Notes under the pieces: generated by a model
Told to the model about the DNA's origin: nothing
What the model saw: only the letters and a program-made list of their open reading frames with translations
Database searches by the model: none
Translations under genes and position numbers: made by a program
In this document: piece by piece, positions 1-64,000 of the stretch
Position numbering within the stretch: position 1 is the first letter of the stretch
Layout of the letters: each line of letters opens with the position of its first letter
DNA from: Patescibacteria group bacterium
Lineage (GTDB): Bacteria > Patescibacteriota > WWE3 > UBA101185 > UBA10185
Direction of reading: 5' to 3'
Length of the DNA stretch: 64,000 nt
NCBI GenBank assembly: GCA_026004595.1
Contig: BPJL01000007.1
Location: 12,460-76,459, forward strand

Positions 1-2
1 TT

Positions 3-398
3 TACACGGGAATACAAAGCATCAAGACCTATGACTATCTGGTTGTAGTAACTGATAACAGCTGGATAGGAGTAAAAAACGGCAAATTTTACTATCACGG
101 ACTTCACCCATCATGTTATCACGAGTTTAAGCTTGTTGAGATAGCAGTAGAGGAGTATATCAAAGCAAGAATAACTGGAGTAAAAGAGATACCTATTAGC
201 TCTTTTATCAACAACTTAGAAGAAATCAACATTGATAAGCTAAAGTTAACAAGAGAGGGAAAAGAGTATATCATAACAAACGATGGACCAATGCTAGTTG
301 ATAAAGTCGAATTAAAAGACGCTAATCTTAACTACTATTCCAACTACCTCGCTCGAATACTGGCTAGAATAGAAATGCTTTTTAATCGCCGATCTTAG
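3..398 (+). CDS. 3' end of a CDS truncated by the window start (hypothetical protein, ~132 codons visible)
   Basis: Frame 3 is open from nt 3 to a TAG at 396-398 in AT-rich DNA. It is absent from the ORF track only because no start codon lies inside the window. Confidence 0.5.
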   Translation, partial: YTGIQSIKTYDYLVVVTDNSWIGVKNGKFYYHGLHPSCYHEFKLVEIAVEEYIKARITGVKEIPISSFINNLEEINIDKLKLTREGKEYIITNDGPMLVDKVELKDANLNYYSNYLARILARIEMLFNRRS

Positions 399-609
399 GG
401 AAAGAAGAGTACCATGATTTTTTCGCTGCTTCTGCTGTAACCTTTGCGAGTTCCCTAAAGGTTAAAATTTCTCTACTTTTAATTAGGTCATAACCAGCAA
501 TGATAGCAGCTTTTAACGCGTTTAACTTTTTTTCTTCGTTCTCCATTTCCATTATAAATCTACTAGGAATATAAGAATATCCTTTTGTGGTAATGTCTTC
601 CTCGCTCAT
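382..609 (-). CDS. Small hypothetical protein (75 aa)
   Basis: ORF track only. It overlaps the 3' end of the + strand partial ORF. No recognisable motif. Confidence 0.3.
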   Translation of the reverse strand: MSEEDITTKGYSYIPSRFIMEMENEEKKLNALKAAIIAGYDLIKSREILTFRELAKVTAEAAKKSWYSSFPKIGD

Positions 610-643
610 TTTAACTGGTTATATTTTATGTATAGATTGATGT

Positions 644-1861
644 TTAAAACTCTATTATTATTTCCCATTTTTTGTATCTTATCGTGATCCTAATTCTTCT
701 TGTTAGTTTAATATTGTCTTTTACTGCCTTAAGGATCTTTTTTATTTTATCTATAACACCAGCACTAAGTGACTTCTCTAGCCTTTTAGCAACAATCAAC
801 TCCAGAGCATCAAGGTTGGGAACGATTGTTCTTTCTATATCAGCAAACAACATTGAATAAGAGTAAGTCAGCTCTTTATGTAACTCATCAAAGGTACGTT
901 TACTTTTAAGAACATTAACTGTTAAAATAAAGTCCGTGTTAAGTGAACGTATTAGTATCCTTTGTACTACAGGGTCATCATATAACTTATCTGAAGGCAA
1001 AGTTGCTAAATATTGAAAAATACTTATAGCTTTAATCATATCAGGATGATTTAGAAAAGTATTATACATCTGAACGTAGACACTATAAAAATCGCGTATC
1101 GTTTCTGGATGTGTCGGTTTTTTCAACCATTCTATGTATATGTCTATTGTATCGCTGTCTAGTTCATATATCAATGTTAGATATTTCTTTATTAATTCTG
1201 ACAGAATACCAAGTGAACTGATTTTTTCTGCTAATTTCAGCAGCGGACCCGATATGGCATTCTTATTGCCAAATGCGATAAAAAAAACATATGGATTTCC
1301 TAGATTATAAAAAAACTCTGGTGAGTCATTATATATTTCGTGATATTTATCAGTTATTTTACCATTATCATTAATCAGCAATTTAATTAAAGGTGTTGTT
1401 GAGTTTTCTTCGTAGTATGAATTAGCAAGATCAGGATTCTCTATAAGATATGGAAAGTAAAAAACATTTTTGTGCCTGTTACCATCTTCATCGATAAAAT
1501 CAAAATTTTTACCTTTATTCCTAGCAGGAATAATGAATGAAGTCAGCACATCAACTTTCTTCATTTTTTCATTAACGTCGTTTACATTATCGTAATATCC
1601 AACATACATAGAATACAAAAAATATTTAACAAAAAGAACGTATAGTCTATCTTTATATTTATCACCTTCATAGTACTTTTGTCCAACCAATCTTAAAAGA
1701 TTATAAATGGCATAATGATTTCTTTCTGAAATATCGATCTCCTCATTATTACCCAATTGGATTACATCATATTCTTCAAAGGGAAGTCTTTTAGTAAATG
1801 ATTCTATTAAAAATTCTCTTAAAAAGTCATCTGTATTATCAAATGATATTTTCCTCAACAT
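644..1861 (-). CDS. Hypothetical protein (405 aa)
   Basis: Long uninterrupted ORF in AT-rich DNA. No recognisable catalytic motif. Confidence 0.65.
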   Translation of the reverse strand: MLRKISFDNTDDFLREFLIESFTKRLPFEEYDVIQLGNNEEIDISERNHYAIYNLLRLVGQKYYEGDKYKDRLYVLFVKYFLYSMYVGYYDNVNDVNEKMKKVDVLTSFIIPARNKGKNFDFIDEDGNRHKNVFYFPYLIENPDLANSYYEENSTTPLIKLLINDNGKITDKYHEIYNDSPEFFYNLGNPYVFFIAFGNKNAISGPLLKLAEKISSLGILSELIKKYLTLIYELDSDTIDIYIEWLKKPTHPETIRDFYSVYVQMYNTFLNHPDMIKAISIFQYLATLPSDKLYDDPVVQRILIRSLNTDFILTVNVLKSKRTFDELHKELTYSYSMLFADIERTIVPNLDALELIVAKRLEKSLSAGVIDKIKKILKAVKDNIKLTRRIRITIRYKKWEIIIEF

Positions 1862-1984
1862 TTTAACTGTGTTATTTTTTTATATCGAAATCGAGTGTGT
1901 AATTGTTTGTAAGATAAAGACACGGAGCTTTAAACGGAAAAGTTGTTATAAACATAAACTTAAACATTTTAACAAATCAAAAGC

Positions 1985-4900
1985 GTGTTAAAAGGGTTTA
2001 AGTTTTCCAAAAACCAATTAAGCCCGGCTATATCCCGTGTGATTTCTATATTATTTTTTGTGAACAGTTTGTGTAAAAAGTGAGCAGTATATACCATCTA
2101 GTGGCCATAAAAACATGCTTTTTACATCGGGAAGTAGTAGGGTAAAAAAGCATGTTTTTAACAGTTTTTGATCAAAGTTTATCACGAGAATAGTTTTTTT
2201 AAAAAAGAGTGTTTAAGAAAGTGTTTAGAAAAGTGCTTAGGAGAATCACTTAATCAAAGTTTGTTTAAGGGTTTAAAGCACACTAAACGTGTCCCGAAGA
2301 CCAATTATCACCAGCTATATCCCGTGTGATTTCTATATTATTTTTTGTGAACAGTTTGTGTAAAAAGTGAGCAGTATATACCATCTAGTGGCCATAAAAA
2401 CATGCTTTTTACATCGGGAAGTAGTAGGGTAAAAAAGCATGTTTTTAACAGTTTTTGATCAAAGTTTTATCACGAGAATAGTTTTTTTAAAAAGACTGTT
2501 TTAGAAAGTGTTTATCGAAAAGTGCTTAGGAGAATCACTTGATCAAAGTTTGTTTAAGGGTTTAAAGCACACTAAACGTGTCCCGAAGACCAATTATCAC
2601 CAGCTACATCCCGTGTGATTTCTATATTATTTTTTGTGAACAGTTTGTGTAAAAAGTGAGCAGTATATACCATCTAGTGGCCATAAAAACATGCTTTTTA
2701 TAACGGGATATACTGGGATAAAAAAGTATGTTTTTGGCGTTTTTTGATCAAGTTTTATCACGAGAATAGTTTTTTTTAAAAAGACTGTTTTAGAAAGTGT
2801 TTATCGAAAAGTGCTTAGGAGAATCACTTAATCAAAGTTTGTTTAAGGGTTTAAAGATCATCAAGCATGTCTCACAGACTAATTATCACCAGCTATATCC
2901 CGTGTGATTTCTATATTATTTTTTTGTGAACAGTTGTGTAAAAAGTGAGCAGTATATACCATCTAGTGGCCATAAAAACATGCTTTTTACATCGGGAAGT
3001 AGTAGGGTAAAAAAGCATGTTTTTAACAGTTTTTGATCAAAGTTTTATCACGAGAATAGTTTTTTTAAAAAGACTGTTTTAGAAAGTGTTTATCGAAAAG
3101 TGCTTAGGAGAATCACTTGATCAAAGTTTGTTTAAGGGTTTAAAGCACACTAAACGTGTCCCGAAGACCAATTATCACCAGCTACATCCCGTGTGATTTC
3201 TATATTATTTTTTGTGAACAGTTTGTGTAAAAAGTGAGCAGTATATACCATCTAGTGGCCATAAAAACATGCTTCTTTCAACGGGATATACTGGGATAAA
3301 AAAGTATGTTTTTAACGTTTTTTGATCAAAGTTTTATCACGAGAATAGTTTTTTTAAAAAAGAGTGTTTAAGAAAGTGTTTAGAAAAGTGCTTAGGAGAA
3401 TCACTTAATCAAAGTTTGTTTAAGGGTTTAAAGATCATCAAGCATGTCTCACAGACTAATTATCACCAGCTATATCCCGTGTGATTTCTATATTATTTTT
3501 TTGTGAACAGTTGTGTAAAAAGTGAGCAGTATATACCATCTAGTGGCCATAAAAACATGCTTTTTACATCGGGAAGTAGTAGGGTAAAAAAGCATGTTTT
3601 TAACAGTTTTTGATCAAAGTTTTATCACCGTCAAAATTATTTTTAAAAAGTCTTTTTAAGAGAGTGTTTATCGAAAAGTGCTTAGGAGAATCACTTGATC
3701 AAAGTTTGTTTAAGGGTTTAAAGCACACTAAACGTGTCTCACAGACCAATTAAGCCCGGCTATATCCCGTGTGATTTCTATATTATTTTTTGTGAACAGT
3801 TTGTGTAAAAAGTGAGCAGTATATACCATCTAGTGGCCATAAAAACATGCTTTTTACATCGGGAAGTAGTAGGGTAAAAAAGCATGTTTTTAACAGTTTT
3901 TGATCAAAGTTTTATCACGAGAATAGTTTTTTTAAAAAGACTGTTTTAGAAAGTGTTTATCGAAAAGTGCTTAGGAGAATCACTTAATCAAAGTTTGTTT
4001 AAGGGTTTAAAGCACACTAAACGTGTCCCGAAGACCAATTATCACCAGCTATATCCCGTGTGATTTCTATATTATTTTTTGTGAACAGTTTGTGTAAAAA
4101 GTGAGCAGTATATACCATCTAGTGGCCATAAAAACATGCTTTTTACATCGGGAAGTAGTAGGGTAAAAAAGCATGTTTTTAACAGTTTTTGATCAAAGTT
4201 TTATCACCGTCAAAATTATTTTTAAAAAGTCTTTTTAAGAGAGTGTTTATAGAAAGTGCTTAGGAGAATCACTTGATCAAAGTTTGTTTAAGGGTTTAAA
4301 GCACACTAAACGTGTCCCGAAGACCAATTATCACCAGCTACATCCCGTGTGATTTCTATATTATTTTTTGTGAACAGTTTGTGTAAAAAGTGAGCAGTAT
4401 ATACCATCTAGTGGCCATAAAAACATGCTTTTTATAACGGGATATACTGGGATAAAAAAGTATGTTTTTGGCGTTTTTTGATCAAGTTTTATCACGAGAA
4501 TAGTTTTTTTTAAAAAGACTGTTTTAGAAAGTGTTTATCGAAAAGTGCTTAGGAGAATCACTTGATCAAAGTTTGTTTAAGGGTTTAAAGATCATCAAGC
4601 ATGTCTCACAGACTAATTATCACCAGCTATATCCCGTGTGATTTCTATATTATTTTTTTGTGAACAGTTTGTGTAAAAAGTGAGCAGTATATACCATCTA
4701 GTGGCCATAAAAACATGCTTTTTACAACGGGATATACTGGGATAAAAAAGCATGTTTTTAACGTTTTTTGATCAAAGTTTATCACGAGAATAGTTTTTTT
4801 TAAAAAAGACTGTTTTAGAAAGGTGTTTATCGAAAAGTGCTTAGGAGAATCACTTGATCAAAGTTTGTTTAAGGGTTTAAAGCACACTAAACGTGTCCCG

Positions 4901-5480
4901 AAGACCAATTATCACCAGCTACATCCCGTATGATTTCTATATTATTTTTTGTGAACAGTTTGTGTAAAAAGTGAGCAGTATATACCATCTAGTGGCCATA
5001 AAAACATGCTTTTTACAACGGGATATACTGGGATAAAAAAGCATGTTTTTGGCGTTTTTTGATCAAGTTTTATGACCGTCAAAACTATTTTTAAAAAGTC
5101 TTTTTAAGAGAGTGTTTATAGAAAGTGCTTAGGAGAATCACTTGATCAAAGTTTGTTTAAGGGTTTAAAGACCACTAAGCGTATAACGCGAACCAATTAT
5201 CACCAGCTATATCCCGTGTATTTTCTATATTATTTTTCTTAAAAAAAACTTATTAAAAACAAGCAATACCATCTAGTGGCCACAGCTTTAGCTCTCAACG
5301 GGAGTTAACGGTGTAAAAAAGTATGTTTTTAACGTTTTTTGATCAAAGTTTATCACGGTCAACAAAACTGTTTAAGCGTCTCACAAACCAATTAAGACCG
5401 ACTATATCACGTGTGTTTTATATTCTTTGCATAAAGCTTTGATATCATGTGGCCATAAAAGCGTGTTTTATCACGAGATA
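1985..5480. repeat. Tandem repeat array 1: ~12 copies of a ~288-290 bp unit (degenerate last copies), non-coding
   Basis: Recurring blocks '...CCCGTGTGATTTCTATATTATTTTTTGTGAACAGTTTGTGTAAAAAGTGAGCAGTATATACCATCTAGTGGCCATAAAAACATGCTTTTT...AAAAAGCATGTTTTTAACAGTTTTTGATCAAAGTTT...' recur with period ~290 (unit starts near 2015, 2303, 2590, 2880, 3170, 3460, 3750, 4040, 4330, 4620, 4910, 5200). Each unit contains a perfect 15-bp inverted repeat AAAAACATGCTTTTT/AAAAAGCATGTTTTT separated by ~21 nt. Confidence 0.95.
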
Positions 5481-5567
5481 TTAAAACTGGATGTGCTTCG
5501 GCGATATCAAAGCGTGTTTTAGGTGGTGCTTATCAAATTATGATTTAAAGTGGATCTTTAAAACACG

Positions 5568-6308
5568 ATGAAAAAAGCCATACTATCTGTTTTTGATTAC
5601 TCAGCTGTACCTCAGTTTTCTCATTTACCCTCTGCTGAAAGAGATTTGAGTCTAGCTTTCAAGATAGCAAAAGAGATATTAAAAATAGATGACATAACTG
5701 TTATCACTGATATCGACGTGACTAGCGGTTACAATATTATTAAACTGGATTACCCTGATAAAACAGCTGTTGTGAGGGAACTCAAAAGGATTGTAAAAAA
5801 CACGAGTAAACCGACTGACGTTTTTGTGTACTTTTCTTGTCACGGTGTTAAAAACGCTCTCTGTTTCTCTAATGAACTTTTTAGTTCAAAAGAGTTTTTT
5901 GATATATTTTTCAATAACGGATTACCCATTGGATCAACCATGCTAGTTGTTTTTGATACCTGTCATTCAGGTAGCATGAGTGATTTTCACTTCAGATATG
6001 ACCCCTTTACTAGGACGATGGAGAAAACAAAAGAGCTACCGACTGGCATCTATTATCCTTTGTCCGTTTCACTTTCAGCATCAGACGATGATAGAAAAGC
6101 AATTTCGACTCATAAAGGGTCGCCTTTTACTTATACGTTATACAGGCTTCTTAATGAACTGGACTGCGGGATAACAATAGAACAGTTGCATGACAGACTA
6201 TATGAAATGTTACCGACTGTTGCAAGGATTATGAACCCTACTATCTGTTCTACATCATCGAGGGAAAGAGCAAAGATACCGTTTTTTCATAATCTGGATA
6301 ACTGTTAA
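5568..6308 (+). CDS. Metacaspase/caspase-like cysteine peptidase (C14 family)
   Basis: Catalytic dyad motifs 'YFSCHGV' (His) and 'VFDTCHSGSM' (Cys, D-x-C-H-S-G as in metacaspases/paracaspases) at the expected spacing (~45 aa). Confidence 0.75.
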   Translation: MKKAILSVFDYSAVPQFSHLPSAERDLSLAFKIAKEILKIDDITVITDIDVTSGYNIIKLDYPDKTAVVRELKRIVKNTSKPTDVFVYFSCHGVKNALCFSNELFSSKEFFDIFFNNGLPIGSTMLVVFDTCHSGSMSDFHFRYDPFTRTMEKTKELPTGIYYPLSVSLSASDDDRKAISTHKGSPFTYTLYRLLNELDCGITIEQLHDRLYEMLPTVARIMNPTICSTSSRERAKIPFFHNLDNC

Positions 6309-6318
6309 GATCTTTTTT

Positions 6319-9300
6319 TTGAAACATCATTTAAATGTTAATAGTAAAATGGACAAAAATTTTTTCGTTGTTACGTTAAGTAGTAATGACTATTTACAGT
6401 CGAAAGAAAGAAACACAATCCCCCCTCTTCCGACAACTGAAAAATCAGAGTTTTATCTCCCTCGTGATTGGGATATGCTTCTCAGTATTTTAAAGAACAG
6501 AGCAAATATGTATATTACTGACTCGTTAAGAACCCAGAAAAATTTATCCGTTTTGAAGAAAGCTATGGGTAACTTGGACTGGCTGAATGATCTTTATAAT
6601 GACCAGTTAAACAATGCAATAAAACAGAATAACTTTGTACTTATAGGAGACATAAAGAATGTACTTGCGACCTTTGCCAAGAAACATCATGTGATTAAAC
6701 TGGATCTTCTTGAGACAATAAACACTAAGATACTTGATATTGTCGATGCGATTTTACAAAAAGAAGAAAACATCGAGTTTCAAAGAAACATTGAACAGTT
6801 AAGGGCTCTAAGAAGTGAAATAAACACTGATATTTTAAGCGAGGTTAACATTAAAGGAGTTGTAGTAGACGTGTCTAACATGATTGGAAGAAAATATGAC
6901 ATGTTAAGAATGGTAAAAACTGAAGACGCAGAAACAGCAAAACTTTTCCTCAGAGTAAGACAACGGTTGGTTGATTTTTTTAGGAAAAAAGGCTGTTCAA
7001 TAAGAACAGTAGGTGGTCTTCAGGCCAGGATAGATGATATAGAAGTGTATCAGTACGATGTTTCTAACAGACATTTAACTAAATTTTTGGAAGAAAACCT
7101 ATATCAAGAAGCCAAAGTTAACACTGATGTTGGAATTAAGCGTGAACGCAAACGCGAACGCGAACGCGAACGCAAGCGTAAACGTAAACTTGAACGTGGA
7201 AAGAAAAAAGAAACCGAACGTAAAGCCAAAGCCAGAGCCAGAGCAGAACGTAAAGCCAAAGCTAAAGCTGAAGCTGACGTTGAAGAGTTAGCCAAATCTG
7301 ACGGTGAAGCTGAAGCATTAGCCAAAGCTGAAGAGTTAGCCAAAGCCAAAGCTGAAGCTGACGGTGATACCGAAGGCGAAGCCAAAGCGTTAGCCAAAGC
7401 TGAAGCCGAAGCGTTAGCCAAAGCTGAAGCTGACGGTGATACCGAAGGCGAAGCCGAAGGCGAAGCCAAAGCGTTAGCCAAAGCTGAAGCCGAAGCGTTG
7501 ACCGGAGCGTTGGATGAAGCGTCACCGTCAGACAAAGACGAAGCCGTAACCAGCGACACTGACAGCGACGCCGGTGCCGAGCCAAAAAGTTTTGGAGAAG
7601 AAGCTATAGAAGAGATCCTCAAGAAATCAGGCGTTTCTTATGAAACACTTGAAGAGATATTTTCTGGTTCTTTAAGTGTGAAAGATGCTTCAAAGTATTT
7701 AAGAGAAGTAATAATCTGTTTACCATCGGCTGAAATATATAACCTGATTAAATCTGCTCAGATAAAGCCGGTGGAGTTTGTTCTCAAGCCGTGGCAGAAA
7801 ACGTTTTACGAGAAAATCATCAAAGGTGAGTCAGTGATTGTTATTTCTTCTACTTCCACTGGTAAAACATTTATAGCCATGTCAAGCATTGAAGCGATAA
7901 TAAGTGACGAAGACTTTGAAAGTAGCGTGTGTTTCATTGCTCCAACTTTTGACCTCGCTTTCCAACTTTTCAACAACTCATTTATAACCATGATGAACCC
8001 TATGAAAAAGATTGGATTTATAACGGAAAAGGCAATCTTCCTGCCTGAAAATGTTGACAGTGTTAAAATCTGGATTGGAACACCTGTACCCGTTTGGACT
8101 TTCTTCAAAACAAACAACATAACTGCTGAAAGAATATTTATCGACGAGATACATACTATAGCAACCAACTTGGGAGACAAAATCATTTCAGAAGCGATCT
8201 ACAACATTGCCAAAACGGGAAAACAGTTAGTGGGACTTTCTGCTACGATAAGGAACGAAGACTTAACAAGACTGATTGAGTTTCTTGACAAAAACATAAT
8301 AATTATCAGAGGACATGAAGAAAGACCTGTTAGACTGGAACGTGAAAGACTAAACCAGCTCTATGAAGATCCAGAGGAACTGTTTTGGTTTATTAAAAAC
8401 GAACTTCTTGGTAAAGAGAGAACACCTGCTGTGATTTTTGAAGAGGATGATAAAACGTGTCTTGAACAGTACAGAAAGTTGGTAGAGTGGCTGGATAAAA
8501 CCAATTCACATGAATTTGGAGAGTGTATAAATATGGGAAGAGAGTTTGAAATGGAGTTAAACGATCAGCTTGAACGTTTGAAAGCGTACGATGATCAAGA
8601 AGATGATATAAAGAACCTAGCTATATCCAAAATGAAAAAGAGGTTCAGAAACAAGATGGTAAACCTTATAGCAAAAGTGCTAAGAGGCCATTATAACATA
8701 AAGATTAAGCTTACACAAGGTGAGATTGATACGCTGAAAAGTATACTTTTTCCACCTAAGACAAAAAAACCCAAAAAGATTATCATCAAAAAGGTAAAAA
8801 AGAAGGAAGAGTCATCGTCTTCAGAAGAGACGATTGACGAAAGTAAACTTTCTATCGAGGAAATGCGAAGACTGAGAAAAAAGAGAAAGAAAAAAGAGAA
8901 AGAGGAGCGAATTCGTAAAAAGGAGAAGGAACAAGAAGAACTTGAAGAGATAGAAAGACTAAAGACGGCAGAGAAAGAAAAATCAAGAAGGATTCTTTTA
9001 TCAACCATAAGCAACCAAGCCGTACACAATATATCATTAGAAAACATTGAGTATTTTCCCGTTTGCATAAGGGACATTCTAAGAGACTACAATTCAAATA
9101 GACCTTTTTATGATGAGGTTAGTCACTTCTTTAAAATAAGTGAGGGTATTGACAGAGAAGACTTTATCATGATGAAAAAATCACTAGAAGATAAAGTTGC
9201 GATTTTTACTAGCAGAAAGAGTAAAGGTGAGAATGAGTCCTACAAAGAACCAGATAAAGAACTGTTTATACAGTCACCGAAAAAGAGAAAGTCAGACATA

Positions 9301-10128
9301 TACGACAATCTTGTTTCCGCGGAAAAGATAAGAAAATCTGAACTTGTTGACCTTGTTACACTTCTGATAAAAGGGTTAAAGTTTGGCGTTGGAATCATTT
9401 TACCATCTCTTCCTTTTGTTTTTTATGTCTTTATCATCAAGCTTCTAGCACAGAAAAAGATTCAGCTTATTTTTACTACTAAAGTCTTTTCTGTTGGTAT
9501 AGACTATCCGATCAAAACAGTGGTGATAAGAACAAGAAACGCAAAAAACATAGAGTTGGTACAGATGGAGGGAAGAGCAGGCAGGTGGAGAAGTCAAGAC
9601 GTTGGTTTTGTTTATCACTGGCAGGACTTACCTCACGTTGGAGATACTGAAGTTTTTGAGTCACTTGAGTTTCCATCAAAGGCTGGAACCGGGATGAGAC
9701 TGGGTGACGCGTTTGCCATAGCCGAAGAGATAGAAAAGAACAGGTTTCATGGAGAGACCGTGGGAATGGGTTCTAACTCTATTTTAAGCGCTCTTAACAG
9801 ACTTGATGGAAAAGATGAAGGCGGTTCAGTTGATATGCTAAAGATAAGGAGAACACTTGGAGGAATAAACAATCATTTTATCGTAGAAGATGTAGAAGAG
9901 TACATGGTAGTGATTGATGTTGTTGAACTGATTATCAACAACAAGATAACTCCAGATATAAAGGACAACAAATATGACCATATAAAGAAGATACAGAAAT
10001 ACAAACTTCTTATCCAGGAGTTATACATAAGAACATCAAATACAAAAAATCTTAACTACCTTGAACTTCTGAAATCAGTTTATGAACTGTTCCACAGGGT
10101 AGAAAAGAAGCTATTGTTAATACGATAA
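6319..10128 (+). CDS. Superfamily-2 DExH-box helicase with an N-terminal unknown domain and two low-complexity (RE/AKAEA and K/E-rich) insertions
   Basis: Motif I 'SSTSTGKTF', motif II 'IFIDEIHT' (DEIH), motif III 'LSATIRN' (SAT), motif V 'FTTKVFSVGIDYP', motif VI 'QMEGRAGRW'. It starts 10 nt after the metacaspase stop on the same strand. Confidence 0.75.
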   Translation: MKHHLNVNSKMDKNFFVVTLSSNDYLQSKERNTIPPLPTTEKSEFYLPRDWDMLLSILKNRANMYITDSLRTQKNLSVLKKAMGNLDWLNDLYNDQLNNAIKQNNFVLIGDIKNVLATFAKKHHVIKLDLLETINTKILDIVDAILQKEENIEFQRNIEQLRALRSEINTDILSEVNIKGVVVDVSNMIGRKYDMLRMVKTEDAETAKLFLRVRQRLVDFFRKKGCSIRTVGGLQARIDDIEVYQYDVSNRHLTKFLEENLYQEAKVNTDVGIKRERKRERERERKRKRKLERGKKKETERKAKARARAERKAKAKAEADVEELAKSDGEAEALAKAEELAKAKAEADGDTEGEAKALAKAEAEALAKAEADGDTEGEAEGEAKALAKAEAEALTGALDEASPSDKDEAVTSDTDSDAGAEPKSFGEEAIEEILKKSGVSYETLEEIFSGSLSVKDASKYLREVIICLPSAEIYNLIKSAQIKPVEFVLKPWQKTFYEKIIKGESVIVISSTSTGKTFIAMSSIEAIISDEDFESSVCFIAPTFDLAFQLFNNSFITMMNPMKKIGFITEKAIFLPENVDSVKIWIGTPVPVWTFFKTNNITAERIFIDEIHTIATNLGDKIISEAIYNIAKTGKQLVGLSATIRNEDLTRLIEFLDKNIIIIRGHEERPVRLERERLNQLYEDPEELFWFIKNELLGKERTPAVIFEEDDKTCLEQYRKLVEWLDKTNSHEFGECINMGREFEMELNDQLERLKAYDDQEDDIKNLAISKMKKRFRNKMVNLIAKVLRGHYNIKIKLTQGEIDTLKSILFPPKTKKPKKIIIKKVKKKEESSSSEETIDESKLSIEEMRRLRKKRKKKEKEERIRKKEKEQEELEEIERLKTAEKEKSRRILLSTISNQAVHNISLENIEYFPVCIRDILRDYNSNRPFYDEVSHFFKISEGIDREDFIMMKKSLEDKVAIFTSRKSKGENESYKEPDKELFIQSPKKRKSDIYDNLVSAEKIRKSELVDLVTLLIKGLKFGVGIILPSLPFVFYVFIIKLLAQKKIQLIFTTKVFSVGIDYPIKTVVIRTRNAKNIELVQMEGRAGRWRSQDVGFVYHWQDLPHVGDTEVFESLEFPSKAGTGMRLGDAFAIAEEIEKNRFHGETVGMGSNSILSALNRLDGKDEGGSVDMLKIRRTLGGINNHFIVEDVEEYMVVIDVVELIINNKITPDIKDNKYDHIKKIQKYKLLIQELYIRTSNTKNLNYLELLKSVYELFHRVEKKLLLIR
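7140..7520 (+). repeat. Coding microsatellite/low-complexity tract inside the helicase gene ((CGCGAA)n then GCCAAAGCTGAAGC-type repeats encoding RERERE... and AKAEAEALAKAEA...)
   Basis: Directly visible hexamer and ~27-nt imperfect tandem repeats. They generate the spurious antisense ORFs 7104..7622 and 7262..7585 in the track. Confidence 0.8.
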
Positions 10129-10149
10129 AAACATATTCTATAATAAAAA

Positions 10150-10596
10150 ATGAGCAGACTTGAACGTTATAGTAATCCTAGAGTAATTGGTCCGGGAGTG
10201 TGGTGGTTAATTCACGCTCTTTGTGGAAAAGCCGTGAAAACAGGAGAAAAAGAAGACTTTATAATGGCATACCTTCTGATAAAGTTTATTAGAGACAATT
10301 TTCCCTGTAAAAACTGTAGAGAACATATACAGATCTTCTGTGAGAAAAACCCGATTGAGAACTTTAAGTACGGAGAAGAAAAGGAGTATGATTCAAAGGG
10401 ACTTTTCCATTGGAGTTACTTGTTACACTCCAATGCAAATAGCTATACCGGCAAAGAAAATGAGGACTACGATGATGTGCTTCAGTATTTTCTCGAAGAC
10501 AATGTTTGTCAAGACTGTGGAGAAGATGAAATCCTCTTTAAAAAAGAAGAGATTCTAAAAGGAGTGTTTCAGATGCTTCAGGGAAAGTTTGACTAG
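10150..10596 (+). CDS. Erv1/ALR-family FAD-linked sulfhydryl (thiol) oxidase
   Basis: 'GPGVWWLIHALCG...FPCKNCREHIQIF', i.e. the W-x3-H plus FPC-x2-C-x2-H core of Erv1/ALR and poxvirus E10-like oxidases. Confidence 0.7.
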   Translation: MSRLERYSNPRVIGPGVWWLIHALCGKAVKTGEKEDFIMAYLLIKFIRDNFPCKNCREHIQIFCEKNPIENFKYGEEKEYDSKGLFHWSYLLHSNANSYTGKENEDYDDVLQYFLEDNVCQDCGEDEILFKKEEILKGVFQMLQGKFD

Positions 10597-11297
10597 ATAA
10601 ATATGTTATCATCATCTGATTCAGAACTCTCTTCTTTTATTCTATAATCATCTATGTTAATCTTTGGCTGTTCAGTCTCCTCAAACAGCTCACGATACAT
10701 TAAAAACATGTTGGCCCAATCATTTGGATCAACTGTTTCTGGTAAAGTGTTAAGTAAAAGATCCTGCCACTTCTTTTCCTTTGTTGCGATAAGTTTACTG
10801 TAAATAACACCAAAAGTCTTTAGCATCATGTTTCCCAGAATTTTGTTTTTTAATGTTTCAACACTGTTTTTTGCCTTAAGAAGATTAATGGCGTTGTCTA
10901 TCAGTTTTAACTTTCTGCTTTCAAGCTCTAGTTTATACTCCTCTTTTCTTATCAATGACTGTATAACTTTTAACTGTTCCGTGTTACCGTTGAGTTTTTC
11001 TTGTTGTTCCATTTCCCTTAGTCTAGAGAGGTTACCCATCTCAAGAGAGGTAATCTCCTTTTTCAAAGAGCCGACAACTTCGACAAGCTTTCTACAGTTA
11101 GCTATCTCTGCTCTATATCTGTTGTACTCTTTCAAGTACGAACGTGCTTCTCTGTACACGTGGTCATCAGCAGGTTCAATAACTTTAAAGTCAGGCGTTT
11201 TAAGCAGTTCTGTAAAATATAAACTTCTATTCTGGTTTACTTTGACTATATCTGATTCATCAAACATGTTTTCTATAGAAGTATATTTTTTTAACAA
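10593..11297 (-). CDS. Coiled-coil hypothetical protein (234 aa)
   Basis: Long ORF, heptad-like charged sequence. Convergent with Erv1, overlapping by 4 nt. Confidence 0.6.
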   Translation of the reverse strand: MLKKYTSIENMFDESDIVKVNQNRSLYFTELLKTPDFKVIEPADDHVYREARSYLKEYNRYRAEIANCRKLVEVVGSLKKEITSLEMGNLSRLREMEQQEKLNGNTEQLKVIQSLIRKEEYKLELESRKLKLIDNAINLLKAKNSVETLKNKILGNMMLKTFGVIYSKLIATKEKKWQDLLLNTLPETVDPNDWANMFLMYRELFEETEQPKINIDDYRIKEESSESDDDNIFI

Positions 11298-11298
11298 A

Positions 11299-12441
11299 TC
11301 AGATATACATGTTGTTTATCTCCTTCACCTCATTGATTCCACTTAGTTTCTTATACCTTTCAAAGGCTGTTTTAAGTATCTCATCGTCTATCACCAGTTT
11401 AGGTGGTTTATTTTGATTTTTAAAATTCTTAAAGACGTTACCCGAGTAAACCTGCTTTGCGTGAAAAGAGAGTCTAAGTGTGTCGCCTCCATAGTGTGGA
11501 AAGTACTTCTCATTTCCCTTGAAAAACTTTTCCAAGTCAACCGTTGTAGTCCAGCCAGACTTTTCCAACTGAGTCTGAAACACTTTTGCTAATCCCCTAT
11601 AACTGTAACCCGGTATTTCAAAAAGAAAGGTACACCTTCTTTTTAGCCCTGGCTGTGCTTTGAAAATGGTGTTTTCTATCATGTCTTTATAACCAGTGAA
11701 GTAAACTATTATGTCGTTGGGGTTTTCGTCCATAAAACGGTTTAACTCAGTCAAAGCCTCTAAACCAAACTGGTCTCTTTCACCCGTGTAAAGGGAGTAG
11801 GCCTCTTCTATTATTATCATCTTTCCCTTATTGCTGTTTAGAAAGTTACGACACTTGATTGAAGTTTGGCCGGCGTATTCAGCAACGAGTTCGGGTCTAC
11901 CGCAAATCACGATGTATGACTCGTCCTTGTCTTCATGTAAACCCTTTGGTATCTGATCAACGTTGGTGATATCAAGTACCTCATCATCCACGTCGTTTAT
12001 CATCTTCATTGCTATCTCCTGTATTTCGTCTAGAAGTCTATTCTCATAGGTCTCCTTCAGTTTTTCTACCCGAATCAGAATCTCAGAAAGACTCATTGAT
12101 CTATCATACGTGTCCATTTTAACACTCTTTTGAACACCGATGCTGTTAAATATTTTAGCTATTATTTTTGCTACTGAAGTCTTACCTACGCCAGGCGGAC
12201 CGTAAATTACCCCGTGTAACATTTGACCTTCGAACTTTCCATTGTTTTTGTAAGCAAGAACAAGCATCATCTGAATCTGTCTCACTATTGCATTTTTTAT
12301 ATCATCCATCTCTACCATGTCCTTCAGTTCATGGAGAGCATTTATCAGTCCGGCCATGTCTTTTATTATTTCTACTAAACAAAAGTTTAATTTATTCATC
12401 TCGTTAAGAGACTTGATGAGTTCTTCGAGCTCATTCTCCAT
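11299..12441 (-). CDS. AAA+/P-loop ATPase
   Basis: Walker A 'GPPGVGKTS'. Walker B-like 'KMIIIEEAYSLY'. No helicase motifs. Confidence 0.65.
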   Translation of the reverse strand: MENELEELIKSLNEMNKLNFCLVEIIKDMAGLINALHELKDMVEMDDIKNAIVRQIQMMLVLAYKNNGKFEGQMLHGVIYGPPGVGKTSVAKIIAKIFNSIGVQKSVKMDTYDRSMSLSEILIRVEKLKETYENRLLDEIQEIAMKMINDVDDEVLDITNVDQIPKGLHEDKDESYIVICGRPELVAEYAGQTSIKCRNFLNSNKGKMIIIEEAYSLYTGERDQFGLEALTELNRFMDENPNDIIVYFTGYKDMIENTIFKAQPGLKRRCTFLFEIPGYSYRGLAKVFQTQLEKSGWTTTVDLEKFFKGNEKYFPHYGGDTLRLSFHAKQVYSGNVFKNFKNQNKPPKLVIDDEILKTAFERYKKLSGINEVKEINNMYI

Positions 12442-12450
12442 TTTAATTGG

Positions 12451-13311
12451 TTATAAAAAAGTTCTATCAAGTATTCCCTCGTCAAACACAGTAGAAAAGA
12501 GTATGTCCATTAAGAACCTTGTTTTGCTGTCGATGATGTTGTCTTTCACTATACAGTCCATAGAACAGTAACAGCCAACCCAAGATCCCTCTACCAAAGG
12601 AAGCCTTAAAGCGTGACTTATGTCTCTTATGTCACTTTTGCAGTAATCACACTTACCAGTAAACCATTCTCCTTCTTCTCTACAGTTACAGGTTAGCATA
12701 CGACAGCCACCAGGTGCTATGCTACCCTCACAACTTCTTCTACCGTTTACCGGTCCAAAAAGCCTATCAGGGTTATATGGACAGTCACTCACCATAAGAA
12801 TGTTATCTAACACAGACATCACTTCGTCCGTTATGTCTTCGTTGTTGGAAGTAAACTTTAGAGGAGGCCTTTCTTCTTTAAGCACCACGTCTTTCCAGGT
12901 AGACTTTTCCAAAAGCTCTTTCGTTTCGTCTGACTTTTTGCTGACCCAGCTGGGGTAGTCCGCGTAGTTCTTTTCCTCTCTTAGCAACCAGTGCCTGATG
13001 GGTGATTTCTCGTCTAACAGTGAAACAATATAGTTTTTTTCTATGTCACCCAGCGTTTCTTCTTTTAAGCATTTTTTTATAGCAAGCGGTATAAGAAACT
13101 CTTTACCGGTTCTTATCAGGTGCTCAAGAACGTCCACTAACTCTACGTCAGAGGGCAGCTCTTCATCGTAAAGGTAGTGTGTGATTAGCTCAGAGTAAAC
13201 CGGTACCTTACCGTACCTTTTTATCAGCTCATCAAGTGAGGGTGTATTACTTCTTAAATAAGAATCAACTTCTTGTTCCATTTTATATTTCTGTGTATAT
13301 AAATCACTCAA
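12451..13311 (-). CDS. Cys-rich putative zinc-binding protein (286 aa)
   Basis: C-terminal cluster 'CEGSIAPGGCRMLTCNCREEGEWFTGKCDYCKSD...CYCSMDC'. Confidence 0.6.
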   Translation of the reverse strand: MSDLYTQKYKMEQEVDSYLRSNTPSLDELIKRYGKVPVYSELITHYLYDEELPSDVELVDVLEHLIRTGKEFLIPLAIKKCLKEETLGDIEKNYIVSLLDEKSPIRHWLLREEKNYADYPSWVSKKSDETKELLEKSTWKDVVLKEERPPLKFTSNNEDITDEVMSVLDNILMVSDCPYNPDRLFGPVNGRRSCEGSIAPGGCRMLTCNCREEGEWFTGKCDYCKSDIRDISHALRLPLVEGSWVGCYCSMDCIVKDNIIDSKTRFLMDILFSTVFDEGILDRTFL

Positions 13312-13461
13312 TATTTATACGTTGTAACATTACCCAGCCTTGATACTACCATTCCAAACCCATAGGTAAAGAAAAGATACATCAAGAATGTGATAAAAAG
13401 AGATACCATATATAAAGGATAGCTAAACTCTGTTCCCCTCATTTTATTATAGTCAGATAAA

Positions 13462-14883
13462 ATGATAGTCTACAAACATTTAGAAAACTTTTGGCCATAT
13501 AATGACAAGCCACCGTTTGATCACAGACTTGATAACGAAACGTTGGTTGTAATCGATGCTGAACCGGGGGAGTATACTACTGATCAGGGAAACGTTGTTA
13601 CTCTGTATGACTATCGTAAGGTCCCAGTCTCTGACACAAATAAACTGGGTAGACACAAAAACGAGTTTACCTGCGTTGACGTGGTGTTTTCTACAACAGA
13701 AACCGACGAGAGGGGCTTTTGGAACAACTGGAGGTACGACCTAAGGGAGTCCACTTTAGCTGAACTTGTTATGAGTCTTGTTGAAGGGCTAGAGAACGAG
13801 TATGAAGTTGTAAGAAAGCTTGTTGTAAAAGTAAACGAGATTCTCGAGGGCTGTTGGGACTGTGAAAAGTTTAACGAAAATACGAGCCCGCTTAGATGGA
13901 AAAGGACAAGAGAGATAACAAGAGAGTACCATGTCAACCGTTCTCCAGTGAAGTACGGTCAGTGTTGGGTTTTCTCTGAACTGCTTACGTCAATGTTTAG
14001 GTTTCTTGGAATAAAGTCCAGAACCGTTTTCATAAAGAACGCGAGAATTGACAGAGGGGAGAACTCTGGAATTGACATAGAACTTGTTACAACCAAGGGA
14101 GATGATTTTATTGAACTTGACTTTAAACCCAGTTTTTCATCTGTTCCCTGTAACGATAACTTCTCAGCAAAAGTCAACAGAACATTCTATCACCATGGCT
14201 ATAAAGAGATGATAGACACGTGGGACTACATAGTAAGAGGCGACACTAAGTGGAATTATCACCTCTGGAACGAAGTCTTTTTGGATCAAGAGTGGTGCTG
14301 TCTAGATGGTTCTCCTACTAGAAGAACGAAAATAGAAGACAAGTACTATGATCACTTTGGCTCTGGACCGGTTCACGTTTCCTGTATTAAGTTTGGGGAG
14401 GTTTGTAACGGAGACTTTGACTACTTTAACTCAACAGTAAATTCAGTCTTTAGGTACTGGAGAACAGAGGTGATTGATAACAGACCGTTCGTTATACCGT
14501 TTAAGATAGTCTACTCCTCTGATCACCAGCACCCAATAAAAATTTTAACAAACTCTACTGGAGTTTTTGGAAAAATCGTTATTGACAGGAATTACAAACC
14601 AGAAGATGCTAAAGAGCATCACCTTAAGAACCATCCAGTTTTGATTGAAAGGGTGGGAAAAAAGATCAAGCTGTTAATAAGGAAAAAACTGGAAGGTGAT
14701 TTTTATTTCCAGTTTTGTCAGTTAAGACATAACTTTGATGAGTATCAGGTTGTTTCATTAAACGTAAAAAGACTAAATAGAACAATGGACTATAAACTAC
14801 CTAAGATACGCTCAGACGTTAACCTTTTGTCGTTGCTTATGATAGACCTTAACACACGTAAATGGTGGGCATCAGTCTGCTAA
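13462..14883 (+). CDS. Transglutaminase-like (papain-fold) enzyme with intact Cys-His core
   Basis: 'GQCWVFSELLTSMF' (catalytic Cys in the canonical G-Q-C-W-V-F context) followed by 'WNYHLWNEVFLD' (His in Y-H-x-W-N-E-V), as in the transglutaminase core domain. Confidence 0.7.
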   Translation: MIVYKHLENFWPYNDKPPFDHRLDNETLVVIDAEPGEYTTDQGNVVTLYDYRKVPVSDTNKLGRHKNEFTCVDVVFSTTETDERGFWNNWRYDLRESTLAELVMSLVEGLENEYEVVRKLVVKVNEILEGCWDCEKFNENTSPLRWKRTREITREYHVNRSPVKYGQCWVFSELLTSMFRFLGIKSRTVFIKNARIDRGENSGIDIELVTTKGDDFIELDFKPSFSSVPCNDNFSAKVNRTFYHHGYKEMIDTWDYIVRGDTKWNYHLWNEVFLDQEWCCLDGSPTRRTKIEDKYYDHFGSGPVHVSCIKFGEVCNGDFDYFNSTVNSVFRYWRTEVIDNRPFVIPFKIVYSSDHQHPIKILTNSTGVFGKIVIDRNYKPEDAKEHHLKNHPVLIERVGKKIKLLIRKKLEGDFYFQFCQLRHNFDEYQVVSLNVKRLNRTMDYKLPKIRSDVNLLSLLMIDLNTRKWWASVC

Positions 14884-15389
14884 ACAAACACATATGAGAT
14901 ACCGCTTTTTATTTCTTCAAAGTACTTTCTGGGATAGTAAACCTTCTCAATAATTCTAAGTGCCTCTTTCTTGATTTCATTGCCTATTCTACTTCTTGTT
15001 GTCATAAAAAAGACGCCAGAGATGGTAACCTGCTCGTTTGTATCAGGGTTTTTAGCACTGACATTAAACTCTATTTTCGCTCTGTAGCGTGGCTCAAACT
15101 GTCTTCTCGGGCGTGTAAACCGGCGCACGCTTCCCCGCCTCCGGTCGTCAGTGTGATAAAAGAACCTACAGTGATCCTCGTTGTCTATATCACGGCACGC
15201 GTTTCCAAAACGACACCTTTTCTTGTAGTCACAGATAAACCTTTTCCTGTGCTCTGGATCATCGCGCTTGTTGCACCTGTAGTGATGAACACAGTACTTT
15301 CTCCTAGTGTCTAGATCGCTCAGCGGCACTGACCTTTCACTGGCGGGGCTACTTCTTCTTGGACTTGAACTACTCTCTGTATCTGACAT
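14880..15389 (-). CDS. Basic Ser-rich N-terminus, Cys/His-rich putative zinc-finger protein (169 aa)
   Basis: 'CVHHYRCNKRDDPEHRKRFICDYKKRCRFGNACRDIDNEDHCRFFYH' (CCCH-like spacing). Its stop codon overlaps the TGase stop (convergent). Confidence 0.55.
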   Translation of the reverse strand: MSDTESSSSPRRSSPASERSVPLSDLDTRRKYCVHHYRCNKRDDPEHRKRFICDYKKRCRFGNACRDIDNEDHCRFFYHTDDRRRGSVRRFTRPRRQFEPRYRAKIEFNVSAKNPDTNEQVTISGVFFMTTRSRIGNEIKKEALRIIEKVYYPRKYFEEIKSGISYVFV

Positions 15390-15395
15390 TTTTGT

Positions 15396-15932
15396 TTAGG
15401 TTTTATCAAACAGTTTCATTTTTATACCAGTTGTTAAACCTTTTATCTCGAAAGTACCGGGTCCGTCTATAACACTGAAATCATTGAAGCACTCATCCAG
15501 CTTTGTCCAGTCTTTAGTGTTAAAGATAATCACTCTCTCCTTGTCACCCAGAACAACTTTTTCGTTCAGTTCGTGTAGTTTAAGGTAATTACTTCTCTTT
15601 ATACCAGAAACAATAAAGTATCTTGCTTCTGGTTGTGCATCACTGTTGATGACTAGTCTGTAAGTTCCAGTCTTACCAGGTGAAATGTAAATTGTGTTCC
15701 AGGTGGACAGCCTTAAGTTGCTAACGTAAAACCTGTCAACAAGTACTTCCCTGTTATCACTGGTAACCTCAAACAGCTCCACGTACCAGAAACAGAAGTT
15801 AACGTTAAATTTCAGGTCTAACCTAATTGACTCGTGATACTTAAGATAAAACAGGTCACCGGTAGAGTCTTTTTTACAAAAGAGTATCAGGATTATAACT
15901 AATAATAAAAATACAACAAAATAGATTAACAT
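15396..15932 (-). CDS. Membrane-anchored hypothetical protein (N-terminal TM)
   Basis: 'MLIYFVVFLLLVIILILF' hydrophobic N-terminus. Its start codon is 7 nt from the divergent start of the next gene. Confidence 0.55.
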   Translation of the reverse strand: MLIYFVVFLLLVIILILFCKKDSTGDLFYLKYHESIRLDLKFNVNFCFWYVELFEVTSDNREVLVDRFYVSNLRLSTWNTIYISPGKTGTYRLVINSDAQPEARYFIVSGIKRSNYLKLHELNEKVVLGDKERVIIFNTKDWTKLDECFNDFSVIDGPGTFEIKGLTTGIKMKLFDKT

Positions 15933-15939
15933 CTTTTAA

Positions 15940-16812
15940 ATGAGGACATCAAATATTGTTCTTGTGGCAAGCATTGAAAACCAGACGGGAAACCTTATTG
16001 ACCTTTTTGACACCATGGCTATTCACAAAGTAAACTTTGTTGTTGGCTCTAAAACAAAGAATAGAGAACCGGTCCCCTTCTTTGGAATAAACAACGTGAT
16101 AGTCGGTATCTGTCTTAACGGAAAAAACAGAGGCATTAGTCGTAACAAAAGACAGCTGCCTAACCTACTACAGCTTGACTACCAAGTCTTTGACAGAAAC
16201 GTTAGTGTTAAAATGGGTGAAAGGATGATTCATCTCACTGGGCTAAAGAACAAGGATCAGGGTGTGAAGGTTATGGAATCATTGTTTGAGCATGTTGCAA
16301 TGACTAAGAACAATGTTGAACTGGTAGTCAACTGGGACGAAGAAACCAAAAGAAATGCTCTGGAGCAGCTGAAAGAGCTGTTTTACAACAAAGAGGCCAT
16401 ACACAACCTTGACAGCCGCGGGTTAAAGTATCTAGCCGTGTTCTCCTATGAGTATGATAACGTAGAAGAATACCTTGAGAAAGTAAAATCCATTTTGTAT
16501 AATAGAAGAGAGATAAGCATTCCAAGAGTAAAAGATATAAACATATGCAATGGAGTCTATATCTCCTCTTTCAACTGCTCTATCCCATTGTTAAAAACAG
16601 CACAGATGTTATCAAAGCTCAACAAATATGAAGTTCTGTTTCATAACTGGAACTCAAAAAGAAACATCTGCATTGCTATCAACAGGCTTGGTAAAACGCA
16701 CAAGTTCACGATACACAGAAACGGCTCGGTAAAGCAGTACTCTCCTTCTGACTTTGACGAAGCAGAGAAGGTGCTTGATGAGGTAACCAGAGACATACTA
16801 ACAGTTATATAG
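15940..16812 (+). CDS. Hypothetical protein (290 aa)
   Basis: Long ORF, no secure motif. There is faint two-repeat resemblance to TBP-like folds, which I do not claim. Confidence 0.6.
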   Translation: MRTSNIVLVASIENQTGNLIDLFDTMAIHKVNFVVGSKTKNREPVPFFGINNVIVGICLNGKNRGISRNKRQLPNLLQLDYQVFDRNVSVKMGERMIHLTGLKNKDQGVKVMESLFEHVAMTKNNVELVVNWDEETKRNALEQLKELFYNKEAIHNLDSRGLKYLAVFSYEYDNVEEYLEKVKSILYNRREISIPRVKDINICNGVYISSFNCSIPLLKTAQMLSKLNKYEVLFHNWNSKRNICIAINRLGKTHKFTIHRNGSVKQYSPSDFDEAEKVLDEVTRDILTVI

Positions 16813-17505
16813 TTTGATCAACACGTCACTCCCGTAAACCTTTACCATCCCTTCAGTGAAAACCCTTCTTACTTCCCCAAAAATGTAGGCGTACCTACCT
16901 GTTTCCAGATTGTTTACTATCTCTTCACCGTCGTACATCATCTTCTCTTCTTTGTAACTGGTTGACAGTATCAGATTGTTATTGTAAACTCTTACTATTT
17001 TAGCAGTTTTGTTTTGTGGTACTAATTCACCGTCCCTGTTAAGTTTGAAAAGCTTATCATCCATTGTTGTTATGTACAGTTCACCGTTAAGCACGTCAGA
17101 GTACCTTATCTTCTCAGGTGATTTTATTGTTTCCTTTAACTTAGTGAAGTCTTTATCCCACACTTCAACTGTGTCTTTTCCAAGCAGTGATATGTATAAC
17201 AGGTCGTTGTAATATGAGACCGATGTTACCTTCTTCTCAATCCTTTTACCAAAGACACTAAAGGAACAGTAAACCTGTTTAAACGCATCAACGACGCAAA
17301 TGCCGTCTTCACAGTGAGTACCCGGTCTGCACTCTTCATTAGAAGTACAGGAACCAAACCTTGGTGCATAGCAGTTTCCATGAAAGCACACCTTATCTTT
17401 AGGACAATCTGAGTTAAAGCTACATCCACTGTGATGAAAAAACAGTACAGCAAAAACGGTTATAACGATAATGATTATAATGATAATTAGAAAAACGATA
17501 TACAT
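16798..17505 (-). CDS. Signal-anchor/TM protein with Cys-rich (EGF-like) ectodomain
   Basis: N-terminal 'MYIVFLIIIIIIIVITVFAVLFF' then 'CSFNSDCPKDKVCFHGNCYAPRFGSCTSNEECRPGTHCEDGICV'. Confidence 0.6.
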   Translation of the reverse strand: MYIVFLIIIIIIIVITVFAVLFFHHSGCSFNSDCPKDKVCFHGNCYAPRFGSCTSNEECRPGTHCEDGICVVDAFKQVYCSFSVFGKRIEKKVTSVSYYNDLLYISLLGKDTVEVWDKDFTKLKETIKSPEKIRYSDVLNGELYITTMDDKLFKLNRDGELVPQNKTAKIVRVYNNNLILSTSYKEEKMMYDGEEIVNNLETGRYAYIFGEVRRVFTEGMVKVYGSDVLIKLYNC

Positions 17506-17510
17506 TTTAA

Positions 17511-18032
17511 ATGAAGCAGATATTAAAGCTTATCGAAGTTAGAGGCTTTACTCTGGACATGGAAACAGCAAGAGAAATCGCAAAAAAACATGAGATAGAA
17601 GAGGAAAGACTCTTTTTTGCTAGAAAGGACAAAACTGGTCTAGTTGTTTTTATTGCGCGTGATGACGAAAAAAAGATATACGCAATAGCTCTAGACCAGT
17701 TAGATGATGTTAGATACATATGTGTTACTGAAGACCAGGTAAGACAGTCAGTGATAAGACATCCAAAACTTGACACAATTGACATAACTTTCTTTACAAA
17801 AGAGGAGCTTCTTTTTAATCCGTTAGAGCACGTCTACAACGGACTTAATGCCAGTATAGTAAAGCTTGATAACATTGACGTAACTAAGTTTCCAAGGATA
17901 TCACGCAATGATCCAACGGCAAAGTACCTCGGAGCTAAACCGGGTGAGGTTATTCGTTTTGAAGTCACTTCTCCTATCCCCGGTACACTTCTTGACAAAG
18001 AGATAACGTTTAGGTACGTTGTTGATTCATAA
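17511..18032 (+). CDS. RPB5: RNA polymerase subunit RPB5/RpoH-like
   Basis: The C-terminus 'DPTAKYLGAKPGEVIRFEVTSPIPGTLLDKEITFRYVV' matches the conserved RPB5 C-terminal domain (…DPVARYYGLKRGQVVKIIR.SETAGRYITYRLV). Confidence 0.65.
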   Translation: MKQILKLIEVRGFTLDMETAREIAKKHEIEEERLFFARKDKTGLVVFIARDDEKKIYAIALDQLDDVRYICVTEDQVRQSVIRHPKLDTIDITFFTKEELLFNPLEHVYNGLNASIVKLDNIDVTKFPRISRNDPTAKYLGAKPGEVIRFEVTSPIPGTLLDKEITFRYVVDS

Positions 18033-19491
18033 AGTCTTCTTTCACCGTCTGAAAGTCATATGGCACATAGTTTTTAATGTAACTCTCAACAAGTTTCGTT
18101 ATTCCTGGAATGTTCAACTTTTCCTGACAGTAAATTGCCAGCATAACCCTAGTCGCGTTTGGCTTTCTGTAATTGACTTCCCGCACCGAAAGTTCACCTC
18201 TGAGAAGTTTATCATACTTTCCCTTTCCTATGACGTAGTGCCCAGTGAGTATAAGGGTGAGTCCTATCAAAAAGTCCTGTGGCAGTTCTTCGTCAAACAC
18301 TGTCTTGTAGAACTCAGAGAGCGTTGGCTTTTTTCCTCTACCGCGAGCACGACCATACCTGTCAATATCTCTCTTGTTATAGATAATTTTTACCTGTTTC
18401 TCTGGTTCAAAGTCAATCGCCTTTTCAACGTTGTTTAAGTACCTGCCGTAACGGCGTACCAGGTACCTTTTCCTTTTGTCATCATGCTCTGGTATGATTT
18501 CCGTTGAGTCTTCGACGAAGATTCTAAACCCGAGTTCCGAGTACTTCTTAATCCTCCTGTTGATAAACTTGTTTCCTTCTATCAGTGATTTTAAGTACTC
18601 CTTTCTCAAGTAAGAGATACGATTAAGCGTTTCGACTGGTTTTGACGCCCCAAGGTTCCACCCGTTGAACCAAACCTCACAACAGGTAAGGTCAAAGTTG
18701 TTAACGACTTCTAGGGGAGACTTTTCAACCAACATAATATCAATGTCAATGTCCTTTAGTAGAGCCCTGGCAATAATACCATTTTTTCTGAAGAATGATA
18801 TCCCATAAGACCTAACTGAGAAGTCTTTTACTGTTATCTCACCGAAGATCTTCTCGAGTTCCTCTCGCTTTGAAACGTGAACATAAAGATCAACATCGCC
18901 GAAGCCCTTTCTCAATATTTCAGCTTCATGTTTTCTTATTTTAACGGTTGGACTCTGAACGGCTTCTCCCTTGATTTCCAGTTCTGGAGGCTTAACACCT
19001 GACTCGGCGAAAAGTCTTAGCATGTAACCACCGGCTATTAGGGCATCGTTGTTCTCTTCGTTACCGTTGAGACGCTTGAGCACGTCCGTTAAAAACCTAA
19101 ACCTTTCCCCGTCGGCCTTTCGTAAACATTCATCCAGAAACTCAACTGATTTGTACTCTCTACCATAGCTAAGAACCATTTCAACTAAAAACCTGTACTT
19201 TGACATGGTTAACACGTGCTTTTCCCACGGTTTATCATCAAAGTTTACTAGGATGTCAAGATACTGCTTCCATGCTCTTCTGCAGTAGTATGTGTCACGA
19301 ATTTCTCTTTCCTCCTTTACTTTATAAATGAACTCATTCAGTGTTATTTCACATGAAAACAGCTTATCCTCTAGCTTTTTAAGCTCCATTTCAAAGAGCT
19401 TCCAGAACTCGTACTTGTCAAAGTCTTCAGTGTATTTTTTAAAAAGTACTCTTTTAACCCTTTCAACAATGTTTTTATTTTTGTCTGCCAT
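18010..19491 (-). CDS. Hypothetical protein (493 aa)
   Basis: Long ORF. It contains 'GFGDVDLYVHV', but the spacing does not fit a nucleotidyltransferase signature. Function unknown. Confidence 0.6.
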   Translation of the reverse strand: MADKNKNIVERVKRVLFKKYTEDFDKYEFWKLFEMELKKLEDKLFSCEITLNEFIYKVKEEREIRDTYYCRRAWKQYLDILVNFDDKPWEKHVLTMSKYRFLVEMVLSYGREYKSVEFLDECLRKADGERFRFLTDVLKRLNGNEENNDALIAGGYMLRLFAESGVKPPELEIKGEAVQSPTVKIRKHEAEILRKGFGDVDLYVHVSKREELEKIFGEITVKDFSVRSYGISFFRKNGIIARALLKDIDIDIMLVEKSPLEVVNNFDLTCCEVWFNGWNLGASKPVETLNRISYLRKEYLKSLIEGNKFINRRIKKYSELGFRIFVEDSTEIIPEHDDKRKRYLVRRYGRYLNNVEKAIDFEPEKQVKIIYNKRDIDRYGRARGRGKKPTLSEFYKTVFDEELPQDFLIGLTLILTGHYVIGKGKYDKLLRGELSVREVNYRKPNATRVMLAIYCQEKLNIPGITKLVESYIKNYVPYDFQTVKEDFMNQQRT

Positions 19492-19517
19492 TTTGTATGG
19501 TTGTATAATTTTTTACT

Positions 19518-22130
19518 TCAAAGATCGCGTTCTATTATTTCAAAACCTTTCCATCTTCCATTTGAACACGGTTTTCCAATGTGATCCTCTAGTGCGTTTT
19601 TAAAGTTCGGTCTTGATATCATTGGATAGTTAGGAAAGTTTTGACAGTACCATGTTTTAAAAACATTATACAGATAAGTACAGGAAAAGCTTTTATCCCC
19701 TTTTGTGATCTTTTCTTTTACAAAACGCCTTATCGGATCGTTTTCTTCCCAGTGTTTCTCAGTGTATTCCACGATAGCTCTTGGCTTAGTTAACCCTTCT
19801 TTCTTATAAAAAGAATAATAGTTAACCAGTATCCAACCGAACGCCTGCGCCAGTTCATCAAGTCTACTATCGAAAAAGGGGTCAAGTTTAAACCTTCTCT
19901 GTTCAAACTGTTCCTCTTCGTCGTCTGGTGCGTCATCTGTCCAAGTGCTAAGAAAGGGTACGTAAACAAAACGGTTTATAAGAGCCTTTGATACCGTTGT
20001 AAACTCTGGTATCCTGTTGCAGAGTATCACGACTTTAATGCTTATATCAAACGAACTACCGTTGTCGTAGCAGAAGCGTGCAAAAAGCTTGTCATTGCCC
20101 GTAAGTCTTTTTACTGTTCCCTCTTTTATTTTTTCCTCATTCTCAGTCTCGGGAACAAAACCAACTTTAGCCCCTTTCGTTTGAGCCAGCTCGGGTGAAG
20201 GGCCGTTTGCGCTACTTTTGCCAGTGAGAATTGACGGGGGTAAGTCAACAGCGTAGTCACCAAGCGTTAGTTGAACCAGCTTTGATAACATTGTCTTCGA
20301 GTTGTTCCCATCACCACACCAACATCTTAGTATCTTTTCTGAGTTTTTACCGTAGAGAAAAGAGGAAAAGTCCTTTAGCATGTAGTGAATAAGCTCCTCA
20401 TCATGAAAGATCTGCCTTATCCACTTCATAACCTCAACAACGTGTTTACTTTCCCACGAGTAGTCAGTCCTAAAGGGTATTTTTGTTGACTTTGTGATAA
20501 AGTCCTCAAGTTTACCTTCAGTAGGGAAAGCCTTGTCTTCCGTACAGACAATAACACAGTTACTCCAACCCGTTTTTGTTGGGTCAGCATCACGATACTT
20601 GTCAAAGTCTTTAACCTCAAAGTACTGTTGACACGCCTTTACGATTGTCGACTTCCAGTTATGATTTCCCATTTTCTCAATCAACTTCGTTATCTCTTTT
20701 ATGTACTGTTCTGATTGGCGTTCCTCTGAAGGGGAGTCAGTGTTTGATGACATGTCTTGAAACCTTTTTCTTAACTCTTTGTAACAACGTACCACCTTTT
20801 CTTTCATGTCTCTTCTTAAGTCAACTGCTTCAGACTGTTCGACTAGTCTGTTGTTATCAAACCTGTACCACCTTTTCCCTCCAGCCCAGATGTGATCAAG
20901 CCAGAGAACTCGATAAACAGCGTCTGCCACGTCGTCGTGTATAAGTGTTAAAGCGTCAAGTAGACTTTTCTTGTACCAGTTCTTGTGCCAGGTTTCGTAT
21001 TCTCTCGGAGAGTCTCTTCTCGCGTACCAACCAATAGTCTTTATGGTAAGGTGATTAGGGTTAAGTGAGTAGTAGTAATCACGGCAGTTGTCAGCGAACT
21101 TTGATGAAATGAGACGAAACAGCCTAAAGCCCTCGTCGGAACCGTTGTGAATATTATAGATACACTGTCCAATCTCTTTCCAGAAGTGTATCTGATTTAT
21201 TCTTGTTTTTGAAATAAGAGGCAACAGGTATTTTAACATCGTCTTTGGGTTGTCGTGAGTAACGTCCTCGTCAAACGATGCCGTTGGGCTGTTCGGGACT
21301 ACTTCCCTCACCGTTGTTTCTCCTGACCAAAAGTGTATTGACCTTAACAGGGGATACCAGTAGTAGAGATCACCATTCGTTTCCAGAAACGACGATGATA
21401 TCAACTTCTTGTATATAAACTGATAGTTCTCCGGTATAAAGATGTTTCTGCTAAGCTTGTACTCCTTTGGGTTGTATACGTTGTCTATTACTCCATAGAT
21501 AGACGTTAGTCTACAGGGAGCATGCTTTGGATCAAACTTTCCCCTATACATCGGTACATAATTTTCTATCTGAATAATCTCCCAGTCAAAGGGTAAGAAA
21601 GACATAAGAGAATGCTTTACCTCTTTTGTTATAACTTCTTTTAGGTAATCAACGTTTACGTGACAGTAGGGGAATATAAAGTTCACATTAAAATATATAT
21701 CCCTTCCAATCTTGTACCCTCTCGATTCTTCAACAAAAAGAATCAAGTTGTTTTTTGAAACGTTTAGCTTCTGCATAAGAATGTTCTGAATCATCGAACC
21801 TAATCTTACTATCAGAAACTTGTCATATTCGTCCTTTAGTATAAGGTGTATCATAACCGGCAGTTTATCGGTTATGATTTCTGATAGACTATGACCCAAC
21901 AGTGAAAAGTTAAACTCATAAGGGTTGCTTGGAAGCGGAAACTCATCATCTTCATCATCGAAAATCATTGTTTCCTTTAACTCGTCTTGATAAGTTAGCT
22001 CACAGAAACTGCTGAAAAACTCTCCCAAGAGCTTATAGTCAATGATAAACTTTTGACCATTAAACATCACTGGAATACCAGTATCATTCGGTATGAACTG
22101 TTTAAATTTTTTGTTGACAAGGTTTTCCAT
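19518..22130 (-). CDS. D5-like superfamily-3 helicase (NCLDV primase-helicase type)
   Basis: Walker A 'WCGDGNNSKTML' (G-x-G-x-N-x-K-T), Walker B-like 'VGFVPETEN', SF3 motif C 'VVILCNRIPEFT...INRFVYVPF'. Large N-terminal domain typical of D5-like proteins. Confidence 0.75.
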   Translation of the reverse strand: MENLVNKKFKQFIPNDTGIPVMFNGQKFIIDYKLLGEFFSSFCELTYQDELKETMIFDDEDDEFPLPSNPYEFNFSLLGHSLSEIITDKLPVMIHLILKDEYDKFLIVRLGSMIQNILMQKLNVSKNNLILFVEESRGYKIGRDIYFNVNFIFPYCHVNVDYLKEVITKEVKHSLMSFLPFDWEIIQIENYVPMYRGKFDPKHAPCRLTSIYGVIDNVYNPKEYKLSRNIFIPENYQFIYKKLISSSFLETNGDLYYWYPLLRSIHFWSGETTVREVVPNSPTASFDEDVTHDNPKTMLKYLLPLISKTRINQIHFWKEIGQCIYNIHNGSDEGFRLFRLISSKFADNCRDYYYSLNPNHLTIKTIGWYARRDSPREYETWHKNWYKKSLLDALTLIHDDVADAVYRVLWLDHIWAGGKRWYRFDNNRLVEQSEAVDLRRDMKEKVVRCYKELRKRFQDMSSNTDSPSEERQSEQYIKEITKLIEKMGNHNWKSTIVKACQQYFEVKDFDKYRDADPTKTGWSNCVIVCTEDKAFPTEGKLEDFITKSTKIPFRTDYSWESKHVVEVMKWIRQIFHDEELIHYMLKDFSSFLYGKNSEKILRCWCGDGNNSKTMLSKLVQLTLGDYAVDLPPSILTGKSSANGPSPELAQTKGAKVGFVPETENEEKIKEGTVKRLTGNDKLFARFCYDNGSSFDISIKVVILCNRIPEFTTVSKALINRFVYVPFLSTWTDDAPDDEEEQFEQRRFKLDPFFDSRLDELAQAFGWILVNYYSFYKKEGLTKPRAIVEYTEKHWEENDPIRRFVKEKITKGDKSFSCTYLYNVFKTWYCQNFPNYPMISRPNFKNALEDHIGKPCSNGRWKGFEIIERDL

Positions 22131-22258
22131 ATTTTCTAAAAAACATGTTATATTTAAACTTCAAATGTTCTCCAGACTGACAAAGAAGAAAAAAAGAAAA
22201 AAGAGCATATTACTTAAAACTGTTTCACAAATAGTAGAAGAGGCTTTAAGAAACGAAT

Positions 22259-22855
22259 TCAGTCGAGTGTTTCGCAAGTTTCTTCTTCTAGTATTTGAGA
22301 TAGCTCTTCTTCTGTCTCTTGGTGTACTAATTCAGCAAGTTTTTTACGGAATCCCTTGATTGACTTGTACACATGACTGTGAAAGTCGTCGCTGTTAACC
22401 GACTCGATACTAACCCATTCACCGTTTTCCAGTTCAAACGGCTCTTCAACCTCAACCACTATCATAACATAGTAATATTTCCCCAGCCAATAACAGCACT
22501 TAGATTCACGTATCTTTTTTTCTAGTTGATCTAACACATCTTTTCGAGTAACAAGTTCCTCCCGTGTTTCTCTTATCGCCGTATCCCTAAAACTTTCAAG
22601 AAAAATAAACTGTTTTTTGATCACGGCTTCCCTTTTCCCAGACGGTATCCCTTTTTTCTTTTTATCTATTATAACACAGATCTTATCGTCGGGAGTGATA
22701 AACAAAACGCCAGCGGCACAAAACCCGGCTTTATCAACGTCGAGTAAATCACCTGATAGATATGAGTTTGTAGAACACAGCCTTTTTCTTTTGATAAAGG
22801 ATTCACACTTTCTAAAATCGTGAAAGTTACCACAGCAACAGAATTCTGTTATCAT
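22259..22855 (-). CDS. Nudix-family hydrolase (putative mRNA decapping enzyme type)
   Basis: Nudix-box-like 'GKREAVIKKQFIFLESFRDTAIRETREELV' (E-x7-RE-x2-EE with the terminal Gly replaced). The actual start is probably an internal Met. Confidence 0.45.
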   Translation of the reverse strand: MITEFCCCGNFHDFRKCESFIKRKRLCSTNSYLSGDLLDVDKAGFCAAGVLFITPDDKICVIIDKKKKGIPSGKREAVIKKQFIFLESFRDTAIRETREELVTRKDVLDQLEKKIRESKCCYWLGKYYYVMIVVEVEEPFELENGEWVSIESVNSDDFHSHVYKSIKGFRKKLAELVHQETEEELSQILEEETCETLD

Positions 22856-23194
22856 GATTTAAGTTTAATTTATAATTAGAATATGAATCAATGCGGATAG
22901 TTGTTTTGTTTAAATGAACGCGTTTGTCATATTTAGGAGAAGGTGTACCTGTTCAGTTCCAATCGGACTGCTTCAGGAAAGAATAGAAAACGGTGAGTCG
23001 GTACCAGGCTGTGATAAAATGTGTTGTAAACTTAACATCCTTCACGCCCCTTTCTATTTTGTCGTCAACGTTGATGATGAGAGACTGGTTGTTAAAAAAG
23101 ACACAGGTATGGCAAGAAGAGAAGAGTCAACACCAGACTATGAAATCAAAGCACCAAAAATAGGATCCATAAAGCTTTAAACAGACTTTTGTTG

Positions 23195-25890
23195 ACTTCT
23201 TCTATCGTGATAAACTTTGATCAAAAAAAGCCAAAAACATACTTTTTTATTCCGTTATCACCCGTTGAGAAAAGCATGTTTTCATGGCAACATATATACT
23301 ACTCGGTTCGCAAAGCGTCGCAAAGCGTAACAAGTTTTTACGCAAGCGTTACAAAAATTAAAACAAAAAACACACGGATATAGTTGGGCTTAATTGGTTT
23401 TTGGGATACGCTTAGTTATCAAACAAACCTTGATCAAGTGTTTCTTTGAAGCTTGCACTGTTAAACCCTTTCTAAAACAAATTTTTTTAAGTTTGTTTAT
23501 CGTGATAAAACTTGATCAAAAAACGTTAAAAACATGCTTTTTTATCCCTTTATCACCCGTTGAGAAAAGCATGTTTTCATGGCCACTAGATGGTATATAC
23601 TGCTCAGTTTTAACAAGTTTTTTTAAAAGAATTAAGACAAAAAACACACGGGATATAGCCGGGCTTAATTGGTCCGCGTGACATGCTTGATTTTCAAACA
23701 AACCTTGATCAAGTGATTCTCCTCATCTCACGTTAAACCCTTTCTAAAACAGTCTTTTAAAACATTTGTTGTCAGTGATAAAACTTGATCAAAAACCGTT
23801 AAAAACATGATTTTTTATCCCTGTTTTTCCCGTTCAGAAAAGCATGTTTTTATAGCCACTAGATGGTATATACTGCTCAGTTTTAACAAGTTTTTTTTAA
23901 GAAAATTAAGACAAAAAACACACATGATATAGCCGGGCTTAATTGGTCTGTGAATAATCTTAAACACTCAAACAAACATTGATCAAGTGTTTCTTCGAAG
24001 CTTGCCCCGTTAAACCCTTTCTTAAAGCAGTCTTTTAAATATTTTTTATCCGTGATAAAACTTTGATCAAAAAACGTCAAAAACATGCTTTTTTAACAGG
24101 ATACACTGGGATAAAAAAGTATGTTTTTATAGCCACTAGATGATATATACTACTCGTTTTTAACAAACTGTTAAGAAAAAATAAGACATAAAACACACGG
24201 GACATATTCGGGCTTAATTGGTTTGCGATACACACTTGTGAGACTTTAAGACACTTAAACAAACCTTGATCAAGTGATTCTCCTCATCTCACGATAAACC
24301 CTTTCTAAAACAGTCTTTTTAAAAAAAACCTATTCTCGTGATAAACTTTGAACAAAAACCGTTAAAAACATGATTTTTTATCCCGTTAACTCCCGTTAAG
24401 AAAAGCATGTTTTTATAGCCACTAGATGGTATATACTGCTCAGTTTTAACAAGTTTTTTTAAGAAAATTAAGACAAAAAACACACATGATATAGCCGGGC
24501 TTAATTGGTCTGTGAATAACTTTAAACCCTTAAACAAACATTGATCAAGTGTTTCTTCGAAGCTTGCACTGTTAAACCCCTTTCTAAAACAGTCTTTTTA
24601 AAAAATCTATTCTCGTGATAAAACTTTGATCAAAAAACACCAAAAACATGCTTTTTTATCCCAGTTTATCCCGATGTAAAAAGCATGTTTTTATGGCCAC
24701 TAGATGGTATATACTGCTCGTTTTTTATAAGTTTTTTTTAAAAAATTAAGACAAAAAACACACGTGATATAGCCGGGCTTAATTGGTCTGCGTGATACTC
24801 TAGACACGCTTAGTTATCAAACAAACTTTGATCAAGTGATTCTCCTTATCTCACGTTAAACCATTTCTAAAACATTCTTTTTAAAAAAACCTATTCTCGT
24901 GATAAAACTTTGATCAAAAAATGCTAAAAACATGCTTTTTTATCCCAGTTTATCCCGATGTAAAAAGCATGTTTTTATGGCCACTAGATGGTATATACTG
25001 CTCGTTTTTTATAAGTTTTTTTAAAAGAATTAAGACATAAAATAACCCGTGATATAGTCGGGCTTAATTGGTTCGCGGGACATGCTTAGTGAGCTTTAAA
25101 CAAACCTTGATCAAGTGATTCTAAGCTTACCCGTTAAACCCTTTCTGAAACAGTCTTTTTAAAAAACTTATTTCTGTGATAAAACTTTGATCAAAAAATG
25201 CTAAAAACATGCTTTTTTATCCCAGTTTATCCCGATGTAAAAAGCATGTTTTTATGGCCACTAGATGGTATATACTGCTCGTTTTTTATAAGTTTTTTTA
25301 AAAGAATTAAGACATAAAATAACCCGTGATATAGTCGGGCTTAATTGGTTCGCGGGACATGCTTAGTGAGCTTTAAACAAACCTTGATCAAGTGATTCTA
25401 AGCTTACCCGTTAAACCCTTTCTGAAACAGTCTTTTTAAAAAACTTATTTCTGTGATAAAACTTTGATCAAAAAACACCAAAAACATACTTTTTTATCCC
25501 AGTTCATCCCGATGTAAAAAGCATGTTTTCATAGCCACTAGATGGTATATACTACTCAGTTTTTACAAAGTGTTTTAAAAGAATTAAGACAAAAATTACA
25601 CGGGATATAGTCGGGCTTAATTGGTCTGTGAATAATCTTAAACACTCAAACAAACATTGATCAAGTGTTTCTTTGAAGCTTGCACTGTTAAACCCTTTCT
25701 AAAACAGTCTTTTAAATATTTTTTATCCGTGATAAAACTTGATCAAAAAACGCCAAAAACATACTTTTTCACCCTACTACTTCCCGTTGTAAAAAGCATG
25801 TTTTCATGGCCACTAGATGGTATATACTATTCGTTTTCTATAAGGTTTTTTAAAAGAATTAAAACAAAAACACAAGGGATATGACAAACG
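23195..25890. repeat. Tandem repeat array 2: ~9-10 copies of the same ~290-bp unit family, in inverse orientation relative to array 1
   Basis: Units contain 'AAAAGCATGTTTT(C/T)ATGGCCACTAGATGGTATATACTGCTC', the reverse complement of the array-1 core. Period ~285-295. The many 60-95 aa ORFs listed here in the track are repeat artefacts. Confidence 0.95.
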
Positions 25891-25978
25891 CGGTGAGCTT
25901 TAAACCTTCATTGATTCACCGAAGCATTTACACACGACGTGATAGCTGGTTTTAGCTTATATCATATGTTACACTTCG

Positions 25979-28045
25979 TTACTGTTTCTCGTGAAAAAAC
26001 ATGTACATTGTTAATGGTATTGGCTTTATACCTTCGGGAAAGTGATATGAAGGAGGAATAACACCCTCTTTAACCTCTTCTACTTCCTCCTCTTCTTTGG
26101 TTTCAAGTCCTTTTTTGGCTATAGAACTCCATCCCCCAGCTGATGGTGTTATGATGATTCCCTTACTTAAAGCTTTGGATTCATCATAGAGATCATCTTT
26201 TCTAATCGGTTTCTGGAAGTACCTTCTTTTTTCTTTAGCCTCTTGTTTTATCATGGTAAAGTTACTTCTTCGTTCATACCTTGCTGCCTTTTTCTCTTTG
26301 TAGTTAAAATGTACCGTTTGAGTGGTTTTTAACTCAAGAAGTTTTATGATTAGACCTTTTATTTCTTCCCAGTCTGGTATTTCATCTGTCTCATAGGCCA
26401 AGTCGTCTTTTAAGTTAAAATATAGCTCATTAAATACTATTTTTGCAAACTGTTTTCTGAAAAAGTCTCTTTCCTCTTCGCTGAATTCTTCTTCGTCAAG
26501 TAGACGCTTTATGTAAGGTGGTGTTCTGTTTCTGTACACTATTTCCAGTGACTCGTTTTCGGGAAACAGCTTAAATAGCGTCTCTATGTCTTTTGAAATC
26601 ATCTCTTCGGAAACCTCGTCCTGATTATAGTATCTTTTTATCTCATCGTCCTCTTTTAGAACCTTCATTTCGATGGTAGCGTGACTATTATTTTTACAGA
26701 AAATGTCTTCCAGTATTAGTGATCTTATCCCAGGCGCTGTTATTTTATTTAACATGGTTTCCACTGTGACGTCTGGTGTAAAGTCACGAAGCCTTTCTTT
26801 TAAATCCTCTACGGGAGACCTGGATAACACCAAACCCTTTAATTCATTTGGAGAATCAAAACTGTTAAATAGTCTAAAGAGCTCTTCTTCTATGTTTTTC
26901 ACCGACTCTCCTTTCTTATCAAGTTTCAATAACCTTTCGTAAAGGGGTATTATCTTTTTATCTATTATGGTCTTAAATCCATAGATCAATATCTTAAGTT
27001 GTGATTTCTCTTTGTCTGTTAGGTTGATTTTTGGTCTATAGTTTTTCAACTTTTCTAGTATTATGTTAGTGATGTGGTTTCTTTCTTTCACGTTCTCTGG
27101 TATCTCTATCTCGAATGATCTCTTGAAAAGAAGAGCATAAGCTGCATCAGTGGGCCTTTTTTCCGAGAAGCAAACTTCAGCGACGTTACCCGGCAGAATC
27201 TCTATTTTTGGGTACCTTCTTTCCCTTATTCCCCTTGAATCCAAAATAACTTCATCACTCGTGGAAAACCTGCTAAATAGATCACGAATGATGTTAGTGT
27301 TATAGTGACTTGGAATGTCCTTTGAAACGATAATGTTGGGAATATACTTTTGTCTGTCGGGCATGTTTTCTCTGACTACGTCAACAACTATCCACCTCAC
27401 CATTTTTGCGGTTCTTTCTATTTCTTCTTCTGGGGGCTTTGTCAAGGGTATATTATTAGCAAAGTAGTGCCCCTTTGTCCTTTCAATATGTTTAACTAAG
27501 CTTTCGTCTTCAACTTTATCAAAGAGTCCTTCAATCAAAAGTTTTTGCTCGTAAATCTGTCTAGTTGTTAAATGAGAATCAAGTTTGAGTGTTATTCTTT
27601 CACGTTTAGCCTTTTTCTTCTTTTCTACGGTTTTAAACTCTTCTTCATCTTCTTCAATTCTGTAAGGTATCTCGCCGTTAGGAAGCTTTCCGGTTAGCAT
27701 ATTAAACATTTTTTCTGAGTTACTCACGTGAACATAGCTATGACCATAGTGAAAAAACTGGTTTTCCTTTCTCCTTAGCATTCTTGATGGGTCAAAAGGC
27801 ACCTCTTTCTTTCTGTTTACAACAACGTTTACAAGGAAATCTGCTGTCGAAATATCGTTTAACACATCTTCAAGTTCATGTTTACCATAGATCCTTTTGC
27901 ATATTTCCATCGCTTGTTCCTTTGCACGTTTAAACGCCCTCAAAATCTGATCGTGATTAAGTACTCCTGTAAAGCAATAAAGCGTTCTCCTTGTTTCGTC
28001 TACTCTTTTATCCATTTGATTATACACGAAAAAGTTATATTTCAA
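25979..28045 (-). CDS. Hypothetical protein (688 aa), K/E-rich
   Basis: Long ORF. No secure motif. Confidence 0.65.
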   Translation of the reverse strand: MKYNFFVYNQMDKRVDETRRTLYCFTGVLNHDQILRAFKRAKEQAMEICKRIYGKHELEDVLNDISTADFLVNVVVNRKKEVPFDPSRMLRRKENQFFHYGHSYVHVSNSEKMFNMLTGKLPNGEIPYRIEEDEEEFKTVEKKKKAKRERITLKLDSHLTTRQIYEQKLLIEGLFDKVEDESLVKHIERTKGHYFANNIPLTKPPEEEIERTAKMVRWIVVDVVRENMPDRQKYIPNIIVSKDIPSHYNTNIIRDLFSRFSTSDEVILDSRGIRERRYPKIEILPGNVAEVCFSEKRPTDAAYALLFKRSFEIEIPENVKERNHITNIILEKLKNYRPKINLTDKEKSQLKILIYGFKTIIDKKIIPLYERLLKLDKKGESVKNIEEELFRLFNSFDSPNELKGLVLSRSPVEDLKERLRDFTPDVTVETMLNKITAPGIRSLILEDIFCKNNSHATIEMKVLKEDDEIKRYYNQDEVSEEMISKDIETLFKLFPENESLEIVYRNRTPPYIKRLLDEEEFSEEERDFFRKQFAKIVFNELYFNLKDDLAYETDEIPDWEEIKGLIIKLLELKTTQTVHFNYKEKKAARYERRSNFTMIKQEAKEKRRYFQKPIRKDDLYDESKALSKGIIITPSAGGWSSIAKKGLETKEEEEVEEVKEGVIPPSYHFPEGIKPIPLTMYMFFHEKQ

Positions 28046-28050
28046 AAAAT

Positions 28051-29037
28051 ATGGACACGAGACTTATTTTAAGAGGACCTCCTGGTCCCTGTATCTGTAG
28101 TGAGAAGTGTGATTACTGGTTCACAAAAGTGATCAACAAGAACCCAACGCGGGCAAGCGAACCCTTGATAAAAACGGATTTTAAAAAGTTCGGCGAATCA
28201 AGTATTGAACAGGGCTGGAGCTTTGAAACGGTTAACCCCGTCGATTCATCACCTTTCCCGTGGTTAGTTATGGTAAATGGAAAAGGTGGAAAGCTATTAC
28301 TAAGAATGAACCCAAAAGTCGTTAACGTTAATTACAATGGAACTATTTTGAGGGCTATTGTCTTTTTGCCTCTTGATAAACTGGTAAACAACACTAGCAG
28401 TGTTTTGCTTGACAATGTTGTAACAACAAGCTTTATATTTCCAAAGAGTTATCAGGTTAAAAGCTTTTTTGATATAGTCGACGGGGATAAACTTTTTAAG
28501 GAAAGGATTGTTTTTGTTCCACTTAATCACAGCATAATCAACTTGACGATAAACAACACAGTGATCAAGATCAATCCGGATGACGTGAGAAACAAAGACA
28601 TGTTGGGTCCCTATTACATCGACGGTGAATCAAACCAGTTGGACATAACACTCTACGTTGGAAAGGTTACAAAAAAGAAAAAATATTATATGTTCTCTTT
28701 TGACTATGATGGCAAAGATATAGTTAATCCACCACAGTATGCTTTCGAGGTGGTTGGTTTGGTTGAGAGGCCTGATGCAAAAGGTGAACTGAAATACTTT
28801 ATAGACAGTGCGGTTGTCGATGTTAACAACAGGAAAAAGATCAAACTTGAAATGATACAGCCAAAAAAGATTAAAGTGTCTCTGGAAGAGGATATAGAAA
28901 GTGATTTTGCCTATAGCATGTCACCGGACATGTCTATAACGGAAATACAGACACAAGAACCCTGGATAATTTTTGTATCGCAAAAAGCGGTTAAGGTGTT
29001 TGGACTCTTTATAACAGAGGAATGGGTTGCTTTGTAA
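28051..29037 (+). CDS. Hypothetical protein (~329 aa from ATG at 28051)
   Basis: The track ORF begins at 27991 and overlaps the divergent upstream gene. The first ATG free of that overlap is at 28051 ('MDTRLILRGPPGP'). Confidence 0.6.
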   Translation: MDTRLILRGPPGPCICSEKCDYWFTKVINKNPTRASEPLIKTDFKKFGESSIEQGWSFETVNPVDSSPFPWLVMVNGKGGKLLLRMNPKVVNVNYNGTILRAIVFLPLDKLVNNTSSVLLDNVVTTSFIFPKSYQVKSFFDIVDGDKLFKERIVFVPLNHSIINLTINNTVIKINPDDVRNKDMLGPYYIDGESNQLDITLYVGKVTKKKKYYMFSFDYDGKDIVNPPQYAFEVVGLVERPDAKGELKYFIDSAVVDVNNRKKIKLEMIQPKKIKVSLEEDIESDFAYSMSPDMSITEIQTQEPWIIFVSQKAVKVFGLFITEEWVAL

Positions 29038-29061
29038 ACAACATTATTCACGATGATATAA

Positions 29062-29640
29062 ATGGGATGGCAAAAACTAGTCTTGATACTGATAACTATC
29101 TTAATAATATTGATAGCTCTCGATAACTTTACAAAAAGGGAAATCAACGTACCCCAATTGACTTCTGTTTATAGACCAACCAAAGTGATCTCTACTGGCC
29201 AAGAGTTAACCTGCAAAGCACTGAGCCTGATAACAAAAAGGCCTGTTGTTTATAACTATAGAAAGGCTGGCATCATTAACCCTAAAACAAAAAAGCCTTT
29301 GGAAATAGACTGTTTTGATGGTAAAATTGGAGTCGAGTATAACGGCATTCAGCACTATGTCTTTCCTAACAGGTTTCACGTTAGTGCTGAGGAATTTGAA
29401 GCACAAAAAAGAAGAGACAGAGAGAAACTTGAACAGGCGAGAAAGCTTAGGATACCCCTTATCATTGTTCCCTATTACATTGACAGCTGCGTGATGACGC
29501 CCGAGGGACCGAAAAGAAAACAGTTACCGAAAGAAACACGCTTTGTAAGGATATACTCCTATCTTAAACATGTGATACGACACTGGGACTCAGGGAACGT
29601 ACCTCCTCACGAACTTTCTCAATTGTGTAACTGTAAATAG
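29062..29640 (+). CDS. Membrane-anchored protein with DUF559/Vsr-like (PD-(D/E)xK superfamily) endonuclease-like motif
   Basis: N-terminal TM 'LVLILITILIILIAL', then 'EIDCFDGKIGVEYNGIQHYVF...EEFEAQKRRDREKLEQARKLRIPLIIVPY', resembling the DUF559 pattern (IE-x-DG-x-QH ... D..R...L...G..hhRh). Confidence 0.35.
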   Translation: MGWQKLVLILITILIILIALDNFTKREINVPQLTSVYRPTKVISTGQELTCKALSLITKRPVVYNYRKAGIINPKTKKPLEIDCFDGKIGVEYNGIQHYVFPNRFHVSAEEFEAQKRRDREKLEQARKLRIPLIIVPYYIDSCVMTPEGPKRKQLPKETRFVRIYSYLKHVIRHWDSGNVPPHELSQLCNCK

Positions 29641-30412
29641 GAAGGTATACAACATTGGGACTAACACCGTATAACACCTGTTCAACGTCAACCGTTCTTT
29701 CAGTAAAAAGGGAGAATATTTTATCGTTTCTGTTTGGTAACTCAACCGGTTTATCGTCTATGTAGATCTTTGATAAAACGTTAGCCGTCTTTTTCCTGTT
29801 TGGAATAAGTATCAGGGCGGACTGGTTTTTACCAACTATGGGCTTAACTTTCATCGTTGTTATCATAAGTGACCTTCTTGCGTTAATTATTCTTTTCGAA
29901 CCCATCGCGTTGTTAAGTTTACCTTCTATTCTGTTAAAGTAACTTGTGAAACTAACTGCTGCGTCGTTATAGTATCTTTCGTCTGACTTAAAATCAACGT
30001 CTTCGTACTTTTCAAGTTTAGAATAAAAAATTCTTTTTGGTATTAGTTCAGCATCGATTTTATACCCCTCTACAACGTTTATCATGATTGTGTATTTGCC
30101 CTGAGGTAGATCATAGGGTATTCTAACAGCTGCTTCTTTAAGATAAGGAATAGTAAAGATACAGATGTCCTTTTCGTGAGAGTAGAGTGAAACATCAAAG
30201 TAGGTACCCGGGTGTTTTACTCTTAAAACAAAGCTTTTATGTTCAACTGGTCCTATGCTATACAGGTCTGTTCCGGTGAGCTGAAGGGCGGGTAAAAGCT
30301 TAGTATCAGTTTTCTTTATTTTTATCGGTTTTTCTCTAAAAACCACTAAATATACAATAATGGGTATAATAAGAATAACTAGAACGATAACAAAAACTAC
30401 AAAAAAGTTCAT
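29564..30412 (-). CDS. Type II membrane hypothetical protein (282 aa)
   Basis: 'MNFFVVFVIVLVILIIPIIVYLVVF' N-terminal anchor. Confidence 0.55.
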   Translation of the reverse strand: MNFFVVFVIVLVILIIPIIVYLVVFREKPIKIKKTDTKLLPALQLTGTDLYSIGPVEHKSFVLRVKHPGTYFDVSLYSHEKDICIFTIPYLKEAAVRIPYDLPQGKYTIMINVVEGYKIDAELIPKRIFYSKLEKYEDVDFKSDERYYNDAAVSFTSYFNRIEGKLNNAMGSKRIINARRSLMITTMKVKPIVGKNQSALILIPNRKKTANVLSKIYIDDKPVELPNRNDKIFSLFTERTVDVEQVLYGVSPNVVYLPIYSYTIEKVREEVRSLSPSVVSHV

Positions 30413-30434
30413 TTTTATAAAATCTTATAATATT

Positions 30435-30854
30435 TCAACAAAACCAGATTATACTAGTAAAGTATGTTAACCAGATAAGCAGTGGTAATGTTGAAACTCT
30501 TCTATTGTTATCATTCCATGCCAGTTTAAGTGAAAAAAGTGTTGTGATGATAGACGAGAGCAAAAAGTAAGACGATATTTTAATCTGCTTGATAGAAAGA
30601 AAATAAAAAGACAAGATAATAAGAACTGTCGTGATGAAAAAGGTTGAGTTAGGAAACGACGAGTAAGAATAGAGAAAATAGCCCATGAAAAAGCTTGTTA
30701 TCAACAGAGAAGTTGAGTTTCCCCACTCTGGTTTATGAATGCTTTCCCACCAGTCCATTTTATCAAACATTAGGGAAAAGATGATAAGAGAGACCACTAC
30801 GGTTATAACCATGTGTATTATTAGATTTTTAGCACTCATTTTAAGTGAAATCAA
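30435..30854 (-). CDS. Small polytopic membrane protein (139 aa, ~4 TM)
   Basis: Four hydrophobic segments. It overlaps only the unlikely 5' extension of the topo II track ORF. Confidence 0.45.
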   Translation of the reverse strand: MISLKMSAKNLIIHMVITVVVSLIIFSLMFDKMDWWESIHKPEWGNSTSLLITSFFMGYFLYSYSSFPNSTFFITTVLIILSFYFLSIKQIKISSYFLLSSIITTLFSLKLAWNDNNRRVSTLPLLIWLTYFTSIIWFC

Positions 30855-30876
30855 GTTGTTTTGTAAAAGTAGACAA

Positions 30877-33800
30877 ATGAGAACAATAAACGACTACCAA
30901 CAGCAAACACTTTACTCAAAGTGTCTGTCTGATCCTGACCTTTTTATAGGCGACAGTTCAAAGGAGAAAAGAACGGTTTTCCTATTTGACTTTAAAAGGT
31001 TTTACCCAACTGAGATAACACTGCCTCCCTGTATTGAAAGGCTTTACCTTGAAATACTTTCCAATGCCGGGGACAACGTTGAAGCGACTCGTCAAATGGG
31101 GCGTGATCCAGGCGTGATAGATATTCACATGGACTCAAAAAGAATAAAAATAGTGAACGGCGGGGAACCGATACCACTCGACCCAATGAAAGACGGACGC
31201 TTTGTACCCGAGATGATATTTGGTACCCTTTTAACATCATCTAACTACGACACGAAAAAAGTTAGAATAGGCGTCGGCAAAAACGGTCTCGGTGCTAAGT
31301 TAGCCAACATTTTCTCGTCTTATTTTCATGTTGAAGTCGGTGATAAAAAAAGAAACAGAAGGTGGGCTGGGACTTGGAAAAATAACATGACAGAAAAGGA
31401 GATAAGCGTTGAAGAAAACTACACCGGAGAGGACTATGTGTTAGTCGAGTACGAACTAGACTTTCCCCGCTTTGGTTACGACTGTTACCCGGCTGAAACG
31501 GAGCAGCTTTTCGCTCGTCACGCCGCCGACGTCGCTTTAACATGTAAAGTACCCGTTTACTTTAACGGTAACCTTCTTAAGTTTAAAAGCATAAAAGAGT
31601 ACTCTAAGTTTATTTGGGAAGAGGAGAAAAGAAGCCTCTATTATCATGATGATACGACTGAAGCGCTGTTTGTTGACACGCCTGACGACGCTGTTGTCTT
31701 CTCTTACGTTAACGGCTTAATGGTTGAAGGGGGAGTACACGTTAACGCTGCCTACAAAAGCTTCGCTGACCTTATAGGTGAAACGGTGAAAACTGTAAAG
31801 CGAAACGTGTCACTAGTGATAAGCTGTCGTCTGCCTAACCCAAAGTTTAGAGGACAAACAAAGGAGTACTTAACCTCTCCAAAGCCCAGTATAGTATTCC
31901 CAAAAAACACTAAAGTTGACTGGGGGTTCAGTGTAAAGGTGCCAAAGTTAACAAAAAGGGTGTTAATAGAAAAGGGAATTGACGCAAACGATGCTGGTGG
32001 ACCAAAGTCCTCCGAGTGCGTGCTGTACATCGTCGAGGGTAACTCCGCCGCCTCTTACCCCAAAAAGAGAATATCAATGATGGAAGGAAACAAGGATAAG
32101 TCCGGTTACTATCCGATCAGGGGAAAGTTTCCAAACGTTTCTAAAATCTCAAAAACACAACTTAGCAACAACAAGGAAATAAAGGAGATAAAGCTTCTTC
32201 TCGGGCTTAAGGACGGAATAAAGTACGAAAAAGACGAGGAGATAGCAAGTCTAAGGTACGGGCTTATCGTGTTAACAACTGACATGGACTCAGACGGAAC
32301 ACACATAAGAACTTTACTGTTAAACTTTTTCAATCAGTACCCGGGAATAATAAAGCGTGGAATGCTCTGTTACCTTATGACTTTTGCTGTACGCCTTTTT
32401 GACGGTAAAAAGCCAGTGTTACGCTTTGCTACTGAACAGGAGTTTGAACAGTGGCAACGTGAGAACCCTAATCACAGGTACAAGGTTAAGTACTACAAGG
32501 GACTTGGTACGTCAAGGGACTCAGACATAAGGGACGACATTGACAACGCTCCGCTTATTTTTTGTCTTTATGACGACAGTACTGATAACAGTCTTAACAT
32601 TGCTTTTGGTAAAGGGTTGGCGGACTTAAGGAAGGATTGGCTAGCGAAGTGGAGAAGCTTTTTCAGAAACCCAGAAATAAAGTTTTTACCAACATCAAAG
32701 CTTATAGGAGTAAGAACAATAACCGACATAATAAACAAAGACCTTATACAGTACACAATTGACTCACTTTTCCGTTCCATACCGTCGGTGTATGACTTTC
32801 TTAAGAAGTCACAGAGACAGTCGCTTTATTACATGTTAACCCATTGGCGTTACGGTAAGTCAAGACAGGGCTCAGTTAAAGTTGACAGAATTGCTGCTGG
32901 TGTAGCCCAGTTGACAAAGTATCACCACGGCCCAAAGTCAATGGTTGACACTATAATCAGAATGTGCCAGTCGTTCGTTGGGTCAAACAACCTTCCTTAC
33001 TACCGCGAGGAAGGGCAGATGGGAACGAGAGACGCCGGAGGTGACGATGCGGCCGACGCCAGGTACTCAGAAACAATGCCACACGACTGGCTCTATGAAG
33101 TTATAGACGAGGAATTGGTTGAACTGGTGCCAAAGAGAATAGTAGACGGAGAGGAAGCCGAACCCGTTTTCATACCCTGTGACATACCGGTTGGTATCAT
33201 CAACGGCTTTACGGGAATGGCGACTGGTCACTCCTGTTTCTGTCCTCCTCACTCACCAAAACAGGTAGTAGAGTACCTTAAACTACTTTGTCAGGGAAAA
33301 GAACCTAAACCGCTTTACCCCTTTTACAAGGGCTTTAAGGGTGATGTTATAGTTAATGGTAAAAAAGTGATAACCAGGGGAAAGTTTGTTTCTAAAAGGG
33401 TAGGTAAAAGGGTTGACGTTGTTATCACGGAACTTCCAATACAGCGCTGGACAGAGGACTATCACCGTTGGCTTCAGTCTTTACAAAAAGAAAACAGGAT
33501 AAAAAGCTTTAGAGACAACTCAACTGTCGACGACATACTGTTTACAATTAAGGGTGTTAACTTTCCGGTTGACTATGATTCACTGAGGCTACAGACCATG
33601 TTTAACTATAATATCACACTGATAGACAACGAAGGCTTTCCCATCAAGTTTGATACTGTAGAACAGGCAATCAGGGTCTACTTCGAAAACATGCTAAATT
33701 TGTACGAGAAATACAGAAACCATAAGATAGAACAGTTTAGAAAAAAGTTAAACGATTATGATAAGATGATACTTTTTATAGAAAAGGTTATATCAGGTGA

Positions 33801-34035
33801 AATAAAGGTTTTTAAACAGAGTATAAATCAGATACACAATCAGATGGAAAGCTTTGATATTCCAAAGCACATTCTCCCCAAGGTGAAACTAACCGACTTA
33901 ACTAAAGAGAGAATAGAAGAGCTTTTCAAACAGAAAGAAGAGGCTGAGAAAAAGCTTAACTACTTCGAAAACAGTACAGCAAACAGCCTTTGGCTCGAAC
34001 GGCTTGAAAGACTTTGTGAAAAGGGGTTTTTTTAA
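30877..34035 (+). CDS. DNA topoisomerase II (type IIA: GHKL ATPase + TOPRIM + DNA-gate domains)
   Basis: Bergerat ATP-lid 'EILSNAGDNV', 'GKNGLGAKLANIFS', TOPRIM 'LYIVEGNSAAS', 'VLTTDMDSDGTHI', active-site Tyr region 'ADARYSETMP'. The likely start is 'MRTINDYQQQ' at 30877 rather than the track start at 30739. Confidence 0.9.
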   Translation: MRTINDYQQQTLYSKCLSDPDLFIGDSSKEKRTVFLFDFKRFYPTEITLPPCIERLYLEILSNAGDNVEATRQMGRDPGVIDIHMDSKRIKIVNGGEPIPLDPMKDGRFVPEMIFGTLLTSSNYDTKKVRIGVGKNGLGAKLANIFSSYFHVEVGDKKRNRRWAGTWKNNMTEKEISVEENYTGEDYVLVEYELDFPRFGYDCYPAETEQLFARHAADVALTCKVPVYFNGNLLKFKSIKEYSKFIWEEEKRSLYYHDDTTEALFVDTPDDAVVFSYVNGLMVEGGVHVNAAYKSFADLIGETVKTVKRNVSLVISCRLPNPKFRGQTKEYLTSPKPSIVFPKNTKVDWGFSVKVPKLTKRVLIEKGIDANDAGGPKSSECVLYIVEGNSAASYPKKRISMMEGNKDKSGYYPIRGKFPNVSKISKTQLSNNKEIKEIKLLLGLKDGIKYEKDEEIASLRYGLIVLTTDMDSDGTHIRTLLLNFFNQYPGIIKRGMLCYLMTFAVRLFDGKKPVLRFATEQEFEQWQRENPNHRYKVKYYKGLGTSRDSDIRDDIDNAPLIFCLYDDSTDNSLNIAFGKGLADLRKDWLAKWRSFFRNPEIKFLPTSKLIGVRTITDIINKDLIQYTIDSLFRSIPSVYDFLKKSQRQSLYYMLTHWRYGKSRQGSVKVDRIAAGVAQLTKYHHGPKSMVDTIIRMCQSFVGSNNLPYYREEGQMGTRDAGGDDAADARYSETMPHDWLYEVIDEELVELVPKRIVDGEEAEPVFIPCDIPVGIINGFTGMATGHSCFCPPHSPKQVVEYLKLLCQGKEPKPLYPFYKGFKGDVIVNGKKVITRGKFVSKRVGKRVDVVITELPIQRWTEDYHRWLQSLQKENRIKSFRDNSTVDDILFTIKGVNFPVDYDSLRLQTMFNYNITLIDNEGFPIKFDTVEQAIRVYFENMLNLYEKYRNHKIEQFRKKLNDYDKMILFIEKVISGEIKVFKQSINQIHNQMESFDIPKHILPKVKLTDLTKERIEELFKQKEEAEKKLNYFENSTANSLWLERLERLCEKGFF

Positions 34036-34047
34036 CCTTTTTAAAAA

Positions 34048-34668
34048 ATGTTTAAGGTAAAAGTTTTAAAAAAGAGTGCTATAGACACTTCAATTCTAAA
34101 GAAAAGAAAGGTACACTTTACCTCCAGTGATATAAAGCCGTTCGCCGACCAAAAGCTTGAGTGGAAAAACGAGGAACTGCCTGATGAACTAAAGAAGCTT
34201 TGCGAACAGGTTAAGTTAATTTTCTCTTTACAGGACGAGGTAAAGGGCTATAACGTACGTTTCATTCCCCCATCAAGGACTGTTAACAGGGGTAAGACTG
34301 TAATCATAGAAAAGGCCACCGGAATGACTGTTTGCTCTAGGGTTGTCATAACACTTGGCTCAATGGAGTCAATTGGTTTAAGGCTAGAGAACGAGGAAGC
34401 GGAAGTTGTAATTCCTTCTAACTCGGGCTTTCAAATTCCACTGTTTATGGTAGCAGCGTTTGATATAAAAGTTGATGACAAAGACAGCTTTAAAATAAAA
34501 ATCGGTTCTAAAGAGAAAACAGTTGCAAAAAGACCAAACAGACGCTACATAATGGTGATAGACTTTCTAACCAACGACACAACTCTTAACAACGTTTTAA
34601 CAAAGTCTGGTTTATCGGAAAATACAATCAAGGCAATTAGAAGAAACCTTTTTGACAAAGGCAAATGA
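34048..34668 (+). CDS. Hypothetical protein (206 aa)
   Basis: ORF. Its last ~110 nt are duplicated at 36770-36880 upstream of the second BspA-like gene. Confidence 0.6.
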   Translation: MFKVKVLKKSAIDTSILKKRKVHFTSSDIKPFADQKLEWKNEELPDELKKLCEQVKLIFSLQDEVKGYNVRFIPPSRTVNRGKTVIIEKATGMTVCSRVVITLGSMESIGLRLENEEAEVVIPSNSGFQIPLFMVAAFDIKVDDKDSFKIKIGSKEKTVAKRPNRRYIMVIDFLTNDTTLNNVLTKSGLSENTIKAIRRNLFDKGK

Positions 34669-34699
34669 TTGTTTTTTTAAAAAAAAGACAAGCCAAAAA

Positions 34700-36742
34700 A
34701 TGGATAAAATAAAACTACCAAAAGACAGCACAGGGTACTTTAGTGGTAAAAGAATAACAAACGAGTTAATTAAAAAATATGACGCTTCCCAAGTTGAGAT
34801 AATGAACGACATTTTCAAAGATGCAACGTTCGAAGACGTTGACTTAAACTCTTGGGACGTATCAAGGGTTAAGTCGATGAAGGGTGCTTTTATGAACAGT
34901 TTGGGAACCGTAAACATCTCACAGTGGAACGTGTCAAAGGTAAGGGACATGAGTCACATGTTTAAAAACTCGTCTTTTAATGGCGACATTTCAAATTGGG
35001 ACGTGTCAAACGTGAGAAACATGAGCTTTATGTTCTGTAAAACAAAGTTTAACAGCGATATATCACATTGGAATGTTTCAAACGTTAGGTTTATGATTGG
35101 CATGTTCACTGAGTCGGAATTCAACGGCGACATATCACGTTGGAATGTTTCAAACGTGATAAGCATGAGACAAATGTTCACTATGTCAAAGTTTAACGGA
35201 GACATATCACGTTGGAACGTTTCAAACGTGAAAAACATGTCGTCCATGTTCGCCCGTTCACAGTTTAACAGGGACATATCAGATTGGAACGTTTCAAAGG
35301 TAAGGGATATGAGCTACATGTTTTATCAATCACGTTTCAACGGAGACGTTTCAAATTGGAATGTTTCGAACGTGAGAAACATGATTCGCATGTTCTGTAG
35401 GTCTGATTTTAACAGTAACATTTCAAATTGGGACGTGTCAAACGTGAGAAACATGAGCAGTTTGTTTGAATCAACAAAGTTTAATGGAGACATATCAAAA
35501 TGGAACGTGTCGAAAGTGAGAAACATGAGTCGCATGTTCTGTAGGTCTGATTTTAACAGGGACATTTCAAATTGGAACGTGTCAAACGTGAGGAACATGA
35601 TCGATTTGTTTGGAGGATCAAAGTTTAATGGAGACATATCACGGTGGGACGTGTCAAACGTGATAGACATGAGCTTTATGTTCTGTAAATCAAAGTTCGA
35701 TGGAGACATTTCAAATTGGAACGTGTCAAACGTGATAGACATGAGATATATGTTTTATGAATCAAAGTTCGATGGAGACATTTCAAATTGGAACGTGTCG
35801 AACGTGAGAAACATGAGCTGTATGTTTTATGGATCAAAGTTCGATGGAGACATATCAAAATGGAACGTGTCGAACGTAAGGGACATGAGTCGCATGTTCT
35901 GTAGGTCTGTTTTTAACAGGGACATTTCAAATTGGGACGTGTCAAACGTGAGGTACATGAGATTTATGTTTGATAACTCGTCTTTTAATGGCGACATATC
36001 ACGGTGGGACGTGTCGAACGTGAGAGACATGAGCTTTATGTTTTACGGATCAAAGTTCGATGGAGACATTTCAAATTGGAACGTGTCGAACGTGAGAAAC
36101 ATGAGCTGTATGTTTTATAAATCAAAGTTCGATGGAGACATTTCAAATTGGAACGTGTCGAAAGTGAAGGACATGAGTAGCATGTTCTGTAGGTCTGTTT
36201 TTAACAGGGACATTTCAAATTGGGACGTGTCAAACGTGAGGGACATGAGTCACATGTTTGATAACTCGTCTTTTAATGGCGACATATCACGGTGGGACGT
36301 GTCGAACGTGAGAGACATGAGCTTTATGTTTTACGGATCAAAGTTCGATGGAGACATTTCAAATTGGAACGTGTCAAACGTATGGGGTATGAGTCACATG
36401 TTTTATGAATCAAAGTTCGATGGAGACATTTCAAATTGGAACGTGTCAAACGTGATAGACATGAGCCATATGTTTCATGAATCAAAGTTCGATGGAGACA
36501 TTTCAAATTGGAACGTGTCGAACGTAAGGGATATGAGTCACATGTTTGCTCTTTCGAGGTTCGACGATGACATATCCAAATGGGACGTTTCAAACGTCGA
36601 AGACATGAGCTATATGTTCTTTCAATCAAAGTTCAACGGCGATATATCACGGTGGAACGTTTCAAACGTGAAAAACATGACCAACATGTTCCTTCTTTCG
36701 GATTTCAACGGCCACTTTTCACCTAGAATATCTCAAACGTGA
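34700..36742 (+). CDS. BspA-like / DUF285 ('Mycoplasma-type') leucine-rich-repeat protein, ~26 tandem 24-aa repeats
   Basis: Repeating 'FNGDISNWNVSNVRNMSHMFxxSx' units (72-nt period). ATG 'MDKIKLPKDSTGYFSGKRI' at 34700. The track start at 34652 is a TTG. Confidence 0.8.
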   Translation: MDKIKLPKDSTGYFSGKRITNELIKKYDASQVEIMNDIFKDATFEDVDLNSWDVSRVKSMKGAFMNSLGTVNISQWNVSKVRDMSHMFKNSSFNGDISNWDVSNVRNMSFMFCKTKFNSDISHWNVSNVRFMIGMFTESEFNGDISRWNVSNVISMRQMFTMSKFNGDISRWNVSNVKNMSSMFARSQFNRDISDWNVSKVRDMSYMFYQSRFNGDVSNWNVSNVRNMIRMFCRSDFNSNISNWDVSNVRNMSSLFESTKFNGDISKWNVSKVRNMSRMFCRSDFNRDISNWNVSNVRNMIDLFGGSKFNGDISRWDVSNVIDMSFMFCKSKFDGDISNWNVSNVIDMRYMFYESKFDGDISNWNVSNVRNMSCMFYGSKFDGDISKWNVSNVRDMSRMFCRSVFNRDISNWDVSNVRYMRFMFDNSSFNGDISRWDVSNVRDMSFMFYGSKFDGDISNWNVSNVRNMSCMFYKSKFDGDISNWNVSKVKDMSSMFCRSVFNRDISNWDVSNVRDMSHMFDNSSFNGDISRWDVSNVRDMSFMFYGSKFDGDISNWNVSNVWGMSHMFYESKFDGDISNWNVSNVIDMSHMFHESKFDGDISNWNVSNVRDMSHMFALSRFDDDISKWDVSNVEDMSYMFFQSKFNGDISRWNVSNVKNMTNMFLLSDFNGHFSPRISQT

Positions 36743-36769
36743 AGGCTTGGATCAGGTTGAAACTATGCA

Positions 36770-36880
36770 AAAAGACCAAACAGACGCTACATAATGGTGA
36801 TAGACTTTCTAACCAACGACACAACTCTTAACAACGTTTTAACAAAGTCTGGTTTATCGGAAAATACAATCAAGGCAAAT
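36770..36880 (+). pseudogene. Duplicated 3' fragment of gene 34048..34668 (with a 25-nt internal deletion), part of the segmental duplication carrying the BspA-like gene
   Basis: 'CAAAAAGACCAAACAGACGCTACATAATGGTGATAGACTTTCTAACCAACGACACAACTCTTAACAACGTTTTAACAAAGTCTGGTTTATCGGAAAATACAATCAAGGCAA' is identical to 34525-34636. 36725-36775 is also repeated at 39800-39850. Confidence 0.8.
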
Positions 36881-36912
36881 GATTGTTTTTAAAAAAAAGA
36901 CAAGCCAAAAAA

Positions 36913-39801
36913 ATGGATAAAATAAAACTACCAAAAGACAGTACAGGGTACTTTAGTGGTAAAAGAATAACAAACGAGTTAATTGAAAAATATGACGCTT
37001 CCCAAGTTGAGATAATGGACGACATTTTCAAAGATGCAACGTTTTCGAACGTTGACTTAAACTCGTGGGACGTATCAAGGGTTAAGTCAATGAAGGGTGC
37101 TTTTATGAACAGTTTGGGAACCGTAAACATCTCACAGTGGAACGTGTCAAACGTGAGGGACATGAGTCACATGTTTGAAAACTCGTCTTTTAATGGCGAC
37201 ATATCACAGTGGGACGTGTCAAACGTGAGAAACATGAGCTTTATGTTCTGTAAATCAAAGTTTAACAGCGATATATCACATTGGAATGTTTCAAACGTTA
37301 GGTTTATGATTGGCGTGTTCACTGAGTCGGTATTCACAGGCGACATATCCAACTGGGACGTTTCAAACGTCGAAGACATGAGACAGATGTTTGCTGAATC
37401 AAAGTTTAACGGGGACATATCACGCTGGAACGTTTCAAACGTGAAAAACATGTCGTCCATGTTCTGTAGGTCTGTTTTTAACAGGGACATATCAGATTGG
37501 AACGTTTCAAACGTAAGGGATATGAGCTACATGTTTTATATATCAAGTTTCAACGGAGACATTTCAAATTGGAATGTTTCGAACGTGAGAAACATGAGCT
37601 ATATGTTCCATGGATCAAAGTTTGAAGGAAACATATCACGATGGGACGTTTCAAATGTAAAAGATATGAGCGGTTTGTTTGAAGGAGCAAAGTTTAATGG
37701 AGACATATCAAAATGGAACGTGTCGAAAGTGAGGGACATGAGTCGCATGTTCTGTGGGTCTGTTTTTAACAGGAACATTTCAAATTGGAACGTGTCAAAC
37801 GTGAGGGACATGAGTCACATGTTTGATAACTCGTCTTTTAATGGAGACATATCACGGTGGGACGTGTCGAACGTGAGAGACATGAGCTTTATGTTTTACG
37901 GATCAAAGTTCGATGGAGACATTTCAAATTGGAACGTGTCAAACGTGATAGACATGAGATATATGTTTTATGAATCAAAGTTCGATGGAGACATTTCAAA
38001 TTGGAACGTGTCGAACGTAGGGGATATGAGTCACATGTTTGCTCTTTCGAGGTTCAACGGTGACATATCCAACTGGGACGTTTCAAACGTCGAAGACATG
38101 ATCTATATGTTCTATCAATCAAAGTTCAACGGCGATATATCACGGTGGAACGTTTCAAACGTGAAAAACATGTCGTCCATGTTCGCCCATTCACAGTTTA
38201 ACAGGGACATATCAGATTGGAACGTTTCAAACGTAAGGGATATGAGCTACATGTTTTATGAATCAAGTTTCAACGGAGACATTTCAAATTGGAATGTTTC
38301 TAACGTGAGAAACATGAGCCATATGTTCCATGGATCAAAGTTTGAAGGAAACATATCACGATGGGACGTGTCGAAAGTGATGGACATGAGTCGCATGTTC
38401 TGTTGGTCCGTTTTTAACAGGAACATTTCAAATTGGAACGTGTCAAACGTGAGGAACATGAGTCACATGTTTTATAACTCGTCTTTTAATGGCGACATAT
38501 CACGGTGGGACGTGTCAAACGTGAGAAACATGAGCTATATGTTCTGTGAATCAAAGTTCGATGGAGACATTTCAAATTGGAACGTGTCAAACGTGAGAGA
38601 CATGAGCTTTATGTTCTGTAAATCAAAGTTCGATGGCGACATATCACGGTGGGACGTGTCAAACGTGATAGACATGAGCCATATGTTTCATGAATCAGAG
38701 TTCGATGGAGACATTTCAAATTGGAACGTGTCAAACGTGATAGACATGAGCCATATGTTTCATGAATCAAAGTTCGATGGAGACATTTCAAATTGGAACG
38801 TGTCGAACGTAAGGGATATGAGTCACATGTTTGCTCTTTCGAGGTTCAACGGTGACATATCCAACTGGGACGTTTCAAACGTGACAAACATGAGACAAAT
38901 GTTCAATATGTCAAAGTTTAACGGGGACATATCACGCTGGAACGTTTCAAACGTGAAAAACATGTCGTCCATGTTCACTAAATCACAGTTTAACAGGGAC
39001 ATATCAGATTGGAATGTTTCAAACGTAAGGGATATGAGCTACATGTTTTATGAATCAAGTTTCAACGGAGACATTTCAAATTGGAATGTTTCGAACGTGA
39101 GAAACATGAGCCATATGTTCCATGGATCAAAGTTTAATGGAGACATATCACGATGGAACGTGTCGAAAGTGAGGGACATGAGTCACATGTTCTGTAGGTC
39201 TGTTTTTAACAGGGACATTTCAAATTGGAACGTGTCAAACGTGAGGGACATGAGTCACATGTTTGATAACTCGTCTTTTAATGGAGACATATCACGGTGG
39301 GACGTGTCAAACGTGAGAGACATGAACTATATGTTTTATGAATCAGAGTTCGATGGAGACATTTCAAATTGGAACGTGTCAAACGTGAGGGACATGATCT
39401 GTATGTTCTGTAGATCTGTTTTTAACAGGGACATTTCAAATTGGGACGTGTCAAACGTGAGGGTCATGAGTAACATGTTTGATAACTCGTCTTTTAATGG
39501 CGACATATCACGGTGGGACGTGTCAAACGTGAGAAACATGAGCTATATGTTCTGTGAATCAAAGTTCGATGGAGACATTTCAAATTGGAACGTGTCAAAC
39601 GTGAGGGACATGAGCTTTATGTTTGCTCTTTCGAGGTTCGACGATGACATATCCAACTGGGACGTTTCAAACGTCAAAGACATGAGCTATATGTTCTATC
39701 AATCAAAGTTCAACGGCGATATATCACGGTGGAACACTTCAAAAGTCGAAGACATGACCGACATGTTCCTTCTTTCGGATTTCAACGGCCTTTTCATCTA
39801 G
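36913..39801 (+). CDS. BspA-like / DUF285 repeat protein, paralog 2 (~38 tandem 24-aa repeats)
   Basis: The N-terminus 'MDKIKLPKDSTGYFSGKRITNELIEKYDASQVEIMDD' matches paralog 1 apart from isolated substitutions (K→E, N→D), followed by the same 72-nt repeat family. Confidence 0.8.
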   Translation: MDKIKLPKDSTGYFSGKRITNELIEKYDASQVEIMDDIFKDATFSNVDLNSWDVSRVKSMKGAFMNSLGTVNISQWNVSNVRDMSHMFENSSFNGDISQWDVSNVRNMSFMFCKSKFNSDISHWNVSNVRFMIGVFTESVFTGDISNWDVSNVEDMRQMFAESKFNGDISRWNVSNVKNMSSMFCRSVFNRDISDWNVSNVRDMSYMFYISSFNGDISNWNVSNVRNMSYMFHGSKFEGNISRWDVSNVKDMSGLFEGAKFNGDISKWNVSKVRDMSRMFCGSVFNRNISNWNVSNVRDMSHMFDNSSFNGDISRWDVSNVRDMSFMFYGSKFDGDISNWNVSNVIDMRYMFYESKFDGDISNWNVSNVGDMSHMFALSRFNGDISNWDVSNVEDMIYMFYQSKFNGDISRWNVSNVKNMSSMFAHSQFNRDISDWNVSNVRDMSYMFYESSFNGDISNWNVSNVRNMSHMFHGSKFEGNISRWDVSKVMDMSRMFCWSVFNRNISNWNVSNVRNMSHMFYNSSFNGDISRWDVSNVRNMSYMFCESKFDGDISNWNVSNVRDMSFMFCKSKFDGDISRWDVSNVIDMSHMFHESEFDGDISNWNVSNVIDMSHMFHESKFDGDISNWNVSNVRDMSHMFALSRFNGDISNWDVSNVTNMRQMFNMSKFNGDISRWNVSNVKNMSSMFTKSQFNRDISDWNVSNVRDMSYMFYESSFNGDISNWNVSNVRNMSHMFHGSKFNGDISRWNVSKVRDMSHMFCRSVFNRDISNWNVSNVRDMSHMFDNSSFNGDISRWDVSNVRDMNYMFYESEFDGDISNWNVSNVRDMICMFCRSVFNRDISNWDVSNVRVMSNMFDNSSFNGDISRWDVSNVRNMSYMFCESKFDGDISNWNVSNVRDMSFMFALSRFDDDISNWDVSNVKDMSYMFYQSKFNGDISRWNTSKVEDMTDMFLLSDFNGLFI

Positions 39802-39903
39802 AATATCTCAAACGTGAAGGCTTGGATCAGGTTGAAACTATGCAAAAAATCACGATTAAACGGCTTTACTAGTGAATACAAAACAATCCGCGTGTTTGTA
39901 AAA

Positions 39904-40140
39904 TGGTTAAAAAACCGGTTGAAAAGCTTCCAAAGGACTCTACTGGGTTCTTTATTAACAAAATTATAACTAAAAGTCTGATAAAAAAGTACGATGCTTC
40001 TCGGACCAAATTTTGTCGAAGAGGTTGACTTAACATTAGGGATATGTTAAGTCATTAAGAGGAGCCTTTTTCGAAGCAAGGGGTAAGACACCCGATGGGT
40101 TGCACCAAGATTGAGAAAAGCTGCTTAGATGTTTAACATG
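39904..40140 (+). pseudogene. Decayed remnant of a third BspA-like gene copy (N-terminal fragment, stop/frameshift)
   Basis: It translates 'MVKKPVEKLPKDSTGFFINKIITKSLIKKYDASRTKFCRRG*', homologous to 'MDKIKLPKDSTGYFSGKRITNELIKKYDASQVEI'. A following out-of-frame 'EVDLTLG' matches 'DVDLNSWD'. Confidence 0.6.
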
Positions 40141-40167
40141 TCAATCGACAACAGCGATTCGTCTGAC

Positions 40168-41733
40168 TCAAGACTGTTTAACTGGGAATACTAGTGTTTT
40201 ATCGAATATAACCTCGTCGTGTGTTATCATTATCACGGTTGCATCAATGTCCTTTATTAGTCTTATAACCTTTTCTTTTGTTAGTTTGTCAAGCGATGAC
40301 GTCGGTTCATCAAGGATAAGAACTTTCATATCAGGGTTTAACACGGAATGAAGTATATGGATAAGCTGTTTCTGTCCTCCTGATAGTTCGTCAACGTTGG
40401 GTTCGTATTGTTTATCCAAAGGCACCAATTCGCCCAAGTCATATCTTTTTATTATCTCTTCTACCTTTTGTCTAAGGTTATCACCCTTTATCCCGAAGGT
40501 GATTATTTCGTATACGGTCTTTGAGAGAAGTACTCCGGGATTCTGTTTGGCTATGCTAACGGCAACGTTAATTGATTCCCTGTCCAACTCGTTCACGTTC
40601 TCTCCTCCCAAAAATATGTTTCCCGAAACGGGTTTAAGTTTTCCCCTAATAAGGTTGATAAAGGTAGACTTGCCTGATCCAACGTGACCGACTATGTTCA
40701 CCTTTTCCTTATCAGCTATGTAAGTACTATAGTTGTTAAAGATGATTTTATCACCGTAGCTAAAGGTAACATTAGAAAACAGTATTGAACCGTTTTTTAT
40801 GTCGACTTTTTTCTTTTCCTCTTTTTTGAAAAGTTCCTGTAAAAACTGTCTGTTGCTTTTTAGAATAGAAAACACCCTCAAAATTTTCGGTGTATAATAA
40901 CCCATGTCATAGAAAAAATTATACAGTCTTCCTATCACTACTATGTTTTTACCAAAACTATCCTGATCTATCTCTTTTTTTCTTAAAAGCCTTAGCATAT
41001 ACAATACTGTGAAGGCATAAAATAGTACTCCGGTTGAAATTCCAAGGCTTTGCTTTTTTCCATCGTTGTTCACTATTTTTAGTATTGAATCGCGGAAGTC
41101 TATTGTTACTTTGTCTACCTCTTCTTTTATTAGATCAACACCGTTGCGTGTTGATGTGATAAAATCAATGTTCTGAATTATGTTATCCACTGCTTTTAAC
41201 ATCACGTCTTTGTGTATTTCTAAGTTGTCATCTTTACTATTGATAAAATAGAGTATAATGGCAAAGATAACAAGGGAAGTGATAGTTTGTACCCAAATTT
41301 TATAGTTAAATTTAAATACTCGTATAAAAGCTACTACTGAAACAGCTATAAGAGGTATCATCTTAATAAAAACATAATAGAAAGCACTGTTTACCGAACT
41401 TGAAATCATCACGGCTTTGTCTATCGCTTCTGTCGGCGTGAAATCAACCATCTCTTTTTCAACTATTCTTTTTGCTATCTCTCTTAGAGTATGATTATAA
41501 AGCAGTGGTTCTATCTTGTTTCCAAAGTAGTTAGATGAAATATAAAACAGTTTTTGTATGACAACAACCGTCAGAAACTTTCTAACCGTTTTTTTGTTTA
41601 CGTTCTTTATCATGTCAACGAGATAGTTTGGTATAATCACGATATCAATAATGTTGGATATCGATGATAGAATCACGGTGCCATAGATAATGGTTTTATT
41701 TTGATTAACAAAGTCCAAAATAAGACTGTTCAT
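40168..41733 (-). CDS. ABC transporter, half-transporter type (N-terminal 5-6 TM permease domain fused to ATP-binding cassette)
   Basis: Walker A 'GHVGSGKST', Q-loop 'IAKQNP', ABC signature 'LSGGQKQL', Walker B 'VLILDEPTSSLD', H-loop 'MITHDE'. Hydrophobic N-terminal ~300 aa. Confidence 0.8.
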   Translation of the reverse strand: MNSLILDFVNQNKTIIYGTVILSSISNIIDIVIIPNYLVDMIKNVNKKTVRKFLTVVVIQKLFYISSNYFGNKIEPLLYNHTLREIAKRIVEKEMVDFTPTEAIDKAVMISSSVNSAFYYVFIKMIPLIAVSVVAFIRVFKFNYKIWVQTITSLVIFAIILYFINSKDDNLEIHKDVMLKAVDNIIQNIDFITSTRNGVDLIKEEVDKVTIDFRDSILKIVNNDGKKQSLGISTGVLFYAFTVLYMLRLLRKKEIDQDSFGKNIVVIGRLYNFFYDMGYYTPKILRVFSILKSNRQFLQELFKKEEKKKVDIKNGSILFSNVTFSYGDKIIFNNYSTYIADKEKVNIVGHVGSGKSTFINLIRGKLKPVSGNIFLGGENVNELDRESINVAVSIAKQNPGVLLSKTVYEIITFGIKGDNLRQKVEEIIKRYDLGELVPLDKQYEPNVDELSGGQKQLIHILHSVLNPDMKVLILDEPTSSLDKLTKEKVIRLIKDIDATVIMITHDEVIFDKTLVFPVKQS

Positions 41734-42398
41734 TTATTTATGGATACATTTGCATTAGGGTTTTTAGAACCACCTTTCTTGAACATTGGAACAATGATAA
41801 CAAGTAGAACAACAACAGCGATGATGACGGCTATCAAAGCAACCCCCGCCGCGAGTAGACTCACGTAAGTAGAACTTTGTGATGCTTTGTTGGAAATCGA
41901 CGAACTGGCAGCAGCTTTAGCTGTATTAACACTATTACAGGTTATATTTGATACTTCACCCTGTTGTCCTAAATCAAGGTCACCGTTATGGTTTACCAGT
42001 ATATAAGTATTGTTATCTTTTATGTTTTCTGATTCATTTTTGCAAGTTGCTGCCAAAAGCTGTGTGATTTTGTTTACTATTTTGGTATTTAGAAAAGTAA
42101 TTTGTTCAGCAGCGTTAACATCAAGACTTAGCCCAGAAAACACTTTTGAGTACTGTGTAGCAGTGTTATTTATTATGTCAGCTATGCTCGTTTGAAAAGA
42201 TGATTTAAAAAGACATGATGCATCATTTATGGTACAGCTCTGTGTTGCGTCCACGTTACCTGAGCCACCGATTATTATAACGGTGTTTCCATCCATTATG
42301 TTTCTGCAGGACATTTCACAGTACTGAACAGTTGCTTGAAGAATCTCAGTCATTGCAGAGTTTTCAATAAGTTGAGCCTGAACAAGAGCAAATCCCAT
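41730..42398 (-). CDS. Putative myristoylated, C-terminally anchored membrane protein (poxvirus L1/F9-like architecture)
   Basis: N-terminal 'MG', scattered conserved Cys, Thr/Ser/Asn-rich body, C-terminal TM 'LLAAGVALIAVIIAVVVLLVIIVPMF'. Assigned by architecture only. Confidence 0.35.
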   Translation of the reverse strand: MGFALVQAQLIENSAMTEILQATVQYCEMSCRNIMDGNTVIIIGGSGNVDATQSCTINDASCLFKSSFQTSIADIINNTATQYSKVFSGLSLDVNAAEQITFLNTKIVNKITQLLAATCKNESENIKDNNTYILVNHNGDLDLGQQGEVSNITCNSVNTAKAAASSSISNKASQSSTYVSLLAAGVALIAVIIAVVVLLVIIVPMFKKGGSKNPNANVSINK

Positions 42399-42415
42399 TT
42401 ACAATGAACTAAAAT

Positions 42416-43042
42416 TTAATCAAGATTGTATTCATCTTTAAGTTTCATTAGTTCCCTAACAAGTGCTTCGTTGTTTTTGATGTACTCTTCTATCAACTCT
42501 TCTAGACTGTGCTTTTCATAGACAAACTTAAACAGAATACCAAGAAGTGGAGAAGAAGCATTAAATATATTTCTTGCAGTGTAGTTGTTGACGATATCTA
42601 TGCTGGTAAAGCTGCTGGGAAAAAGCATTGATAAAATGTTCCACAGTTTAAGGTAAACTTTAGCAACGTGAGGGTGTATATAGAAACCCTTTTCGAATAT
42701 CTTGATCACGACCTGTTCTCTTGTTGTTAGGTTTATGGCGTTTCCGTTTTCATCAATGATGTAGTAGTGATTATCACCATAGACAACTATTCCTCCCGGT
42801 GAATAGGAGCTAACAGAGGCATACGGGTTTAAGATTGATATAGCCTTGATTAAAAAGCTGGCAGTGTTGATAACGTCTTTTACCATCGATTGTTTAAGCG
42901 AGGGATACAGCTTTTCTCCGTCAGTAAAGCAGTCCTTGCCGATGTACTCTTTTGGCATTGTTATTGACTTGTACTCTTTGCCAACTCTGTAGTATCCATA
43001 GAAGTTACCTTTAGTGTACTCAACATAATCAATCTTGTACAT
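42416..43042 (-). CDS. Hypothetical protein (208 aa)
   Basis: ORF, no motif. Confidence 0.55.
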   Translation of the reverse strand: MYKIDYVEYTKGNFYGYYRVGKEYKSITMPKEYIGKDCFTDGEKLYPSLKQSMVKDVINTASFLIKAISILNPYASVSSYSPGGIVVYGDNHYYIIDENGNAINLTTREQVVIKIFEKGFYIHPHVAKVYLKLWNILSMLFPSSFTSIDIVNNYTARNIFNASSPLLGILFKFVYEKHSLEELIEEYIKNNEALVRELMKLKDEYNLD

Positions 43043-43051
43043 TTTAATTGA

Positions 43052-44341
43052 TTATATAACTATTTTATGGCCGTTTATTTCACTTATTGATATGTCTGGT
43101 TTTTCGTAGCCCAACCGAGGAGGGTAACTGTATCTAACACAGCTAAAGGGGTTCCAACGGGTTGTCCTGTATTCAATGTAATCACTGATGCTTTGCTTGT
43201 TTAGCTCAAAGTCAAACTCCACATTGTTTATATCAACCAGTTTAACATTTTTCACCTCTTCAAATACACAACTGTTAAGCTGTACGTTGTTCAGTCTTAG
43301 AACAGTTCCGTTAGACTTTAAAGCAAAAGTTGAATCGCCGTTATCAACTATGCTAATGTTAGTTTTGTTGTTAAGCATGTCTTCAACGTTTAAATTCTTC
43401 CAGACAATTGTGTCTTTGTCGGCTAGAAGAACACCGATTCTACCTCTTGAAAAAATGCCATAAAGACCCTCAACAAAAACGATGCTGTCACAGTGACCAG
43501 TACCTTTGTTTGTTAAGTTTTCTGTTGGTAAATCAAAGGTTAAATAACCCGAGTCAATCTTTATAATAAAGAACTTAATATCATCTCTGATGTAAAGGCC
43601 ATACTCAATACACTTTACTTTACCGTTGTCGTTGTATAGTGTTTTATCACGAATCGCCTCAGATATGTCAGTCGTTATTCCCTTTGTAGAACAGGCTTTT
43701 CCGCTGCACTCCATGTCAACAAAGTAGTACCCCACTTGAAAGTTCTCTGTTACTCTAGTGTGATCAACTAGACTGTAAAGCTCTGACCTGATGTTGTAGG
43801 GGGAAAAGTTTGTGTCACAGTCCCCAACCCATTCACCGCACTCTGGAAGGTCAGGTATACAGTCTGTTTCAACTGTTATTTTAACTCCCTCCTGGCAGTA
43901 GTAGACGCCGTTCGCAGGAAAACAGCCTTCGTGATAAGTGTCAAATATGCAACCGTTGTTGCCAACAAGGTCCTTTTTCACGCAGAACATTTCCCTAGTC
44001 ATCCTTCCCAGTTCGTATGGTCTAACACACACGTCATCGAACTTGCACTCTGAGAATGGAGAAGTCTTCCAAACGGTTCTTTGGCACCTTGGCAAACAGG
44101 ACACAATTTCGATTTTGTCTTTCATAAACCTTTGGTTGCCAAGAACACACCCATGCTTCTCTCTGCAAATATAGCCTATTTTCTTTTTGGAGTTTACATC
44201 AGTGCATGACTCGCCCTTACACTCGGTTTCAATTATGCTAATGTTATTTGAACCAGAAAAAAGTTCAAATCGGTAATAAAAAATCAGAAACACGGTTACA
44301 GTAATAGCAATTGCTAACGTGGTTAATTGAGTCTGAAACAT
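43052..44341 (-). CDS. Type II membrane protein with large Cys-rich ectodomain (429 aa)
   Basis: 'LTTLAIAITVTVFLIFYY' anchor. More than 20 Cys in the remainder. Confidence 0.6.
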   Translation of the reverse strand: MFQTQLTTLAIAITVTVFLIFYYRFELFSGSNNISIIETECKGESCTDVNSKKKIGYICREKHGCVLGNQRFMKDKIEIVSCLPRCQRTVWKTSPFSECKFDDVCVRPYELGRMTREMFCVKKDLVGNNGCIFDTYHEGCFPANGVYYCQEGVKITVETDCIPDLPECGEWVGDCDTNFSPYNIRSELYSLVDHTRVTENFQVGYYFVDMECSGKACSTKGITTDISEAIRDKTLYNDNGKVKCIEYGLYIRDDIKFFIIKIDSGYLTFDLPTENLTNKGTGHCDSIVFVEGLYGIFSRGRIGVLLADKDTIVWKNLNVEDMLNNKTNISIVDNGDSTFALKSNGTVLRLNNVQLNSCVFEEVKNVKLVDINNVEFDFELNKQSISDYIEYRTTRWNPFSCVRYSYPPRLGYEKPDISISEINGHKIVI

Positions 44342-44361
44342 AGTTTGTATATGATAAAAAA

Positions 44362-45273
44362 ATGTGGTATAGACTCAATGATCTTATCAACTCCATAGTT
44401 ATAACAAACAACACAATAATCGTTTCAAGACACCTTAATAAAATAAGCTTTCATTGGTTTGATAACTATGTTGATCTGTTTAGAAAGTTAAACAAAACCG
44501 AACCAAAAACCTTTTTTGAAGTGATTCTCGGTGATAGAAAACAGAAAGTTTACTTTGATATAGACCATGCTGATCTTAGCACTGATGGAAAACAGTTAAT
44601 AGAGAACATAAAGGTTTCCCTTCTACAACTTTTCCCTTTTATCAACCCAAACAAGATTTTAGTGTTTAGTTCCAACAAGGGAAAAGAGATTAAAAAGCTT
44701 TCTTATCACATAGTCGTTGATGGGTGGTGTGTTTCTAACAACTTGATAAACAAGGAAATAGCAAAAAGGATAAACAACGATGCAATTGACCTTTCAGTCT
44801 ATAAGTCAGTACAGCAGTTGAGAATACTATGGAACAGTAAATATGGAGATGACAGAGTTAAAATACTCGACCCGGTTTGCAATGAGAAAACAGACTATGA
44901 ACCACTTGAGCTGTTTAGCAGTTCACTTGTAACAAACGTTAACGATTGCTCGCTAATACCCTTTGAGCAGCCTGTTATAAAACAACCGGTTTTTAAGGTT
45001 GATAACATTAACGTGGAAAAGGCCTTAGATCTTCTATCAGAGTACCTTAAAACGGAAGATATGCCCTTTAAGTTCAGTAAAATAGTAAACAATTTAATTA
45101 TTCTTAGAAGAACAAGGTCTTTTTACTGTGAAAAGTGTGAAAGAGTTCATGACTCGGAAAACCCTTTCATAGCAATTATAAACGGAGACTATTACTATTT
45201 TTGTAGAAGAAATGTAAAGGGAGTAAAGCTCAATGATAGAAAAAAACTTTGGATGAAAGTGCTACTCAGTTAA
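44362..45273 (+). CDS. Archaeo-eukaryotic primase (AEP/Prim-Pol-like) with C-terminal zinc ribbon
   Basis: Motif I 'KVYFDIDHAD' (DxD), motif II 'LSYHIVVDG' (sxH), motif III region 'YKSVQQLRILWNSKYG', then 'CEKCERVHDSENPFIAIINGDYYYFCRR'. Confidence 0.55.
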   Translation: MWYRLNDLINSIVITNNTIIVSRHLNKISFHWFDNYVDLFRKLNKTEPKTFFEVILGDRKQKVYFDIDHADLSTDGKQLIENIKVSLLQLFPFINPNKILVFSSNKGKEIKKLSYHIVVDGWCVSNNLINKEIAKRINNDAIDLSVYKSVQQLRILWNSKYGDDRVKILDPVCNEKTDYEPLELFSSSLVTNVNDCSLIPFEQPVIKQPVFKVDNINVEKALDLLSEYLKTEDMPFKFSKIVNNLIILRRTRSFYCEKCERVHDSENPFIAIINGDYYYFCRRNVKGVKLNDRKKLWMKVLLS

Positions 45274-45527
45274 AAATGAGTTCAAGGTTTTCGTTTCCAG
45301 AACAGAAAGATATACTGCACACAGAGACAGATGATCTTCACAGCTTTAAAAGCATAGTAAACATAGTACACATATTGAAGACTGTTGATGTGGAAAAGCT
45401 AGAGAAAAACGAGTACTCTTTTTACAAATTAAAAAAGATAGCAAAGATGCTTAATATGATAACCACATCCAATGATAAACGTTTGCTCTCAAGCAGATTA
45501 AAATTTAAGATCTCTTATCTAAAATGA
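45249..45527 (+). CDS. Small hypothetical ORF (92 aa) overlapping the primase 3' end in another frame
   Basis: Track ORF only. It could be a frameshifted C-terminal extension of the primase or spurious. Confidence 0.2.
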   Translation: MDESATQLKMSSRFSFPEQKDILHTETDDLHSFKSIVNIVHILKTVDVEKLEKNEYSFYKLKKIAKMLNMITTSNDKRLLSSRLKFKISYLK

Positions 45528-45531
45528 GTAC

Positions 45532-47370
45532 GTGATTAAAAGTAGCTTCTTAAAAATGGAAACCAACATAAGAGAAGAATTAGAGAAACTTATACCAGAA
45601 ATCAGGTCCCCGATAAAAGAGATATCAGACCTGGCTAGAGAACAGATAATCGACAAACTAGCAATAATACTAAGTGATAACATTATGGACGATAAGTTAA
45701 AAAGACTTATCGTTACCTCTTTTTACAGGAGCAGAGCTGAGCCCGGTCATCATGTGGGAATAGAGGCATCAGAAGGTCTAGCCGGTCCAATGACACAGAT
45801 GACGCTATCCGGTTTTCATCAAGCCGGTTCCGCTGCTAACATTAGCTCCGGCATAGAAGCCCTAAAAGAGATACTTAACATCACCAAGAAAAGAAAGGCA
45901 GAAAGGACAACAATACACTTTAAAAACAGATACCTTTTACCCAACGAGATACTTGATCTAAAAAAAGAAATAGTAGGAGTGACAGTGAAAGACCTATTGA
46001 TTCAGTCGCCGAGAGACTTTTTGAACAAAGAAGAGGACAGTTGGTATGAAGCATTCAAAAGAATATTTTCAATAGAGTCCTTACCTCCAATATCAACACG
46101 GCTAAGACTAAACAGAAACAAGCTATTCGAATACGAGATAACAACGTATGAAATAATAGAAAAGATAAAGAAACAGTTTAAGGAGATAATTGCAATACCA
46201 TCTCCAATATCAGGTGAAAGTATCTATATTGACGTTTTTCCAACTGCTGAAGTTGTAAACAAGCACAGCAAAAAGCTTTCATCGGCGGGTAACCTGGAGG
46301 ATAAAATGCAACTCTTTCTTACTCAGGTGTTTAAACCGTCACTTGAGACAATAGTTATAAAGGGAATACCCGGAATAAGTGAAATCTTTCCAGAAACGGT
46401 AAGGGTTACCAAGATGATAAAAAACGTCTCAAGAAAAAACGACTGGTACATCTGGCTTGATAACATCAAGATGTTATACGGTGGGATCGATCGGGAAAGG
46501 GTTGCCGAGGTGATAGAAGCATCGGGAATAGAGATCGTAGAAACAATAAAAAGCGAGAAAATATGGATACCAATGGGCTTTAGGGTAAAGGCAGATGAAA
46601 ACCCATTAGAACTAATAAACAGAAGACTCAACGAGGAAGAGGAAAAACTAAGAGAAACGGGTGTGTCGTCTGACCTGTATAGAAAGGGAAATTACAGTTT
46701 TGTTTATGCTAACGGAAGTAACTTAAGAAAAGTTTTAACACACCCTTTAATAGACCCAAGAATTTCCATATGCAATAACATACTCGAAATAAACTCAGTA
46801 ATTGGTATACAGGCTGTTAACAACTTTATAATAAAAGACGTTTATGAGACAATAACCAACTCTTCGTCTTACTGTTCACCAAAACACATAGTACTTCTTG
46901 CAAACTTTATGACTGCGATAGGGTTGGTGCCGGTAACGTCAAGTGGTGTTTCAAAACACAACAGAGGTGCTTTCACCGATGCAACGTTTGAGCAGACAGT
47001 AGAGGCCTTTTTCAACGCAGCCTTAATAGGAAGATGGGAAGAAACAAGTGCAACATCAACGTCACTTTTCATAGGAGAGAGGGGAAGGTATGGAACGGGA
47101 ATATGCGAAGTTGAATTTGATGAAGAGGGAATGAAGGCGTTAGTCGGAGAAGAGAAAGAAACGGAAACCTTTAAAGAAGAGGTTACCGGAGCACAGATAA
47201 ACCCAGTCATTTTGGAGGAAAACGAAAACGACTATATATCAGAGAAGGTGATGCTTGAAACAAGCAAAGCAATGCTATTGGAACAACAGTCAGATGATGA
47301 GTCAGAAGACGTAGAAGAGATAGTAGACGAGAAGGTCATGAAACTAATCCAGGAACTTGCAAACGGCTAA
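45532..47370 (+). CDS. RPB1: RNA polymerase largest subunit, C-terminal portion (A''-like: trigger loop/domains G-H) with acidic tail
   Basis: 'AEPGHHVGIEASEGLAGPMTQMTLSGFHQAGSA' matches the conserved RPB1 trigger-loop region (…GEP.TQMTLNTFH.AGV…). Also 'GVSKHNRGAFTDATFEQTVE…'. There is no NADFDGD in this gene. Confidence 0.75.
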   Translation: MIKSSFLKMETNIREELEKLIPEIRSPIKEISDLAREQIIDKLAIILSDNIMDDKLKRLIVTSFYRSRAEPGHHVGIEASEGLAGPMTQMTLSGFHQAGSAANISSGIEALKEILNITKKRKAERTTIHFKNRYLLPNEILDLKKEIVGVTVKDLLIQSPRDFLNKEEDSWYEAFKRIFSIESLPPISTRLRLNRNKLFEYEITTYEIIEKIKKQFKEIIAIPSPISGESIYIDVFPTAEVVNKHSKKLSSAGNLEDKMQLFLTQVFKPSLETIVIKGIPGISEIFPETVRVTKMIKNVSRKNDWYIWLDNIKMLYGGIDRERVAEVIEASGIEIVETIKSEKIWIPMGFRVKADENPLELINRRLNEEEEKLRETGVSSDLYRKGNYSFVYANGSNLRKVLTHPLIDPRISICNNILEINSVIGIQAVNNFIIKDVYETITNSSSYCSPKHIVLLANFMTAIGLVPVTSSGVSKHNRGAFTDATFEQTVEAFFNAALIGRWEETSATSTSLFIGERGRYGTGICEVEFDEEGMKALVGEEKETETFKEEVTGAQINPVILEENENDYISEKVMLETSKAMLLEQQSDDESEDVEEIVDEKVMKLIQELANG

Positions 47371-47394
47371 GATTGCATGGTCAAAAACGCCAAT

Positions 47395-49995
47395 ATCCCG
47401 CTATAGCCCGTTAAACCCTTTCTAAAACAAATTTTGTTATCAATGATCAAAAAACGCTAAAAACATGCTTTTTTATCCCGATATCACCCGTTTTAAAAAG
47501 CATGTTTTCATAGCCACTAGATGATATATACTACTGTGTTTCGCAAAGCGTTTTAAAAGAAATAAGGCAAAAAACACACGTGAAGTGTCTGGTGATAAAT
47601 GGTCTTTGAGAAACATTTGATAGCTTTAAACTCTCAAACAAACTTTGATCAATTGTCTCACCGAGGCGTGTTTCGTTAAACACTTTCTAAAACAGTCTTT
47701 TAAATAATTGTTATCTATGATAAAACTTTGATCAAAAAATGCCAAAAACATACTTTTTTATCCTAGTTTATCCCGATGAGAAAAGCATGTTTTCATGACC
47801 ACTAGATGGTATATACTACTCACTTTTACGCAAGCGTTACAAGTTTTCTACAAAGAATTAAAATAAAAAACACACGGGATATAGTCGGGCTTAATCGGTT
47901 TTGGAAAATGCTTGTGATACTTTGAAAAACACTTGGTTATCAAACAAACGATTCACCGACGCATGTTTCGTTAAACACTTTCTAAAACAGTCTTTTAAAA
48001 AAATTGTTGTCAGTGATAAAACTTGATCAAAAAACACCAAAAACATGCTTTTTTATACCTGTTTATCCCGTTAAGAGCTAAAGCTATGGCCACTAGATGG
48101 TATTACTATGTTTCGCAAAGCGTAACAAGGTTTTTTATAAAAAATAAGATATAAATCACACATGATATAGCCGGTGATAATTAGTCTGTGAGACATGTTT
48201 GATAATCTTTAAACCCTTAAACAAACTTTGATCAAGTGTCTCACTGAGGCACGTTTCGATAAACACTTTCTAAAACAGTCTTTTTTAAAAAAACTATTCT
48301 CGTGATAAACTTTGATCAAAAAACGTTAAAAACATACTTTTTTATCCCAGTATATCCCGTTATAAAAAGCATGTTTTTATGGCCACTAGATGGTATATAC
48401 TGCTCACTTTTTACACAACTGTTCACAAAAAATAAGATATAAAACACACGGGATGTAGCTGGTGATAATTGGTCTTCGGGACACGTTTAGTGTGCTTTAA
48501 ACCCTTAAACAAACTTTGATCAAGTGTCTCACTGAGGCACGTTTCGATAAACACTTTCTAAAACAGTCTTTTTTAAAAAAACTATTCTCGTGATAAACTT
48601 TGATCAAAAAACGTTAAAAACATACTTTTTTATCCCAGTATATCCCGTTATAAAAAGCATGTTTTTATGGCCACTAGATGGTATATACTGCTCACTTTTT
48701 ACACAACTGTTCACAAAAAATAAGATATAAAACACACGGGATGTAGCTGGTGATAATTGGTCTTCGGGACACGTTTAGTGTGCTTTAAACCCTTAAACAA
48801 ACTTTGATCAAGTGTCTCACTGAGGCACTTTTCGATAAACACTTTCTAAAACAGTCTTTTTTAAAAAAACTATTCTCGTGATAAACTTTGATCAAAAAAC
48901 GTTAAAAACATACTTTTTTATCCCAGTATATCCCGTTATAAAAAGCATGTTTTTATGGCCACTAGATGGTATATACTGCTCACTTTTTACACAAACTGTT
49001 CACAAAAAATAATATAGAAAACACACGGGATGTAGCTGGTGATAATTGGTCTTCGGGACACGTTTAGTGTGCTTTAAACCCTTAAACAAACTTTGATCAA
49101 GTGTCTCACTGAGGCACGTTTCGATAAACACTTTCTAAAACAGTCTTTTTTAAAAAAACTATTCTCGTGATAAACTTTGATCAAAAAACGTTAAAAACAT
49201 ACTTTTTTATCCCAGTATATCCCGTTATAAAAAGCATGTTTTTATGGCCACTAGATGGTATATACTGCTCACTTTTTACACAAACTGTTCACAAAAAATA
49301 ATATAGAAAACACACGGGATATAGCTGGTGATAATTGGTCTTCGGGACACGTTTAGTGTGCTTTAAACCCTTAAACAAACTTTGATCAAGTGTCTCACTG
49401 AGGCACTTTTCGATAAACACTTTCTAAAACAGTCTTTTTTAAAAAAACTATTCTCGTGATAAACTTTGATCAAAAAACGCCAAAAACATACTTTTTTTAA
49501 CGGGATACACCGGGATAAAAAAGCATGTTTTTATGGCCACTAGATGGTATATACTGCTCACTTTTTACACAAACTGTTCACAAAAAATAAGATATAAATC
49601 ATACGGGATGTAGCCGGGCTTAATCGGTTTTGGAAAATGCTTGTGAACTTTAAACCAAACGTGCATCAAGTGATTCCGACGCATGTTTCGTTAAACAAGT
49701 TTCTAAAACATTTGTTGTCAGTCATAAAACTTGATCAAAAAACGTTAAAAACATGCTTTTTTATCCCAATATCACCCGTTGTAAAAAGCATGTTTTCATA
49801 GCCGCTAGATGGTATATACTACTCGTTTTTACGCAAGCGTTAACAAAAAATTAAAATAAAATTACACGGGATATAGTCGGGCTTAATTGGTTTTCGGGAC
49901 ATGCTTGATTTTACCGAAATGTTTTGTTAAACCCTTTCTAAAACATACTTTTTATCCCTTTATCACCCGTTGAAAGAAGCATGTTTTTATGGCTG
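47395..49995. repeat. Tandem repeat array 3: ~9 copies of the ~290-bp unit family (same orientation as array 2), including 4 near-identical homogenised units (48390-49570)
   Basis: 'AAAAAGCATGTTTTTATGGCCACTAGATGGTATATACTGCTCACTTTTTACACAA...' recurs with period ~290. The last degenerate unit supplies the stop codon of gene 49987..51606. Confidence 0.95.
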
Positions 49996-51606
49996 ATGCT
50001 GTATGTTTAACTTATCGTAAAAGTCCTGGGGTAAATCTGGTAGTTCTACATCTTCGTAAACGGGATTGTCTGGTATGTTAGTCTTGTCGTTAACAACTTT
50101 TACTGTCCCTTTTATATGCAAGTCTCCTATAAAATATTCTTCCTCATTGTCTGCATAAAATATGTACAGTGTTCCCTTCTTTTCTATTACCGGGTGATTA
50201 AGTGTTATTAAAAACCTTGTTCCCTCTTTCGAAGAAAAGGCTATTATCTTCTCTGGGGGTTCTTCGTAGTAGTAAACTGGATTAAGCAGGTTAAGTGAAA
50301 AGTAAACTCCATTTTTATCCATATAGATACTGTCTCTTGCTCTTACCATAATTCTTTTTGAGTAGTTTTTCTCTAACAGCTCCTGATCAATCTTTGTTTC
50401 TATTTCTCCCTCTGGCATCTCTCCAAAGATATCAACGATTGATCTGTCGATATGCTTTCTGATGTTTTCATCATAATGATAAAGCTTTAATAGTGTTACC
50501 AGATCAGATGTTTCGGCTTTATCATTTTTTTCTTTCCATTTCTCACGACTGGAAAGCCTGTACTTTTCAAGAAAGCTTTCTCCCTCGTCTATCACTGAAG
50601 GAAATTTCCTTAAGAGTGGCTCAGACTTTTCTATTATTGCCACTATTGCTGCTCCGAGTAGTTTGTTTTCCTCATACCTTTCATACCAGTCGTATAGAAA
50701 CGAAGCACTGTCGATTGAAATCTTTTTCTTGAAACTGAGAACAAAGTCTCCTCTTGATGTTACCATATTATCATTTATCATGTTTCTCTTCTTTAGTCTC
50801 TTTAGAGACTTTAAGCAGTAGTATTCATCAAACACTGTTTTCGGGTCTATTTTAGTCTTAAACAACTCCAGTATTCTAATGTCATGTGATTTTACTACCT
50901 CTTTCTTTTTCAGATAAACAATCTTTTTGTAAAAGTCTTTGGGCATCATTCTGTAGCAGAAGCCTTTCGTTAGTATCGCTGCTCTGCTTTTTATCGAAAC
51001 TCTACAGGCTATTCTGTTAAACTGATAGACGCTACCCGTGTCGGAAACGTTAATTTCGTTTTCCAGCATAAGATCAAACAGTCCCGTTACTGATTCTAAT
51101 TCAACGTTTTCCAAGAAGTCAGTTGAAACAACAAGTTTAAACTTTTCACTGTCCTGTTTAAGTATTTCAAGAGTTATTGATATTGGTGTTTTTATGCTTA
51201 TAAAGTGACTTGTTAAGTCCTTAAACTTTGGAAACACCATTTCGCTTGGAACGATAACAAGCCATAGTTCACCCGGTTTCCCCCTTTCTTCAATAAACCT
51301 TTTTATGGTATCAATGGAATCCCTGAAAATAATATCGTTCTCTGTAGAAAAATAGTACCTGTCATGATAGATCATCTCTATGTTTTTTTTCACACTTGGT
51401 TTCACCTTGTTCAAATTAACTCCCCTTGACTTAAGTAGTTTTATTACCATTTCACCATCAGCTGTTTTTAGCAGGTTATCAGTGTAAGTGTACTCATTGT
51501 CAACTGAGTCTGATAGTATTTTCTCCTTGAGTCTATCAACCGATATTGATCCTTCAACACCTAAAGCCTTTTTCAGCAAAACTACTGTTTCACTTGGTTC
51601 TATCAT
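49987..51606 (-). CDS. Hypothetical protein (539 aa)
   Basis: Long ORF. Its 3' end (…NIQHQP*) lies inside the terminal repeat unit. Confidence 0.65.
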   Translation of the reverse strand: MIEPSETVVLLKKALGVEGSISVDRLKEKILSDSVDNEYTYTDNLLKTADGEMVIKLLKSRGVNLNKVKPSVKKNIEMIYHDRYYFSTENDIIFRDSIDTIKRFIEERGKPGELWLVIVPSEMVFPKFKDLTSHFISIKTPISITLEILKQDSEKFKLVVSTDFLENVELESVTGLFDLMLENEINVSDTGSVYQFNRIACRVSIKSRAAILTKGFCYRMMPKDFYKKIVYLKKKEVVKSHDIRILELFKTKIDPKTVFDEYYCLKSLKRLKKRNMINDNMVTSRGDFVLSFKKKISIDSASFLYDWYERYEENKLLGAAIVAIIEKSEPLLRKFPSVIDEGESFLEKYRLSSREKWKEKNDKAETSDLVTLLKLYHYDENIRKHIDRSIVDIFGEMPEGEIETKIDQELLEKNYSKRIMVRARDSIYMDKNGVYFSLNLLNPVYYYEEPPEKIIAFSSKEGTRFLITLNHPVIEKKGTLYIFYADNEEEYFIGDLHIKGTVKVVNDKTNIPDNPVYEDVELPDLPQDFYDKLNIQHQP

Positions 51607-52400
51607 CTTTGACTAACACTGTCTAGCAGACCTTTTTCAGTTATTCTTAGTCTTTCGTAGTTGTTTTTTATCAACTCACGTACGTCACCCGTAAAGTCGT
51701 CTTCAATTAGTTTTAACTTTTTACAAAAGTCAACAAAACGCTTATCTCTTTTGGCAAGGTTAAGAAGGATTGACACTAGGCTATAGTTGTAACACCATTC
51801 ACAAGGGTACCCGGAAAGCATTCTGTCTACCAGGTTTCCAGTCGGGTTCTCATAGAAACCAACGTATCTTGTATTATCAAAAGTCAAACAAGAGTCTTCG
51901 TTGGGAATTAACACTGGTTTATCATTGATAAACATAACCTCTTCTATCACTGGGTAATTTAACTTTTTTAGCATTCCGACTATTTTAGACGTGATGTTTT
52001 CGGGTCTGTCTTTACTGGTGTTTTCTGTTTTTCTGTTTATCAGGAAAAGGTCATTTTTGCAAACCCATGCAAAGACAAAGTCAGTGATAAGATCCGAGCA
52101 AGAAAGCAACGTTGATATAACGGCTCTGTGCTCAAGTGGTGTATTCATAGCCCTAAAGAACAAAGTTTCATTAAAACTGTCCAAGATGTAATTTGAAAAA
52201 CATCTGTATGGATACTTTGTAACTGTGTATCCCTCGTTTGATTTTATCATAAAGTCTTTGAAAAGGTATGAAGCCCTTAAACAACCACTACAAAGAGAGT
52301 GACTTCTTGAACAGCAGGTCGATGTGGGAAAAATGGATTTAAGTGGATTCATATCACAACTCACATTCTTATGTAATAAATAAAATTTATTTTTGTCCAT
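51603..52400 (-). CDS. Hypothetical protein (265 aa), Cys-rich N-terminus
   Basis: ORF overlapping the previous gene by 4 nt (ATGA). Confidence 0.6.
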   Translation of the reverse strand: MDKNKFYLLHKNVSCDMNPLKSIFPTSTCCSRSHSLCSGCLRASYLFKDFMIKSNEGYTVTKYPYRCFSNYILDSFNETLFFRAMNTPLEHRAVISTLLSCSDLITDFVFAWVCKNDLFLINRKTENTSKDRPENITSKIVGMLKKLNYPVIEEVMFINDKPVLIPNEDSCLTFDNTRYVGFYENPTGNLVDRMLSGYPCEWCYNYSLVSILLNLAKRDKRFVDFCKKLKLIEDDFTGDVRELIKNNYERLRITEKGLLDSVSQR

Positions 52401-52421
52401 TTACTATACAAATAATAAAAA

Positions 52422-54845
52422 ATGACTTCACAATATGAGAAACTGTTCATCAATATCCCCCAGGGTAAAATTAGATATTCCATTGTTAATCTTCCTGTAC
52501 CAAAAAGACTGATGGTTGCCAAGGCTGAAAAGAAAAACAGAATAGAACACTATGACCCGTCTAGTGGGACGGTTGATAGTCTGGTCTTTGGGACTACGGT
52601 CGATGAGTTCGACTGTGATACCTGTAAACTAAACAGGCTATGGTGCCCGGGACACCTTGGTTACATAGACCTTTCAAAGTTCCCGGTTATAAACCCAAAA
52701 CTTAGAAAAAAGTTGGCCAAAATACTTAACTGTTTCTGTGTTGAAACCGGCGAACCAAAGTTTGATACCAACCGCTACAACCTGTTTTTGCATCTAAAGT
52801 TTCTTAACGAAAAGTATAAGGGTGCTAAGTGTCACGAGGGCCACGAAAGAGTCATTTTTGTTGTTACCAAACAGAATAGAAAGAACGTTATTTTTAAATA
52901 TGTTGGAAAAAACACTGAAAAGGTTTCAGTTTCACCAATGGAAATCATAAAGTACCTTGATAGAATAGACAGCAGATACAAAATCAAGCCGTTGAACAGG
53001 GCTCTTGTTATAAAGAGATTACCAGTTATTCCTCCTTGTGTTCGCTACTACGGTGTCTTTAACGGTGATAAAAAAATTGCTCATCCAATAACAAGACATT
53101 ACAACGGAATACTCCAGAGAATAGAAAGGCTAAAGTCAAGTCGTGTTGACAGGGAATCAAACGCAAGAAATGACATATTTTCTCTTGTATCAGAGCTTTT
53201 TAACGAGATAGAGAATGAACTAAAAAACAAAAAGGGATACATAAGAGCATCAGTCATGGGTAAAAGGGTAAACTTTAGTGGCAGAACAGTGCTCGGTCCC
53301 TATAACAGGTTAGACTTTGGAATGATAATGATACCAAAGCTAATGAAGTACGTTCATACGATTCCAATAACGGTTACAACTTTTAATCAGAATGTTATGA
53401 GAGAGTTTCTCAGAAGAAGAATGGTAAAAACTGTTATTCTTGGTGACAGACAGGTGTTAAAGGGTGTTACAATAAAGCCCGATAGCAACTATACACCGTT
53501 ACCCGGAGACGTGCTTGAAATTTATGGTAGACAGGGAGACGAGGTGATTTTTAACCGTCAACCAACCCTTGATAAGCAGTCCATTATGGGTTATAGAGTA
53601 CAGTACCTTGATGACTACTACTGCTTTGGTCTTCACTCTTCTTACACTACACCTCATAACGCTGATTTTGACGGCGACGAGGGTAACCTGCATAAGATTC
53701 AAAACGTTGAAGCCCGTGCTGAAGTGAGACACATTGTTTCCGTTGAAAACTGTCTTATGAACCCAAAGACTAACCGTCCAGCTTTCGGACTAGTTTACAA
53801 CTGCATTTCAGCCGGTTATCTGATATCAGAAGCAGAAATTGATAAAAAGTGGTTTATAAGTTTAGCAGAAAAACTGGGGTTACTTGAGGATAAAAGACTA
53901 AATAGATGGTTAGAAGAGAAAAGAAAGTTAACCGGAAAGGAACTTTTCAGTCTCTGTTTACCAGACGACTTTAACTATAGCAACAGATCAGTAGTGATAA
54001 TAAACGGTGTTTTTACGTCTGGTAGACTAACCTCATCACACTTAGCCCCAACGGAACACTCAATTTTGCATCGTATCTATAAAACACGCGGAAAAAAAGA
54101 TGCTGTTAGGTTTCTTACCCTTGGGCAACGTATACTAGACGAGTTTCTTGGATACTATGGTCTTTCGATAGGCATTTCCAGTCTGGTGCCAAAGAAACTT
54201 AGTATAATCAAGAAGCTTGTTGAGAACGTGATTCAGAAAACCATATTTAATATAAAGGCTATACCAGAGGGGTCTATAAACAGAGAGAACAAAATCTGTA
54301 ACGCGCTTAACACAGTTACAAGAATAGGAATACAGATAAGCAAAAACGTACTTAAACCAGAAAACCCTCTTAACGTAATGTCACTCTCGGGCGCGAAGGG
54401 AAAAGAAGCAAACACTGCTCAAATAATTGGAAGTCTGGGTCAACAGTACATTTTTGGATCAAGACCGGAGAAGACGTTAACACTAAAAACAAGGTGCCTT
54501 CCGTACTTTGAACCGAACAGCCCTGATCACGACATAGAATCAAGGGGCTTTGTAAAAGAGTCGTTTATGGAAGGAGCTGACCCTCCAGGGTTTATCTTTC
54601 ACATGATGGCTTCAAGGGTTGGTCTTATCGACTCAGCGATAAAGACTGGAGACATTGGCTACTCTCACAGAAAGCTTGTTAAGTCGTTAGAAAACCTTGT
54701 GCTTGAATACGACGGAACAGTGAGGGATAACAGAGGTAACATTTTCAATTTCTCATATACAGACGGGTTCTACGCTGGAGAGCTGTTAACCGTTAGCAGC
54801 GCACAGTTAACAACACTCTGTTTTGTTTACCCGAAAGAATTTTGA
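52422..54845 (+). CDS. RPB1: RNA polymerase largest subunit, N-terminal portion (A'-like: clamp/zinc, active site, bridge helix), paralog 1
   Basis: Zinc motif 'CDTCKLNRLWCPGHLGYIDL', 'RASVMGKRVNFSGRTVLGPY', catalytic 'YTTPHNADFDGDEGNLH', bridge-helix region 'ESRGFVKESFMEGADPPGFIFHMMASRVGLIDSAIKTGDIGYSHRKLVKSLEN'. It ends just after the bridge helix. Confidence 0.85.
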   Translation: MTSQYEKLFINIPQGKIRYSIVNLPVPKRLMVAKAEKKNRIEHYDPSSGTVDSLVFGTTVDEFDCDTCKLNRLWCPGHLGYIDLSKFPVINPKLRKKLAKILNCFCVETGEPKFDTNRYNLFLHLKFLNEKYKGAKCHEGHERVIFVVTKQNRKNVIFKYVGKNTEKVSVSPMEIIKYLDRIDSRYKIKPLNRALVIKRLPVIPPCVRYYGVFNGDKKIAHPITRHYNGILQRIERLKSSRVDRESNARNDIFSLVSELFNEIENELKNKKGYIRASVMGKRVNFSGRTVLGPYNRLDFGMIMIPKLMKYVHTIPITVTTFNQNVMREFLRRRMVKTVILGDRQVLKGVTIKPDSNYTPLPGDVLEIYGRQGDEVIFNRQPTLDKQSIMGYRVQYLDDYYCFGLHSSYTTPHNADFDGDEGNLHKIQNVEARAEVRHIVSVENCLMNPKTNRPAFGLVYNCISAGYLISEAEIDKKWFISLAEKLGLLEDKRLNRWLEEKRKLTGKELFSLCLPDDFNYSNRSVVIINGVFTSGRLTSSHLAPTEHSILHRIYKTRGKKDAVRFLTLGQRILDEFLGYYGLSIGISSLVPKKLSIIKKLVENVIQKTIFNIKAIPEGSINRENKICNALNTVTRIGIQISKNVLKPENPLNVMSLSGAKGKEANTAQIIGSLGQQYIFGSRPEKTLTLKTRCLPYFEPNSPDHDIESRGFVKESFMEGADPPGFIFHMMASRVGLIDSAIKTGDIGYSHRKLVKSLENLVLEYDGTVRDNRGNIFNFSYTDGFYAGELLTVSSAQLTTLCFVYPKEF

Positions 54846-54857
54846 GCGAAGCTCGTT

Positions 54858-55076
54858 CTAGCATTCGAGTTCAGACTTGATAACAAAAATCAAAACCATA
54901 CCAGTAAAATAAAGCCAGTTATAGATAAGCCTTTTACAGACATTATAGTTACTAAGGATAAAAAAGAAAAATATAATCTCGTAGATAATAGACATGATAA
55001 TAAACCTTATCAGATTGATGCTGTTTAGCATGATTCCACTAAACATTCCAGCGCAGAAGGAAAGGATGATAAACAT
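54858..55076 (-). CDS. Small hydrophobic ORF (72 aa) in the spacer between the two RPB1-N paralogs
   Basis: Track ORF. AT-rich spacer, could be spurious. Confidence 0.2.
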   Translation of the reverse strand: MFIILSFCAGMFSGIMLNSINLIRFIIMSIIYEIIFFFFILSNYNVCKRLIYNWLYFTGMVLIFVIKSELEC

Positions 55077-55108
55077 TTGAATATACGCAGATTAGTTTAT
55101 TTAATCAA

Positions 55109-57496
55109 ATGTACAGACATAGTTTTGATGAAATCAAACACGGAAAGATAAAGGCTGTTAGTGTTAGTCTCTTGAGCCACGAGGAGCTTAGTAGTTTAAA
55201 GCTTGTGGTATGCAACAACCCTGAGTACGAGGGGTTAAACAGTCCCAACGATCCAAGGCTTGGTACTGTTGAACCGGGGTCACTGTGCTATAGCTGTCAT
55301 CAGACGCCGTTTTTCTGTCCCGGTCACCTTGGCATGATAGAGTTAAACGAATGGTTTATACACCCTAAACTTACTGACGTTGCGATAAAGATTCTGATGT
55401 CAATCTGTAACTCATGTGCTTCACTGCTTATACCACCTGAAGTGATTGACAAGCTTGACTTGTCTAGCATGTCTTTCCAAGCTAGACTAAGAGAAATAGC
55501 TAACATGTCAGTTAAGATAAAGAGGTGCACTAACAAAAGCGTTGACCCGCTAGGAATAAAAAGACCGTGCTTGCCTAACCCAAAGTTTTTCCCGTTGGAA
55601 TCAAAGGGCTTACACGTGGTGATCTGTGAGTACAAAAACGGTGTTAAGTTAGAGAAAAAGGTAAAAGACATTTACGATCTTTTTTCCAGAATGGACGAAA
55701 GGTCTATAAGGGCGTTGGGTTTCACGGGTAAAACTCACCCAAAGGACCTTATCATAAGGTCTTTCCCCGTTATTCCTCCTAGAGCAATACCACGTATGTA
55801 CAGGGACGACAAAATACTCTATGATCACATAACCTCTGCTTACGTGGACATAATAAGACAGAATAACCTGCTTAAAACGATGTTACAGAAGCAAGTAGAT
55901 CACACTGACATTGATATAAAAAGAGTAACTAGAAACATCTATTTTTATATGTCACATCTGATAGACAATAACGACAAAAAGTACACCAGATCAAGGGAAG
56001 AACCGATACAGTCTTTAGTGGAAAGACTAACGAACAAAGATGGGTTAATAAGGTCAAGTGTAATGGGTAAAAGGGTGAACTTTGTTTCACGGGCTGTACT
56101 GGGACCGTATAACAAAGTTGAGTTCGGTAAAATTGTTTGTCCTTCTGTTTTGAAAAGGTATCACACGTTGCCAATAGCTGTCTGTAAGTTTAACATTGGT
56201 TATCTGAACAGACTGTACAGAAGTGGAAAGGTAGTCAACCTAATTTTACCCAACGGGAACATTTATGAGATAAACAATAACACTAGAGATAAACACAAAC
56301 TTACTATAGGTGCAACGGTTGAGGTGGAGGGGAAAAATGGAGACGAGGTGATTTTTAACCGTCAGCCTACCCTTGACAAGCAGTCCATTATGGGTTATAG
56401 AGTACAGTACCTTGATGACTACTACTGCTTTGGTCTTCACTCTTCTTACACTACACCTCATAACGCTGACTTTGATGGTGACGAGGGTAACCTACACAAA
56501 ATTCAAAACGTTGAAGCACGTGCTGAAATAAGACACATTGTTTCCGTTGAGAACTGTCTTATGAACCCAAAGACCAACAGTCCGACTTTTGGTTTGGTTT
56601 ACAACTGTGTTTCGGCTGCTTACCTTTTATCAAAGACTAACCCTGACCTCTTTTCTGTATTATTACCTGAAGACTTCTGTTACAAAAAGGGTGATCTGGT
56701 TATAAAAAACGGTAAAATAGTATCAGGCTATATCACGAAGGAGCACATTGGCACTTCAGACGGGTCGATAATGCAAAGGCTATACAAGGAGTACGGTAAG
56801 AAAAGGGCTGTTAAGTTTCTTACAGAGGGACAGATACTGCTTGATCAGTTCCTAATGTATTATGGTCTCTCGGTTGGTTACTCTTCAATAATACCAAAGA
56901 ACGCCTCTTTGATAGAAAAGCTAATAGACAATATGATAGACAAAGCCAAAATGAGAATAGTAGCAATCAAAGACGAAACGAAAATACTGAACAGCCTTAA
57001 CATGGTATCCAGAATAGGACAACGTATTTCGCTTAAAGCCCTTGATGAACTTTCACCACTCAATGTTATGTGCAGATCTGGTGCTAAAGGAAAAGAGGTT
57101 AACATAGCACAGATAATAGGCTGTTTGGGTCAACAGTACATTTTCGGATCAAGGCCGGAGAAAAGCTTCACACTTGGTTCAAGGTGTCTTTCTTACTTTG
57201 AGCCCCACTCCGAAGAAATAGAATCAAGAGGATTTGTGAGAAACTCGTTTGAAAAGGGGTTAGACGTTACCGAGTTTATTTTTCACATGATGGCATCAAG
57301 GGTTGGTTTGATGGACTCCGCGTTAAAAACAGCTGACATTGGTCATCTTCATCACAAGATTGTTAAGTCAATGGAGGACATAGTATTAGAGTACGACGGT
57401 ACAGCAAGAAACTGTAACGGTATTGTGATAGACTTTATGTACGGGTTTTACAGTTCAGAATTAACCAGGCGAAATGGTCTACTTACGTTTTTCTAG
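55109..57496 (+). CDS. RPB1: RNA polymerase largest subunit, N-terminal portion (A'-like), paralog 2
   Basis: 'CYSCHQTPFFCPGHLGMIEL', 'RSSVMGKRVNFVSRAVLGPY', 'YTTPHNADFDGDEGNLH', 'ESRGFVRNSFEKGLDVTEFIFHMMASRVGLMDSALKTADIGHLHHKIVKSMED'. ~60% identical to paralog 1 overall, with a ~100-aa block that is ≥95% identical. Confidence 0.85.
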   Translation: MYRHSFDEIKHGKIKAVSVSLLSHEELSSLKLVVCNNPEYEGLNSPNDPRLGTVEPGSLCYSCHQTPFFCPGHLGMIELNEWFIHPKLTDVAIKILMSICNSCASLLIPPEVIDKLDLSSMSFQARLREIANMSVKIKRCTNKSVDPLGIKRPCLPNPKFFPLESKGLHVVICEYKNGVKLEKKVKDIYDLFSRMDERSIRALGFTGKTHPKDLIIRSFPVIPPRAIPRMYRDDKILYDHITSAYVDIIRQNNLLKTMLQKQVDHTDIDIKRVTRNIYFYMSHLIDNNDKKYTRSREEPIQSLVERLTNKDGLIRSSVMGKRVNFVSRAVLGPYNKVEFGKIVCPSVLKRYHTLPIAVCKFNIGYLNRLYRSGKVVNLILPNGNIYEINNNTRDKHKLTIGATVEVEGKNGDEVIFNRQPTLDKQSIMGYRVQYLDDYYCFGLHSSYTTPHNADFDGDEGNLHKIQNVEARAEIRHIVSVENCLMNPKTNSPTFGLVYNCVSAAYLLSKTNPDLFSVLLPEDFCYKKGDLVIKNGKIVSGYITKEHIGTSDGSIMQRLYKEYGKKRAVKFLTEGQILLDQFLMYYGLSVGYSSIIPKNASLIEKLIDNMIDKAKMRIVAIKDETKILNSLNMVSRIGQRISLKALDELSPLNVMCRSGAKGKEVNIAQIIGCLGQQYIFGSRPEKSFTLGSRCLSYFEPHSEEIESRGFVRNSFEKGLDVTEFIFHMMASRVGLMDSALKTADIGHLHHKIVKSMEDIVLEYDGTARNCNGIVIDFMYGFYSSELTRRNGLLTFF

Positions 57497-59102
57497 TGAA
57501 AAAAAGTCTTATTTCTTCTCTAACGGCGATAAACTCATCTTTTCTTTCTTTTTTAACAACAATGTTTTCTTTATCAGTCTTTTTTACTTTTCCCACAGCT
57601 TTTATTAAAAGTAAAGGGTTAATAAAGGGTATTAAGGGAACCTGGTGAAAGTCATTATGCCTTGCCTCGTTCTCTATCTGAAAGTTTATTGGGGCGAACG
57701 GTTCAAGCTTTCCTCCCGGTTCTATCAGAGGTGCTAACTTTCCGATAATACTGCTGTGAGAAGGCGGTATTACTGCGACGAGTTGATGTGGTATTTCCAG
57801 TTTTACATCAGGAAAGTCAAACTCTGGTTCACCACAATGATGATAAAGGTCTCTTATAAGTGGTGCTCTGTAGTAGCTGTAGACAAAACCGTCTGTCCCC
57901 CTTCCAGAGTAGTAACTCATAACCCATTGAAGGCCGTAAAGGTACAGTTTAGACATACGTTCTATGTCGTCAGCGTCTGGCTCCGTCGGAGAACAGATGA
58001 CTTTGCCGGTTGACGTTTTTGGTTCCTGTTCCTTTAGGTACCAGTGCTTGCGAAAAGTTTCATAGTTTTCAACGAGGTAAAGTAGCTCTGAACCGAACCT
58101 AAAGTTTATTTTTGACTTTTTTATCAAAAGTTCATGTTCGTGAGAGGACATCACCCTAAGTAGACTTTTAAGCGACCTCCAGTTAATTTTATAGTTTTCA
58201 ATGTTAACTAGTGGCCTTGTGCATATCTTTTTAACAAAAACAGCATTGTAGAGACAGATTAGGTAAGAAACTGAAGTCTCAACGTCAGTAAAGGCAAAAA
58301 GTTTTGGTAGAAAATCATTACCCAAAAAGGTTATCAGTAAAACAAAGTCTGCTACTATGTTTTCTTTAGTTAGGTTAGTGCCACTTCCCATCTTTTCAGC
58401 GAGGTAGTCTGTGAACTGCTTAATGCTGATAAAACCGTCTACTGATTCCTGGGAAACAACTATTTTGTCTCTAAAGGGGCTTAAAAGTGACAGTATGTTT
58501 AGATCACTGTCCTTAGAAAATATAATATGATAGCCATTTCCATCCTCTATTTCACCTTTTCTTATCAAGTCTATGATCTTATGTTCGCCTTCTCCCTTTA
58601 CAGCATAAGACGAATAAATAACCTTTTCACATGGGAAATCACTGCTTCTTATCCAGTCAACTATCTTTTTGTCTATGCTTTTCATAAGTTCTGTACCGGG
58701 TGTTATCTCAATCGGCGAGACCACTGTCGTGTCTTTTAGTGATGCTATGTACCTTCTAGTCCTTTGCTGTGTTATCTTTGCAAAGGGAGCCACACCGTCA
58801 ACTGAAATCACTACTGTTTTAGACGGCTTGTATTCGTTGATAAGAAAGTTTAGTATCTCCACTATCACCATTAGCATTTCGTCTATAAGCTGTTTCCTTT
58901 TTATTTTTGCTAATGCCTTTTTTCTGTTTTCGTACTCTTGATCATTAGAAAACAGTGTTCTGTCAGAAGCAGTAACATAGTTCCTAGCAGTGTGAAGTAT
59001 GCCGTTAGCGTCTATCAGTAGACTTAGTACGCTACTACATGTTCTGCTAACATTGACGATTCTAAGTCGTCTAATCCAAAAGTTAAACGTGTCTATACCC
59101 AT
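57483..59102 (-). CDS. XRN-like / PIN-domain 5'-3' exonuclease (539 aa)
   Basis: The N-terminus 'MGIDTFNFWIRRL…LLIDANGILH' matches XRN N-terminal motifs (MG[IV]PKFFRW…LY[LI]DMN[GS]IIH). Acidic residues lie downstream. An FEN1/XPG-like alternative is not excluded. Confidence 0.5.
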   Translation of the reverse strand: MGIDTFNFWIRRLRIVNVSRTCSSVLSLLIDANGILHTARNYVTASDRTLFSNDQEYENRKKALAKIKRKQLIDEMLMVIVEILNFLINEYKPSKTVVISVDGVAPFAKITQQRTRRYIASLKDTTVVSPIEITPGTELMKSIDKKIVDWIRSSDFPCEKVIYSSYAVKGEGEHKIIDLIRKGEIEDGNGYHIIFSKDSDLNILSLLSPFRDKIVVSQESVDGFISIKQFTDYLAEKMGSGTNLTKENIVADFVLLITFLGNDFLPKLFAFTDVETSVSYLICLYNAVFVKKICTRPLVNIENYKINWRSLKSLLRVMSSHEHELLIKKSKINFRFGSELLYLVENYETFRKHWYLKEQEPKTSTGKVICSPTEPDADDIERMSKLYLYGLQWVMSYYSGRGTDGFVYSYYRAPLIRDLYHHCGEPEFDFPDVKLEIPHQLVAVIPPSHSSIIGKLAPLIEPGGKLEPFAPINFQIENEARHNDFHQVPLIPFINPLLLIKAVGKVKKTDKENIVVKKERKDEFIAVREEIRLFFTRKT

Positions 59103-59138
59103 TTTAAACTGTTTCTTTTATTGTTACTTTTTAATTAA

Positions 59139-59567
59139 ATGGATAAAGAGTTTCAAGGTAGCACTGTTCATACAAAAAGAGATGAGGGAAATAAAATAGC
59201 AACAGTTTCTCAGAAAAAAGATATCAGACAGGTTATCAGTTGGTTAGACGGGAAAGAGGTAAAAGACCCTTTTCTTCTGTATGAAGCTGAAGTCACCGAG
59301 GGGCTAAAAGAGCTTATCAGAAACAGTGAAAACAGGGGAAGGCGAATCATCTTTGACTTACCCTGTTTTGATTCGTGTAGACGTCACTATGAAGAGGAAA
59401 AGAGAAGAATACTTTCCAAAACTAACATGATAACCGGTTTCTACGCCTGTAAGAAGTGTAAAAGCCAGAACACAAGGACAACTATAATACAGATGGCAAG
59501 AGGAGACGAGGCCGATACTCATATCACAGAGTGCTTTAACTGTGGCTACAGGTGGTCAGAAACCTAA
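59139..59567 (+). CDS. TFIIS/RPB9-type zinc-ribbon transcription elongation/cleavage factor
   Basis: C-terminal 'FYACKKCKSQNTRTTIIQMARGDEADTHITECFNCGYRW' matches the TFIIS_C ribbon (C-x2-C…Q[TM]RSADE…C-x2-C-x3-W) including the acidic hairpin (DE). Confidence 0.7.
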   Translation: MDKEFQGSTVHTKRDEGNKIATVSQKKDIRQVISWLDGKEVKDPFLLYEAEVTEGLKELIRNSENRGRRIIFDLPCFDSCRRHYEEEKRRILSKTNMITGFYACKKCKSQNTRTTIIQMARGDEADTHITECFNCGYRWSET

Positions 59568-59761
59568 ATAAAGAAAGAAACTGCTATAGCTCCGATCCCA
59601 AGCAGAAGCATTAAACCAGATGCTATGTATATACCATAGTAAGCATATTCCCAGTTTTTACTTTTGTCTTTACGTTTTTTTACAAAGAACACGTTAACTA
59701 TTAACGCGACTAAAGCCAGTACAATCATTATTGATCCAACTGAAATGATAATGATGTTCAT
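59564..59761 (-). CDS. Small single/double-TM protein (65 aa)
   Basis: Hydrophobic track ORF filling the gap between TFIIS and HNH genes. Confidence 0.3.
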   Translation of the reverse strand: MNIIIISVGSIMIVLALVALIVNVFFVKKRKDKSKNWEYAYYGIYIASGLMLLLGIGAIAVSFFI

Positions 59762-59774
59762 TTTAAGTTGTGTT

Positions 59775-60581
59775 CTATTTTTTTAAACTATTAACTATTT
59801 TGTTATAATATTCCATCATCCTGTTTGGAACTGGGAGTTTTGTTTTAACGTTTTTACCGGGTAGCTGTTTGTCTAACTCTGAGAAAAGGTACAGAGCGAG
59901 TGCTGTGGTGTAGTGTGGATCACTTGGGTCAATAAAGTTTAAACCGGGAAGGTCGTTTACTATCATCCACTCGTAAGCATGCATTGTTCCCATTCCCTTT
60001 CTTCCCTTGTTACAGTTAGCACAGGAGATTCTTAGGTTTGAAACCTCATCCTTCCCGCCAAGGCAGTAGGGTACTATGTGAGCAACGTCACAGGAATCAA
60101 TATTTACCCTTTGAAGGCATGCGAAGCAAGACCTTGATTTGTGATCAGAAAGACTTCTGTTTCTCCACTGAAGTCCCTCTGTTCTATTTCCCTCTTCGCA
60201 CCATACTTCCATCTTTAGCTTTGGAGTTATCGGTGTCCTTTGCGTTTTTGATTCCTTAACCATGGGTAAGTTTTTAGTTATCTTTGATGAACTTGAGTTG
60301 GGAATACCGTTGAGTTCAACACACCTCAAAAAGGGAACAAAGTACTTAAGAAACTCTATCAGATATTTTTCATCATCGTACGTCAGCTTTATTTTTTCGT
60401 TAATACTATAAACCCCTCTACAGGGTTTACAGTTCCATCTTAAGGTTTCCAGTTTAAAGTACTTGTTTTCAACTGGAACAGATGCTGATATAAGACCGTC
60501 CCTGAATTTAACTTTGTCTTTCCAGAGATCAGTGTTAATAACTTCTGTGTTTCCTTCGTATATTTTTTTGGCTATGTCCAT
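59775..60581 (-). CDS. HNH endonuclease-domain protein
   Basis: 'CFACLQRVNIDSCDVAHIVPYCLGGKDEVSNLRISCANCNKGRKG', the HNH ββα-Me core (H…N…C-x2-C-N). Confidence 0.65.
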   Translation of the reverse strand: MDIAKKIYEGNTEVINTDLWKDKVKFRDGLISASVPVENKYFKLETLRWNCKPCRGVYSINEKIKLTYDDEKYLIEFLKYFVPFLRCVELNGIPNSSSSKITKNLPMVKESKTQRTPITPKLKMEVWCEEGNRTEGLQWRNRSLSDHKSRSCFACLQRVNIDSCDVAHIVPYCLGGKDEVSNLRISCANCNKGRKGMGTMHAYEWMIVNDLPGLNFIDPSDPHYTTALALYLFSELDKQLPGKNVKTKLPVPNRMMEYYNKIVNSLKK

Positions 60582-60620
60582 TTTTTAGAAATAAAAAATG
60601 CTCAAAAATTATATTTTAAA

Positions 60621-61283
60621 ATGGGAACGTTTGAAAAAACAGTAGATAAAGTCTTAAGTAGCTTAAGCTTAGATAAAGACAAACTAAATACCACGAAGAT
60701 CAAAGCTATAATGATTGTTTATGAAGATGAACATTTTAAGGATATAATTAGTTTTATAGAAAAAAATGACATAACAGATGAGTTTGTTGAAATAGCCTTT
60801 CTAGCGAAAAGGGTAAATGCTCTGAAAATATTAAAAGAGAAAATTAATACCATAAACAGTAACCCTAAATTCTATCTCAAGTATTTTCTCTTTGCTTCAA
60901 TAGTACCAGACGTGCTTAAAGCAACATCTATTAACAACGAAGACGATCTGCACAAGTTTATGAAAAACTCTATCTTTGGTGACGAAGCTCTTATATCTCC
61001 ACCGCTTAAGGTTGAGATATTGGATTATAAAAAGGAAACAAACATAAGGAGCACACTTGAAGCAATAGAATCAGAAAGCCCAAAAAGAAAAGTAGACCCA
61101 GATAGACTGTATAAAATGATGAAAGAAACCATCATGCTTGATGATGATTTCGAAAAAGAATCACATAACATATATGCTTTAATCTATAAAGCCGTAAAGA
61201 TACTTAGTGATAAAGGTGGTTCGGTAAGATTTGGTTTTAGTTTCTTAGACACCAAAAGGCTTGTCAGGATAACTATTATCTAA
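60621..61283 (+). CDS. Hypothetical protein (220 aa)
   Basis: ORF, no motif. Confidence 0.55.
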   Translation: MGTFEKTVDKVLSSLSLDKDKLNTTKIKAIMIVYEDEHFKDIISFIEKNDITDEFVEIAFLAKRVNALKILKEKINTINSNPKFYLKYFLFASIVPDVLKATSINNEDDLHKFMKNSIFGDEALISPPLKVEILDYKKETNIRSTLEAIESESPKRKVDPDRLYKMMKETIMLDDDFEKESHNIYALIYKAVKILSDKGGSVRFGFSFLDTKRLVRITII

Positions 61284-62916
61284 TGCACCTTTTCAAGCTT
61301 CTCCCATCGTCTTTATAGCTCACAATCAAACCTTCACACCTAACACAAAGCTCGTTTGTATTGCACCCGCCGCAAAGGTGCTGAGGGAAGCCCTTGGAAG
61401 TCGTGTAAAATCCGTGATCAGGTTTCGACAAAGAATCAAGGCTGATACAGTGGTAATCAGTTCTGTCTTCGCAGGGCTTATCTGTTTCAGTCTCAACAAT
61501 CGGTTGATAAACACAGTTTTCAGAGACTGTTCTGCTTATCAGCTCAACTAACGGTATAAGTGATCTGCTTGTTGTTGTGTCGCCTTTTGTAACCTCAAGA
61601 TCATAGCTAAGCAATAGCAAAAGAACGTCTCCCTTGATTGACATTGTACCAGTCAGGTTAACAAAGTGTACAAAACCGCTTAAAAGTGTCACATTAACAC
61701 TAAGTTCACAAGCAAACTGAACCATTTCAAAGATTAACCCTTCAACAACAATCGAATTTGTCTTAACGTTATGAGAAACGCCGTTTAAAACAGTTGTAAC
61801 AGTAGCCGGACCGGTTGAAATCCTTTCTATCATTTTACCCACATAGTTAACTTCTCCCGAGATTGTACCAGAAGCGTTGTAAATCAGGTCCGAACCGTCT
61901 CTAACAATAACACTAAGGGTTTTAACTGGTAGTTTCGATGCTTTTGGTGCAACGTCGGTGATAATAATGGTAAACATTGAATCGACACCTGAGGAAACTT
62001 CGCCGCTGAAGCTTGTTACATCAGTGTAAGTAGCTGAAACTTTTGTTATTTTTCCATTGGTTTTGTCGTATTCAAAAGTCAGTTCGAGATTGTTATAAGT
62101 CAAAAACGCTTTTACATATGGAGGAGACGCTCTGGGATCATGATCAAGTTTAGTGATGACAGTCAAGCTTTTACTGTCGATGGTACCCATGAAATCTAAT
62201 AGATCAACCTTTGTGACTAATATTGTGCCGTCTGTTAGTTTAGTATATGTAATGTTTGCGTAAAGTTTCTCAAAGGTTAGCGGTTTGTTGGTACTACTAC
62301 CACTATCAGTCAACGTCAGTTCAACTTTATTGTTAAGTTTAACACTGAGCAGCTTGAAGGTAGTCTGTTGTCCTGTGGAAGTCAGCTTAATTGGTTGATT
62401 GATTTCGCTGATGCCACTAACCCAGCTGTTTGTCGAAGTGTCACAGTGAACAGTTTGAACTTCTGAGTGACTCCTCAGAGTTGGCCTAAGAGCACAGCTA
62501 CAGTCAGAAAGACGATAATCACCACACGGCATAGACTTTCTACAAACACATTGGCATGTAGTGTTATCGACATACCCATTGACACACACGGGACGACTAC
62601 ACTCCCAACCCTCACCATTGCACCTGGCAGGGCAACCGTAACAGTAGGGAACACCAGTGCAAACCTGGTGATAAACACACCGACAACCATCAGTGGTCTT
62701 TAAGCAGACTACATTTCTAAGGTTACTCTCAGTGAATGTTGGATCATAGCGTCTTATGCTATCAAGATTTAGGCTCCTTAGCTGAAGCGATTGTTTAGCT
62801 TGACAGCTACACGCCTTTTCTCCCTCTTCTCTCGATGAAAATCCAACATAATCAACTTGACATTGTGAAAGATAAAGAATATATGTTAGTATGATTAGTT
62901 TAGTCTTAAGTTCCAT
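61276..62916 (-). CDS. Secreted/surface Cys-rich, Ser/Thr-rich protein (signal peptide + EGF-like Cys clusters at both ends)
   Basis: 'MELKTKLIILTYILYLSQCQ' signal-like. 'CRCVYHQVCTGVPYCYGCPARCNGEGWECSRPVCVNGYVDNTTCQCVCRK', S/T-rich core, C-terminal 'CGGCNTNELCVRCEG'. Confidence 0.6.
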   Translation of the reverse strand: MELKTKLIILTYILYLSQCQVDYVGFSSREEGEKACSCQAKQSLQLRSLNLDSIRRYDPTFTESNLRNVVCLKTTDGCRCVYHQVCTGVPYCYGCPARCNGEGWECSRPVCVNGYVDNTTCQCVCRKSMPCGDYRLSDCSCALRPTLRSHSEVQTVHCDTSTNSWVSGISEINQPIKLTSTGQQTTFKLLSVKLNNKVELTLTDSGSSTNKPLTFEKLYANITYTKLTDGTILVTKVDLLDFMGTIDSKSLTVITKLDHDPRASPPYVKAFLTYNNLELTFEYDKTNGKITKVSATYTDVTSFSGEVSSGVDSMFTIIITDVAPKASKLPVKTLSVIVRDGSDLIYNASGTISGEVNYVGKMIERISTGPATVTTVLNGVSHNVKTNSIVVEGLIFEMVQFACELSVNVTLLSGFVHFVNLTGTMSIKGDVLLLLLSYDLEVTKGDTTTSRSLIPLVELISRTVSENCVYQPIVETETDKPCEDRTDYHCISLDSLSKPDHGFYTTSKGFPQHLCGGCNTNELCVRCEGLIVSYKDDGRSLKRCIR

Positions 62917-62971
62917 TTTTATTTATGTTATATATTTTTTTGGAGAAAAATAAAATTTTAATATCGAAACA

Positions 62972-63999
62972 TTAGAACTGAACTGTTATCAGTGTGTTTT
63001 TGTCTTTTACCGAGACTCTGGCTGATTTAACATTGTCTTTTATCATGCTTAAACTAATAGGTCTACCTAGTCTTTTAGCAACAAGATTCTCTAAAACATT
63101 GATTTCTAATTCTCTGTTAGACAAAGAGTCAAAGATCATTTGACAAGAATAAACGGTTTCGAACTGTTTCTCGTCAAATGTTAATTTTGACTTGAGTTTG
63201 TTTATGCTAGCAATGAATTCCATTTCAAGAGGCCTCACCAGCGATCGTATTTTCTTTAAAAAAATACTTTTTTGTTTGGAATTAGTGTTCTGAACGAAAA
63301 GTAGATAGCTGTAAATGAGTCTTTCTATCTTATTAGACGAAGGAGGTATGTTAATTTTTTCGTTTTGTAAAAAGTCTTCAACCACGTTGATAAAATCAGA
63401 GTCAATATTTTCTGTGGTATATTTTATGTATTCTTCTTCAACTGTTTTCTGAATATTGTTTAGTACTGTAGGATCAATATTATCATCTAAACTCATTAAA
63501 TAATTTCTAAAGTTTTCATCAGTAACGTAATCACTTAGAAGCTTTTCCATATTAAATATTATATCTTCATTCGAGAAAGCATTGTTATATTCATCTAGCA
63601 GTTCGTTATTATTGTTAATTAGTTTTCCTATAACGGTTTCAGACCTATCCTTGTAAATTATTTTATCTGGAGAAATATCACCTGTGATTAACTTAACTAT
63701 AACATCATGATTTACAACTTCATCATTATAATGAAAATTTTCTATACCCTTTTTAATCATGTAAGAGACCAGTATTTCGGCTTTTCCTTCATCAAGCAAA
63801 CCTTCATCCTTGTAATAGCCAAGGTAAGTTTCGGGAAACAGAGCATTCTTAATGCTAAGCACGTCTAAGTATTTTTGTTTTTTATCTGTATAGTACTTGT
63901 TACCTATCTTTGTTAGAAGCCTATGAAGAGAATATCCAAGTTTTGTTTTGTCTAGTGCGAAATATCCCTCTCCCGATATAAATATTATGTCGCTTTTTT
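62972..63999 (-). CDS. Hypothetical protein, 5'-truncated by window end
   Basis: The track start (63862) is a GTG. The same frame stays open with no stop to the last base of the window (…EKSDIIFISGEGYFALDKTKLGYSLHRLLTKIGNKYYTDKKQKYLDVLSIKNALF…), so the gene continues beyond the window. Confidence 0.6.
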   Translation of the reverse strand, partial: KSDIIFISGEGYFALDKTKLGYSLHRLLTKIGNKYYTDKKQKYLDVLSIKNALFPETYLGYYKDEGLLDEGKAEILVSYMIKKGIENFHYNDEVVNHDVIVKLITGDISPDKIIYKDRSETVIGKLINNNNELLDEYNNAFSNEDIIFNMEKLLSDYVTDENFRNYLMSLDDNIDPTVLNNIQKTVEEEYIKYTTENIDSDFINVVEDFLQNEKINIPPSSNKIERLIYSYLLFVQNTNSKQKSIFLKKIRSLVRPLEMEFIASINKLKSKLTFDEKQFETVYSCQMIFDSLSNRELEINVLENLVAKRLGRPISLSMIKDNVKSARVSVKDKNTLITVQF

Positions 64000-64000
64000 C

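What the first reader, a model, noticed from the sequence alone, without database searches (positions are those of the whole stretch)
1985..49995. Three large non-coding tandem arrays of one ~290-bp repeat family partition the window; array 1 is inverted relative to arrays 2 and 3
About 8.8 kb (14%) of the window is made of one repeat family in arrays of 9-12 units. Array 1 carries the ...CCATCTAGTGGCCAT... strand and arrays 2 and 3 carry its reverse complement. Each unit is itself bipartite, with two ~145-bp halves sharing 'TGATCAAAGTTT'. This architecture is reminiscent of baculovirus hrs and of the repeat-rich pithovirus-like giant viruses. The possible roles are replication origins, recombination hotspots or transcription boundaries. 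The inverted orientation on either side of the 5.5-23 kb gene block would favour inversion by homologous recombination.
Basis: partly seen in the sequence, partly recalled or inferred. Interest (0 to 1): 0.65.

Follow-up and report, generated by a model that had tools for sequence, protein, structure and literature searches.

The report
Interspersed non-coding repeat arrays, giant-virus-like genome
Three real, non-coding arrays of one 289-bp repeat, each unit carrying a small hairpin, take up 14% of this giant-virus-like contig; they resemble the "homologous regions" of baculoviruses and the repeat clusters of pithoviruses, so this is a new example of a known kind of feature.

Summary
One ~289-bp family forms three intergenic arrays: 2009-5563 (+, 12 units plus a remnant), 23177-25905 (-, 9 plus a remnant) and 47346-49998 (-, 9 plus a fragment). 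Together they cover 8,937 bp, 14% of the window. They are non-coding and match no Rfam family or tRNA. The contig comes from a PacBio HiFi assembly whose reads can span them.

The claimed two 145-bp halves are not real. The unit is a mosaic of about 8 near-invariant blocks separated by fast-changing spacers. One block pair forms a 15-16-bp-stem, 21-nt-loop hairpin, present in 28 of 30 units. In two units the hairpin loop is inverted.

Array edges are degenerate. The core of array 3 is up to 95% identical to array 1, while array 2 is at most 78% identical to either. This points to unequal crossing-over and exchange between arrays.

The family also occurs on a second contig of the same bin and nowhere else searched. 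Two of three close relatives carry kb-scale AT-rich arrays of unrelated sequence.

Best reading: hr-like cis-acting arrays that act as protein-binding platforms (origin or enhancer type) and as recombination substrates. The function is inferred, and selfish repeat expansion is a close rival. I rate it a new member of a known kind, of moderate interest.

The parts
2009..5563 (+). Array 1: 12 units of ~289 bp plus a degenerate remnant (5384-5563). It fills the whole space between divergent genes 644-1861 (-) and 5568-6308 (+).
23177..25905 (-). Array 2: 9 units of 273-289 bp plus a partial unit (23177-23400). This is the most diverged array, at most 78% identical to the others. It lies upstream of the Nudix gene 22259-22855 (-) and downstream of gene 25979-28015 (-).
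47346..49998 (-). Array 3: 9 units plus a hairpin-only fragment (49940-49998). It lies between convergent genes 45532-47370 (+) and 49987-51606 (-) and overlaps the last codons of both.
2296..2584 (+). Representative unit (A1_02, 289 bp).
2362..2395 (+). Most conserved block, AAAAAGTGAGCAGTATATACCATCTAGTGGCCAT. Its best 15-mer is 99% identical between diverged arrays.
2396..2446 (+). Hairpin: arm AAAAACATGCTTTTT, 21-nt loop, arm AAAAAGCATGTTTTT. Present in 28 of 30 units. DNA fold -13.1 kcal/mol, z = -5.8.
2455..2467 (+). First TTGATCAAAGTTT copy in the unit.
2539..2551 (+). Second TTGATCAAAGTTT copy, 84 bp after the first.
24079..24129 (+). Hairpin of unit A2_07, inverted relative to its neighbours. 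The arm polymorphism is inverted with it.
49482..49533 (+). Hairpin of unit A3_02 with its loop inverted relative to its neighbours.
48186..49632 (-). Core of array 3 (units A3_02 to A3_06), 79-95% identical to array 1 units.
5184..5563 (+). Degenerate edge of array 1. Unit A1_12 has lost the 5' hairpin arm through the same AGCTTTAGCTCT variant seen in A3_07 (47895-48185).

Best explanation
These are genuine, non-coding, interspersed tandem-repeat arrays of one 289-bp family in an uncultivated giant-virus-like genome that was mis-binned as a Patescibacteria MAG. Each unit is a string of about eight near-invariant sequence blocks separated by fast-evolving spacers. The blocks include a 34-nt block containing CCATCTAGTGGCCAT, an AT-rich 15-16-bp-stem hairpin with a 21-nt loop, and two TTGATCAAAGTTT boxes. 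The arrays grow and homogenise by unequal crossing-over within an array and by gene conversion or recombination between arrays, most recently between arrays 1 and 3. The hairpin arms occasionally mediate small inversions. The most likely function is that of the homologous regions (hrs) of baculoviruses: multivalent cis-acting platforms for one or more sequence-specific DNA-binding proteins, acting as replication origins and/or enhancers, with recombination between arrays as a side effect. Shown here: the structure, the non-coding nature, the block conservation, the concerted evolution, and the presence of the family on a second contig. Inferred: protein binding and origin or enhancer activity.
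For: The arrays and their orientation are real. The source assembly used HiFi reads with N50 10.5 kb and metaFlye, so single reads can span arrays of 2.6-3.6 kb. An independent k-mer assembly of run DRR290133 gives contigs that match window 11261-23236, 25799-34553 and 49862-53603 with 0 mismatches, and each stops inside an outermost unit. The arrays are non-coding, with no Rfam family or tRNA. The hairpin is in 28 of 30 units with z = -5.8. Block conservation: 15-mers are 93-99% identical between diverged arrays next to spacers at 27-40%. Columns that are polymorphic in one unit cluster coincide with those polymorphic in the other (odds ratio 5.4, p = 6e-9). Invariant columns are clustered (81 runs against 137 expected, z = -6.9). 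Degenerate edge units change 0.60 times per invariant column against 1.70 per variable column. Concerted evolution and exchange are seen. The family also lies on a second, 78.5-kb contig of the same bin: the spurious ORF KatS3mg101_0909 matches at E = 1e-10. Two of the three closest Topo II relatives with long contigs carry kb-scale, AT-rich, apparently non-coding arrays with palindromes but unrelated sequence: L165 12213-15373 and 17740-18595, and L169 at about 5050-8200. Baculovirus hrs behave the same way, conserved in architecture and species-specific in sequence. Baculovirus hrs have shown origin and enhancer activity (PMC4535591).
Against: There is no functional evidence of any kind: no transcripts, no replication data and no identified binding protein. 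Conserved blocks would also be expected if the element were selfish and the blocks served its own amplification. The closest giant-virus precedent, the pithovirus M1/M2 repeats, is interpreted as MITE-like invasion and not as a functional element (PMC10664404). The arrays have no consistent relation to gene orientation. Shared polymorphism between arrays could partly reflect gene conversion and not constraint. Alignment uncertainty in homopolymer-rich spacers inflates the apparent variability there.
Confidence: 0.45

Rival explanations
1. The arrays are selfish or neutral repeat expansion, like a satellite or like the MITE-derived pithovirus repeats. On this view the family spread to several intergenic sites and expanded by slippage and unequal crossing-over with no benefit to the virus. 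Conserved blocks serve only the element's own propagation or reflect recent common ancestry.
For: The same signatures are described for pithovirus M1/M2: higher identity within a region than between regions, intergenic clusters, and 16-18% of the genome. A pithovirus-like MAG, LCPAC302, has 13% direct repeats of unrelated sequence. Here the array edges are degenerate, the cores are homogenised, and some units are 98-99% identical, indicating recent amplification. Unit sequence turns over completely between relatives.
Against: No terminal inverted repeats span a unit, and the unit is not a whole-unit palindrome (-29.7 kcal/mol, z = -2.0, against -79 and -65 kcal/mol for the ~140-nt M1 and M2). 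There are no solo copies outside the arrays. No transposase was recognised in the window. The strong, repeated site-specific conservation in independent unit lineages, including decayed edge units, is more than neutral decay predicts.
Confidence: 0.35
2. The arrays are tandem genes or promoter units for small non-coding RNAs, with each unit producing a hairpin-containing transcript.
For: There is a stable hairpin in almost every unit. Two stem substitution types give G-T, which would be a G-U wobble in RNA of the array 1 + sense. A weak mir-1-like hit was found (24.8 bits, E = 0.019).
Against: Nothing reaches an Rfam gathering score, and the mir-1 hit is far below its threshold of 45.6 bits and occurs on both strands. 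There are no compensatory changes, and there are at least as many disruptive stem changes as wobble ones. The TATA-like hexamers enriched upstream of this virus's genes (ATACAA, ATATAA, TATACA) are absent from the unit. The hairpin flips orientation in two units, which a strand-specific RNA would not tolerate well.
Confidence: 0.07
3. The arrays are clusters of binding sites for a host chromatin-boundary factor and partition the genome into domains, like the CTCF site clusters of herpesviruses.
For: On the strand opposite to array 1 the most conserved block reads TGGCCACTAGATGGTATA. From memory, this matches the metazoan CTCF core CCASYAGRKGGC at 11 of 12 positions. The arrays are spaced 20.8 and 24.1 kb apart.
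Against: The resemblance is recalled, not tested with a matrix. The mismatch falls on a strongly conserved C of the motif. A match to some known motif is not unlikely by chance. The host is unknown and could be a protist without CTCF. The virus encodes its own RNA polymerase. The arrays do not separate gene-orientation domains.
Confidence: 0.03
4. The arrays are an assembly artefact, or the contig is mis-joined at repeats.
For: Repeats are where assemblers fail. The k-mer assembly breaks at every array. Unit number and the relative order of the unique blocks cannot be checked here.
Against: HiFi reads above Q20 with N50 10.5 kb exceed every array length. The three arrays have distinct unit variants, degenerate edges and unique junctions, and the k-mer contigs reproduce those junctions with 0 mismatches. 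Collapse or chimerism would not create these patterns.
Confidence: 0.03

Closest known systems
Baculovirus homologous regions (hrs)
   Same: Both have several copies dispersed in one large dsDNA virus genome. Both are intergenic, AT-rich tandem direct repeats in which each unit carries an imperfect palindrome. Both are conserved in architecture but species-specific in sequence. Example: SpltNPV II has seven hrs of three to eight 64-bp repeats, each with a 24-bp imperfect palindrome, and these are active as origins and enhancers (PMC4535591).
   Different: The unit here is about four times longer (289 bp). The palindrome has a 21-nt loop instead of being nearly continuous. The host genome is giant-virus-like, not a baculovirus. 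No IE-1-like binding protein is known, and function is untested.
White spot syndrome virus hrs (own knowledge: about nine hrs of 3-13 units of ~250-300 bp with direct repeats and imperfect palindromes)
   Same: The unit length, the number of units per array and the interspersed distribution are closest to this case.
   Different: The virus lineage is unrelated. The comparison rests on memory and was not tested here.
Pithovirus M1/M2 repeat clusters, and the direct repeats of the pithovirus-like MAG LCPAC302 (PMC10664404)
   Same: These are giant-virus genomes in which 13-18% of the DNA is intergenic repeat clusters. Identity is higher within a cluster than between clusters, and no transposase has been found.
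   Different: M1 and M2 are ~140-nt whole-unit palindromes with TIRs of 54 and 47 bp and folding energies of -79 and -65 kcal/mol. They have putative TA target duplications and alternate as (M1-M2)n. The unit here is a single 289-bp non-palindromic mosaic with one small hairpin, no TIRs and no independent half-units.
Satellite DNA evolving by unequal crossing-over
   Same: Homogenised cores, degenerate edges, local higher-order duplication (a 1,734-bp offset equal to 6 units within array 1) and exchange between arrays.
   Different: The strong block-wise conservation is not expected for a neutral satellite.
Small hairpin-associated inversions (own knowledge: loop inversions flanked by short inverted repeats, for example in chloroplast DNA)
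   Same: Two of the 28 hairpins have the loop in the opposite orientation between intact inverted arms.
   Different: Here the inversions lie inside repeat units of a viral genome. This says only that the arms pair or recombine in vivo, not that the flip is functional.

Membership tests
hr-type viral homologous regions (baculovirus, nudivirus, WSSV sense) | Several copies dispersed in one viral genome | tested here: met
   There are three arrays in 64 kb and at least one more on a second contig of the same bin.
hr-type viral homologous regions (baculovirus, nudivirus, WSSV sense) | Tandem direct repeats, each with an imperfect palindrome | tested here: met
   28 of 30 units carry a hairpin with a 15-16-bp stem and a 21-nt loop, z = -5.8.
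hr-type viral homologous regions (baculovirus, nudivirus, WSSV sense) | Intergenic, non-coding and AT-rich relative to the genome | tested here: met
   GC is 32-33% against about 38% in coding parts. No ORFs exceed chance.
hr-type viral homologous regions (baculovirus, nudivirus, WSSV sense) | Origin and/or enhancer activity; binding by a viral transactivator | not testable with these tools
   This needs transient replication or reporter assays and binding assays.
Pithovirus M1/M2 MITE-like repeats | Unit of ~140 nt that is almost wholly palindromic (TIRs of 54 and 47 bp) | tested here: not met
   The whole unit folds at -29.7 kcal/mol (z = -2.0). The only strong inverted repeat is the internal 15-16-bp hairpin.
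Pithovirus M1/M2 MITE-like repeats | Two unit types that alternate and can also occur alone | tested here: not met
   The halves are unrelated, and apart from truncated array ends they never occur separately.
Pithovirus M1/M2 MITE-like repeats | Sequence similarity to M1/M2 | not tested
Pithovirus M1/M2 MITE-like repeats | Intergenic clusters making up a large share of a giant-virus genome | tested here: met
   14.0% of the window.
MITEs in general | Terminal inverted repeats, target-site duplications and dispersed single copies | tested here: not met
   No inverted 8-mer pair spans a unit. The profile search finds no solo copy, and the blocks are absent outside the arrays. Target-site duplications cannot be assessed in head-to-tail arrays.
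CRISPR arrays | Short repeats separated by unique spacers | tested here: not met
   The units are contiguous and homologous over their whole length.
Known RNA families (Rfam 15) and tRNA | Match at the gathering score | tested here: not met
   0 matches at gathering score, 0 tRNAs, and only a sub-threshold mir-1 hairpin hit.
Protein-coding repeats | An open frame maintained across units | tested here: not met
   The longest stop-free stretch is 70-95 aa, equal to the shuffle expectation.

The most novel reading that the evidence does not exclude
The arrays are true hr-type cis-acting elements of a giant-virus lineage. They would be multi-copy replication origins or enhancers bound by a virus-encoded factor at the invariant blocks. 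Their hairpins would extrude in vivo, as the flipped loops hint. Recombination between arrays 1 and 3 would produce genome isomers. Analogous but sequence-unrelated arrays in related metagenomic viruses would then make this a lineage-wide system that short-read giant-virus MAGs have systematically missed.
Probability: 0.3. Interest if true: 0.65.

Novelty: new member of a known kind. Interest (0 to 1): 0.4.

Why it matters
Replication origins and long-range cis-regulatory DNA are essentially unknown in giant viruses, and short-read metagenome assemblies break at exactly this kind of repeat. Here a HiFi-assembled contig preserves complete arrays. The block-wise conservation gives concrete candidates for protein-binding sites: the 34-nt CCATCTAGTGGCCAT block, the hairpin, and the TTGATCAAAGTTT boxes. 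The pattern of exchange between inverted arrays predicts genome isomers that can be looked for in existing reads. If the arrays are functional, hr-like elements would extend from insect and crustacean nuclear viruses to Nucleocytoviricota-like viruses. If they are selfish, this is a second independent case, after pithoviruses, of repeat invasion inflating a giant-virus genome.

Tried and rejected
- **Exact-motif scans.** TATACCATCTAGTGGC was scanned against IMG/VR and 185,579 species genomes, and the two-anchor pattern CCATCTAGTGGC-N52-66-TTTTGATCAA against JGI metagenomes. All hits were single chance matches. The one metagenome hit (L076) has no array.
- **Unit profile against fetched loci.** The profile was run against all 164 loci fetched at that point (1.9 Mb). 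Only the same-genome Logan contigs matched.
- **Spurious-ORF search.** A profile of the reverse-frame translations found one hit, on a second contig of the same bin. The forward-frame profile against 1.84 billion representatives found nothing.
- **Fetching the rest of the contig.** The rest of the 79.3-kb contig and the second contig could not be fetched, because the NCBI record is not indexed.
- **Naming the virus lineage.** Source names of homologues gave no organism names. A literature search for split RPB1 found nothing.
- **Promoter hypothesis.** The hexamers enriched upstream of genes are absent from the unit.
- **Regulatory-motif hypothesis.** The conserved blocks do not occur upstream of genes. 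The one excess, for TTGATCAAAGTTT-like words, comes from the DUF285 coding repeats.
- **Bipartite unit.** Rejected.
- **Homology to relatives' arrays.** No homology was found between this unit and the arrays of relatives L165 and L169.
- **Survey of Topo II neighbourhoods.** 80 IMG/VR Topo II neighbourhoods were surveyed. The only long-period repeats have periods divisible by three, which suggests they are coding (not checked individually).
- **CTCF consensus.** Literature look-ups found nothing citable, so the resemblance stays a memory-based lead.
Full report
**What is there.** Tandem Repeats Finder reports three long-period arrays. They lie at 2013-5237 (period 289, 11.2 copies, 91% matches), 23349-25882 (period 277, 9.1 copies, 81%) and 47444-49901 (period 289, 8.6 copies, 83%). 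The anchor CCATCTAGTGGCCAT occurs 12 times on the + strand in array 1. Its reverse complement occurs 9 and 9 times in arrays 2 and 3, at 265-293-bp steps. Inverted matches of up to 443 nt at 92% identity join array 1 to array 3.

A profile built from the 30 units gives full extents of 2011-5563, 23177-25885 and 47346-49998. These include degenerate terminal remnants at 5384-5563, 23177-23400 and 49940-49998. The profile finds no solo copy anywhere else in the window. The arrays total 8,937 bp, or 14.0% of the window, and their centres are 20.8 and 24.1 kb apart.

**Not coding, not a known RNA.** No ORF of 100 aa or more lies in the arrays. The longest stop-free stretches are 70-95 aa, which equals the 82-87 +/- 15 aa seen in shuffled arrays. 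Rfam gives nothing at gathering score and ARAGORN finds no tRNA. In permissive mode there is only a sub-threshold mir-1 hairpin hit on both strands (24.8 bits against a threshold of 45.6).

**Not an artefact.**
- The Topo II protein of the window is identical to KatS3mg101_0830, on a 79,304-bp contig deposited as a Patescibacteria MAG.
- That project used PacBio HiFi reads (above Q20, N50 10.5 kb) assembled with metaFlye, from 52 °C Katase hot-spring sediment (PMC9671151). Single reads can therefore span arrays of 2.6-3.6 kb.
- An independent k-mer assembly of run DRR290133 yields contigs equal to window 11261-23236, 25799-34553 and 49862-53603 with 0 mismatches. Each ends inside an outermost unit. 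The junctions are thus reproduced, and that assembler breaks where true repeats begin.
- Unit number and the relative order of the unique blocks still rest on the deposited assembly.

**Context.** The gene content is giant-virus-like. It includes eukaryotic-type topoisomerase II, split Rpb1, Rpb5, TFIIS, Erv1/Alr, a Nudix protein, an XRN exonuclease, a DEAD helicase and a metacaspase. Relatives exist only in metagenomes, at 43-60% identity. IMG/VR giant-virus MAGs match Topo II at 39-40%. The bin label is therefore wrong. I could not name the lineage.

Genes are tightly packed, so the arrays are the only long non-coding stretches. Array 1 lies between divergent genes, array 2 between tandem genes and array 3 between convergent genes. 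There is no consistent relation to transcription direction.

**Anatomy of the unit.** The alignment of all units and its column statistics show a mosaic. Some 15-mers are 93-99% identical between the diverged array 2 and arrays 1 and 3:
- TATATACCATCTAGT (0.99);
- the two hairpin arms (0.97 and 0.95);
- GAATCACTTGATCAA (0.93);
- TCAAAGTTTTATCAC (0.90).

Spacers between these blocks are only 27-40% identical.

The hairpin is AAAAACATGCTTTTT, a 21-nt loop, then AAAAAGCATGTTTTT. It is present in 28 of 30 units and folds at -13.1 kcal/mol as DNA (z = -5.8). The whole unit is not palindromic (-29.7 kcal/mol, z = -2.0). The loop carries two GGGATA motifs, and the motif ATATCCCGT near the unit start is the reverse complement of part of the loop.

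The halves are no more similar than shuffles, and TTGATCAAAGTTT sits at positions 160 and 245.

**Evidence for constraint.** I split the units into two clusters: array 1 plus the core of array 3, and array 2.
- Columns polymorphic in one cluster are strongly enriched among those polymorphic in the other (odds ratio 5.4, p = 6e-9).
- They are also enriched among fixed differences between the clusters (odds ratios 5.1 and 8.6, p at most 2e-6).
- Invariant columns are clustered (81 runs against 137 expected, z = -6.9).
- The decayed edge units change 0.60 times per invariant column against 1.70 per variable column.

The same positions are thus spared repeatedly. Gene conversion between arrays and alignment noise in homopolymer spacers weaken this test, but do not obviously explain it.

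The blocks do not occur outside the arrays. The TATA-like hexamers enriched upstream of genes are absent from the unit. The blocks are therefore array-specific and are not the virus's ordinary promoter elements.

**How the arrays evolve.**
- Within array 1, units are 83-99% identical, excluding the degenerate edge unit A1_12.
- Part of array 1 is duplicated at an offset of 6 units (1,734 bp): the stretches at 2482-2924 and 4253-4658 match the same part of array 3.
- Edge units (A1_12, A2_01, A3_01, A3_07 to A3_09) are degenerate.
- The core of array 3 (A3_02 to A3_06) is 79-95% identical to array 1 units but only 59-73% identical to array 3's own edge units. Array 2 is at most 78% identical to either.
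- Arrays 1 and 3 share exact stretches of up to 117 nt, against 51 and 44 nt for the other pairs.
- A rare variant that replaces the 5' hairpin arm with AGCTTTAGCTCT occurs in A1_12 and in A3_07.

This is the pattern of unequal crossing-over within arrays plus recent exchange between arrays 1 and 3. Those two arrays are inverted, so reciprocal exchange would flip about 5.6-47.3 kb.

**Flipped hairpins.** In A2_07 (24079-24129) and A3_02 (49482-49533) the loop is the reverse complement of the loop in all other units. In A2_07 the arm polymorphism is inverted as well. This is what recombination or template switching between the 15-nt inverted arms produces. It suggests the arms pair in vivo. It is a mutational signature and does not show a function.

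**Distribution.**
- Exact-motif scans of IMG/VR, 185,579 species genomes and JGI metagenomes gave only chance single hits.
- Searching translated units as if they were proteins found one hit, KatS3mg101_0909, on a different 78,562-bp contig of the same bin. Its sequence retraces the unit (E = 1e-10). The family is therefore on at least two contigs. A second frame found nothing among 1.84 billion representatives.
- No comparable array lies in six loci (three distinct relatives) around Rpb1 or in 80 IMG/VR Topo II neighbourhoods totalling 1.25 Mb. There, the long-period repeats have periods divisible by three, suggestive of coding repeats.
- Two of the three closest Topo II relatives with long contigs do carry kb-scale, AT-rich, apparently non-coding arrays. 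L165 has a 3.2-kb array of 80/159-bp units (27.6% GC, with an AT-rich hairpin) and a 238-bp x 3.6 array. L169 has five units of about 665 bp, each with a 44-nt AT palindrome and ORFs of at most 78 aa. L167 has none.
- The units of these relatives share no significant similarity with the unit here or with each other.

The architecture therefore recurs in the lineage while the sequence turns over.

**Interpretation.** The closest functional analogue is the baculovirus hr. These are dispersed intergenic tandem repeats, each with an imperfect palindrome. Their sequence is species-specific, and they act as origins and enhancers (PMC4535591).

The closest giant-virus precedent is the pithovirus M1/M2 system and the direct repeats of the LCPAC302 MAG, which make up 13-18% of the genome (PMC10664404). 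The defining M1/M2 features are not met here: whole-unit palindromes with 47-54-bp TIRs, two alternating unit types, and solo copies.

I favour hr-like cis-acting protein-binding platforms, with recombination as a by-product, at about 0.45. Selfish or neutral expansion follows at about 0.35. Small-RNA units (0.07), host boundary-factor sites (0.03) and artefact (0.03) are much less likely. Structure, non-coding status, block conservation and concerted evolution are shown. Binding and origin or enhancer activity are inferred.

**Verdict.** This is a real and well-defined feature and a new repeat family. It belongs to a known kind of viral genome element. Interest is moderate: it gives concrete, testable candidate cis-elements in a giant-virus-like genome, and it shows what HiFi metagenomes preserve that short-read MAGs lose.

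Noticed in passing
window 45532-47370, 52422-54845, 55109-57496: Rpb1 is split at the same point as archaeal Rpo1N/Rpo1C, and the N-terminal part is present twice in tandem (807 and 795 aa, 44% identical). The C-terminal part (domain 5) lies on the other side of array 3. The best PDB matches are archaeal Rpo1N and eukaryotic Pol II RPB1 (E = 1e-90), far ahead of the ASFV and vaccinia polymerases. Relatives also have ~930-aa N-terminal fragments.
   Followed up: partly
window 34652-36742 and 36883-39801: Two adjacent large genes are built almost entirely of 72-bp (24-aa) DUF285/BspA-like coding repeats (about 25 and 37 copies). Relative L165 also has DUF285 genes next to its Topo II gene.
   Followed up: partly
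whole window (contig of MAG KatS3mg101): The contig is deposited as 'Patescibacteria group bacterium', but it encodes eukaryotic-type Topo II, Erv1/Alr, TFIIS, Rpb5, XRN, Nudix, a metacaspase and a DEAD helicase. It is a mis-binned giant-virus-like contig from a 52 °C hot-spring sediment.
   Followed up: partly
window, upstream of most genes (e.g. 12441-12470, 18033-18060, 42399-42420): Genes start directly after an A-rich TAAA/AAAA-ATG context, with TATA-like ATACAA/ATATAA/TATACA words 10-25 nt upstream (up to 16-fold enriched, p down to 4e-8). This is a candidate promoter motif for the virus.
   Followed up: partly
window 2381-2395 and every unit: On the strand opposite to array 1 the most conserved block reads TGGCCACTAGATGGTATA. 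From memory, this matches the metazoan CTCF core consensus at 11 of 12 positions. No matrix test was run and the host is unknown.
   Followed up: no
L165 12213-15373 and 17740-18595; L169 about 5050-8200: Metagenomic relatives (Topo II 45-46% identical) carry their own kb-scale AT-rich tandem arrays with palindromes, with units of 80/159, 238 and about 665 bp. Their sequences are unrelated to the window's unit and to each other.
   Followed up: partly
window 57483-60581 compared with L167 and L169: XRN, TFIIS and HNH endonuclease genes form a cluster that lies within about 5-10 kb of Topo II in the relatives but about 24 kb away here, with array 3 and the DUF285 genes in between. This suggests rearrangement around the arrays.
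   Followed up: no
window 7138-7496: There are in-frame low-complexity repeats with periods of 6-72 bp (GAAGCT/GCCAAAGC-type words, likely Lys/Ala/Glu-rich) inside the 1,269-aa DEAD-helicase gene.
   Followed up: no

What the first reader, a model, noticed from the sequence alone, without database searches (positions are those of the whole stretch)
2396..2446. Conserved hairpin-capable element in every repeat unit: 15-bp perfect inverted repeat AAAAACATGCTTTTT / AAAAAGCATGTTTTT with a 21-nt variable loop
Arms at 2396-2410 and 2432-2446 are exact reverse complements, and the same arms recur in each unit of all three arrays. In arrays 2 and 3 one arm often reads AAAAACATACTTTTTT, giving a G·T/mismatch. 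The loop varies (CGGGAAGTAGTAGGGTA, CGGGATATACTGGGATA, CGGGAGTTAACGGTGTA) while the arms are conserved. That is the signature of a selected stem-loop: a DNA cruciform or origin element, a protein-binding palindrome, or a small structured RNA.
Basis: seen in the sequence. Interest (0 to 1): 0.55.

Follow-up and report, generated by a model that had tools for sequence, protein, structure and literature searches.

The report
Palindrome core of giant-virus repeat arrays
The hairpin-capable inverted repeat is real, and it is the centre of roughly 280-bp non-coding units stacked in tandem arrays about every 20 kb in an uncharacterised giant-virus-like genome, an architecture already known as "homologous regions" (hrs) in other large DNA viruses; base pairing itself is not shown to be selected, but two copies carry an inverted loop, so the arms have interacted at the DNA level.

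Summary
Observation confirmed. Arms 2396-2410 and 2432-2446 are exact reverse complements with a 21-nt spacer. The arm motif gives 64 matches at up to 2 mismatches, against 1.2 expected. Both arms are present in 30 of about 33 units in three arrays: 2002-5561 (+), 23177-25885 (-) and 47401-49998 (-). A fourth array starts just beyond the window.

- There are no compensatory changes: 0 of 16 pairs. Arm variants are one-sided.
- The non-palindromic box just 5' of the hairpin is more conserved than the arms.
- Two units keep the right arm without the left.
- The loop is not free. It carries CGGGA...GGGATA, which also occurs inverted about 85 nt upstream.

New findings:
- Two units have the loop inverted between the arms ("flip-flop").
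- A 101-bp core is equally conserved within and between arrays (0.87-0.90), while flanks fall to 0.67.
- There are no solo copies, no Rfam or tRNA hit, no conserved ORF, and no hairpins at gene 3' ends generally.

The contig is an NCLDV-like genome deposited as a Patescibacteria MAG.

Best reading: hr-type cis-acting arrays, anatomically closest to WSSV hrs, whose palindromic core is a protein-binding or origin/enhancer module. This is a new member of a known kind, of moderate interest.

The parts
2396..2410 (+). Left arm AAAAACATGCTTTTT of the hairpin in the unit named in the finding
2411..2431 (+). 21-nt spacer/loop ACATCGGGAAGTAGTAGGGTA. CGGGA and GGG(A)T(A) are conserved and the centre varies.
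2432..2446 (+). Right arm AAAAAGCATGTTTTT
2373..2473 (+). 101-bp conserved central domain of the unit (AGTATATACC...TTTATCAC). It holds the 5' box, the hairpin and the first TTGATCAA palindrome.
   Evidence: Identity is 0.87-0.90 within and between arrays, against 0.665-0.85 for the flanks; per-column profile
2373..2395 (+). Box AGTATATACCATCTAGTGGCCAT, the most conserved stretch of the unit. It is not part of the palindrome.
   Evidence: 15-mers at 0.98-0.99 identity
2315..2328 (+). Upstream box CTATATCCCGTGTG, an inverted copy of the loop motif ACGGGATATA
2490..2502 (+). Third arm-like motif AAAAGACTGTTTT, in the same orientation as the right arm and conserved in the units
   Evidence: (I4)
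2455..2462 (.). TTGATCAA palindrome, first of two per unit (the second is at 2539-2546)
2002..5561 (+). Array 1: 13 units of ~289 bp (11 full, 2 degenerate), lying between divergent gene starts (644-1861 on - and 5568-6308 on +)
23177..25885 (-). Array 2: 10 units of ~277 bp, between convergent gene ends
47401..49998 (-). Array 3: 10 units plus a partial unit, between convergent gene ends
24079..24128 (-). Flipped hairpin in array 2. The loop is inverted and the G/A arm variant is swapped too (left CATAC, right GCATG).
   Evidence: the opposite-strand profile hit scores 30.3 bits against ~10 for ordinary units
49482..49532 (-). Flipped hairpin in array 3. The loop is inverted and the arm variants are not swapped.
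   Evidence: 4 mismatches to the consensus as reverse complement, 15 forward; 38.3 bits on the opposite strand
5316..5330 (+). Right arm of a unit whose left arm is replaced by AGCTTTAGCTCT. A second such unit has its right arm at 48039-48053.
5451..5474 (+). Degenerate terminal unit with the hairpin collapsed to one arm (GGCCATAAAAGCGTGTTTTATCAC)
49939..49989 (-). Edge hairpin of array 3. The TAA stop codon of gene 49987-51606 (-) overlaps the first bases of the left arm.
644..1861 (-). ORFan gene whose start abuts array 1. It is a paralog of the gene whose start abuts the fourth array (62972 to beyond 64000, - strand).

Best explanation
The hairpin-capable palindrome is the centre of the conserved core of an hr-type ('homologous region') element.

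Anatomy (shown). Non-coding 277-289-bp units are stacked head to tail in arrays of 10-13 copies. The arrays are intergenic, occur in both orientations, and are spaced roughly 17-24 kb apart in an NCLDV-like genome. Each unit is a dense cluster of short symmetric or repeated motifs:
- three copies of A4-5-N5-T4-5 (the two arms plus AAAAGACTGTTTT);
- two TTGATCAA palindromes;
- the CGGGAT(A) motif in the loop and, inverted, upstream;
- the box ATACCATCTAGTGGCCAT;
- A/T tracts spaced about 10-11 bp apart.

Function (inferred). The core acts in cis on duplex DNA as a binding platform for one or more viral, probably dimeric, DNA-binding proteins. It would serve as a replication origin and/or transcriptional enhancer, as proposed for the hrs of baculoviruses and WSSV.

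Role of the hairpin. The arms can also pair within one strand when the DNA is single-stranded, for example on a replication template. That this has happened is shown by two copies in which the segment between the arms is inverted while the flanks are not. The mechanism for those inversions, template switching or recombination across the arms, is inferred. The same processes, together with unequal crossing-over and gene conversion within arrays, can keep the two arms alike without any selection on pairing.
For: - Tandem arrays at three loci plus a fourth just beyond the window.
- No conserved ORF: unit length is not a multiple of 3, and the 33-46-aa ORFs of array 1 are lost in arrays 2 and 3.
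- The core is equally conserved within and between arrays while the flanks diverge, which argues for constraint on the core and not just homogenisation.
- Spacer length is fixed at 21 nt.
- A third arm-like motif and other dyads are present in every unit.
- The loop inversions are confirmed in two ways. The flipped loops carry their own substitutions, so they are not assembly copies of neighbouring units.
- The hairpin is stable as ssDNA on both strands: about -13 kcal/mol for perfect copies and -6 to -10 for variant copies.
- No solo copies exist in about 55 kb of unique sequence.
- The anatomy matches the published description of WSSV hrs: 250-300-bp units, 3-8 per hr, a conserved central domain with an imperfect palindrome, variable flanks, intergenic, both orientations (PMC2855118).
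- Baculovirus hrs with palindromic cores act as origins and enhancers (PMC4535591).
Against: - No functional data of any kind.
- No homologous arrays were found in any public collection scanned, so there is no comparative test.
- No candidate binding protein was identified.
- No covariation.
- Arm centres are 36 bp apart, about 3.4 helical turns, which puts the two half-sites on nearly opposite faces of B-DNA. That is awkward for a simple dimer.
- A 21-nt spacer disfavours cruciform extrusion from duplex DNA (general knowledge).
- The arrays show no consistent relation to gene orientation.
- The turning points in cumulative GC skew near arrays 2 and 3 coincide with changes in gene strand, so they are not independent evidence for origins.
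Confidence: 0.5

Rival explanations
1. Selfish or neutral satellite DNA, as proposed for the M1/M2 repeats of pithoviruses. The units spread and homogenise by recombination or by transposition of a MITE-like element. The palindrome is a relic or a recombination substrate, and the core is conserved only because the amplification machinery recognises it.
For: - Giant-virus genomes can carry 13-24% of such repeats with no known function (PMC10664404). Arrays make up about 13% of this window.
- Copy-number structure and higher identity within arrays fit unequal crossing-over.
- Relatives carry unrelated short non-coding arrays with AT-rich hairpins: L031 13532-14141 and L036 11302-11792.
- Units without a left arm persist.
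Against: - The unit is not palindromic as a whole: 15-bp arms in a 289-bp unit, against 47-54-bp TIRs covering most of M1/M2.
- No solo copies and no recognisable target-site duplication.
- Conservation of the core between arrays, while the flanks diverge, is not expected from homogenisation alone.
Confidence: 0.25
2. Each unit, or each array, is transcribed, and the hairpin acts in RNA as a small structured RNA or a processing signal.
For: - The three well-populated one-sided arm variants all give G.U on the unit-sense strand and A.C on the other.
- Sense-strand hairpins are slightly more stable (-10.6 against -9.6 kcal/mol).
- A TATATA-containing box lies about 20 nt upstream, and T-runs follow the hairpin.
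Against: - No Rfam family at gathering score and no tRNA. Only a sub-threshold mir-1 match, on both strands.
- The whole unit does not fold better than shuffles (z = -1.2).
- No compensatory changes, and C.T, C.A and A.C mismatches also occur.
- Three of three wobble-compatible transitions has p of about 0.125 under chance.
- The flipped loops put the loop motif on the other strand.
Confidence: 0.1
3. The hairpin is a transcription-termination or 3'-end-formation signal, like the 'hairpin rule' of Mimiviridae, and has been multiplied in arrays.
For: - Arrays 2 and 3 lie between convergent gene ends.
- The edge hairpin of array 3 overlaps the stop codon of gene 49987-51606.
- Hairpins lie about 50-90 nt after the stop codons flanking arrays 2 and 3.
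- Mimiviridae mRNAs end at palindromic hairpins (PMC4402537).
Against: - Gene 3' ends in this window carry no hairpins. The mean best perfect stem is 5.5 nt, against 5.3 in coding controls, and MFE is no lower.
- Array 1 and the fourth array abut gene starts, not ends.
- Ten to thirteen copies of a 289-bp unit are not needed for termination.
Confidence: 0.07
4. The hairpins are active cruciform or hairpin sites for replication initiation or for resolution by a junction resolvase, so the flip-flop is a by-product of their normal working cycle, as at poxvirus and ASFV telomeres.
For: - Flip and flop orientations of the loop exist, with the inversion limited to the palindrome.
- One flip includes the arm variant and the other does not, which implies different crossover points.
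- A collapsed single-arm copy sits at an array edge.
Against: - Only 2 of 30 copies are flipped, and they share a derived loop variant (GGATACAC), so a single old event could account for both.
- A 21-nt loop disfavours cruciform extrusion.
- No resolvase or telomere resolvase was identified among the window's genes.
Confidence: 0.08

Closest known systems
WSSV (Nimaviridae) homologous regions (hrs)
   Same: Dispersed intergenic arrays in both orientations. Units of 250-300 bp, several per array. A highly conserved central domain containing a palindrome, flanked by more variable domains (PMC2855118).
   Different: The virus lineage is unrelated: this is an NCLDV-like genome with its own RNA polymerase, topoisomerase II, Erv1 and TFIIS. 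No sequence homology is expected, and none was tested. Arrays here are longer (10-13 units). The palindrome is perfect in many copies, has a long 21-nt spacer, and shows loop inversion.
Baculovirus hrs
   Same: Dispersed tandem repeats with a palindromic core. In baculoviruses these are shown to be origins in transient assays and IE-1-dependent enhancers (PMC4535591, PMC13513840).
   Different: Baculovirus units are about 60-70 bp with a 24-30-bp imperfect palindrome and no long spacer. No IE-1-like protein was identified here. No function was tested here.
Pithovirus M1/M2 palindromic repeats and the direct repeats of pithovirus-like MAGs
   Same: Giant-virus genomes with intergenic clusters of AT-rich repeats making up 13-24% of the sequence. 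The period of an M1-M2 pair is about 280 bp. Within-region copies are more alike, and recombination-driven expansion has been proposed (PMC10664404).
   Different: M1 and M2 are palindromic over almost their whole length (TIRs of 54 and 47 bp, 37-bp centre), have a putative TA target-site duplication, and M1 occurs alone. Here the arms are 15 bp in a 289-bp non-palindromic unit, and there are no solo copies and no target-site duplication.
Flip-flop terminal hairpins of poxviruses, ASFV and parvoviruses
   Same: Two inverted-complement orientations of the sequence between inverted-repeat arms.
   Different: Those hairpins are at genome termini and both forms are about equimolar. Here the hairpins are internal, only 2 of 30 are flipped, and the flipped state looks evolutionarily fixed in those units. 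This comparison rests on general knowledge, not on a tool result.
Mimiviridae 'hairpin rule' palindromes
   Same: AT-rich palindromes in a giant-virus genome, some just after stop codons (PMC4402537).
   Different: There the hairpins are gene-specific, unique sequences at most gene ends. This window shows no such rule, and here the palindrome is one repeated sequence inside arrays.

Membership tests
hr-type dispersed repeat regions of large dsDNA viruses (architectural class) | Several arrays dispersed in intergenic regions, in both orientations | tested here: met
   Arrays at 2002-5561 (+), 23177-25885 (-) and 47401-49998 (-), with a fourth beyond 64 kb (+). No long ORF lies inside them.
hr-type dispersed repeat regions of large dsDNA viruses (architectural class) | Tandem direct repeat units, each with a conserved core that contains a palindrome, flanked by more variable sequence | tested here: met
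   Core identity 0.87-0.90 against flanks 0.665-0.85. Both arms of the palindrome are present in 30 of about 33 units.
hr-type dispersed repeat regions of large dsDNA viruses (architectural class) | Cis function as a replication origin and/or enhancer, bound by a viral factor | not testable with these tools
   Needs replication, reporter and binding assays. No IE-1-like or other candidate protein was found by Pfam among the window's genes.
Pithovirus M1/M2 MITE-like repeats | Unit palindromic over most of its length (TIRs of 47-54 bp around a 37-bp centre) | tested here: not met
   Only 15-16-bp arms, and the flanks do not extend the palindrome. The whole unit has a folding z-score of -1.2.
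Pithovirus M1/M2 MITE-like repeats | Solo copies and a putative TA target-site duplication | tested here: not met
   A profile search finds units only inside the arrays. No duplication is evident at array edges.
Pithovirus M1/M2 MITE-like repeats | Sequence similarity to M1/M2 | not tested
Mimiviridae-type 3'-end hairpins ('hairpin rule') | Palindromic hairpins directly downstream of most genes | tested here: not met
   Across 40 gene ends the mean best perfect stem is 5.5 nt, against 5.3 in coding controls.
Structured RNA family (Rfam) or tRNA | Match to a curated covariance model at gathering score, or covariation that supports the stem | tested here: not met
   No gathering-score hits and no tRNA. 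mir-1 scores 24.8 bits against a 45.6 cut-off, on both strands. Zero compensatory pairs.
Flip-flop hairpin termini / resolution sites | Both orientations of the inter-arm segment exist | tested here: inconclusive
   2 of 30 copies are flipped. Whether both orientations coexist at one unit in the population cannot be seen from an assembly.
CRISPR array | Short identical repeats separated by unique spacers of similar length | tested here: not met
   The whole 277-289-bp period is repeated, and the only variable stretch is about 7 nt in the loop.

The most novel reading that the evidence does not exclude
The internal palindromes are working hairpin sites. During replication each hr unit would extrude or fold into a hairpin that is used for strand switching, priming, or cleavage by a junction resolvase. 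The loop would then flip at a measurable rate, giving an internal counterpart of the flip-flop telomeres of poxviruses and ASFV, repeated about 10 times per array and every ~20 kb. Under this reading the adjacent lineage-specific ORFan paralogs (644-1861 and 62972 to beyond 64000) would be candidates for the factor that recognises the arrays.
Probability: 0.1. Interest if true: 0.7.

Novelty: new member of a known kind. Interest (0 to 1): 0.38.

Why it matters
Replication origins and cis-regulatory DNA are almost unknown for giant viruses. This hr-like element has a sharply defined 101-bp core with a fixed-geometry palindrome, in a deeply divergent NCLDV-like lineage (RPB1 at most 44% identical to anything found). 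That core is a concrete sequence to test for origin, enhancer or protein-binding activity.

The loop inversions are direct sequence evidence that short inverted repeats in such arrays interact in vivo. This bears on how repeat arrays in giant viruses evolve. It also warns against reading perfect complementarity as selection for a stem.

In practice, such arrays break short-read assemblies: the Logan contigs end at them. This contig was deposited as a Patescibacteria MAG.

Tried and rejected
1. Homologous arrays elsewhere. I scanned exact and degenerate hairpin patterns in viral contigs, genome contigs and metagenome contigs, and ran blastn against phages. Only single, chance AT-rich hairpins turned up, and none shares the flanking core.

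2. The rest of the 79,304-bp source contig. Exact-protein look-ups mostly failed. Logan contigs from DRR290133 stop at the arrays, but one of them revealed the fourth array.

3. Covariation. None was found, and the test has low power.

4. RNA family, tRNA, and bacterial promoter/terminator scans. Nothing meaningful.

5. Coding potential. There are only short ORFs that are not conserved between arrays.

6. Hairpin-rule terminators. Rejected.

7. The ORFan gene next to arrays 1 and 4.
- No Pfam hit.
- No homologs beyond three paralogs of the same lineage.
- The AlphaFold model is unusable (pLDDT 36), so no fold search was run.
- The third paralog could not be located on a contig.

8. Promoter motif search. 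TTGTGAA is 14-fold enriched upstream of genes and is present in the unit, but it rests on only 5 genes, so I did not rely on it.

9. A/T-tract phasing. Peaks at about 10-12, 20 and 34 bp appear in arrays but not elsewhere. However, the arrays are effectively one sequence repeated, so this is weak evidence.

10. Lineage name. Cluster look-ups gave no virus names. The IMG/VR relatives are all GVMAG contigs at 34% identity or less.

11. L012, which has many arm-like hits, turned out to be an unrelated AAAACATGTTTT repeat.
Full report
**1. The observation**

The sequence is as described. The repeat finder gives arms at 2395-2410 and 2432-2447, 16 nt, 100% complementary, with 21 nt between them. 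The 15-nt arm AAAAACATGCTTTTT has 64 matches at up to 2 mismatches on the two strands of the window, against 1.2 expected and a maximum of 5 in 100 shuffles. All but one of these matches lie in three tandem arrays, found by Tandem Repeats Finder at 2013-5237 (period 289), 23349-25882 (period 277) and 47444-49901 (period 289).

A profile of the unit run back over the window sets the array limits and shows no copy anywhere else:
- Array 1: 2002-5561, + strand, 13 units, the last two degenerate.
- Array 2: 23177-25885, - strand, 10 units.
- Array 3: 47401-49998, - strand, 10 units plus a partial one.

A Logan contig that overlaps the window's right end finishes in unit sequence. A fourth array, in + orientation, therefore starts about 1 kb beyond the window.

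As single-stranded DNA the element folds at -14.4 kcal/mol, z = -4.4. Perfect copies give about -13 kcal/mol on either strand and variant copies -6 to -10.

**2. What surrounds it**

The window is from an NCLDV-like genome. It encodes:
- RNA polymerase large-subunit pieces, RPB5 and TFIIS;
- topoisomerase II;
- an Erv1/Alr thiol oxidoreductase;
- an XRN-type exonuclease and a NUDIX protein;
- a DEAD-box helicase;
- a caspase-like peptidase;
- two DUF285-repeat proteins.

The RPB1 N-terminal protein is 100% identical to an NCBI entry from a 79,304-bp contig of a MAG labelled 'Patescibacteria group bacterium' (KatS3mg101). The next best match outside this contig is 42% identical. IMG/VR relatives are giant-virus MAG contigs at 34% identity or less. 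The source is therefore a mis-binned, deeply divergent giant-virus-like genome.

The arrays are non-coding. There is no ORF of 100 aa or more. The 33-46-aa ORFs that recur in array 1 are not kept in arrays 2 and 3. The arrays make up about 13% of the window.

**3. Anatomy of the unit**

I aligned 30 units.
- Mean column identity is 0.83 for the whole unit, 0.92 for the left arm, 0.97 for the right arm and 0.80 for the loop.
- The best-conserved 15-mers (0.98-0.99) lie in the non-palindromic box AGTATATACCATCTAGTGGCCAT, just 5' of the hairpin.
- A 101-bp central domain (2373-2473 in the unit of the finding) is 0.87-0.90 identical both within and between arrays. The rest of the unit falls from 0.74-0.85 within arrays to 0.665-0.76 between arrays.

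Homogenisation alone would treat core and flanks alike, so this pattern argues for constraint on the core.

The unit is full of short symmetric or repeated motifs:
- a third arm-like motif, AAAAGACTGTTTT, 42 nt after the right arm;
- two TTGATCAA palindromes;
- TGGCCA;
- the loop motif ACGGGATATA, also present inverted about 85 nt upstream (CTATATCCCGTGTG).

The loop is not freely variable. CGGGA at its 5' side and GGGAT(A) at its 3' side are conserved, and about 7 central positions vary. Loop length is 21 nt in nearly all copies.

**4. Is pairing selected?**

I counted the 16 pairs of the stem on the 30 copies, 20 of them distinct.
- 95.8% of cells are standard pairs, but column shuffles give 96.0%.
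- No pair changes on both sides.
- Three pairs vary on one side only, each giving G.T on the unit-sense strand. The main case is G13.T50, the CATGC/GTATG variant present in 13 units.
- Other variants break pairs: C.T in two units, C.A at the loop-proximal end in several, and A.C in one.

Two units have a different sequence in place of the left arm yet keep a perfect right arm. The last degenerate unit of array 1 has the palindrome collapsed to one arm.

Variation is low, so the test has little power. It shows that selection on pairing is not demonstrated, not that it is absent.

**5. A new observation: loop inversion**

In two units, 24079-24128 in array 2 and 49482-49532 in array 3, the segment between the arms is the reverse complement of the usual loop while the flanks keep their orientation.
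- The array 3 loop has 4 mismatches to the consensus as reverse complement and 15 in the forward sense.
- The array 2 loop is 20 nt. By my own reading of the output, once a 1-nt length difference is allowed for, it has 3 mismatches as reverse complement, against 17 forward.
- Independently, the unit profile hits these two hairpins on the opposite strand at 30 and 38 bits, against about 10 bits for ordinary units.
- In the array 2 case the G/A arm variant is swapped as well (left CATAC, right GCATG). In the array 3 case it is not. The crossover points therefore differ, or later conversion occurred.
- Both flipped loops carry substitutions seen in no forward loop, so they are evolutionary events and not assembly artefacts.

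Inversion of a spacer between short inverted repeats is the expected product of intramolecular template switching or of recombination across the arms (general knowledge). It shows that the arms have met at the DNA level. The same processes can keep arms complementary without selection.

**6. Rival functions tested**

*RNA.* There is no Rfam family at gathering score and no tRNA. A sub-threshold mir-1 match appears on both strands. The whole unit folds no better than shuffles. The G.U-only pattern of the three common variants is suggestive but has p of about 0.125.

*Terminator.* The edge hairpin of array 3 overlaps the stop codon of gene 49987-51606, and arrays 2 and 3 lie between convergent gene ends. 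However, gene 3' ends in general carry no hairpins (mean best stem 5.5 nt against 5.3 in controls). Array 1 and the fourth array abut gene starts.

*MITE-like satellite, as in pithoviruses.* Those units are palindromic nearly end to end (TIRs of 54 and 47 bp), M1 occurs alone, and they have a putative TA duplication (PMC10664404). Here the arms are 15 bp in a non-palindromic 289-bp unit, with no solo copies. A neutral or selfish satellite nevertheless remains the main rival, because giant-virus genomes are known to carry such loads. Relatives of this virus also carry unrelated short arrays with AT-rich hairpins.

**7. Comparison with what is known**

The closest anatomical match is the hr of WSSV: dispersed intergenic regions in both orientations, 250-300-bp units, and a highly conserved central domain with an imperfect palindrome flanked by variable domains. 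These are proposed to be origins and enhancers (PMC2855118). Baculovirus hrs are the functionally tested prototype.

Membership in the architectural class is met on every feature that can be tested from sequence. Function and the bound factor cannot be tested here. No sequence relative of the unit was found in any collection scanned.

**8. Verdict**

The element is best described as the palindromic core of hr-type arrays in a novel giant-virus-like lineage. It most likely acts as a cis-acting protein-binding, origin or enhancer module (confidence about 0.5). A selfish satellite is the main rival (about 0.25).

The 'selected stem-loop' argument is not supported as stated. The flip-flop copies are the most interesting new fact, and they leave open, at low probability, an active-hairpin mechanism.

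Novelty: a new member of a known kind. Interest: moderate.

Noticed in passing
window 45532-47370, 52422-54845, 55109-57496: The RNA polymerase largest subunit is split as in archaea. A C-terminal (A''-like) piece lies at 45532-47370. There are two adjacent, diverged N-terminal (A'-like) paralogs, 44% identical to each other. Array 3 and two other genes separate the C-terminal piece from the N-terminal copies.
   Followed up: partly
whole window (source contig of 79,304 bp): The contig is deposited at NCBI as part of a 'Patescibacteria group bacterium' MAG (KatS3mg101; locus tags 0807 and 0845). Its gene content is that of a giant virus, and its closest relatives are GVMAG contigs. It is probably a mis-binned viral contig.
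   Followed up: partly
window 644-1861 (-) and 62972-64000 (-); L002 6421-8370: A lineage-restricted ORFan family has three paralogs and no other homologs among 1.8 billion representative proteins. The two members that could be placed each have their start codon abutting a + oriented array (arrays 1 and 4). For the fourth array, unit-like sequence begins about 25 nt from the ATG, so the promoter must lie inside the repeat.
   Followed up: partly
L031 13525-14141: A relative (RPB1 39% identical) has a 149-bp x 4 non-coding array just downstream of its RPB1 gene. Unit 1 has a 23-nt stem (..CACAACTTTAAA / TTTAAAGTTGTG..). Unit 2 has a perfect 15-nt stem of a different sequence (TTTTTGATATTTAAA / TTTAAATATCAAAAA). 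Units 3-4 are chimeras with the left arm of one type and the right arm of the other, and cannot pair.
   Followed up: partly
window 34652-36742 and 36883-39801: Two adjacent large paralogous genes (79% identical) are built of 72-bp coding repeats matching DUF285, with 14 and 18 domain hits. They account for the long-period tandem-repeat rows at 34.9-39.8 kb.
   Followed up: no
window 5568-6308: A caspase-like (Peptidase_C14) gene lies immediately downstream of array 1.
   Followed up: no
window, upstream of most ORFs: Start codons are typically preceded directly by A-rich strings (..TTAAAATG..ATAAAATG..TTTAAATG). This suggests very short leaders and a promoter or initiator element at the ATG, as in some cytoplasmic large DNA viruses. 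TTGTGAA is 14-fold enriched within 100 nt upstream of genes (5 genes) and also occurs in every repeat unit.
   Followed up: partly
window 7138-7496: Low-complexity coding repeats with periods of 6-72 nt (AAGCTGAAGC.., Lys/Ala/Glu-rich) lie inside the 1269-aa DEAD-box helicase gene 6319-10128.
   Followed up: no
L012 (SMVA01407105.1) 400-770, 1140-1700, 2090-2520: An unrelated metagenome contig is packed with AAAACATGTTTT-type palindromes in clusters. It was picked up only because of arm-like words and has no homology to the unit core.
   Followed up: no
window 2002-5180 versus the rest of the window: AA/TT dinucleotides in the arrays show autocorrelation peaks at about 10-12, 20 and 34 bp that are absent from the rest of the window. 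Phased A/T tracts could mean intrinsically curved DNA. The arrays are one sequence repeated, so this is weak evidence.
   Followed up: partly
L036 11236-11269: In the closest IMG/VR relative (RPB1 34% identical), a perfect 16-nt palindrome sits about 10 nt after the RPB1 stop codon, and short non-coding arrays (141-bp and 132-bp units) flank the next gene. That virus may follow a hairpin rule, which this window does not.
   Followed up: no

What the first reader, a model, noticed from the sequence alone, without database searches (positions are those of the whole stretch)
5568..10128. Metacaspase-like protease immediately upstream of, and likely co-transcribed with, a giant DExH helicase carrying disordered coiled-coil inserts
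A C14 peptidase with intact His/Cys dyad (SCHG…DTCHSG) ends 10 nt before a 1269-aa helicase. The helicase's RecA domains are interrupted by (RE)n/AKAEA and K/E-rich tracts. Protease plus NTPase/helicase pairs are a recurring theme in prokaryotic immune and abortive-infection systems and in eukaryotic cell-death signalling. In a giant virus such a pair could act in host manipulation, anti-virophage defence or virion maturation. I do not recognise this pairing as a described module.
Basis: inference. Interest (0 to 1): 0.55.

Follow-up and report, generated by a model that had tools for sequence, protein, structure and literature searches.

The report
Conserved giant-virus metacaspase–helicase gene neighbourhood
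A giant virus, deposited under a bacterial label, encodes a caspase-like protease directly upstream of a large Ski2-type helicase; the same neighbourhood recurs in about half of the related uncultivated viruses I could examine, but the two genes are not an operon and nothing yet shows that they work together.

Summary
Both genes are real. ORF 5568-6308 is a 246-aa C14 metacaspase-like protease (Pfam E 9e-13). Its His92/Cys132 dyad is invariant in six relatives. ORF 6349-10128 (1259 aa from the ATG, not the TTG at 6319) is a DExH helicase with all core motifs. Its closest solved relatives by sequence and by fold are Mtr4, Ski2 and Hel308. The contig is labelled a Patescibacteria MAG but carries giant-virus genes (topoisomerase II, Rpb1, Rpb5, Erv1, XRN).

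The helicase defines a family of at least 50 clusters of 1000-1300-aa proteins from metagenomes. I obtained genomic context for 14 lineages. The metacaspase is the immediate 5' neighbour in 6 (3 tandem, 3 head-to-head), lies within 7 kb in 2, and is absent from the flank in 6. No other flanking gene family recurs as often.

Co-transcription is not supported: three lineages are divergently oriented, and a gap of 40 nt or less is the norm in this window. The low-complexity tracts occur only in this genome and derive from DNA tandem repeats. I found no similarity to known defence modules.

Verdict: a previously undescribed conserved neighbourhood of two known gene families. A functional link is plausible but unproven.

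The parts
5568..6308 (+). Metacaspase-like C14 cysteine protease, 246 aa, minimal form with no prodomain. Catalytic His92 (YFSCHG) and Cys132 (FDTCHSG). A p10-like region is present (SASDD...GSPFT).
   Evidence: Pfam PF00656 E 8.7e-13. Dyad invariant in six homologues. Foldseek top 13 hits of the model are all metacaspases, though the model is only moderate, pLDDT 62.
6309..6348 (+). A/T-rich 40-nt intergenic spacer ending in ...GTAAA before the helicase ATG.
   Evidence: Sequence. Upstream context shared with other genes in the window. The GenBank product is 1259 aa.
6349..7137 (+). Helicase N-terminal family-specific domain (residues 1-263). No Pfam match. Conserved across the family (LTEV...LG.KYD..KM...).
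   Evidence: Alignment A2 of 28 family members.
7138..7599 (+). Low-complexity tract 1, (RE)n / KAKAEA (residues 264-417), lying between the N-terminal domain and RecA1. Unique to this genome.
   Evidence: K/R-rich windows occur only in the window protein. DNA tandem repeats of period 6-72 nt at 7138-7496.
7780..8328 (+). RecA1 domain: motif I STSTGKT, Ia APTFDLAFQ, II DEIH, III SAT.
   Evidence: Pfam DEAD E 1.1e-15. Invariant columns T502 G505 K506 T507 D599 E600 H602 S631 A632 T633. Model pLDDT 85-94.
8449..9303 (+). Long helical insertion within RecA2, between motif IV and the GxGIILP/motif V region (residues about 701-985). An insertion at this position is a family feature.
   Evidence: Motif II to motif VI spacing is 390-500 residues in nearly all members and reaches 638 in two, P0017 and P0160. 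The model shows helices 262-343 and 397-448 in model numbering, which is +439 relative to the protein.
8773..9003 (+). Low-complexity tract 2, K/R/E-rich (residues about 809-885), at the tip of the RecA2 insertion. Unique to this genome.
   Evidence: The adjacent tip segment, model residues 344-389 (protein 783-828), has pLDDT below 50.
9304..9648 (+). RecA2 core: GVGIILPSLPF, motif V TTKVFSVGIDYP, motif VI QMEGRAGR.
   Evidence: Pfam Helicase_C 22.9 bits, just below the 23.5 cut-off. phmmer alignment to Mtr4. Invariant Q1072 G1075 R1076 G1078 R1079.
9649..10128 (+). Helicase C-terminal all-helical domain (residues about 1101-1259) plus the stop codon. Conserved family motif ...LQELH...YELLHRV....
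   Evidence: Alignment A2. Model helices 682-817, pLDDT 72-91 over the last about 80 residues. Foldseek alignments to Mtr4/Ski2/Hel308 span 780-960 columns.

Best explanation
Two separately transcribed genes of an uncultivated giant virus (Nucleocytoviricota) form a conserved gene neighbourhood.

The upstream gene is a minimal, catalytically competent metacaspase-like protease. It is probably Arg/Lys-directed, as metacaspases are, because the D-x-C-H-S-G motif is kept. The downstream gene is a family-specific Ski2-like DExH helicase of about 1100-1260 aa with all ATPase and helicase motifs intact.

Shown: both family assignments; the viral origin of the contig; and recurrence of the metacaspase on the 5' side of the orthologous helicase, in either orientation, across lineages whose helicases are only about 30-37% identical.

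Inferred: the arrangement is ancestral to this clade and is kept because the two genes share an upstream regulatory region or temporal class, and possibly act in one pathway. The helicase most likely acts on RNA, in viral transcript processing or decay, alongside the XRN 5'-3' exonuclease and the Nudix enzyme encoded in the same window. The protease most likely cleaves host or viral proteins during infection, and the helicase complex is a candidate substrate or partner.

It is neither an operon nor a recognisable defence system. The low-complexity inserts are recent repeat expansions peculiar to this genome.
For: - Family assignments.
- Giant-virus context.
- Helicase family: 50 cluster representatives at E below 1e-30 with the same architecture.
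- Synteny, tandem: window, L083, and L082 with L001.
- Synteny, head-to-head: L088 and L089 with 61-67-nt spacers, L096 with a 1.4-kb spacer.
- Nearby: L084 at 4.2 kb, L094 at 6.4 kb.
- Internal control: among about 183 flanking ORFs in the 13 lineages then in hand, before L096 was added, the metacaspase is the most recurrent family, in 7 lineages and always on the 5' side. The next are protein X (5 lineages) and an AAA ATPase (3). All others occur in 2 or fewer.
- Immediate flanks otherwise differ between lineages.
- Sister lineages with 84-86% bootstrap support differ in state, which implies repeated loss of an older arrangement.
- XRN and Nudix are in the window.
- The low-complexity tracts are lineage-specific.
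Against: - Six of 14 lineages lack the metacaspase within 3-10 kb, so the linkage is dispensable.
- Other genes (X, topoisomerase II, AAA) also recur nearby, so part of the signal is plain ancestral synteny of a conserved genome block.
- The lineages are not independent, and deep nodes of the helicase tree are poorly supported, at 26-60%.
- There is no expression, proteomic or interaction data.
- No fusion of the two families was found.
- Fold search cannot tell an RNA from a DNA substrate: Hel308 and Pol-theta helicases score nearly as well as Mtr4 and Ski2.
- The metacaspase model is only moderately confident.
Confidence: 0.55

Rival explanations
1. Neutral leftover synteny. The two genes were adjacent in the ancestor of this viral clade and have simply not yet been separated in some descendants. 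There is no shared regulation or function.
For: - The pair lies in a block where other genes also recur: protein X in 5 lineages, an AAA ATPase in 3, topoisomerase II in 2.
- The linkage is lost in 6 of 14 lineages, including sisters of lineages that keep it.
Against: - The metacaspase is the only family that recurs at position -1 (6 lineages).
- It stays adjacent even after its orientation flipped.
- The other immediate neighbours are almost entirely different between lineages whose helicases are only 30-37% identical.
Confidence: 0.28
2. Protease-substrate pair. The metacaspase, which cleaves after Arg/Lys, processes the helicase or its complex, for example at basic linkers, to activate or release domains.
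For: - The window helicase carries two extremely K/R-rich exposed tracts.
- Adjacency is conserved.
- A distant branch of the same helicase family is fused to a different cysteine protease (OTU) at its C-terminus.
Against: - The K/R-rich tracts are absent from all 27 other family members, including those with an adjacent metacaspase, so they cannot be the conserved basis of the link.
- No cleavage data exist.
- The OTU fusion is in a distant branch (E 1e-12 to 1e-22), and OTU is a protease of a different clan.
Confidence: 0.08
3. Immune-like module. The helicase senses foreign nucleic acid (a virophage, a competing virus or host RNA) and the caspase-like protease is the effector, by analogy with prokaryotic NTPase-protease defence systems or eukaryotic RLR/DDX60-caspase axes.
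For: - Conserved pairing of a helicase with a caspase-family protease.
- Eukaryotic DDX60-like helicases appear among distant hits.
- Weak PADLOC hits to a caspase model and to HamB.
Against: - The PADLOC hits are generic (E 4e-4; E 3e-7 over about 70 residues of RecA1) and no system architecture matches.
- The helicase family is broadly conserved and sits beside core replication and transcription genes, not in a variable island.
- There is no sensor or effector coupling domain and no fusion of the two families.
Confidence: 0.06
4. A bacterial (Patescibacteria) operon, as the GenBank label of the contig implies.
For: - The source names both proteins 'MAG: hypothetical protein KatS3mg101_0808/0809 [Patescibacteria group bacterium]'.
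- The gap is short and both genes are on the same strand.
Against: - The window encodes a eukaryote-type fused topoisomerase II, Rpb1 and Rpb5 subunits of a eukaryote-type RNA polymerase, Erv1/Alr and XRN.
- The helicase relatives I could trace lie on giant-virus MAG contigs (GVMAG) and on an 855-kb record named 'uncultured virus'.
Confidence: 0.01

Closest known systems
Type I metacaspases and orthocaspases (MEROPS C14B; e.g. yeast Yca1, Candida glabrata MCA1, Trypanosoma brucei MCA2)
   Same: - Pfam C14 match above threshold.
- His/Cys dyad in S-x-H-G and D-x-C-H-S-G motifs.
- A p10-like S-A-S-D...G-S-P-F-T region.
- The best structural matches are these proteins.
   Different: - Only 246 aa, with no N-terminal prodomain.
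- Below 20% identity to any solved structure.
- Its own relatives are 370-404 aa because of two insertions that the window protein lacks.
- Encoded by a virus.
Previously reported giant-virus C14 proteases (medusavirus, Heterosigma akashiwo virus 01 and gvSAG metacaspases; ascovirus caspase; cedratvirus 'caspase-like' virion proteins of about 28.7 kDa)
   Same: Giant-virus-encoded C14-family proteases whose role is unknown (PMC6450098, PMC10583209, PMC7136201, PMC12724359). The cedratvirus proteins are the same size as this one and are packaged in virions.
   Different: - Sequence relationship to those proteins could not be tested here, because no annotated giant-virus collection was available.
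- This family has no relative in IMG/VR.
- None of the passages I read in those papers (term searches for metacaspase, caspase and helicase) mentions linkage to a helicase.
Ski2-like SF2 helicases (Mtr4/Dob1, Ski2, FRH, Hel308/Pol-theta helicase, Brr2, DDX60)
   Same: - Motif I GKT, motif II DExH, motif III SAT and motif VI QMxGRAGR.
- The best sequence hits (Mtr4, E 7e-9) and the best fold hits are all in this group.
   Different: - A family-specific N-terminal domain of about 260 residues.
- A helical insertion of about 280 residues inside RecA2, rather than the Mtr4/Ski2 arch that emerges from the winged-helix domain.
- A short C-terminal helical domain of about 160 residues.
- Substrate and polarity are unknown.
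Large 'DEAD-like helicase' proteins of Imitervirales (Catovirus, CeV-01B, Gaeavirus, Homavirus and Yasminevirus; about 940-aa family in GVMAGs)
   Same: The nearest viral structural matches in BFVD. About 77 IMG/VR loci carry a helicase of about 940 aa (892-1168) that scores about 150-200 bits against the family profile.
   Different: - Only 11-14% identity in structural alignments.
- They lack the full N-terminal domain match.
- None of the 80 IMG/VR loci has a metacaspase within about 6 kb.
Prokaryotic protease-plus-NTPase/helicase defence modules (e.g. Hachiman HamB helicase, caspase-like/CHAT effectors)
   Same: A co-located helicase and caspase-family protease, with weak PADLOC hits to HamB and to a 'caspase' model.
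   Different: - The hits are generic and low-scoring.
- No known system pairs a C14 protease with a Ski2-like helicase.
- The genes are monocistronic genes of a eukaryotic virus, in a conserved core-like block.

Membership tests
Peptidase C14 (caspase/metacaspase) | Profile match above the curated threshold | tested here: met
   PF00656: 48.9 bits against a cut-off of 21.4, E 8.7e-13, covering profile positions 36-227 of 233.
Peptidase C14 (caspase/metacaspase) | Catalytic His-Cys dyad in conserved motifs | tested here: met
   His92 (SCHG) and Cys132 (DTCHSG) are invariant in six homologues. They align to SGHG and DSCHSG of C. glabrata metacaspase.
Peptidase C14 (caspase/metacaspase) | Caspase-haemoglobinase fold | tested here: met
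   The AlphaFold model (pLDDT 62.5, pTM 0.70) gives metacaspases as its top 13 Foldseek PDB hits (probability 0.98-1.0, TM about 0.36-0.47), followed by caspases. Model quality is moderate.
Metacaspase subgroup (Arg/Lys specificity) | Acidic S1 pocket and cleavage after basic residues | not testable with these tools
   Asp130 of D-x-C-H-S-G and the invariant Asp26 are consistent with the acidic pocket described for TbMCA2 (established knowledge). Specificity needs biochemistry.
Ski2-like SF2 helicase | Helicase motifs I, Ia, II (DExH), III (SAT), V and VI (QxxGRxGR) | tested here: met
   GKT 505-507, DEIH 599-602, SAT 631-633 and QMEGRAGR 1072-1079 are all invariant family columns. Pfam DEAD scores 58.2 bits against 26.
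Ski2-like SF2 helicase | RecA2 (Helicase_C) profile match | tested here: inconclusive
   PF00271 scores 22.9 bits, just under the 23.5 cut-off. RecA2 does align to Mtr4 by phmmer (E 7e-9) and is modelled with pLDDT 80-89.
Ski2-like SF2 helicase | Overall fold closest to Ski2/Mtr4/Hel308, including winged-helix and ratchet domains | tested here: inconclusive
   All of the top 50 Foldseek PDB hits are Ski2-like helicases, E down to 8e-14, with alignments spanning 750-980 columns, but TM is only 0.30-0.44. I did not resolve separate winged-helix and ratchet domains in the 160-residue C-terminal region.
Operon / co-transcribed pair | Same strand and one transcript, conserved in relatives | tested here: not met
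   The genes are head-to-head in L088, L089 and L096. The 40-nt gap is ordinary for this window. Transcripts themselves could not be tested.
Conserved gene neighbourhood | Adjacency recurs in divergent relatives more than other neighbours do | tested here: met
   The metacaspase is the -1 neighbour in 6 of 14 lineages and within 7 kb in 8 of 14. No other family is at +1 or -1 in more than 2 lineages.
Known anti-phage / immune systems (PADLOC) | Significant match of both components to one system | tested here: not met
   Only the caspase model at E 4e-4 (17.6 bits), and HamB at E 2.7e-7 and BrxH at E 4e-4 over RecA1 fragments.
Nucleocytoviricota (giant virus) genome | Hallmark genes on the same contig | tested here: met
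   Topoisomerase II, Rpb1 (N-terminal and C-terminal parts), Rpb5, Erv1/Alr, XRN and Nudix. I did not look for the major capsid protein, PolB or the A32 ATPase by name.

The most novel reading that the evidence does not exclude
The metacaspase and the Ski2-like helicase are a functional two-component module inherited by a deep clade of giant viruses. The helicase engages a particular RNA or RNP (viral, host or virophage) and thereby recruits or gates the protease. This would give viral metacaspases, whose role is an open question, a defined nucleic-acid-linked function. The independent fusion of a distant branch of the same helicase family to an OTU cysteine protease would then be a second instance of the same logic.
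Probability: 0.1. Interest if true: 0.75.

Novelty: new variant of a known kind. Interest (0 to 1): 0.4.

Why it matters
C14 proteases are widespread in giant viruses, but reviews state that their role in infection is unclear (PMC10583209). A conserved genomic partner gives a concrete hypothesis to test: a link to RNA helicase function, co-expression or co-packaging.

The work also defines an uncharacterised family of large Ski2-like helicases in giant viruses, with at least 50 clusters. It further flags a 79-kb 'Patescibacteria' record as a mis-binned giant virus, which matters for databases that use it.

If the link proves to be only inherited gene order, the result is an ordinary pair of known gene families.

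Tried and rejected
- Word-indexed homologue searches found almost nothing: one relative for the protease and none for the helicase. Repeating the search with a family profile also failed. Only the exhaustive HMMER search revealed the helicase family.
- IMG/VR and JGI metagenome scans for the protease found no relatives. A hand-built degenerate DNA pattern found one uninformative 2-kb contig, L092.
- BLASTP of the 56-aa fragment downstream of L001 against the window helicase was not significant. A family HMM aligned it to the extreme N-terminus (E 1.7e-4), and it visibly matches the N-terminus of P0032.
- The sigma-70 promoter and terminator scan was at background and is not applicable to this virus.
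- A k-mer search for a shared promoter gave only the A-rich context before start codons. No motif is shared between the metacaspase-helicase spacers of different lineages.
- NCBIfam gave only sub-threshold hits, or hits driven by the low-complexity tracts.
- I could not assign the virus to an order. BFVD nearest neighbours are Imitervirales helicases at 11-14% identity. The non-coding repeat array and 36% G+C recall Pithovirus, but that comparison rests on memory only.
- I could not test the relationship to cedratvirus, medusavirus or HaV metacaspases, because no annotated giant-virus collection was available.
Full report
**What is at the coordinates**

ORF 5568-6308 (+) encodes 246 aa. ORF 6319/6349-10128 (+) encodes 1269 aa from the TTG or 1259 aa from the ATG.

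Pfam assigns the first ORF to Peptidase_C14 (E 8.7e-13, above threshold). It assigns the second to DEAD (E 1.1e-15), with Helicase_C just below threshold. The sequence shows YFSCHG and FDTCHSG in the protease, and DEIH and QMEGRAGR in the helicase.

The TTG at 6319 is 10 nt after the protease stop codon. However, the first ATG (6349) has the ...TAAA|ATG context seen at other genes in the window, and the deposited protein is 1259 aa. The real gap is therefore 40 nt. That is unremarkable: 27 of 38 gene junctions in the window are 40 nt or less.

**Where the window comes from**

Both proteins are identical to 'hypothetical proteins' KatS3mg101_0808 and _0809 of a 79,304-bp contig named as a Patescibacteria MAG. 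The window nevertheless encodes:
- a fused eukaryote-type topoisomerase II;
- three Rpb1 pieces and Rpb5;
- an Erv1/Alr thiol oxidase;
- an XRN 5'-3' exonuclease and a Nudix enzyme;
- a transglutaminase-like protein.

Helicase relatives sit on giant-virus MAG contigs and on an 855-kb 'uncultured virus' record. The contig is a mis-binned giant virus.

**The protease**

Its only close relative in the word-indexed database is a 378-aa JGI protein, P0002. More relatives emerged from helicase-anchored loci.

- In six sequences, His92 and Cys132 are invariant. The relatives carry two insertions that the window protein lacks, so this is a minimal form.
- Profile and single-sequence searches of PDB align SCHG and DTCHSG with SGHG and DSCHSG of C. 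glabrata metacaspase.
- A two-sequence AlphaFold model (pLDDT 62.5) retrieves only metacaspases as its top 13 matches, then caspases.
- Membership in C14 is therefore well supported. Arg/Lys specificity is inferred from the retained D-x-C-H-S-G motif and needs biochemistry.

Giant-virus C14 proteases are already known: medusavirus, HaV01, single-virus genomes, ascoviruses and cedratvirus virions. The gene by itself is not new.

**The helicase**

- Sequence search of PDB gives Mtr4/Dob1 as the best hit (E 7e-9).
- A model of residues 440-1259 (pLDDT 73.7) retrieves only Ski2-like helicases: Mtr4, FRH, Ski2, Hel308/Pol-theta, Brr2 and DDX60.
- An exhaustive HMMER search found 50 cluster representatives below E 1e-30. 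All are 1000-1300 aa with the same layout: a conserved N-terminal domain, RecA1, RecA2 split by a long helical insertion, and a conserved helical C-terminal domain.
- All catalytic motif residues are invariant.

The first tract lies before RecA1 and comes from DNA tandem repeats. The second sits at the disordered tip of the RecA2 insertion. The insertion is a family trait; the charged tracts are not.

**Synteny**

I obtained context for 14 helicase-orthologue lineages, counting loci whose helicase scores above 500 bits against the family profile.

| State | Lineages |
|---|---|
| Metacaspase at -1, tandem | window; L083 (54-nt gap); L082 with L001 |
| Metacaspase at -1, head-to-head | L088 and L089 (61-67-nt spacers); L096 (1.4-kb spacer) |
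| Metacaspase upstream, not adjacent | L084 (4.2 kb); L094 (6.4 kb, split ORF) |
| Not found in 3-10 kb of flank | L086, L090, L093, L095, L002/3, L005 |

None of the roughly 77 IMG/VR loci that carry the more distant helicase of about 940 aa (892-1168) has a metacaspase nearby.

As an internal control, I clustered all flanking ORFs of 13 lineages. The metacaspase family is the most recurrent neighbour and is always on the 5' side. Protein X (5 lineages) and an AAA ATPase (3 lineages) come next. Nothing else recurs in more than two lineages.

Helicases of adjacency-bearing lineages are only about 30-37% identical. Well-supported sister pairs differ in state, for example L088 adjacent against L090, where a resolvase gene sits at -1. 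The simplest reading is an old arrangement that has been repeatedly broken. Deep nodes of the tree are weak and the lineages are not independent, so I give no formal probability.

**How it most likely works**

Head-to-head arrangements rule out co-transcription as the conserved feature. What is conserved is that the metacaspase abuts the helicase's 5' end, which is compatible with a shared upstream control region or temporal class.

The pair lies among conserved replication and transcription genes, not in a variable island. PADLOC gives only generic weak hits. I therefore favour a role in the normal infection cycle over a defence role.

The Ski2-like helicase, the XRN and the Nudix enzyme together suggest viral RNA processing or turnover. 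This is an inference, and fold search cannot exclude a Hel308-like role on DNA. The protease-substrate idea based on the K/R-rich tracts fails, because those tracts are not conserved.

A distant branch of the helicase family is fused to a C-terminal OTU cysteine protease. That is suggestive of a recurrent helicase-protease theme, but it is remote.

**Novelty**

Each gene family is known. In the searchable literature I found no description of the conserved metacaspase-helicase neighbourhood, nor of this helicase family as such. I rate it a new variant of known kinds, of moderate interest, with a 10% chance that it is a true functional module.

Noticed in passing
window 1929-5420 (degenerate copies to about 5520): A 3.5-kb non-coding tandem array of about 12 copies of a 289-bp unit lies directly upstream of the protease gene. 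No ORF of 60 aa or more falls inside it, and G+C is lower there (31-33%). It recalls the non-coding repeat arrays of Pithovirus, though that comparison is from memory.
   Followed up: partly
whole window (contig KatS3mg101, 79,304 bp): The record is deposited as a 'Patescibacteria group bacterium' MAG, but it carries topoisomerase II, Rpb1, Rpb5, Erv1/Alr, XRN and Nudix. It is a mis-binned giant-virus contig.
   Followed up: yes
window 52422-54845, 55109-57496 and 45532-47370: Two adjacent paralogous copies of the N-terminal about 800 aa of RNA polymerase Rpb1, plus a separate C-terminal piece 5 kb upstream. The two copies are 44% identical overall but share a stretch of about 63 aa that is 100% identical around the NADFDGD active site. 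This could be gene conversion or an assembly chimera.
   Followed up: partly
proteins P0094, P0097, P0110 (distant helicase relatives, 1595-2672 aa): A distant branch of the helicase family carries a C-terminal OTU-like cysteine protease domain. Pfam OTU gives E 2e-5 in P0094, and the others have GDCFFDT-type motifs. This is a second, independent association of this helicase type with a cysteine protease.
   Followed up: partly
window 15940-16812; L083 2481-3542; L089 5722-6705; L002 2271-3413; L094 4898-5845: An uncharacterised protein of about 290-350 aa ('X', with no Pfam or NCBIfam match) recurs within a few genes of the helicase in five lineages. It is part of the same loosely conserved block.
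   Followed up: partly
window 34652-39801: Two large tandem genes made of 14 and 18 DUF285 repeats (BspA-like, by my reading) with near-identical upstream regions.
   Followed up: no
L090 8923-9939 and L091 6047-7063: A serine-recombinase (Resolvase) gene occupies position -1 of the helicase in the lineage whose sister (L088) has the metacaspase there. This may be the trace of the rearrangement that broke the pair.
   Followed up: no
L094 2568-3632 (minus strand): The metacaspase homologue is split into two ORFs. It is either a pseudogene or a sequencing error.
   Followed up: no
L083 6817-7947 and L096 7430-8578: In two lineages the Gly after the catalytic Cys-His-Ser is replaced (DTCHSA, DTCHSS), while His and Cys are kept.
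   Followed up: no

What the first reader, a model, noticed from the sequence alone, without database searches (positions are those of the whole stretch)
40168..41733. Complete ABC half-transporter (TMD-NBD fusion) encoded by a virus
All five NBD motifs are intact (GSGKST, Q-loop, LSGGQ, ILILDEPTSSLD, H-loop), following a ~300-aa polytopic domain. Transporters are rare in viral genomes. The gene lies beside the L1/F9-like and Cys-rich membrane proteins (41730..44341). It may belong to the virion or viral-factory membrane, or it may export or import a substrate during infection, for example peptides, lipids or metal.
Basis: partly seen in the sequence, partly recalled or inferred. Interest (0 to 1): 0.55.

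Follow-up and report, generated by a model that had tools for sequence, protein, structure and literature searches.

The report
Giant-virus ABC exporter half-transporter gene
The gene is a real, intact ATP-driven membrane exporter carried by a giant-virus-like genome, but such ABC half-transporters are already known to be common in giant viruses, so this is a new, fairly divergent member of a known family whose cargo is unknown.

Summary
ORF 40168..41733 (-) encodes a 521-aa protein: six long transmembrane helices followed by an ABC ATPase domain with every catalytic motif intact. The AlphaFold2 model (pLDDT 93.6) matches the type IV exporter fold over its full length (TmrAB, MsbA, TM287/288; TM about 0.8).

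The gene looks native. Its GC, GC3 and codon usage match the window. It shares the window's TAAATG start context. Giant-virus (NCLDV)-type genes lie on both sides: topoisomerase II, split Rpb1, Rpb5, primase, Erv1/Alr, XRN, NUDIX. GenBank files the contig under a Patescibacteria MAG, which looks like mis-binning.

Full-length homologues (27-32% identity) occur in many giant-virus MAGs and NCLDV-like contigs. The best viral structural match is an annotated Marseillevirus LCMAC103 ABC transporter (TM 0.90). Prokaryotic genomes match only the ATPase domain.

The claim that transporters are rare in viruses is outdated. Greiner 2018 and Schulz 2020 report ABC transporters as widespread in giant viruses, and one was detected in AaV virions.

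The most likely function is a homodimeric ATP-driven exporter or floppase in ER-derived viral or host membranes. The substrate is unknown. One oddity is a degenerate X-loop. The "L1/F9-like" neighbour could not be verified. Verdict: a new member of a known kind, of low to moderate interest.

The parts
40168..41733 (-). Complete ABC half-transporter gene (521 aa, ATG start, TGA stop)
   Evidence: ORF listing. Pfam ABC_tran E = 1.7e-24. Full-length homologues. AF2 model pLDDT 93.6. Foldseek match to type IV exporters.
40828..41733 (-). Transmembrane domain (aa 1-302): six long TM helices with two short coupling-helix turns. Carries the family-signature residues P35, P76, P127 and N188.
   Evidence: Hydropathy. 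DSSP on the AF2 model. Conservation in alignments. Coordinates checked.
40171..40785 (-). Nucleotide-binding domain (aa 317-521)
   Evidence: Pfam and NCBIfam matches. Coordinates checked.
40663..40689 (-). Walker A, GHVGSGKST
   Evidence: Translation. G349, G352, G354 and K355 are invariant in 72 sequences.
40543..40545 (-). Q-loop glutamine Q397
40372..40386 (-). ABC signature LSGGQ. The stretch just upstream (KQYEPNVDE) replaces the exporter X-loop.
40288..40323 (-). Walker B VLILDE with catalytic Glu476, followed by the D-loop SSLD
40219..40221 (-). H-loop histidine H505
41731..41736 (-). TAAATG start context. The ATG overlaps the TGA stop of the upstream gene (ATGA). This resembles the initiator used by about half the ORFs in the window.
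   Evidence: Upstream sequences and statistics.
40026..40054 (.). Perfect 11-nt inverted repeat with a 7-nt loop, 114 nt downstream of the ABC stop. It is a candidate 3'-end hairpin. Assignment to the ABC transcript is an inference.
41730..42398 (-). Upstream co-directional neighbour (222 aa). It starts with Met-Gly, has six Cys and a C-terminal TM segment. The 'L1/F9-like' label is unverified.
   Evidence: Sequence. Negative searches. Poor model.

Best explanation
This is a native gene of a divergent giant virus (NCLDV type). The contig is deposited under a mis-binned Patescibacteria MAG. The gene encodes a half-size ABC exporter of the type IV (ABCB/MsbA-like) fold.

Shown:
- It has six TM helices plus one canonical ATPase domain.
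- All catalytic motifs are intact.
- It belongs to a large, coherent family of 540-590-aa half-transporters. Every member whose genomic context I could inspect lies on a giant-virus MAG or an NCLDV-like contig.

Inferred:
- Two copies form a homodimer with two active ATP sites. All motifs are consensus and there is only one such gene in the window.
- ATP binding closes the NBD dimer and switches the TMDs from inward-facing to outward-facing. This moves an amphipathic substrate from the cytosol or cytosolic leaflet to the far side of the membrane.
- As a eukaryotic-virus membrane protein it would insert into the ER. The ER is the membrane source for NCLDV factories and the internal membrane of virions.

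My preferred specific guess is a lipid or amphipathic-molecule floppase or exporter serving viral membrane biogenesis, possibly carried into virions. This guess has low confidence.

Approximate confidences:
- Identity and fold: 0.95.
- Native viral gene: 0.9.
- Active ATP-driven transporter: 0.7.
- Specific substrate and location: 0.25.
For: - Motifs and ORF.
- Fold: AF2 pLDDT 93.6, pTM 0.85. Foldseek PDB gives TmrAB 6rai_B at TM 0.81, plus MsbA, TM287/288, PCAT1 and ComA, all over about 540 aligned columns.
- Family: full-length homologues at 27-32% identity in GVMAGs. A profile search returned 150 best hits that are nearly all 520-600-aa full-length proteins. The NJ tree puts the window protein in a 13-member subclade with proteins from a 234-kb contig carrying an ASFV-C962R-type primase, Rpb5, PARP_regulatory, RNR and TK, and from a 256-kb contig. 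Further contexts are NCLDV-like.
- Family-specific residues are shared: P76, P127 and N188.
- Native status: GC 0.342, GC3 0.368 and codon divergence 0.032, against window means of 0.376, 0.393 and 0.045. The TAAATG start context is shared with the window's genes. NCLDV-type genes lie on both sides.
- Prokaryotic species genomes match only the NBD, residues about 317-512, with E >= 6e-23. GVMAGs reach 2e-54 over residues 4-507.
- There is only one NBD in the window.
- Literature precedent: PMC6163359, PMC7162819, and virion detection of AaV_306 in PMC7507832.
Against: - Pfam ABC_membrane does not hit the TMD. All NCBIfam subfamily scores are far below their cut-offs, so no substrate class can be assigned.
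- The X-loop couples NBDs to the intracellular loops in exporters. Here it is replaced by YEPNV, and 4-5 residues are missing relative to close relatives. Coupling could be altered.
- No conserved gene neighbourhood hints at a pathway.
- No capsid, PolB or packaging ATPase gene was recognised within the window, so the viral assignment rests on other hallmark genes.
- The tree is an unbootstrapped NJ tree of profile-selected, mostly unlabelled metagenomic proteins. Some clade members could be cellular.
- The homodimer, the membrane location and the substrate are all untested.
Confidence: 0.7

Rival explanations
1. It is a multidrug-type efflux pump that ends up in the host plasma membrane or a vacuole. 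There it expels toxic metabolites, host defence compounds or xenobiotics to keep the infected cell productive.
For: The fold is the same as MDR-type exporters (ABCB1, TM287/288, EfrCD, Sav1866-like). JGI annotates relatives as 'ABC-type multidrug transport system fused ATPase/permease'. Relatives' contigs carry other transporters, CRCB and a Na/H exchanger, which suggests virocell membrane remodelling.
Against: No signal distinguishes this from a lipid or peptide substrate. The family is old and virus-associated rather than recently captured from a host MDR gene. There are no targeting data.
Confidence: 0.2
2. It is a peptide exporter of the TAP, TmrAB or PCAT kind. It would move peptides into the ER or factory lumen, or secrete a viral peptide.
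For: Top structural matches include TmrAB, PCAT1, ComA, HlyB and TAP. NCBIfam's longest alignment is to a peptidase-domain ABC transporter model, and some relatives are labelled 'bacteriocin/lantibiotic exporter'.
Against: There is no C39 peptidase or N-terminal accessory domain, because the protein starts directly at TM1. The scores are far below every family cut-off. The structural matches are equally good to the lipid exporter MsbA. No cargo gene lies nearby.
Confidence: 0.1
3. It is a decaying or repurposed copy. With the X-loop lost, ATP hydrolysis is uncoupled from transport, and the protein acts as a structural or regulatory membrane ATPase or is on its way to loss.
For: The X-loop VGKxG is present in most family members (129/150 G, 107/150 K, 139/150 G) but absent here. 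The protein is the shortest in its clade, 521 aa against 540-590.
Against: Every catalytic residue and the TMD signature residues are retained. The ORF is intact and the model is confidently folded. P0021 and P0267 also have reduced X-loops, which suggests the change is tolerated.
Confidence: 0.1
4. It is a contaminant or chimera: a bacterial (Patescibacteria) or host gene mis-assembled into, or binned with, viral sequence.
For: GenBank assigns the contig to a Patescibacteria group MAG.
Against: The gene overlaps its upstream neighbour by 4 nt and shares the window's start-context signature and codon usage. Eukaryote/NCLDV-type genes lie on both sides: topo II with TOPRIM_C, Rpb1, Rpb5, XRN and Erv1. 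The closest full-length relatives are on giant-virus contigs. Prokaryotic genomes match only the NBD.
Confidence: 0.03

Closest known systems
ABC transporters annotated in giant viruses (Marseillevirus LCMAC103 A0A481YV66, Pyramimonas orientalis virus, Indivirus, Terrestrivirus, Tupanvirus, Catovirus, Moumouvirus; the 452-605-aa proteins catalogued by Greiner et al. 2018; the ABC transporters of GVMAGs in Schulz et al. 2020; AaV_306)
   Same: It has the same TMD-NBD half-transporter architecture and size class. The BFVD structural match reaches TM 0.90 over 554 columns. Full-length sequence homology to GVMAG proteins is 27-30%. The family-signature residues P76, P127 and N188 are shared. No function has been demonstrated for any member (PMC6163359).
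   Different: Identity to any relative found is only about 18-32%. It is the shortest member at 521 aa. It lacks the family's VGKxG X-loop. It comes from a divergent lineage whose Rpb1 is at most 37% identical to IMG/VR giant-virus sequences.
Type IV (formerly type I) ABC exporters of cells: bacterial MsbA, TmrAB, TM287/288, Sav1866-like ABCB half-transporters; eukaryotic ABCB family
   Same: It has six TM helices extending into the cytoplasm, two coupling helices and a C-terminal NBD with all motifs. TM-scores are 0.73-0.83. A PDB profile search gives ABCB1, ABCB4 and Atm3 as the best sequence matches.
   Different: Sequence identity in the structural alignments is 14-20%. Pfam ABC_membrane is not detected. 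The TMD is about 20-50 residues shorter, with very short external loops. The X-loop TEVGERG is absent. The residues P76, P127 and N188 are not found in the bacterial ABCB sequences compared.
Entomopoxvirus full-length ABC transporters (AMV130, ACV025)
   Same: They are virus-encoded ABC transporters.
   Different: Those are 1384-1506-aa ABCA-like TMD-NBD-TMD-NBD proteins recently taken from insects (PMC6163359). The structural match to AMV130 is poor, TM 0.33.

Membership tests
ABC ATPase superfamily (Pfam PF00005) | Walker A, Q-loop, LSGGQ signature, Walker B with catalytic Glu, D-loop and H-loop, in order | tested here: met
   ABC_tran E = 1.7e-24, 87 bits against a cut-off of 25. Motifs read at the coordinates given. 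They are invariant across 72 relatives.
Type IV ABC exporter (ABCB/MsbA-like half-transporter) | N-terminal TMD of six long helices with intracellular extensions and coupling helices, fused to a C-terminal NBD | tested here: met
   AF2 model pLDDT 93.6 with six helices of 31-54 residues. Foldseek gives full-length matches to TmrAB, MsbA, TM287/288, PCAT1 and Atm1 at TM 0.65-0.83.
Type IV ABC exporter (ABCB/MsbA-like half-transporter) | Sequence match to Pfam ABC_membrane (PF00664) | tested here: not met
   No hit at E<=10. Relatives carry only faint to unmarked PF00664 hits. The TMD is recognised only through full-length alignments and by fold.
Type IV ABC exporter (ABCB/MsbA-like half-transporter) | X-loop (TEVGERG-like) immediately before the signature motif | tested here: not met
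   The window has KQYEPNVDE-LSGGQ. Bacterial ABCB sequences have VGERG, and most family members have VGKxG.
Type IV ABC exporter (ABCB/MsbA-like half-transporter) | Functional dimer (homo- or heterodimer) with two composite ATP sites | not testable with these tools
   Only monomer prediction is available. There is a single NBD gene in the 64-kb window and all motifs are consensus, which suggests a homodimer by inference.
Giant-virus-associated ABC half-transporter family | Full-length homology to proteins encoded on giant-virus genomes or MAGs, closer than to cellular ABCB proteins | tested here: met
   GVMAG matches cover residues 4-507 with E down to 2e-54. Prokaryotic genome matches are NBD-only with E >= 6e-23. 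In the NJ tree the protein clusters with proteins from NCLDV-like contigs. The BFVD best hit has TM 0.90. Caveats: the tree has no bootstrap support, and eukaryotic host genomes were not searched systematically.
Giant-virus-associated ABC half-transporter family | Family-signature residues (P76 in TM2, P127 in TM3, N188 at coupling helix 2, X-loop VGKxG) | tested here: inconclusive
   P76, P127 and N188 are present. The X-loop VGKxG is absent.
Named functional subfamilies (MsbA, CydDC, TAP, PCAT/bacteriocin exporters, type I secretion, PglK) | Score above the curated NCBIfam cut-off. For PCAT, also an N-terminal C39 peptidase domain. | tested here: not met
   The best scores are 82-111 bits against cut-offs of 254-1000. 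There is no N-terminal extra domain.
NCLDV (Nucleocytoviricota) genome context | Hallmark genes on the same contig | tested here: inconclusive
   Present: eukaryote-type topo II, split Rpb1 (three genes), Rpb5, Erv1/Alr, NUDIX, XRN, a DEAD helicase and a primase homologous to an AEP_C962R protein. Rpb1 relatives are found in hundreds of GVMAGs. Not recognised in the window: major capsid protein, PolB, A32 ATPase and VLTF3. About 15 kb of the 79-kb contig lies outside the window.
Poxvirus L1/F9 family (claimed for neighbour 41730..42398) | Match to Pfam L1R_F9L or to the L1/F9 structures | tested here: not met
   No Pfam hit at E<=10. No PDB sequence hit at E<=10. No IMG/VR relative. The AF2 single-sequence model has pLDDT 53.6 and is unusable. 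Only generic features fit: a Met-Gly start, six Cys and a C-terminal TM segment.

The most novel reading that the evidence does not exclude
These half-transporters may form an ancient, virus-specific ABC lineage rather than repeated host captures. The lineage would be marked by P76, P127, N188 and a Lys-containing X-loop. Its conserved job would be to build or equip the internal membrane of giant-virus particles, for example as a lipid floppase acting on ER-derived membrane sheets and packaged into virions. The X-loop-less version here would be a mechanistic variant of NBD-TMD coupling.
Probability: 0.15. Interest if true: 0.6.

Novelty: new member of a known kind. Interest (0 to 1): 0.25.

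Why it matters
Giant-virus ABC transporters are frequent in genomes, but none has a known substrate, location or phenotype. This example adds a divergent lineage to the family. It also defines family-specific residues that could guide mutagenesis, and it offers a natural X-loop-deficient variant. In practical terms, it flags a giant-virus contig deposited as a Patescibacteria MAG, which matters for database hygiene. It does not change any concept on its own.

Tried and rejected
- Conserved synteny. I ran blastp of all ORFs from 17 related loci against the window ORFs. No neighbour of the ABC gene is shared, so there is no operon-like clue.
- The L1/F9 identity of the neighbour. Pfam at E<=10, PDB phmmer, an IMG/VR scan and single-sequence AF2 were all negative or unusable. 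I ran no further search on the poor model.
- Looking for a capsid or other hallmark among the large unannotated ORFs by PDB sequence search gave no hits.
- An IMG/VR scan with the primase-like protein alone found no relative. An Rpb1 alignment was needed instead.
- Naming the virus lineage from named homologues failed. The best Rpb1 and ABC relatives are unnamed metagenomic proteins.
- A structure search against AFDB50 for cellular donors was not possible because the library was unavailable.
- A second half-transporter partner in the window was not found.
- The bacterial contamination idea was rejected on composition, start context, gene overlap, neighbours and homologue distribution.

Full report
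**1. The observation**

The minus-strand ORF 40168..41733 is real. It runs for 521 codons from ATG to TGA.

Pfam finds the ABC ATPase domain at residues 333-479 with E = 1.7e-24. NCBIfam models of ABC exporters align to it but score far below their family cut-offs. The NBD-only alignments are the strongest, and two models span most of the protein: MsbA over residues 69-489 and a peptidase-ABC model over 19-506.

- Walker A GHVGSGKST
- Q-loop Q397
- signature LSGGQ
- Walker B VLILDE with the catalytic glutamate
- D-loop SSLD
- H-loop H505

In an alignment of 72 relatives these residues are invariant.

**2. The N-terminal domain**

Hydropathy shows the paired hydrophobic segments typical of ABC exporters.

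An AlphaFold2 model built on a 72-sequence alignment is confident, with mean pLDDT 93.6 and pTM 0.85. It shows six long helices at 13-43, 47-93, 100-142, 144-187, 198-251 and 257-293. Short turns sit at the positions of the two coupling helices and the external loops are very short. The NBD follows.

Foldseek against the PDB aligns the full chain (about 540 columns) to type IV exporters at TM-scores of 0.73-0.83 and 14-20% identity. The hits include TmrAB, Pseudomonas and E. coli MsbA, TM287/288, PCAT1, ComA, Atm1, HlyB and TAP. A profile search of PDB sequences gives ABCB1, ABCB4 and Atm3 as the best sequence relatives.

There are two departures from the textbook exporter:
- Pfam ABC_membrane does not detect the TMD even at E<=10.
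- The X-loop that precedes LSGGQ is degenerate. It is VGERG in bacterial ABCB proteins and VGKxG in most members of this family. Here it reads YEPNV, with 4-5 residues missing relative to the closest relatives.

**3. Is the gene viral?**

The identical protein is in GenBank as KatS3mg101_0834 of a 'Patescibacteria group bacterium' MAG, on a 79,304-bp contig. The gene content of the window is not bacterial. It includes:
- a eukaryote-type topoisomerase II with TOPRIM_C
- three Rpb1 genes (two N-terminal paralogues and one C-terminal part)
- Rpb5
- an XRN exonuclease
- a NUDIX hydrolase
- an Erv1/Alr thiol oxidase
- a metacaspase
- a transglutaminase
- a DEAD helicase
- an 870-aa protein homologous to an ASFV-C962R-type primase
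- DUF285 repeat proteins

Rpb1 has relatives in hundreds of IMG/VR giant-virus contigs, at no more than 37% identity. No capsid, PolB or A32 gene was recognised in the window. The assignment is therefore 'NCLDV-type, divergent lineage' rather than a named family.

The ABC gene itself looks native:
- Its GC is 0.342, GC3 0.368 and codon-usage divergence 0.032. The means over 38 window ORFs are 0.376, 0.393 and 0.045, so it lies within the spread.
- Its ATG overlaps the stop codon of the upstream gene (ATGA).
- It carries the exact TAAATG start context. Across the window, 23 of 30 ATG-started ORFs have AAATG, against 9.9% of all ATGs. Fifteen of 30 have TAAA(0-2A)ATG, against 3.2%.

**4. Relatives**

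The closest full-length proteins are 27-32% identical.

An IMG/VR scan found full-length homologues covering residues 4-507, with E down to 2e-54, in several giant-virus MAGs.

A profile search of 1.84 billion representatives returned 150 best hits. Nearly all are 520-600-aa proteins matched end to end.

In a neighbour-joining tree of 157 sequences, rooted on named bacterial ABCB proteins, the window protein falls in a 13-member subclade. That subclade includes proteins from two large contigs:
- a 234-kb contig with an AEP_C962R primase, Rpb5, PARP_regulatory, ribonucleotide reductase and thymidine kinase
- a 256-kb contig with RING-finger proteins and a metacaspase

The next larger clades hold the GVMAG proteins. 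Every other context I inspected is also NCLDV-like: poly(A) polymerase catalytic subunit, Erv1/Alr, PP2C and kinase, and many ORFans.

A scan of one genome per prokaryotic species matched only the NBD (residues about 317-512, E >= 6e-23).

Compared with bacterial ABCB sequences, the family has its own conserved residues: P76 in TM2, P127 in TM3, N188 next to coupling helix 2, and Lys in place of Glu in the X-loop. The window protein keeps the first three.

Caveats: the tree has no support values, the sequence set was chosen by profile score, and eukaryotic host genomes were not searched specifically.

**5. What is known**

Greiner et al. [quoted passage not shown] They noted high diversity, no clear origin and no functional data (PMC6163359).

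Schulz et al. 2020 found ABC transporters among the most commonly observed accessory functions in 2,074 giant-virus MAGs (PMC7162819).

ChrysoHV is reported to encode seven ABC transporters and PelV-1 one.

An MdlB-type ABC transporter, AaV_306, was detected in purified AaV particles in one of three replicates (PMC7507832).

BFVD contains annotated giant-virus ABC transporters with the same fold. The best is from Marseillevirus LCMAC103 at TM 0.90.

The statement that transporters are rare in viral genomes is therefore outdated for giant viruses.

**6. Mechanism**

Shown: an intact half-transporter of the type IV exporter fold with a catalytically complete NBD.

Inferred from the established mechanism of this fold (my own knowledge of MsbA, Sav1866 and TmrAB):
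- Two copies dimerise. A homodimer is likely, because all motifs are consensus and the window holds no second NBD.
- ATP closes the NBD sandwich.
- The TMDs switch from inward-facing to outward-facing and release a substrate taken from the cytosol or the inner leaflet.

As a polytopic protein of a eukaryotic virus it would insert in the ER, the source of NCLDV factory and virion membranes (my own knowledge).

No substrate signal was found. Subfamily models fail, there is no accessory domain, and there is no conserved neighbour. I favour a lipid or amphipathic floppase or exporter linked to viral membrane biogenesis, at about 0.25. The rivals are MDR-like detoxification (0.2), peptide export (0.1) and an uncoupled or decaying copy given the lost X-loop (0.1). 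Contamination is at about 0.03.

**7. The neighbourhood claim**

The ABC gene is the last of four tightly packed co-directional genes running from 44341 to 40168.

The 222-aa product of 41730..42398 starts with Met-Gly, has six cysteines and has a C-terminal TM segment. The 429-aa product of 43052..44341 has an N-terminal TM segment and a Cys-rich body.

An L1/F9 relationship could not be shown. Pfam, PDB and IMG/VR searches were negative, and the single-sequence model was poor. The adjacency is not conserved in relatives. It therefore offers weak support, at best, for a shared virion-membrane role. The shared TAAATG initiator of the ABC gene and the 222-aa gene is suggestive of co-regulation, but it is unproven.

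**8. Verdict**

The gene is a new and rather divergent member of a known kind, the giant-virus ABC half-transporters. Interest is about 0.25.

The most novel reading not excluded is an ancient virus-specific ABC lineage acting in virion membrane biogenesis, with this protein as an X-loop-less variant. I put its probability at about 0.15 and its interest if true at 0.6.

Noticed in passing
whole window (protein ids KatS3mg101_0834 and KatS3mg101_0845): The contig is deposited in GenBank as part of a 'Patescibacteria group bacterium' MAG. One Rpb1 gene is annotated as archaeal-style 'subunit A''. The gene content is giant-virus-like (topo II, Rpb1/Rpb5, XRN, Erv1, C962R-type primase), so this is probably a mis-binned giant-virus contig.
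   Followed up: partly
window 45532-47370 (+), 52422-54845 (+), 55109-57496 (+): RNA polymerase Rpb1 is split inside domain 5. Two paralogous N-terminal genes (44% identical, both ending at about position 63 of Pfam Rpb1_5) lie in tandem. A single C-terminal gene starts at about position 67 of the same domain and lies 5-8 kb upstream. The best relatives (47-51% identical, 920-970 aa) seem to share the split.
   Followed up: partly
window-wide, ORF starts (for example 41731-41736, 42396-42401, 15935-15942): Start codons sit in a strongly enriched A-rich initiator. AAATG occurs at 23 of 30 ATG-started ORFs (background 9.9%, p about 1e-17), TAAA(0-2A)ATG at 15 of 30, and exact TAAATG at 6 of 30. 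This is reminiscent of poxvirus late and intermediate promoter initiators.
   Followed up: partly
window 34652-36742 (+), 36883-39801 (+), 39903-40025 (+): Two very large tandem DUF285 (BspA-like repeat) genes (14 and 18 Pfam repeat matches) share near-identical upstream regions. They are followed by a 41-aa ORF that reproduces only the N-terminus of these proteins, apparently a truncated third paralogue. A homologue (40-47% identity) lies on the NCLDV-like contig L071.
   Followed up: partly
window 40026-40054: A perfect 11-nt inverted repeat with a 7-nt loop lies in the convergent intergenic region. It starts at the stop of the 41-aa ORF and sits 114 nt beyond the ABC stop. It is a possible transcript 3'-end hairpin.
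   Followed up: no
window 10150-10596 (+): A small Erv1/Alr-family thiol oxidase (E = 4.7e-8). It would provide the disulfide-forming activity expected for Cys-rich viral membrane proteins such as those at 41730-44341. An Erv1/Alr gene also lies 3 kb from the ABC homologue in L073.
   Followed up: partly
window 59775-60581 (-): An HNH endonuclease gene lies next to the XRN and Rpb1 genes. It may be a mobile homing-type element.
   Followed up: no
L001/L002 (ENA ERZ27247967 contig, 124.8 kb): The giant-virus-like contig that carries the ABC homologue P0002 also encodes a CRCB fluoride-channel-domain protein (646 aa) and a Na+/H+ exchanger, 5-9 kb from the ABC gene. This is a cluster of transport genes.
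   Followed up: no
window 5568-6308 (+), 13462-14883 (+): A metacaspase (Peptidase_C14) gene and a transglutaminase-core gene are present. A metacaspase also occurs near the ABC homologue in L070.
   Followed up: no
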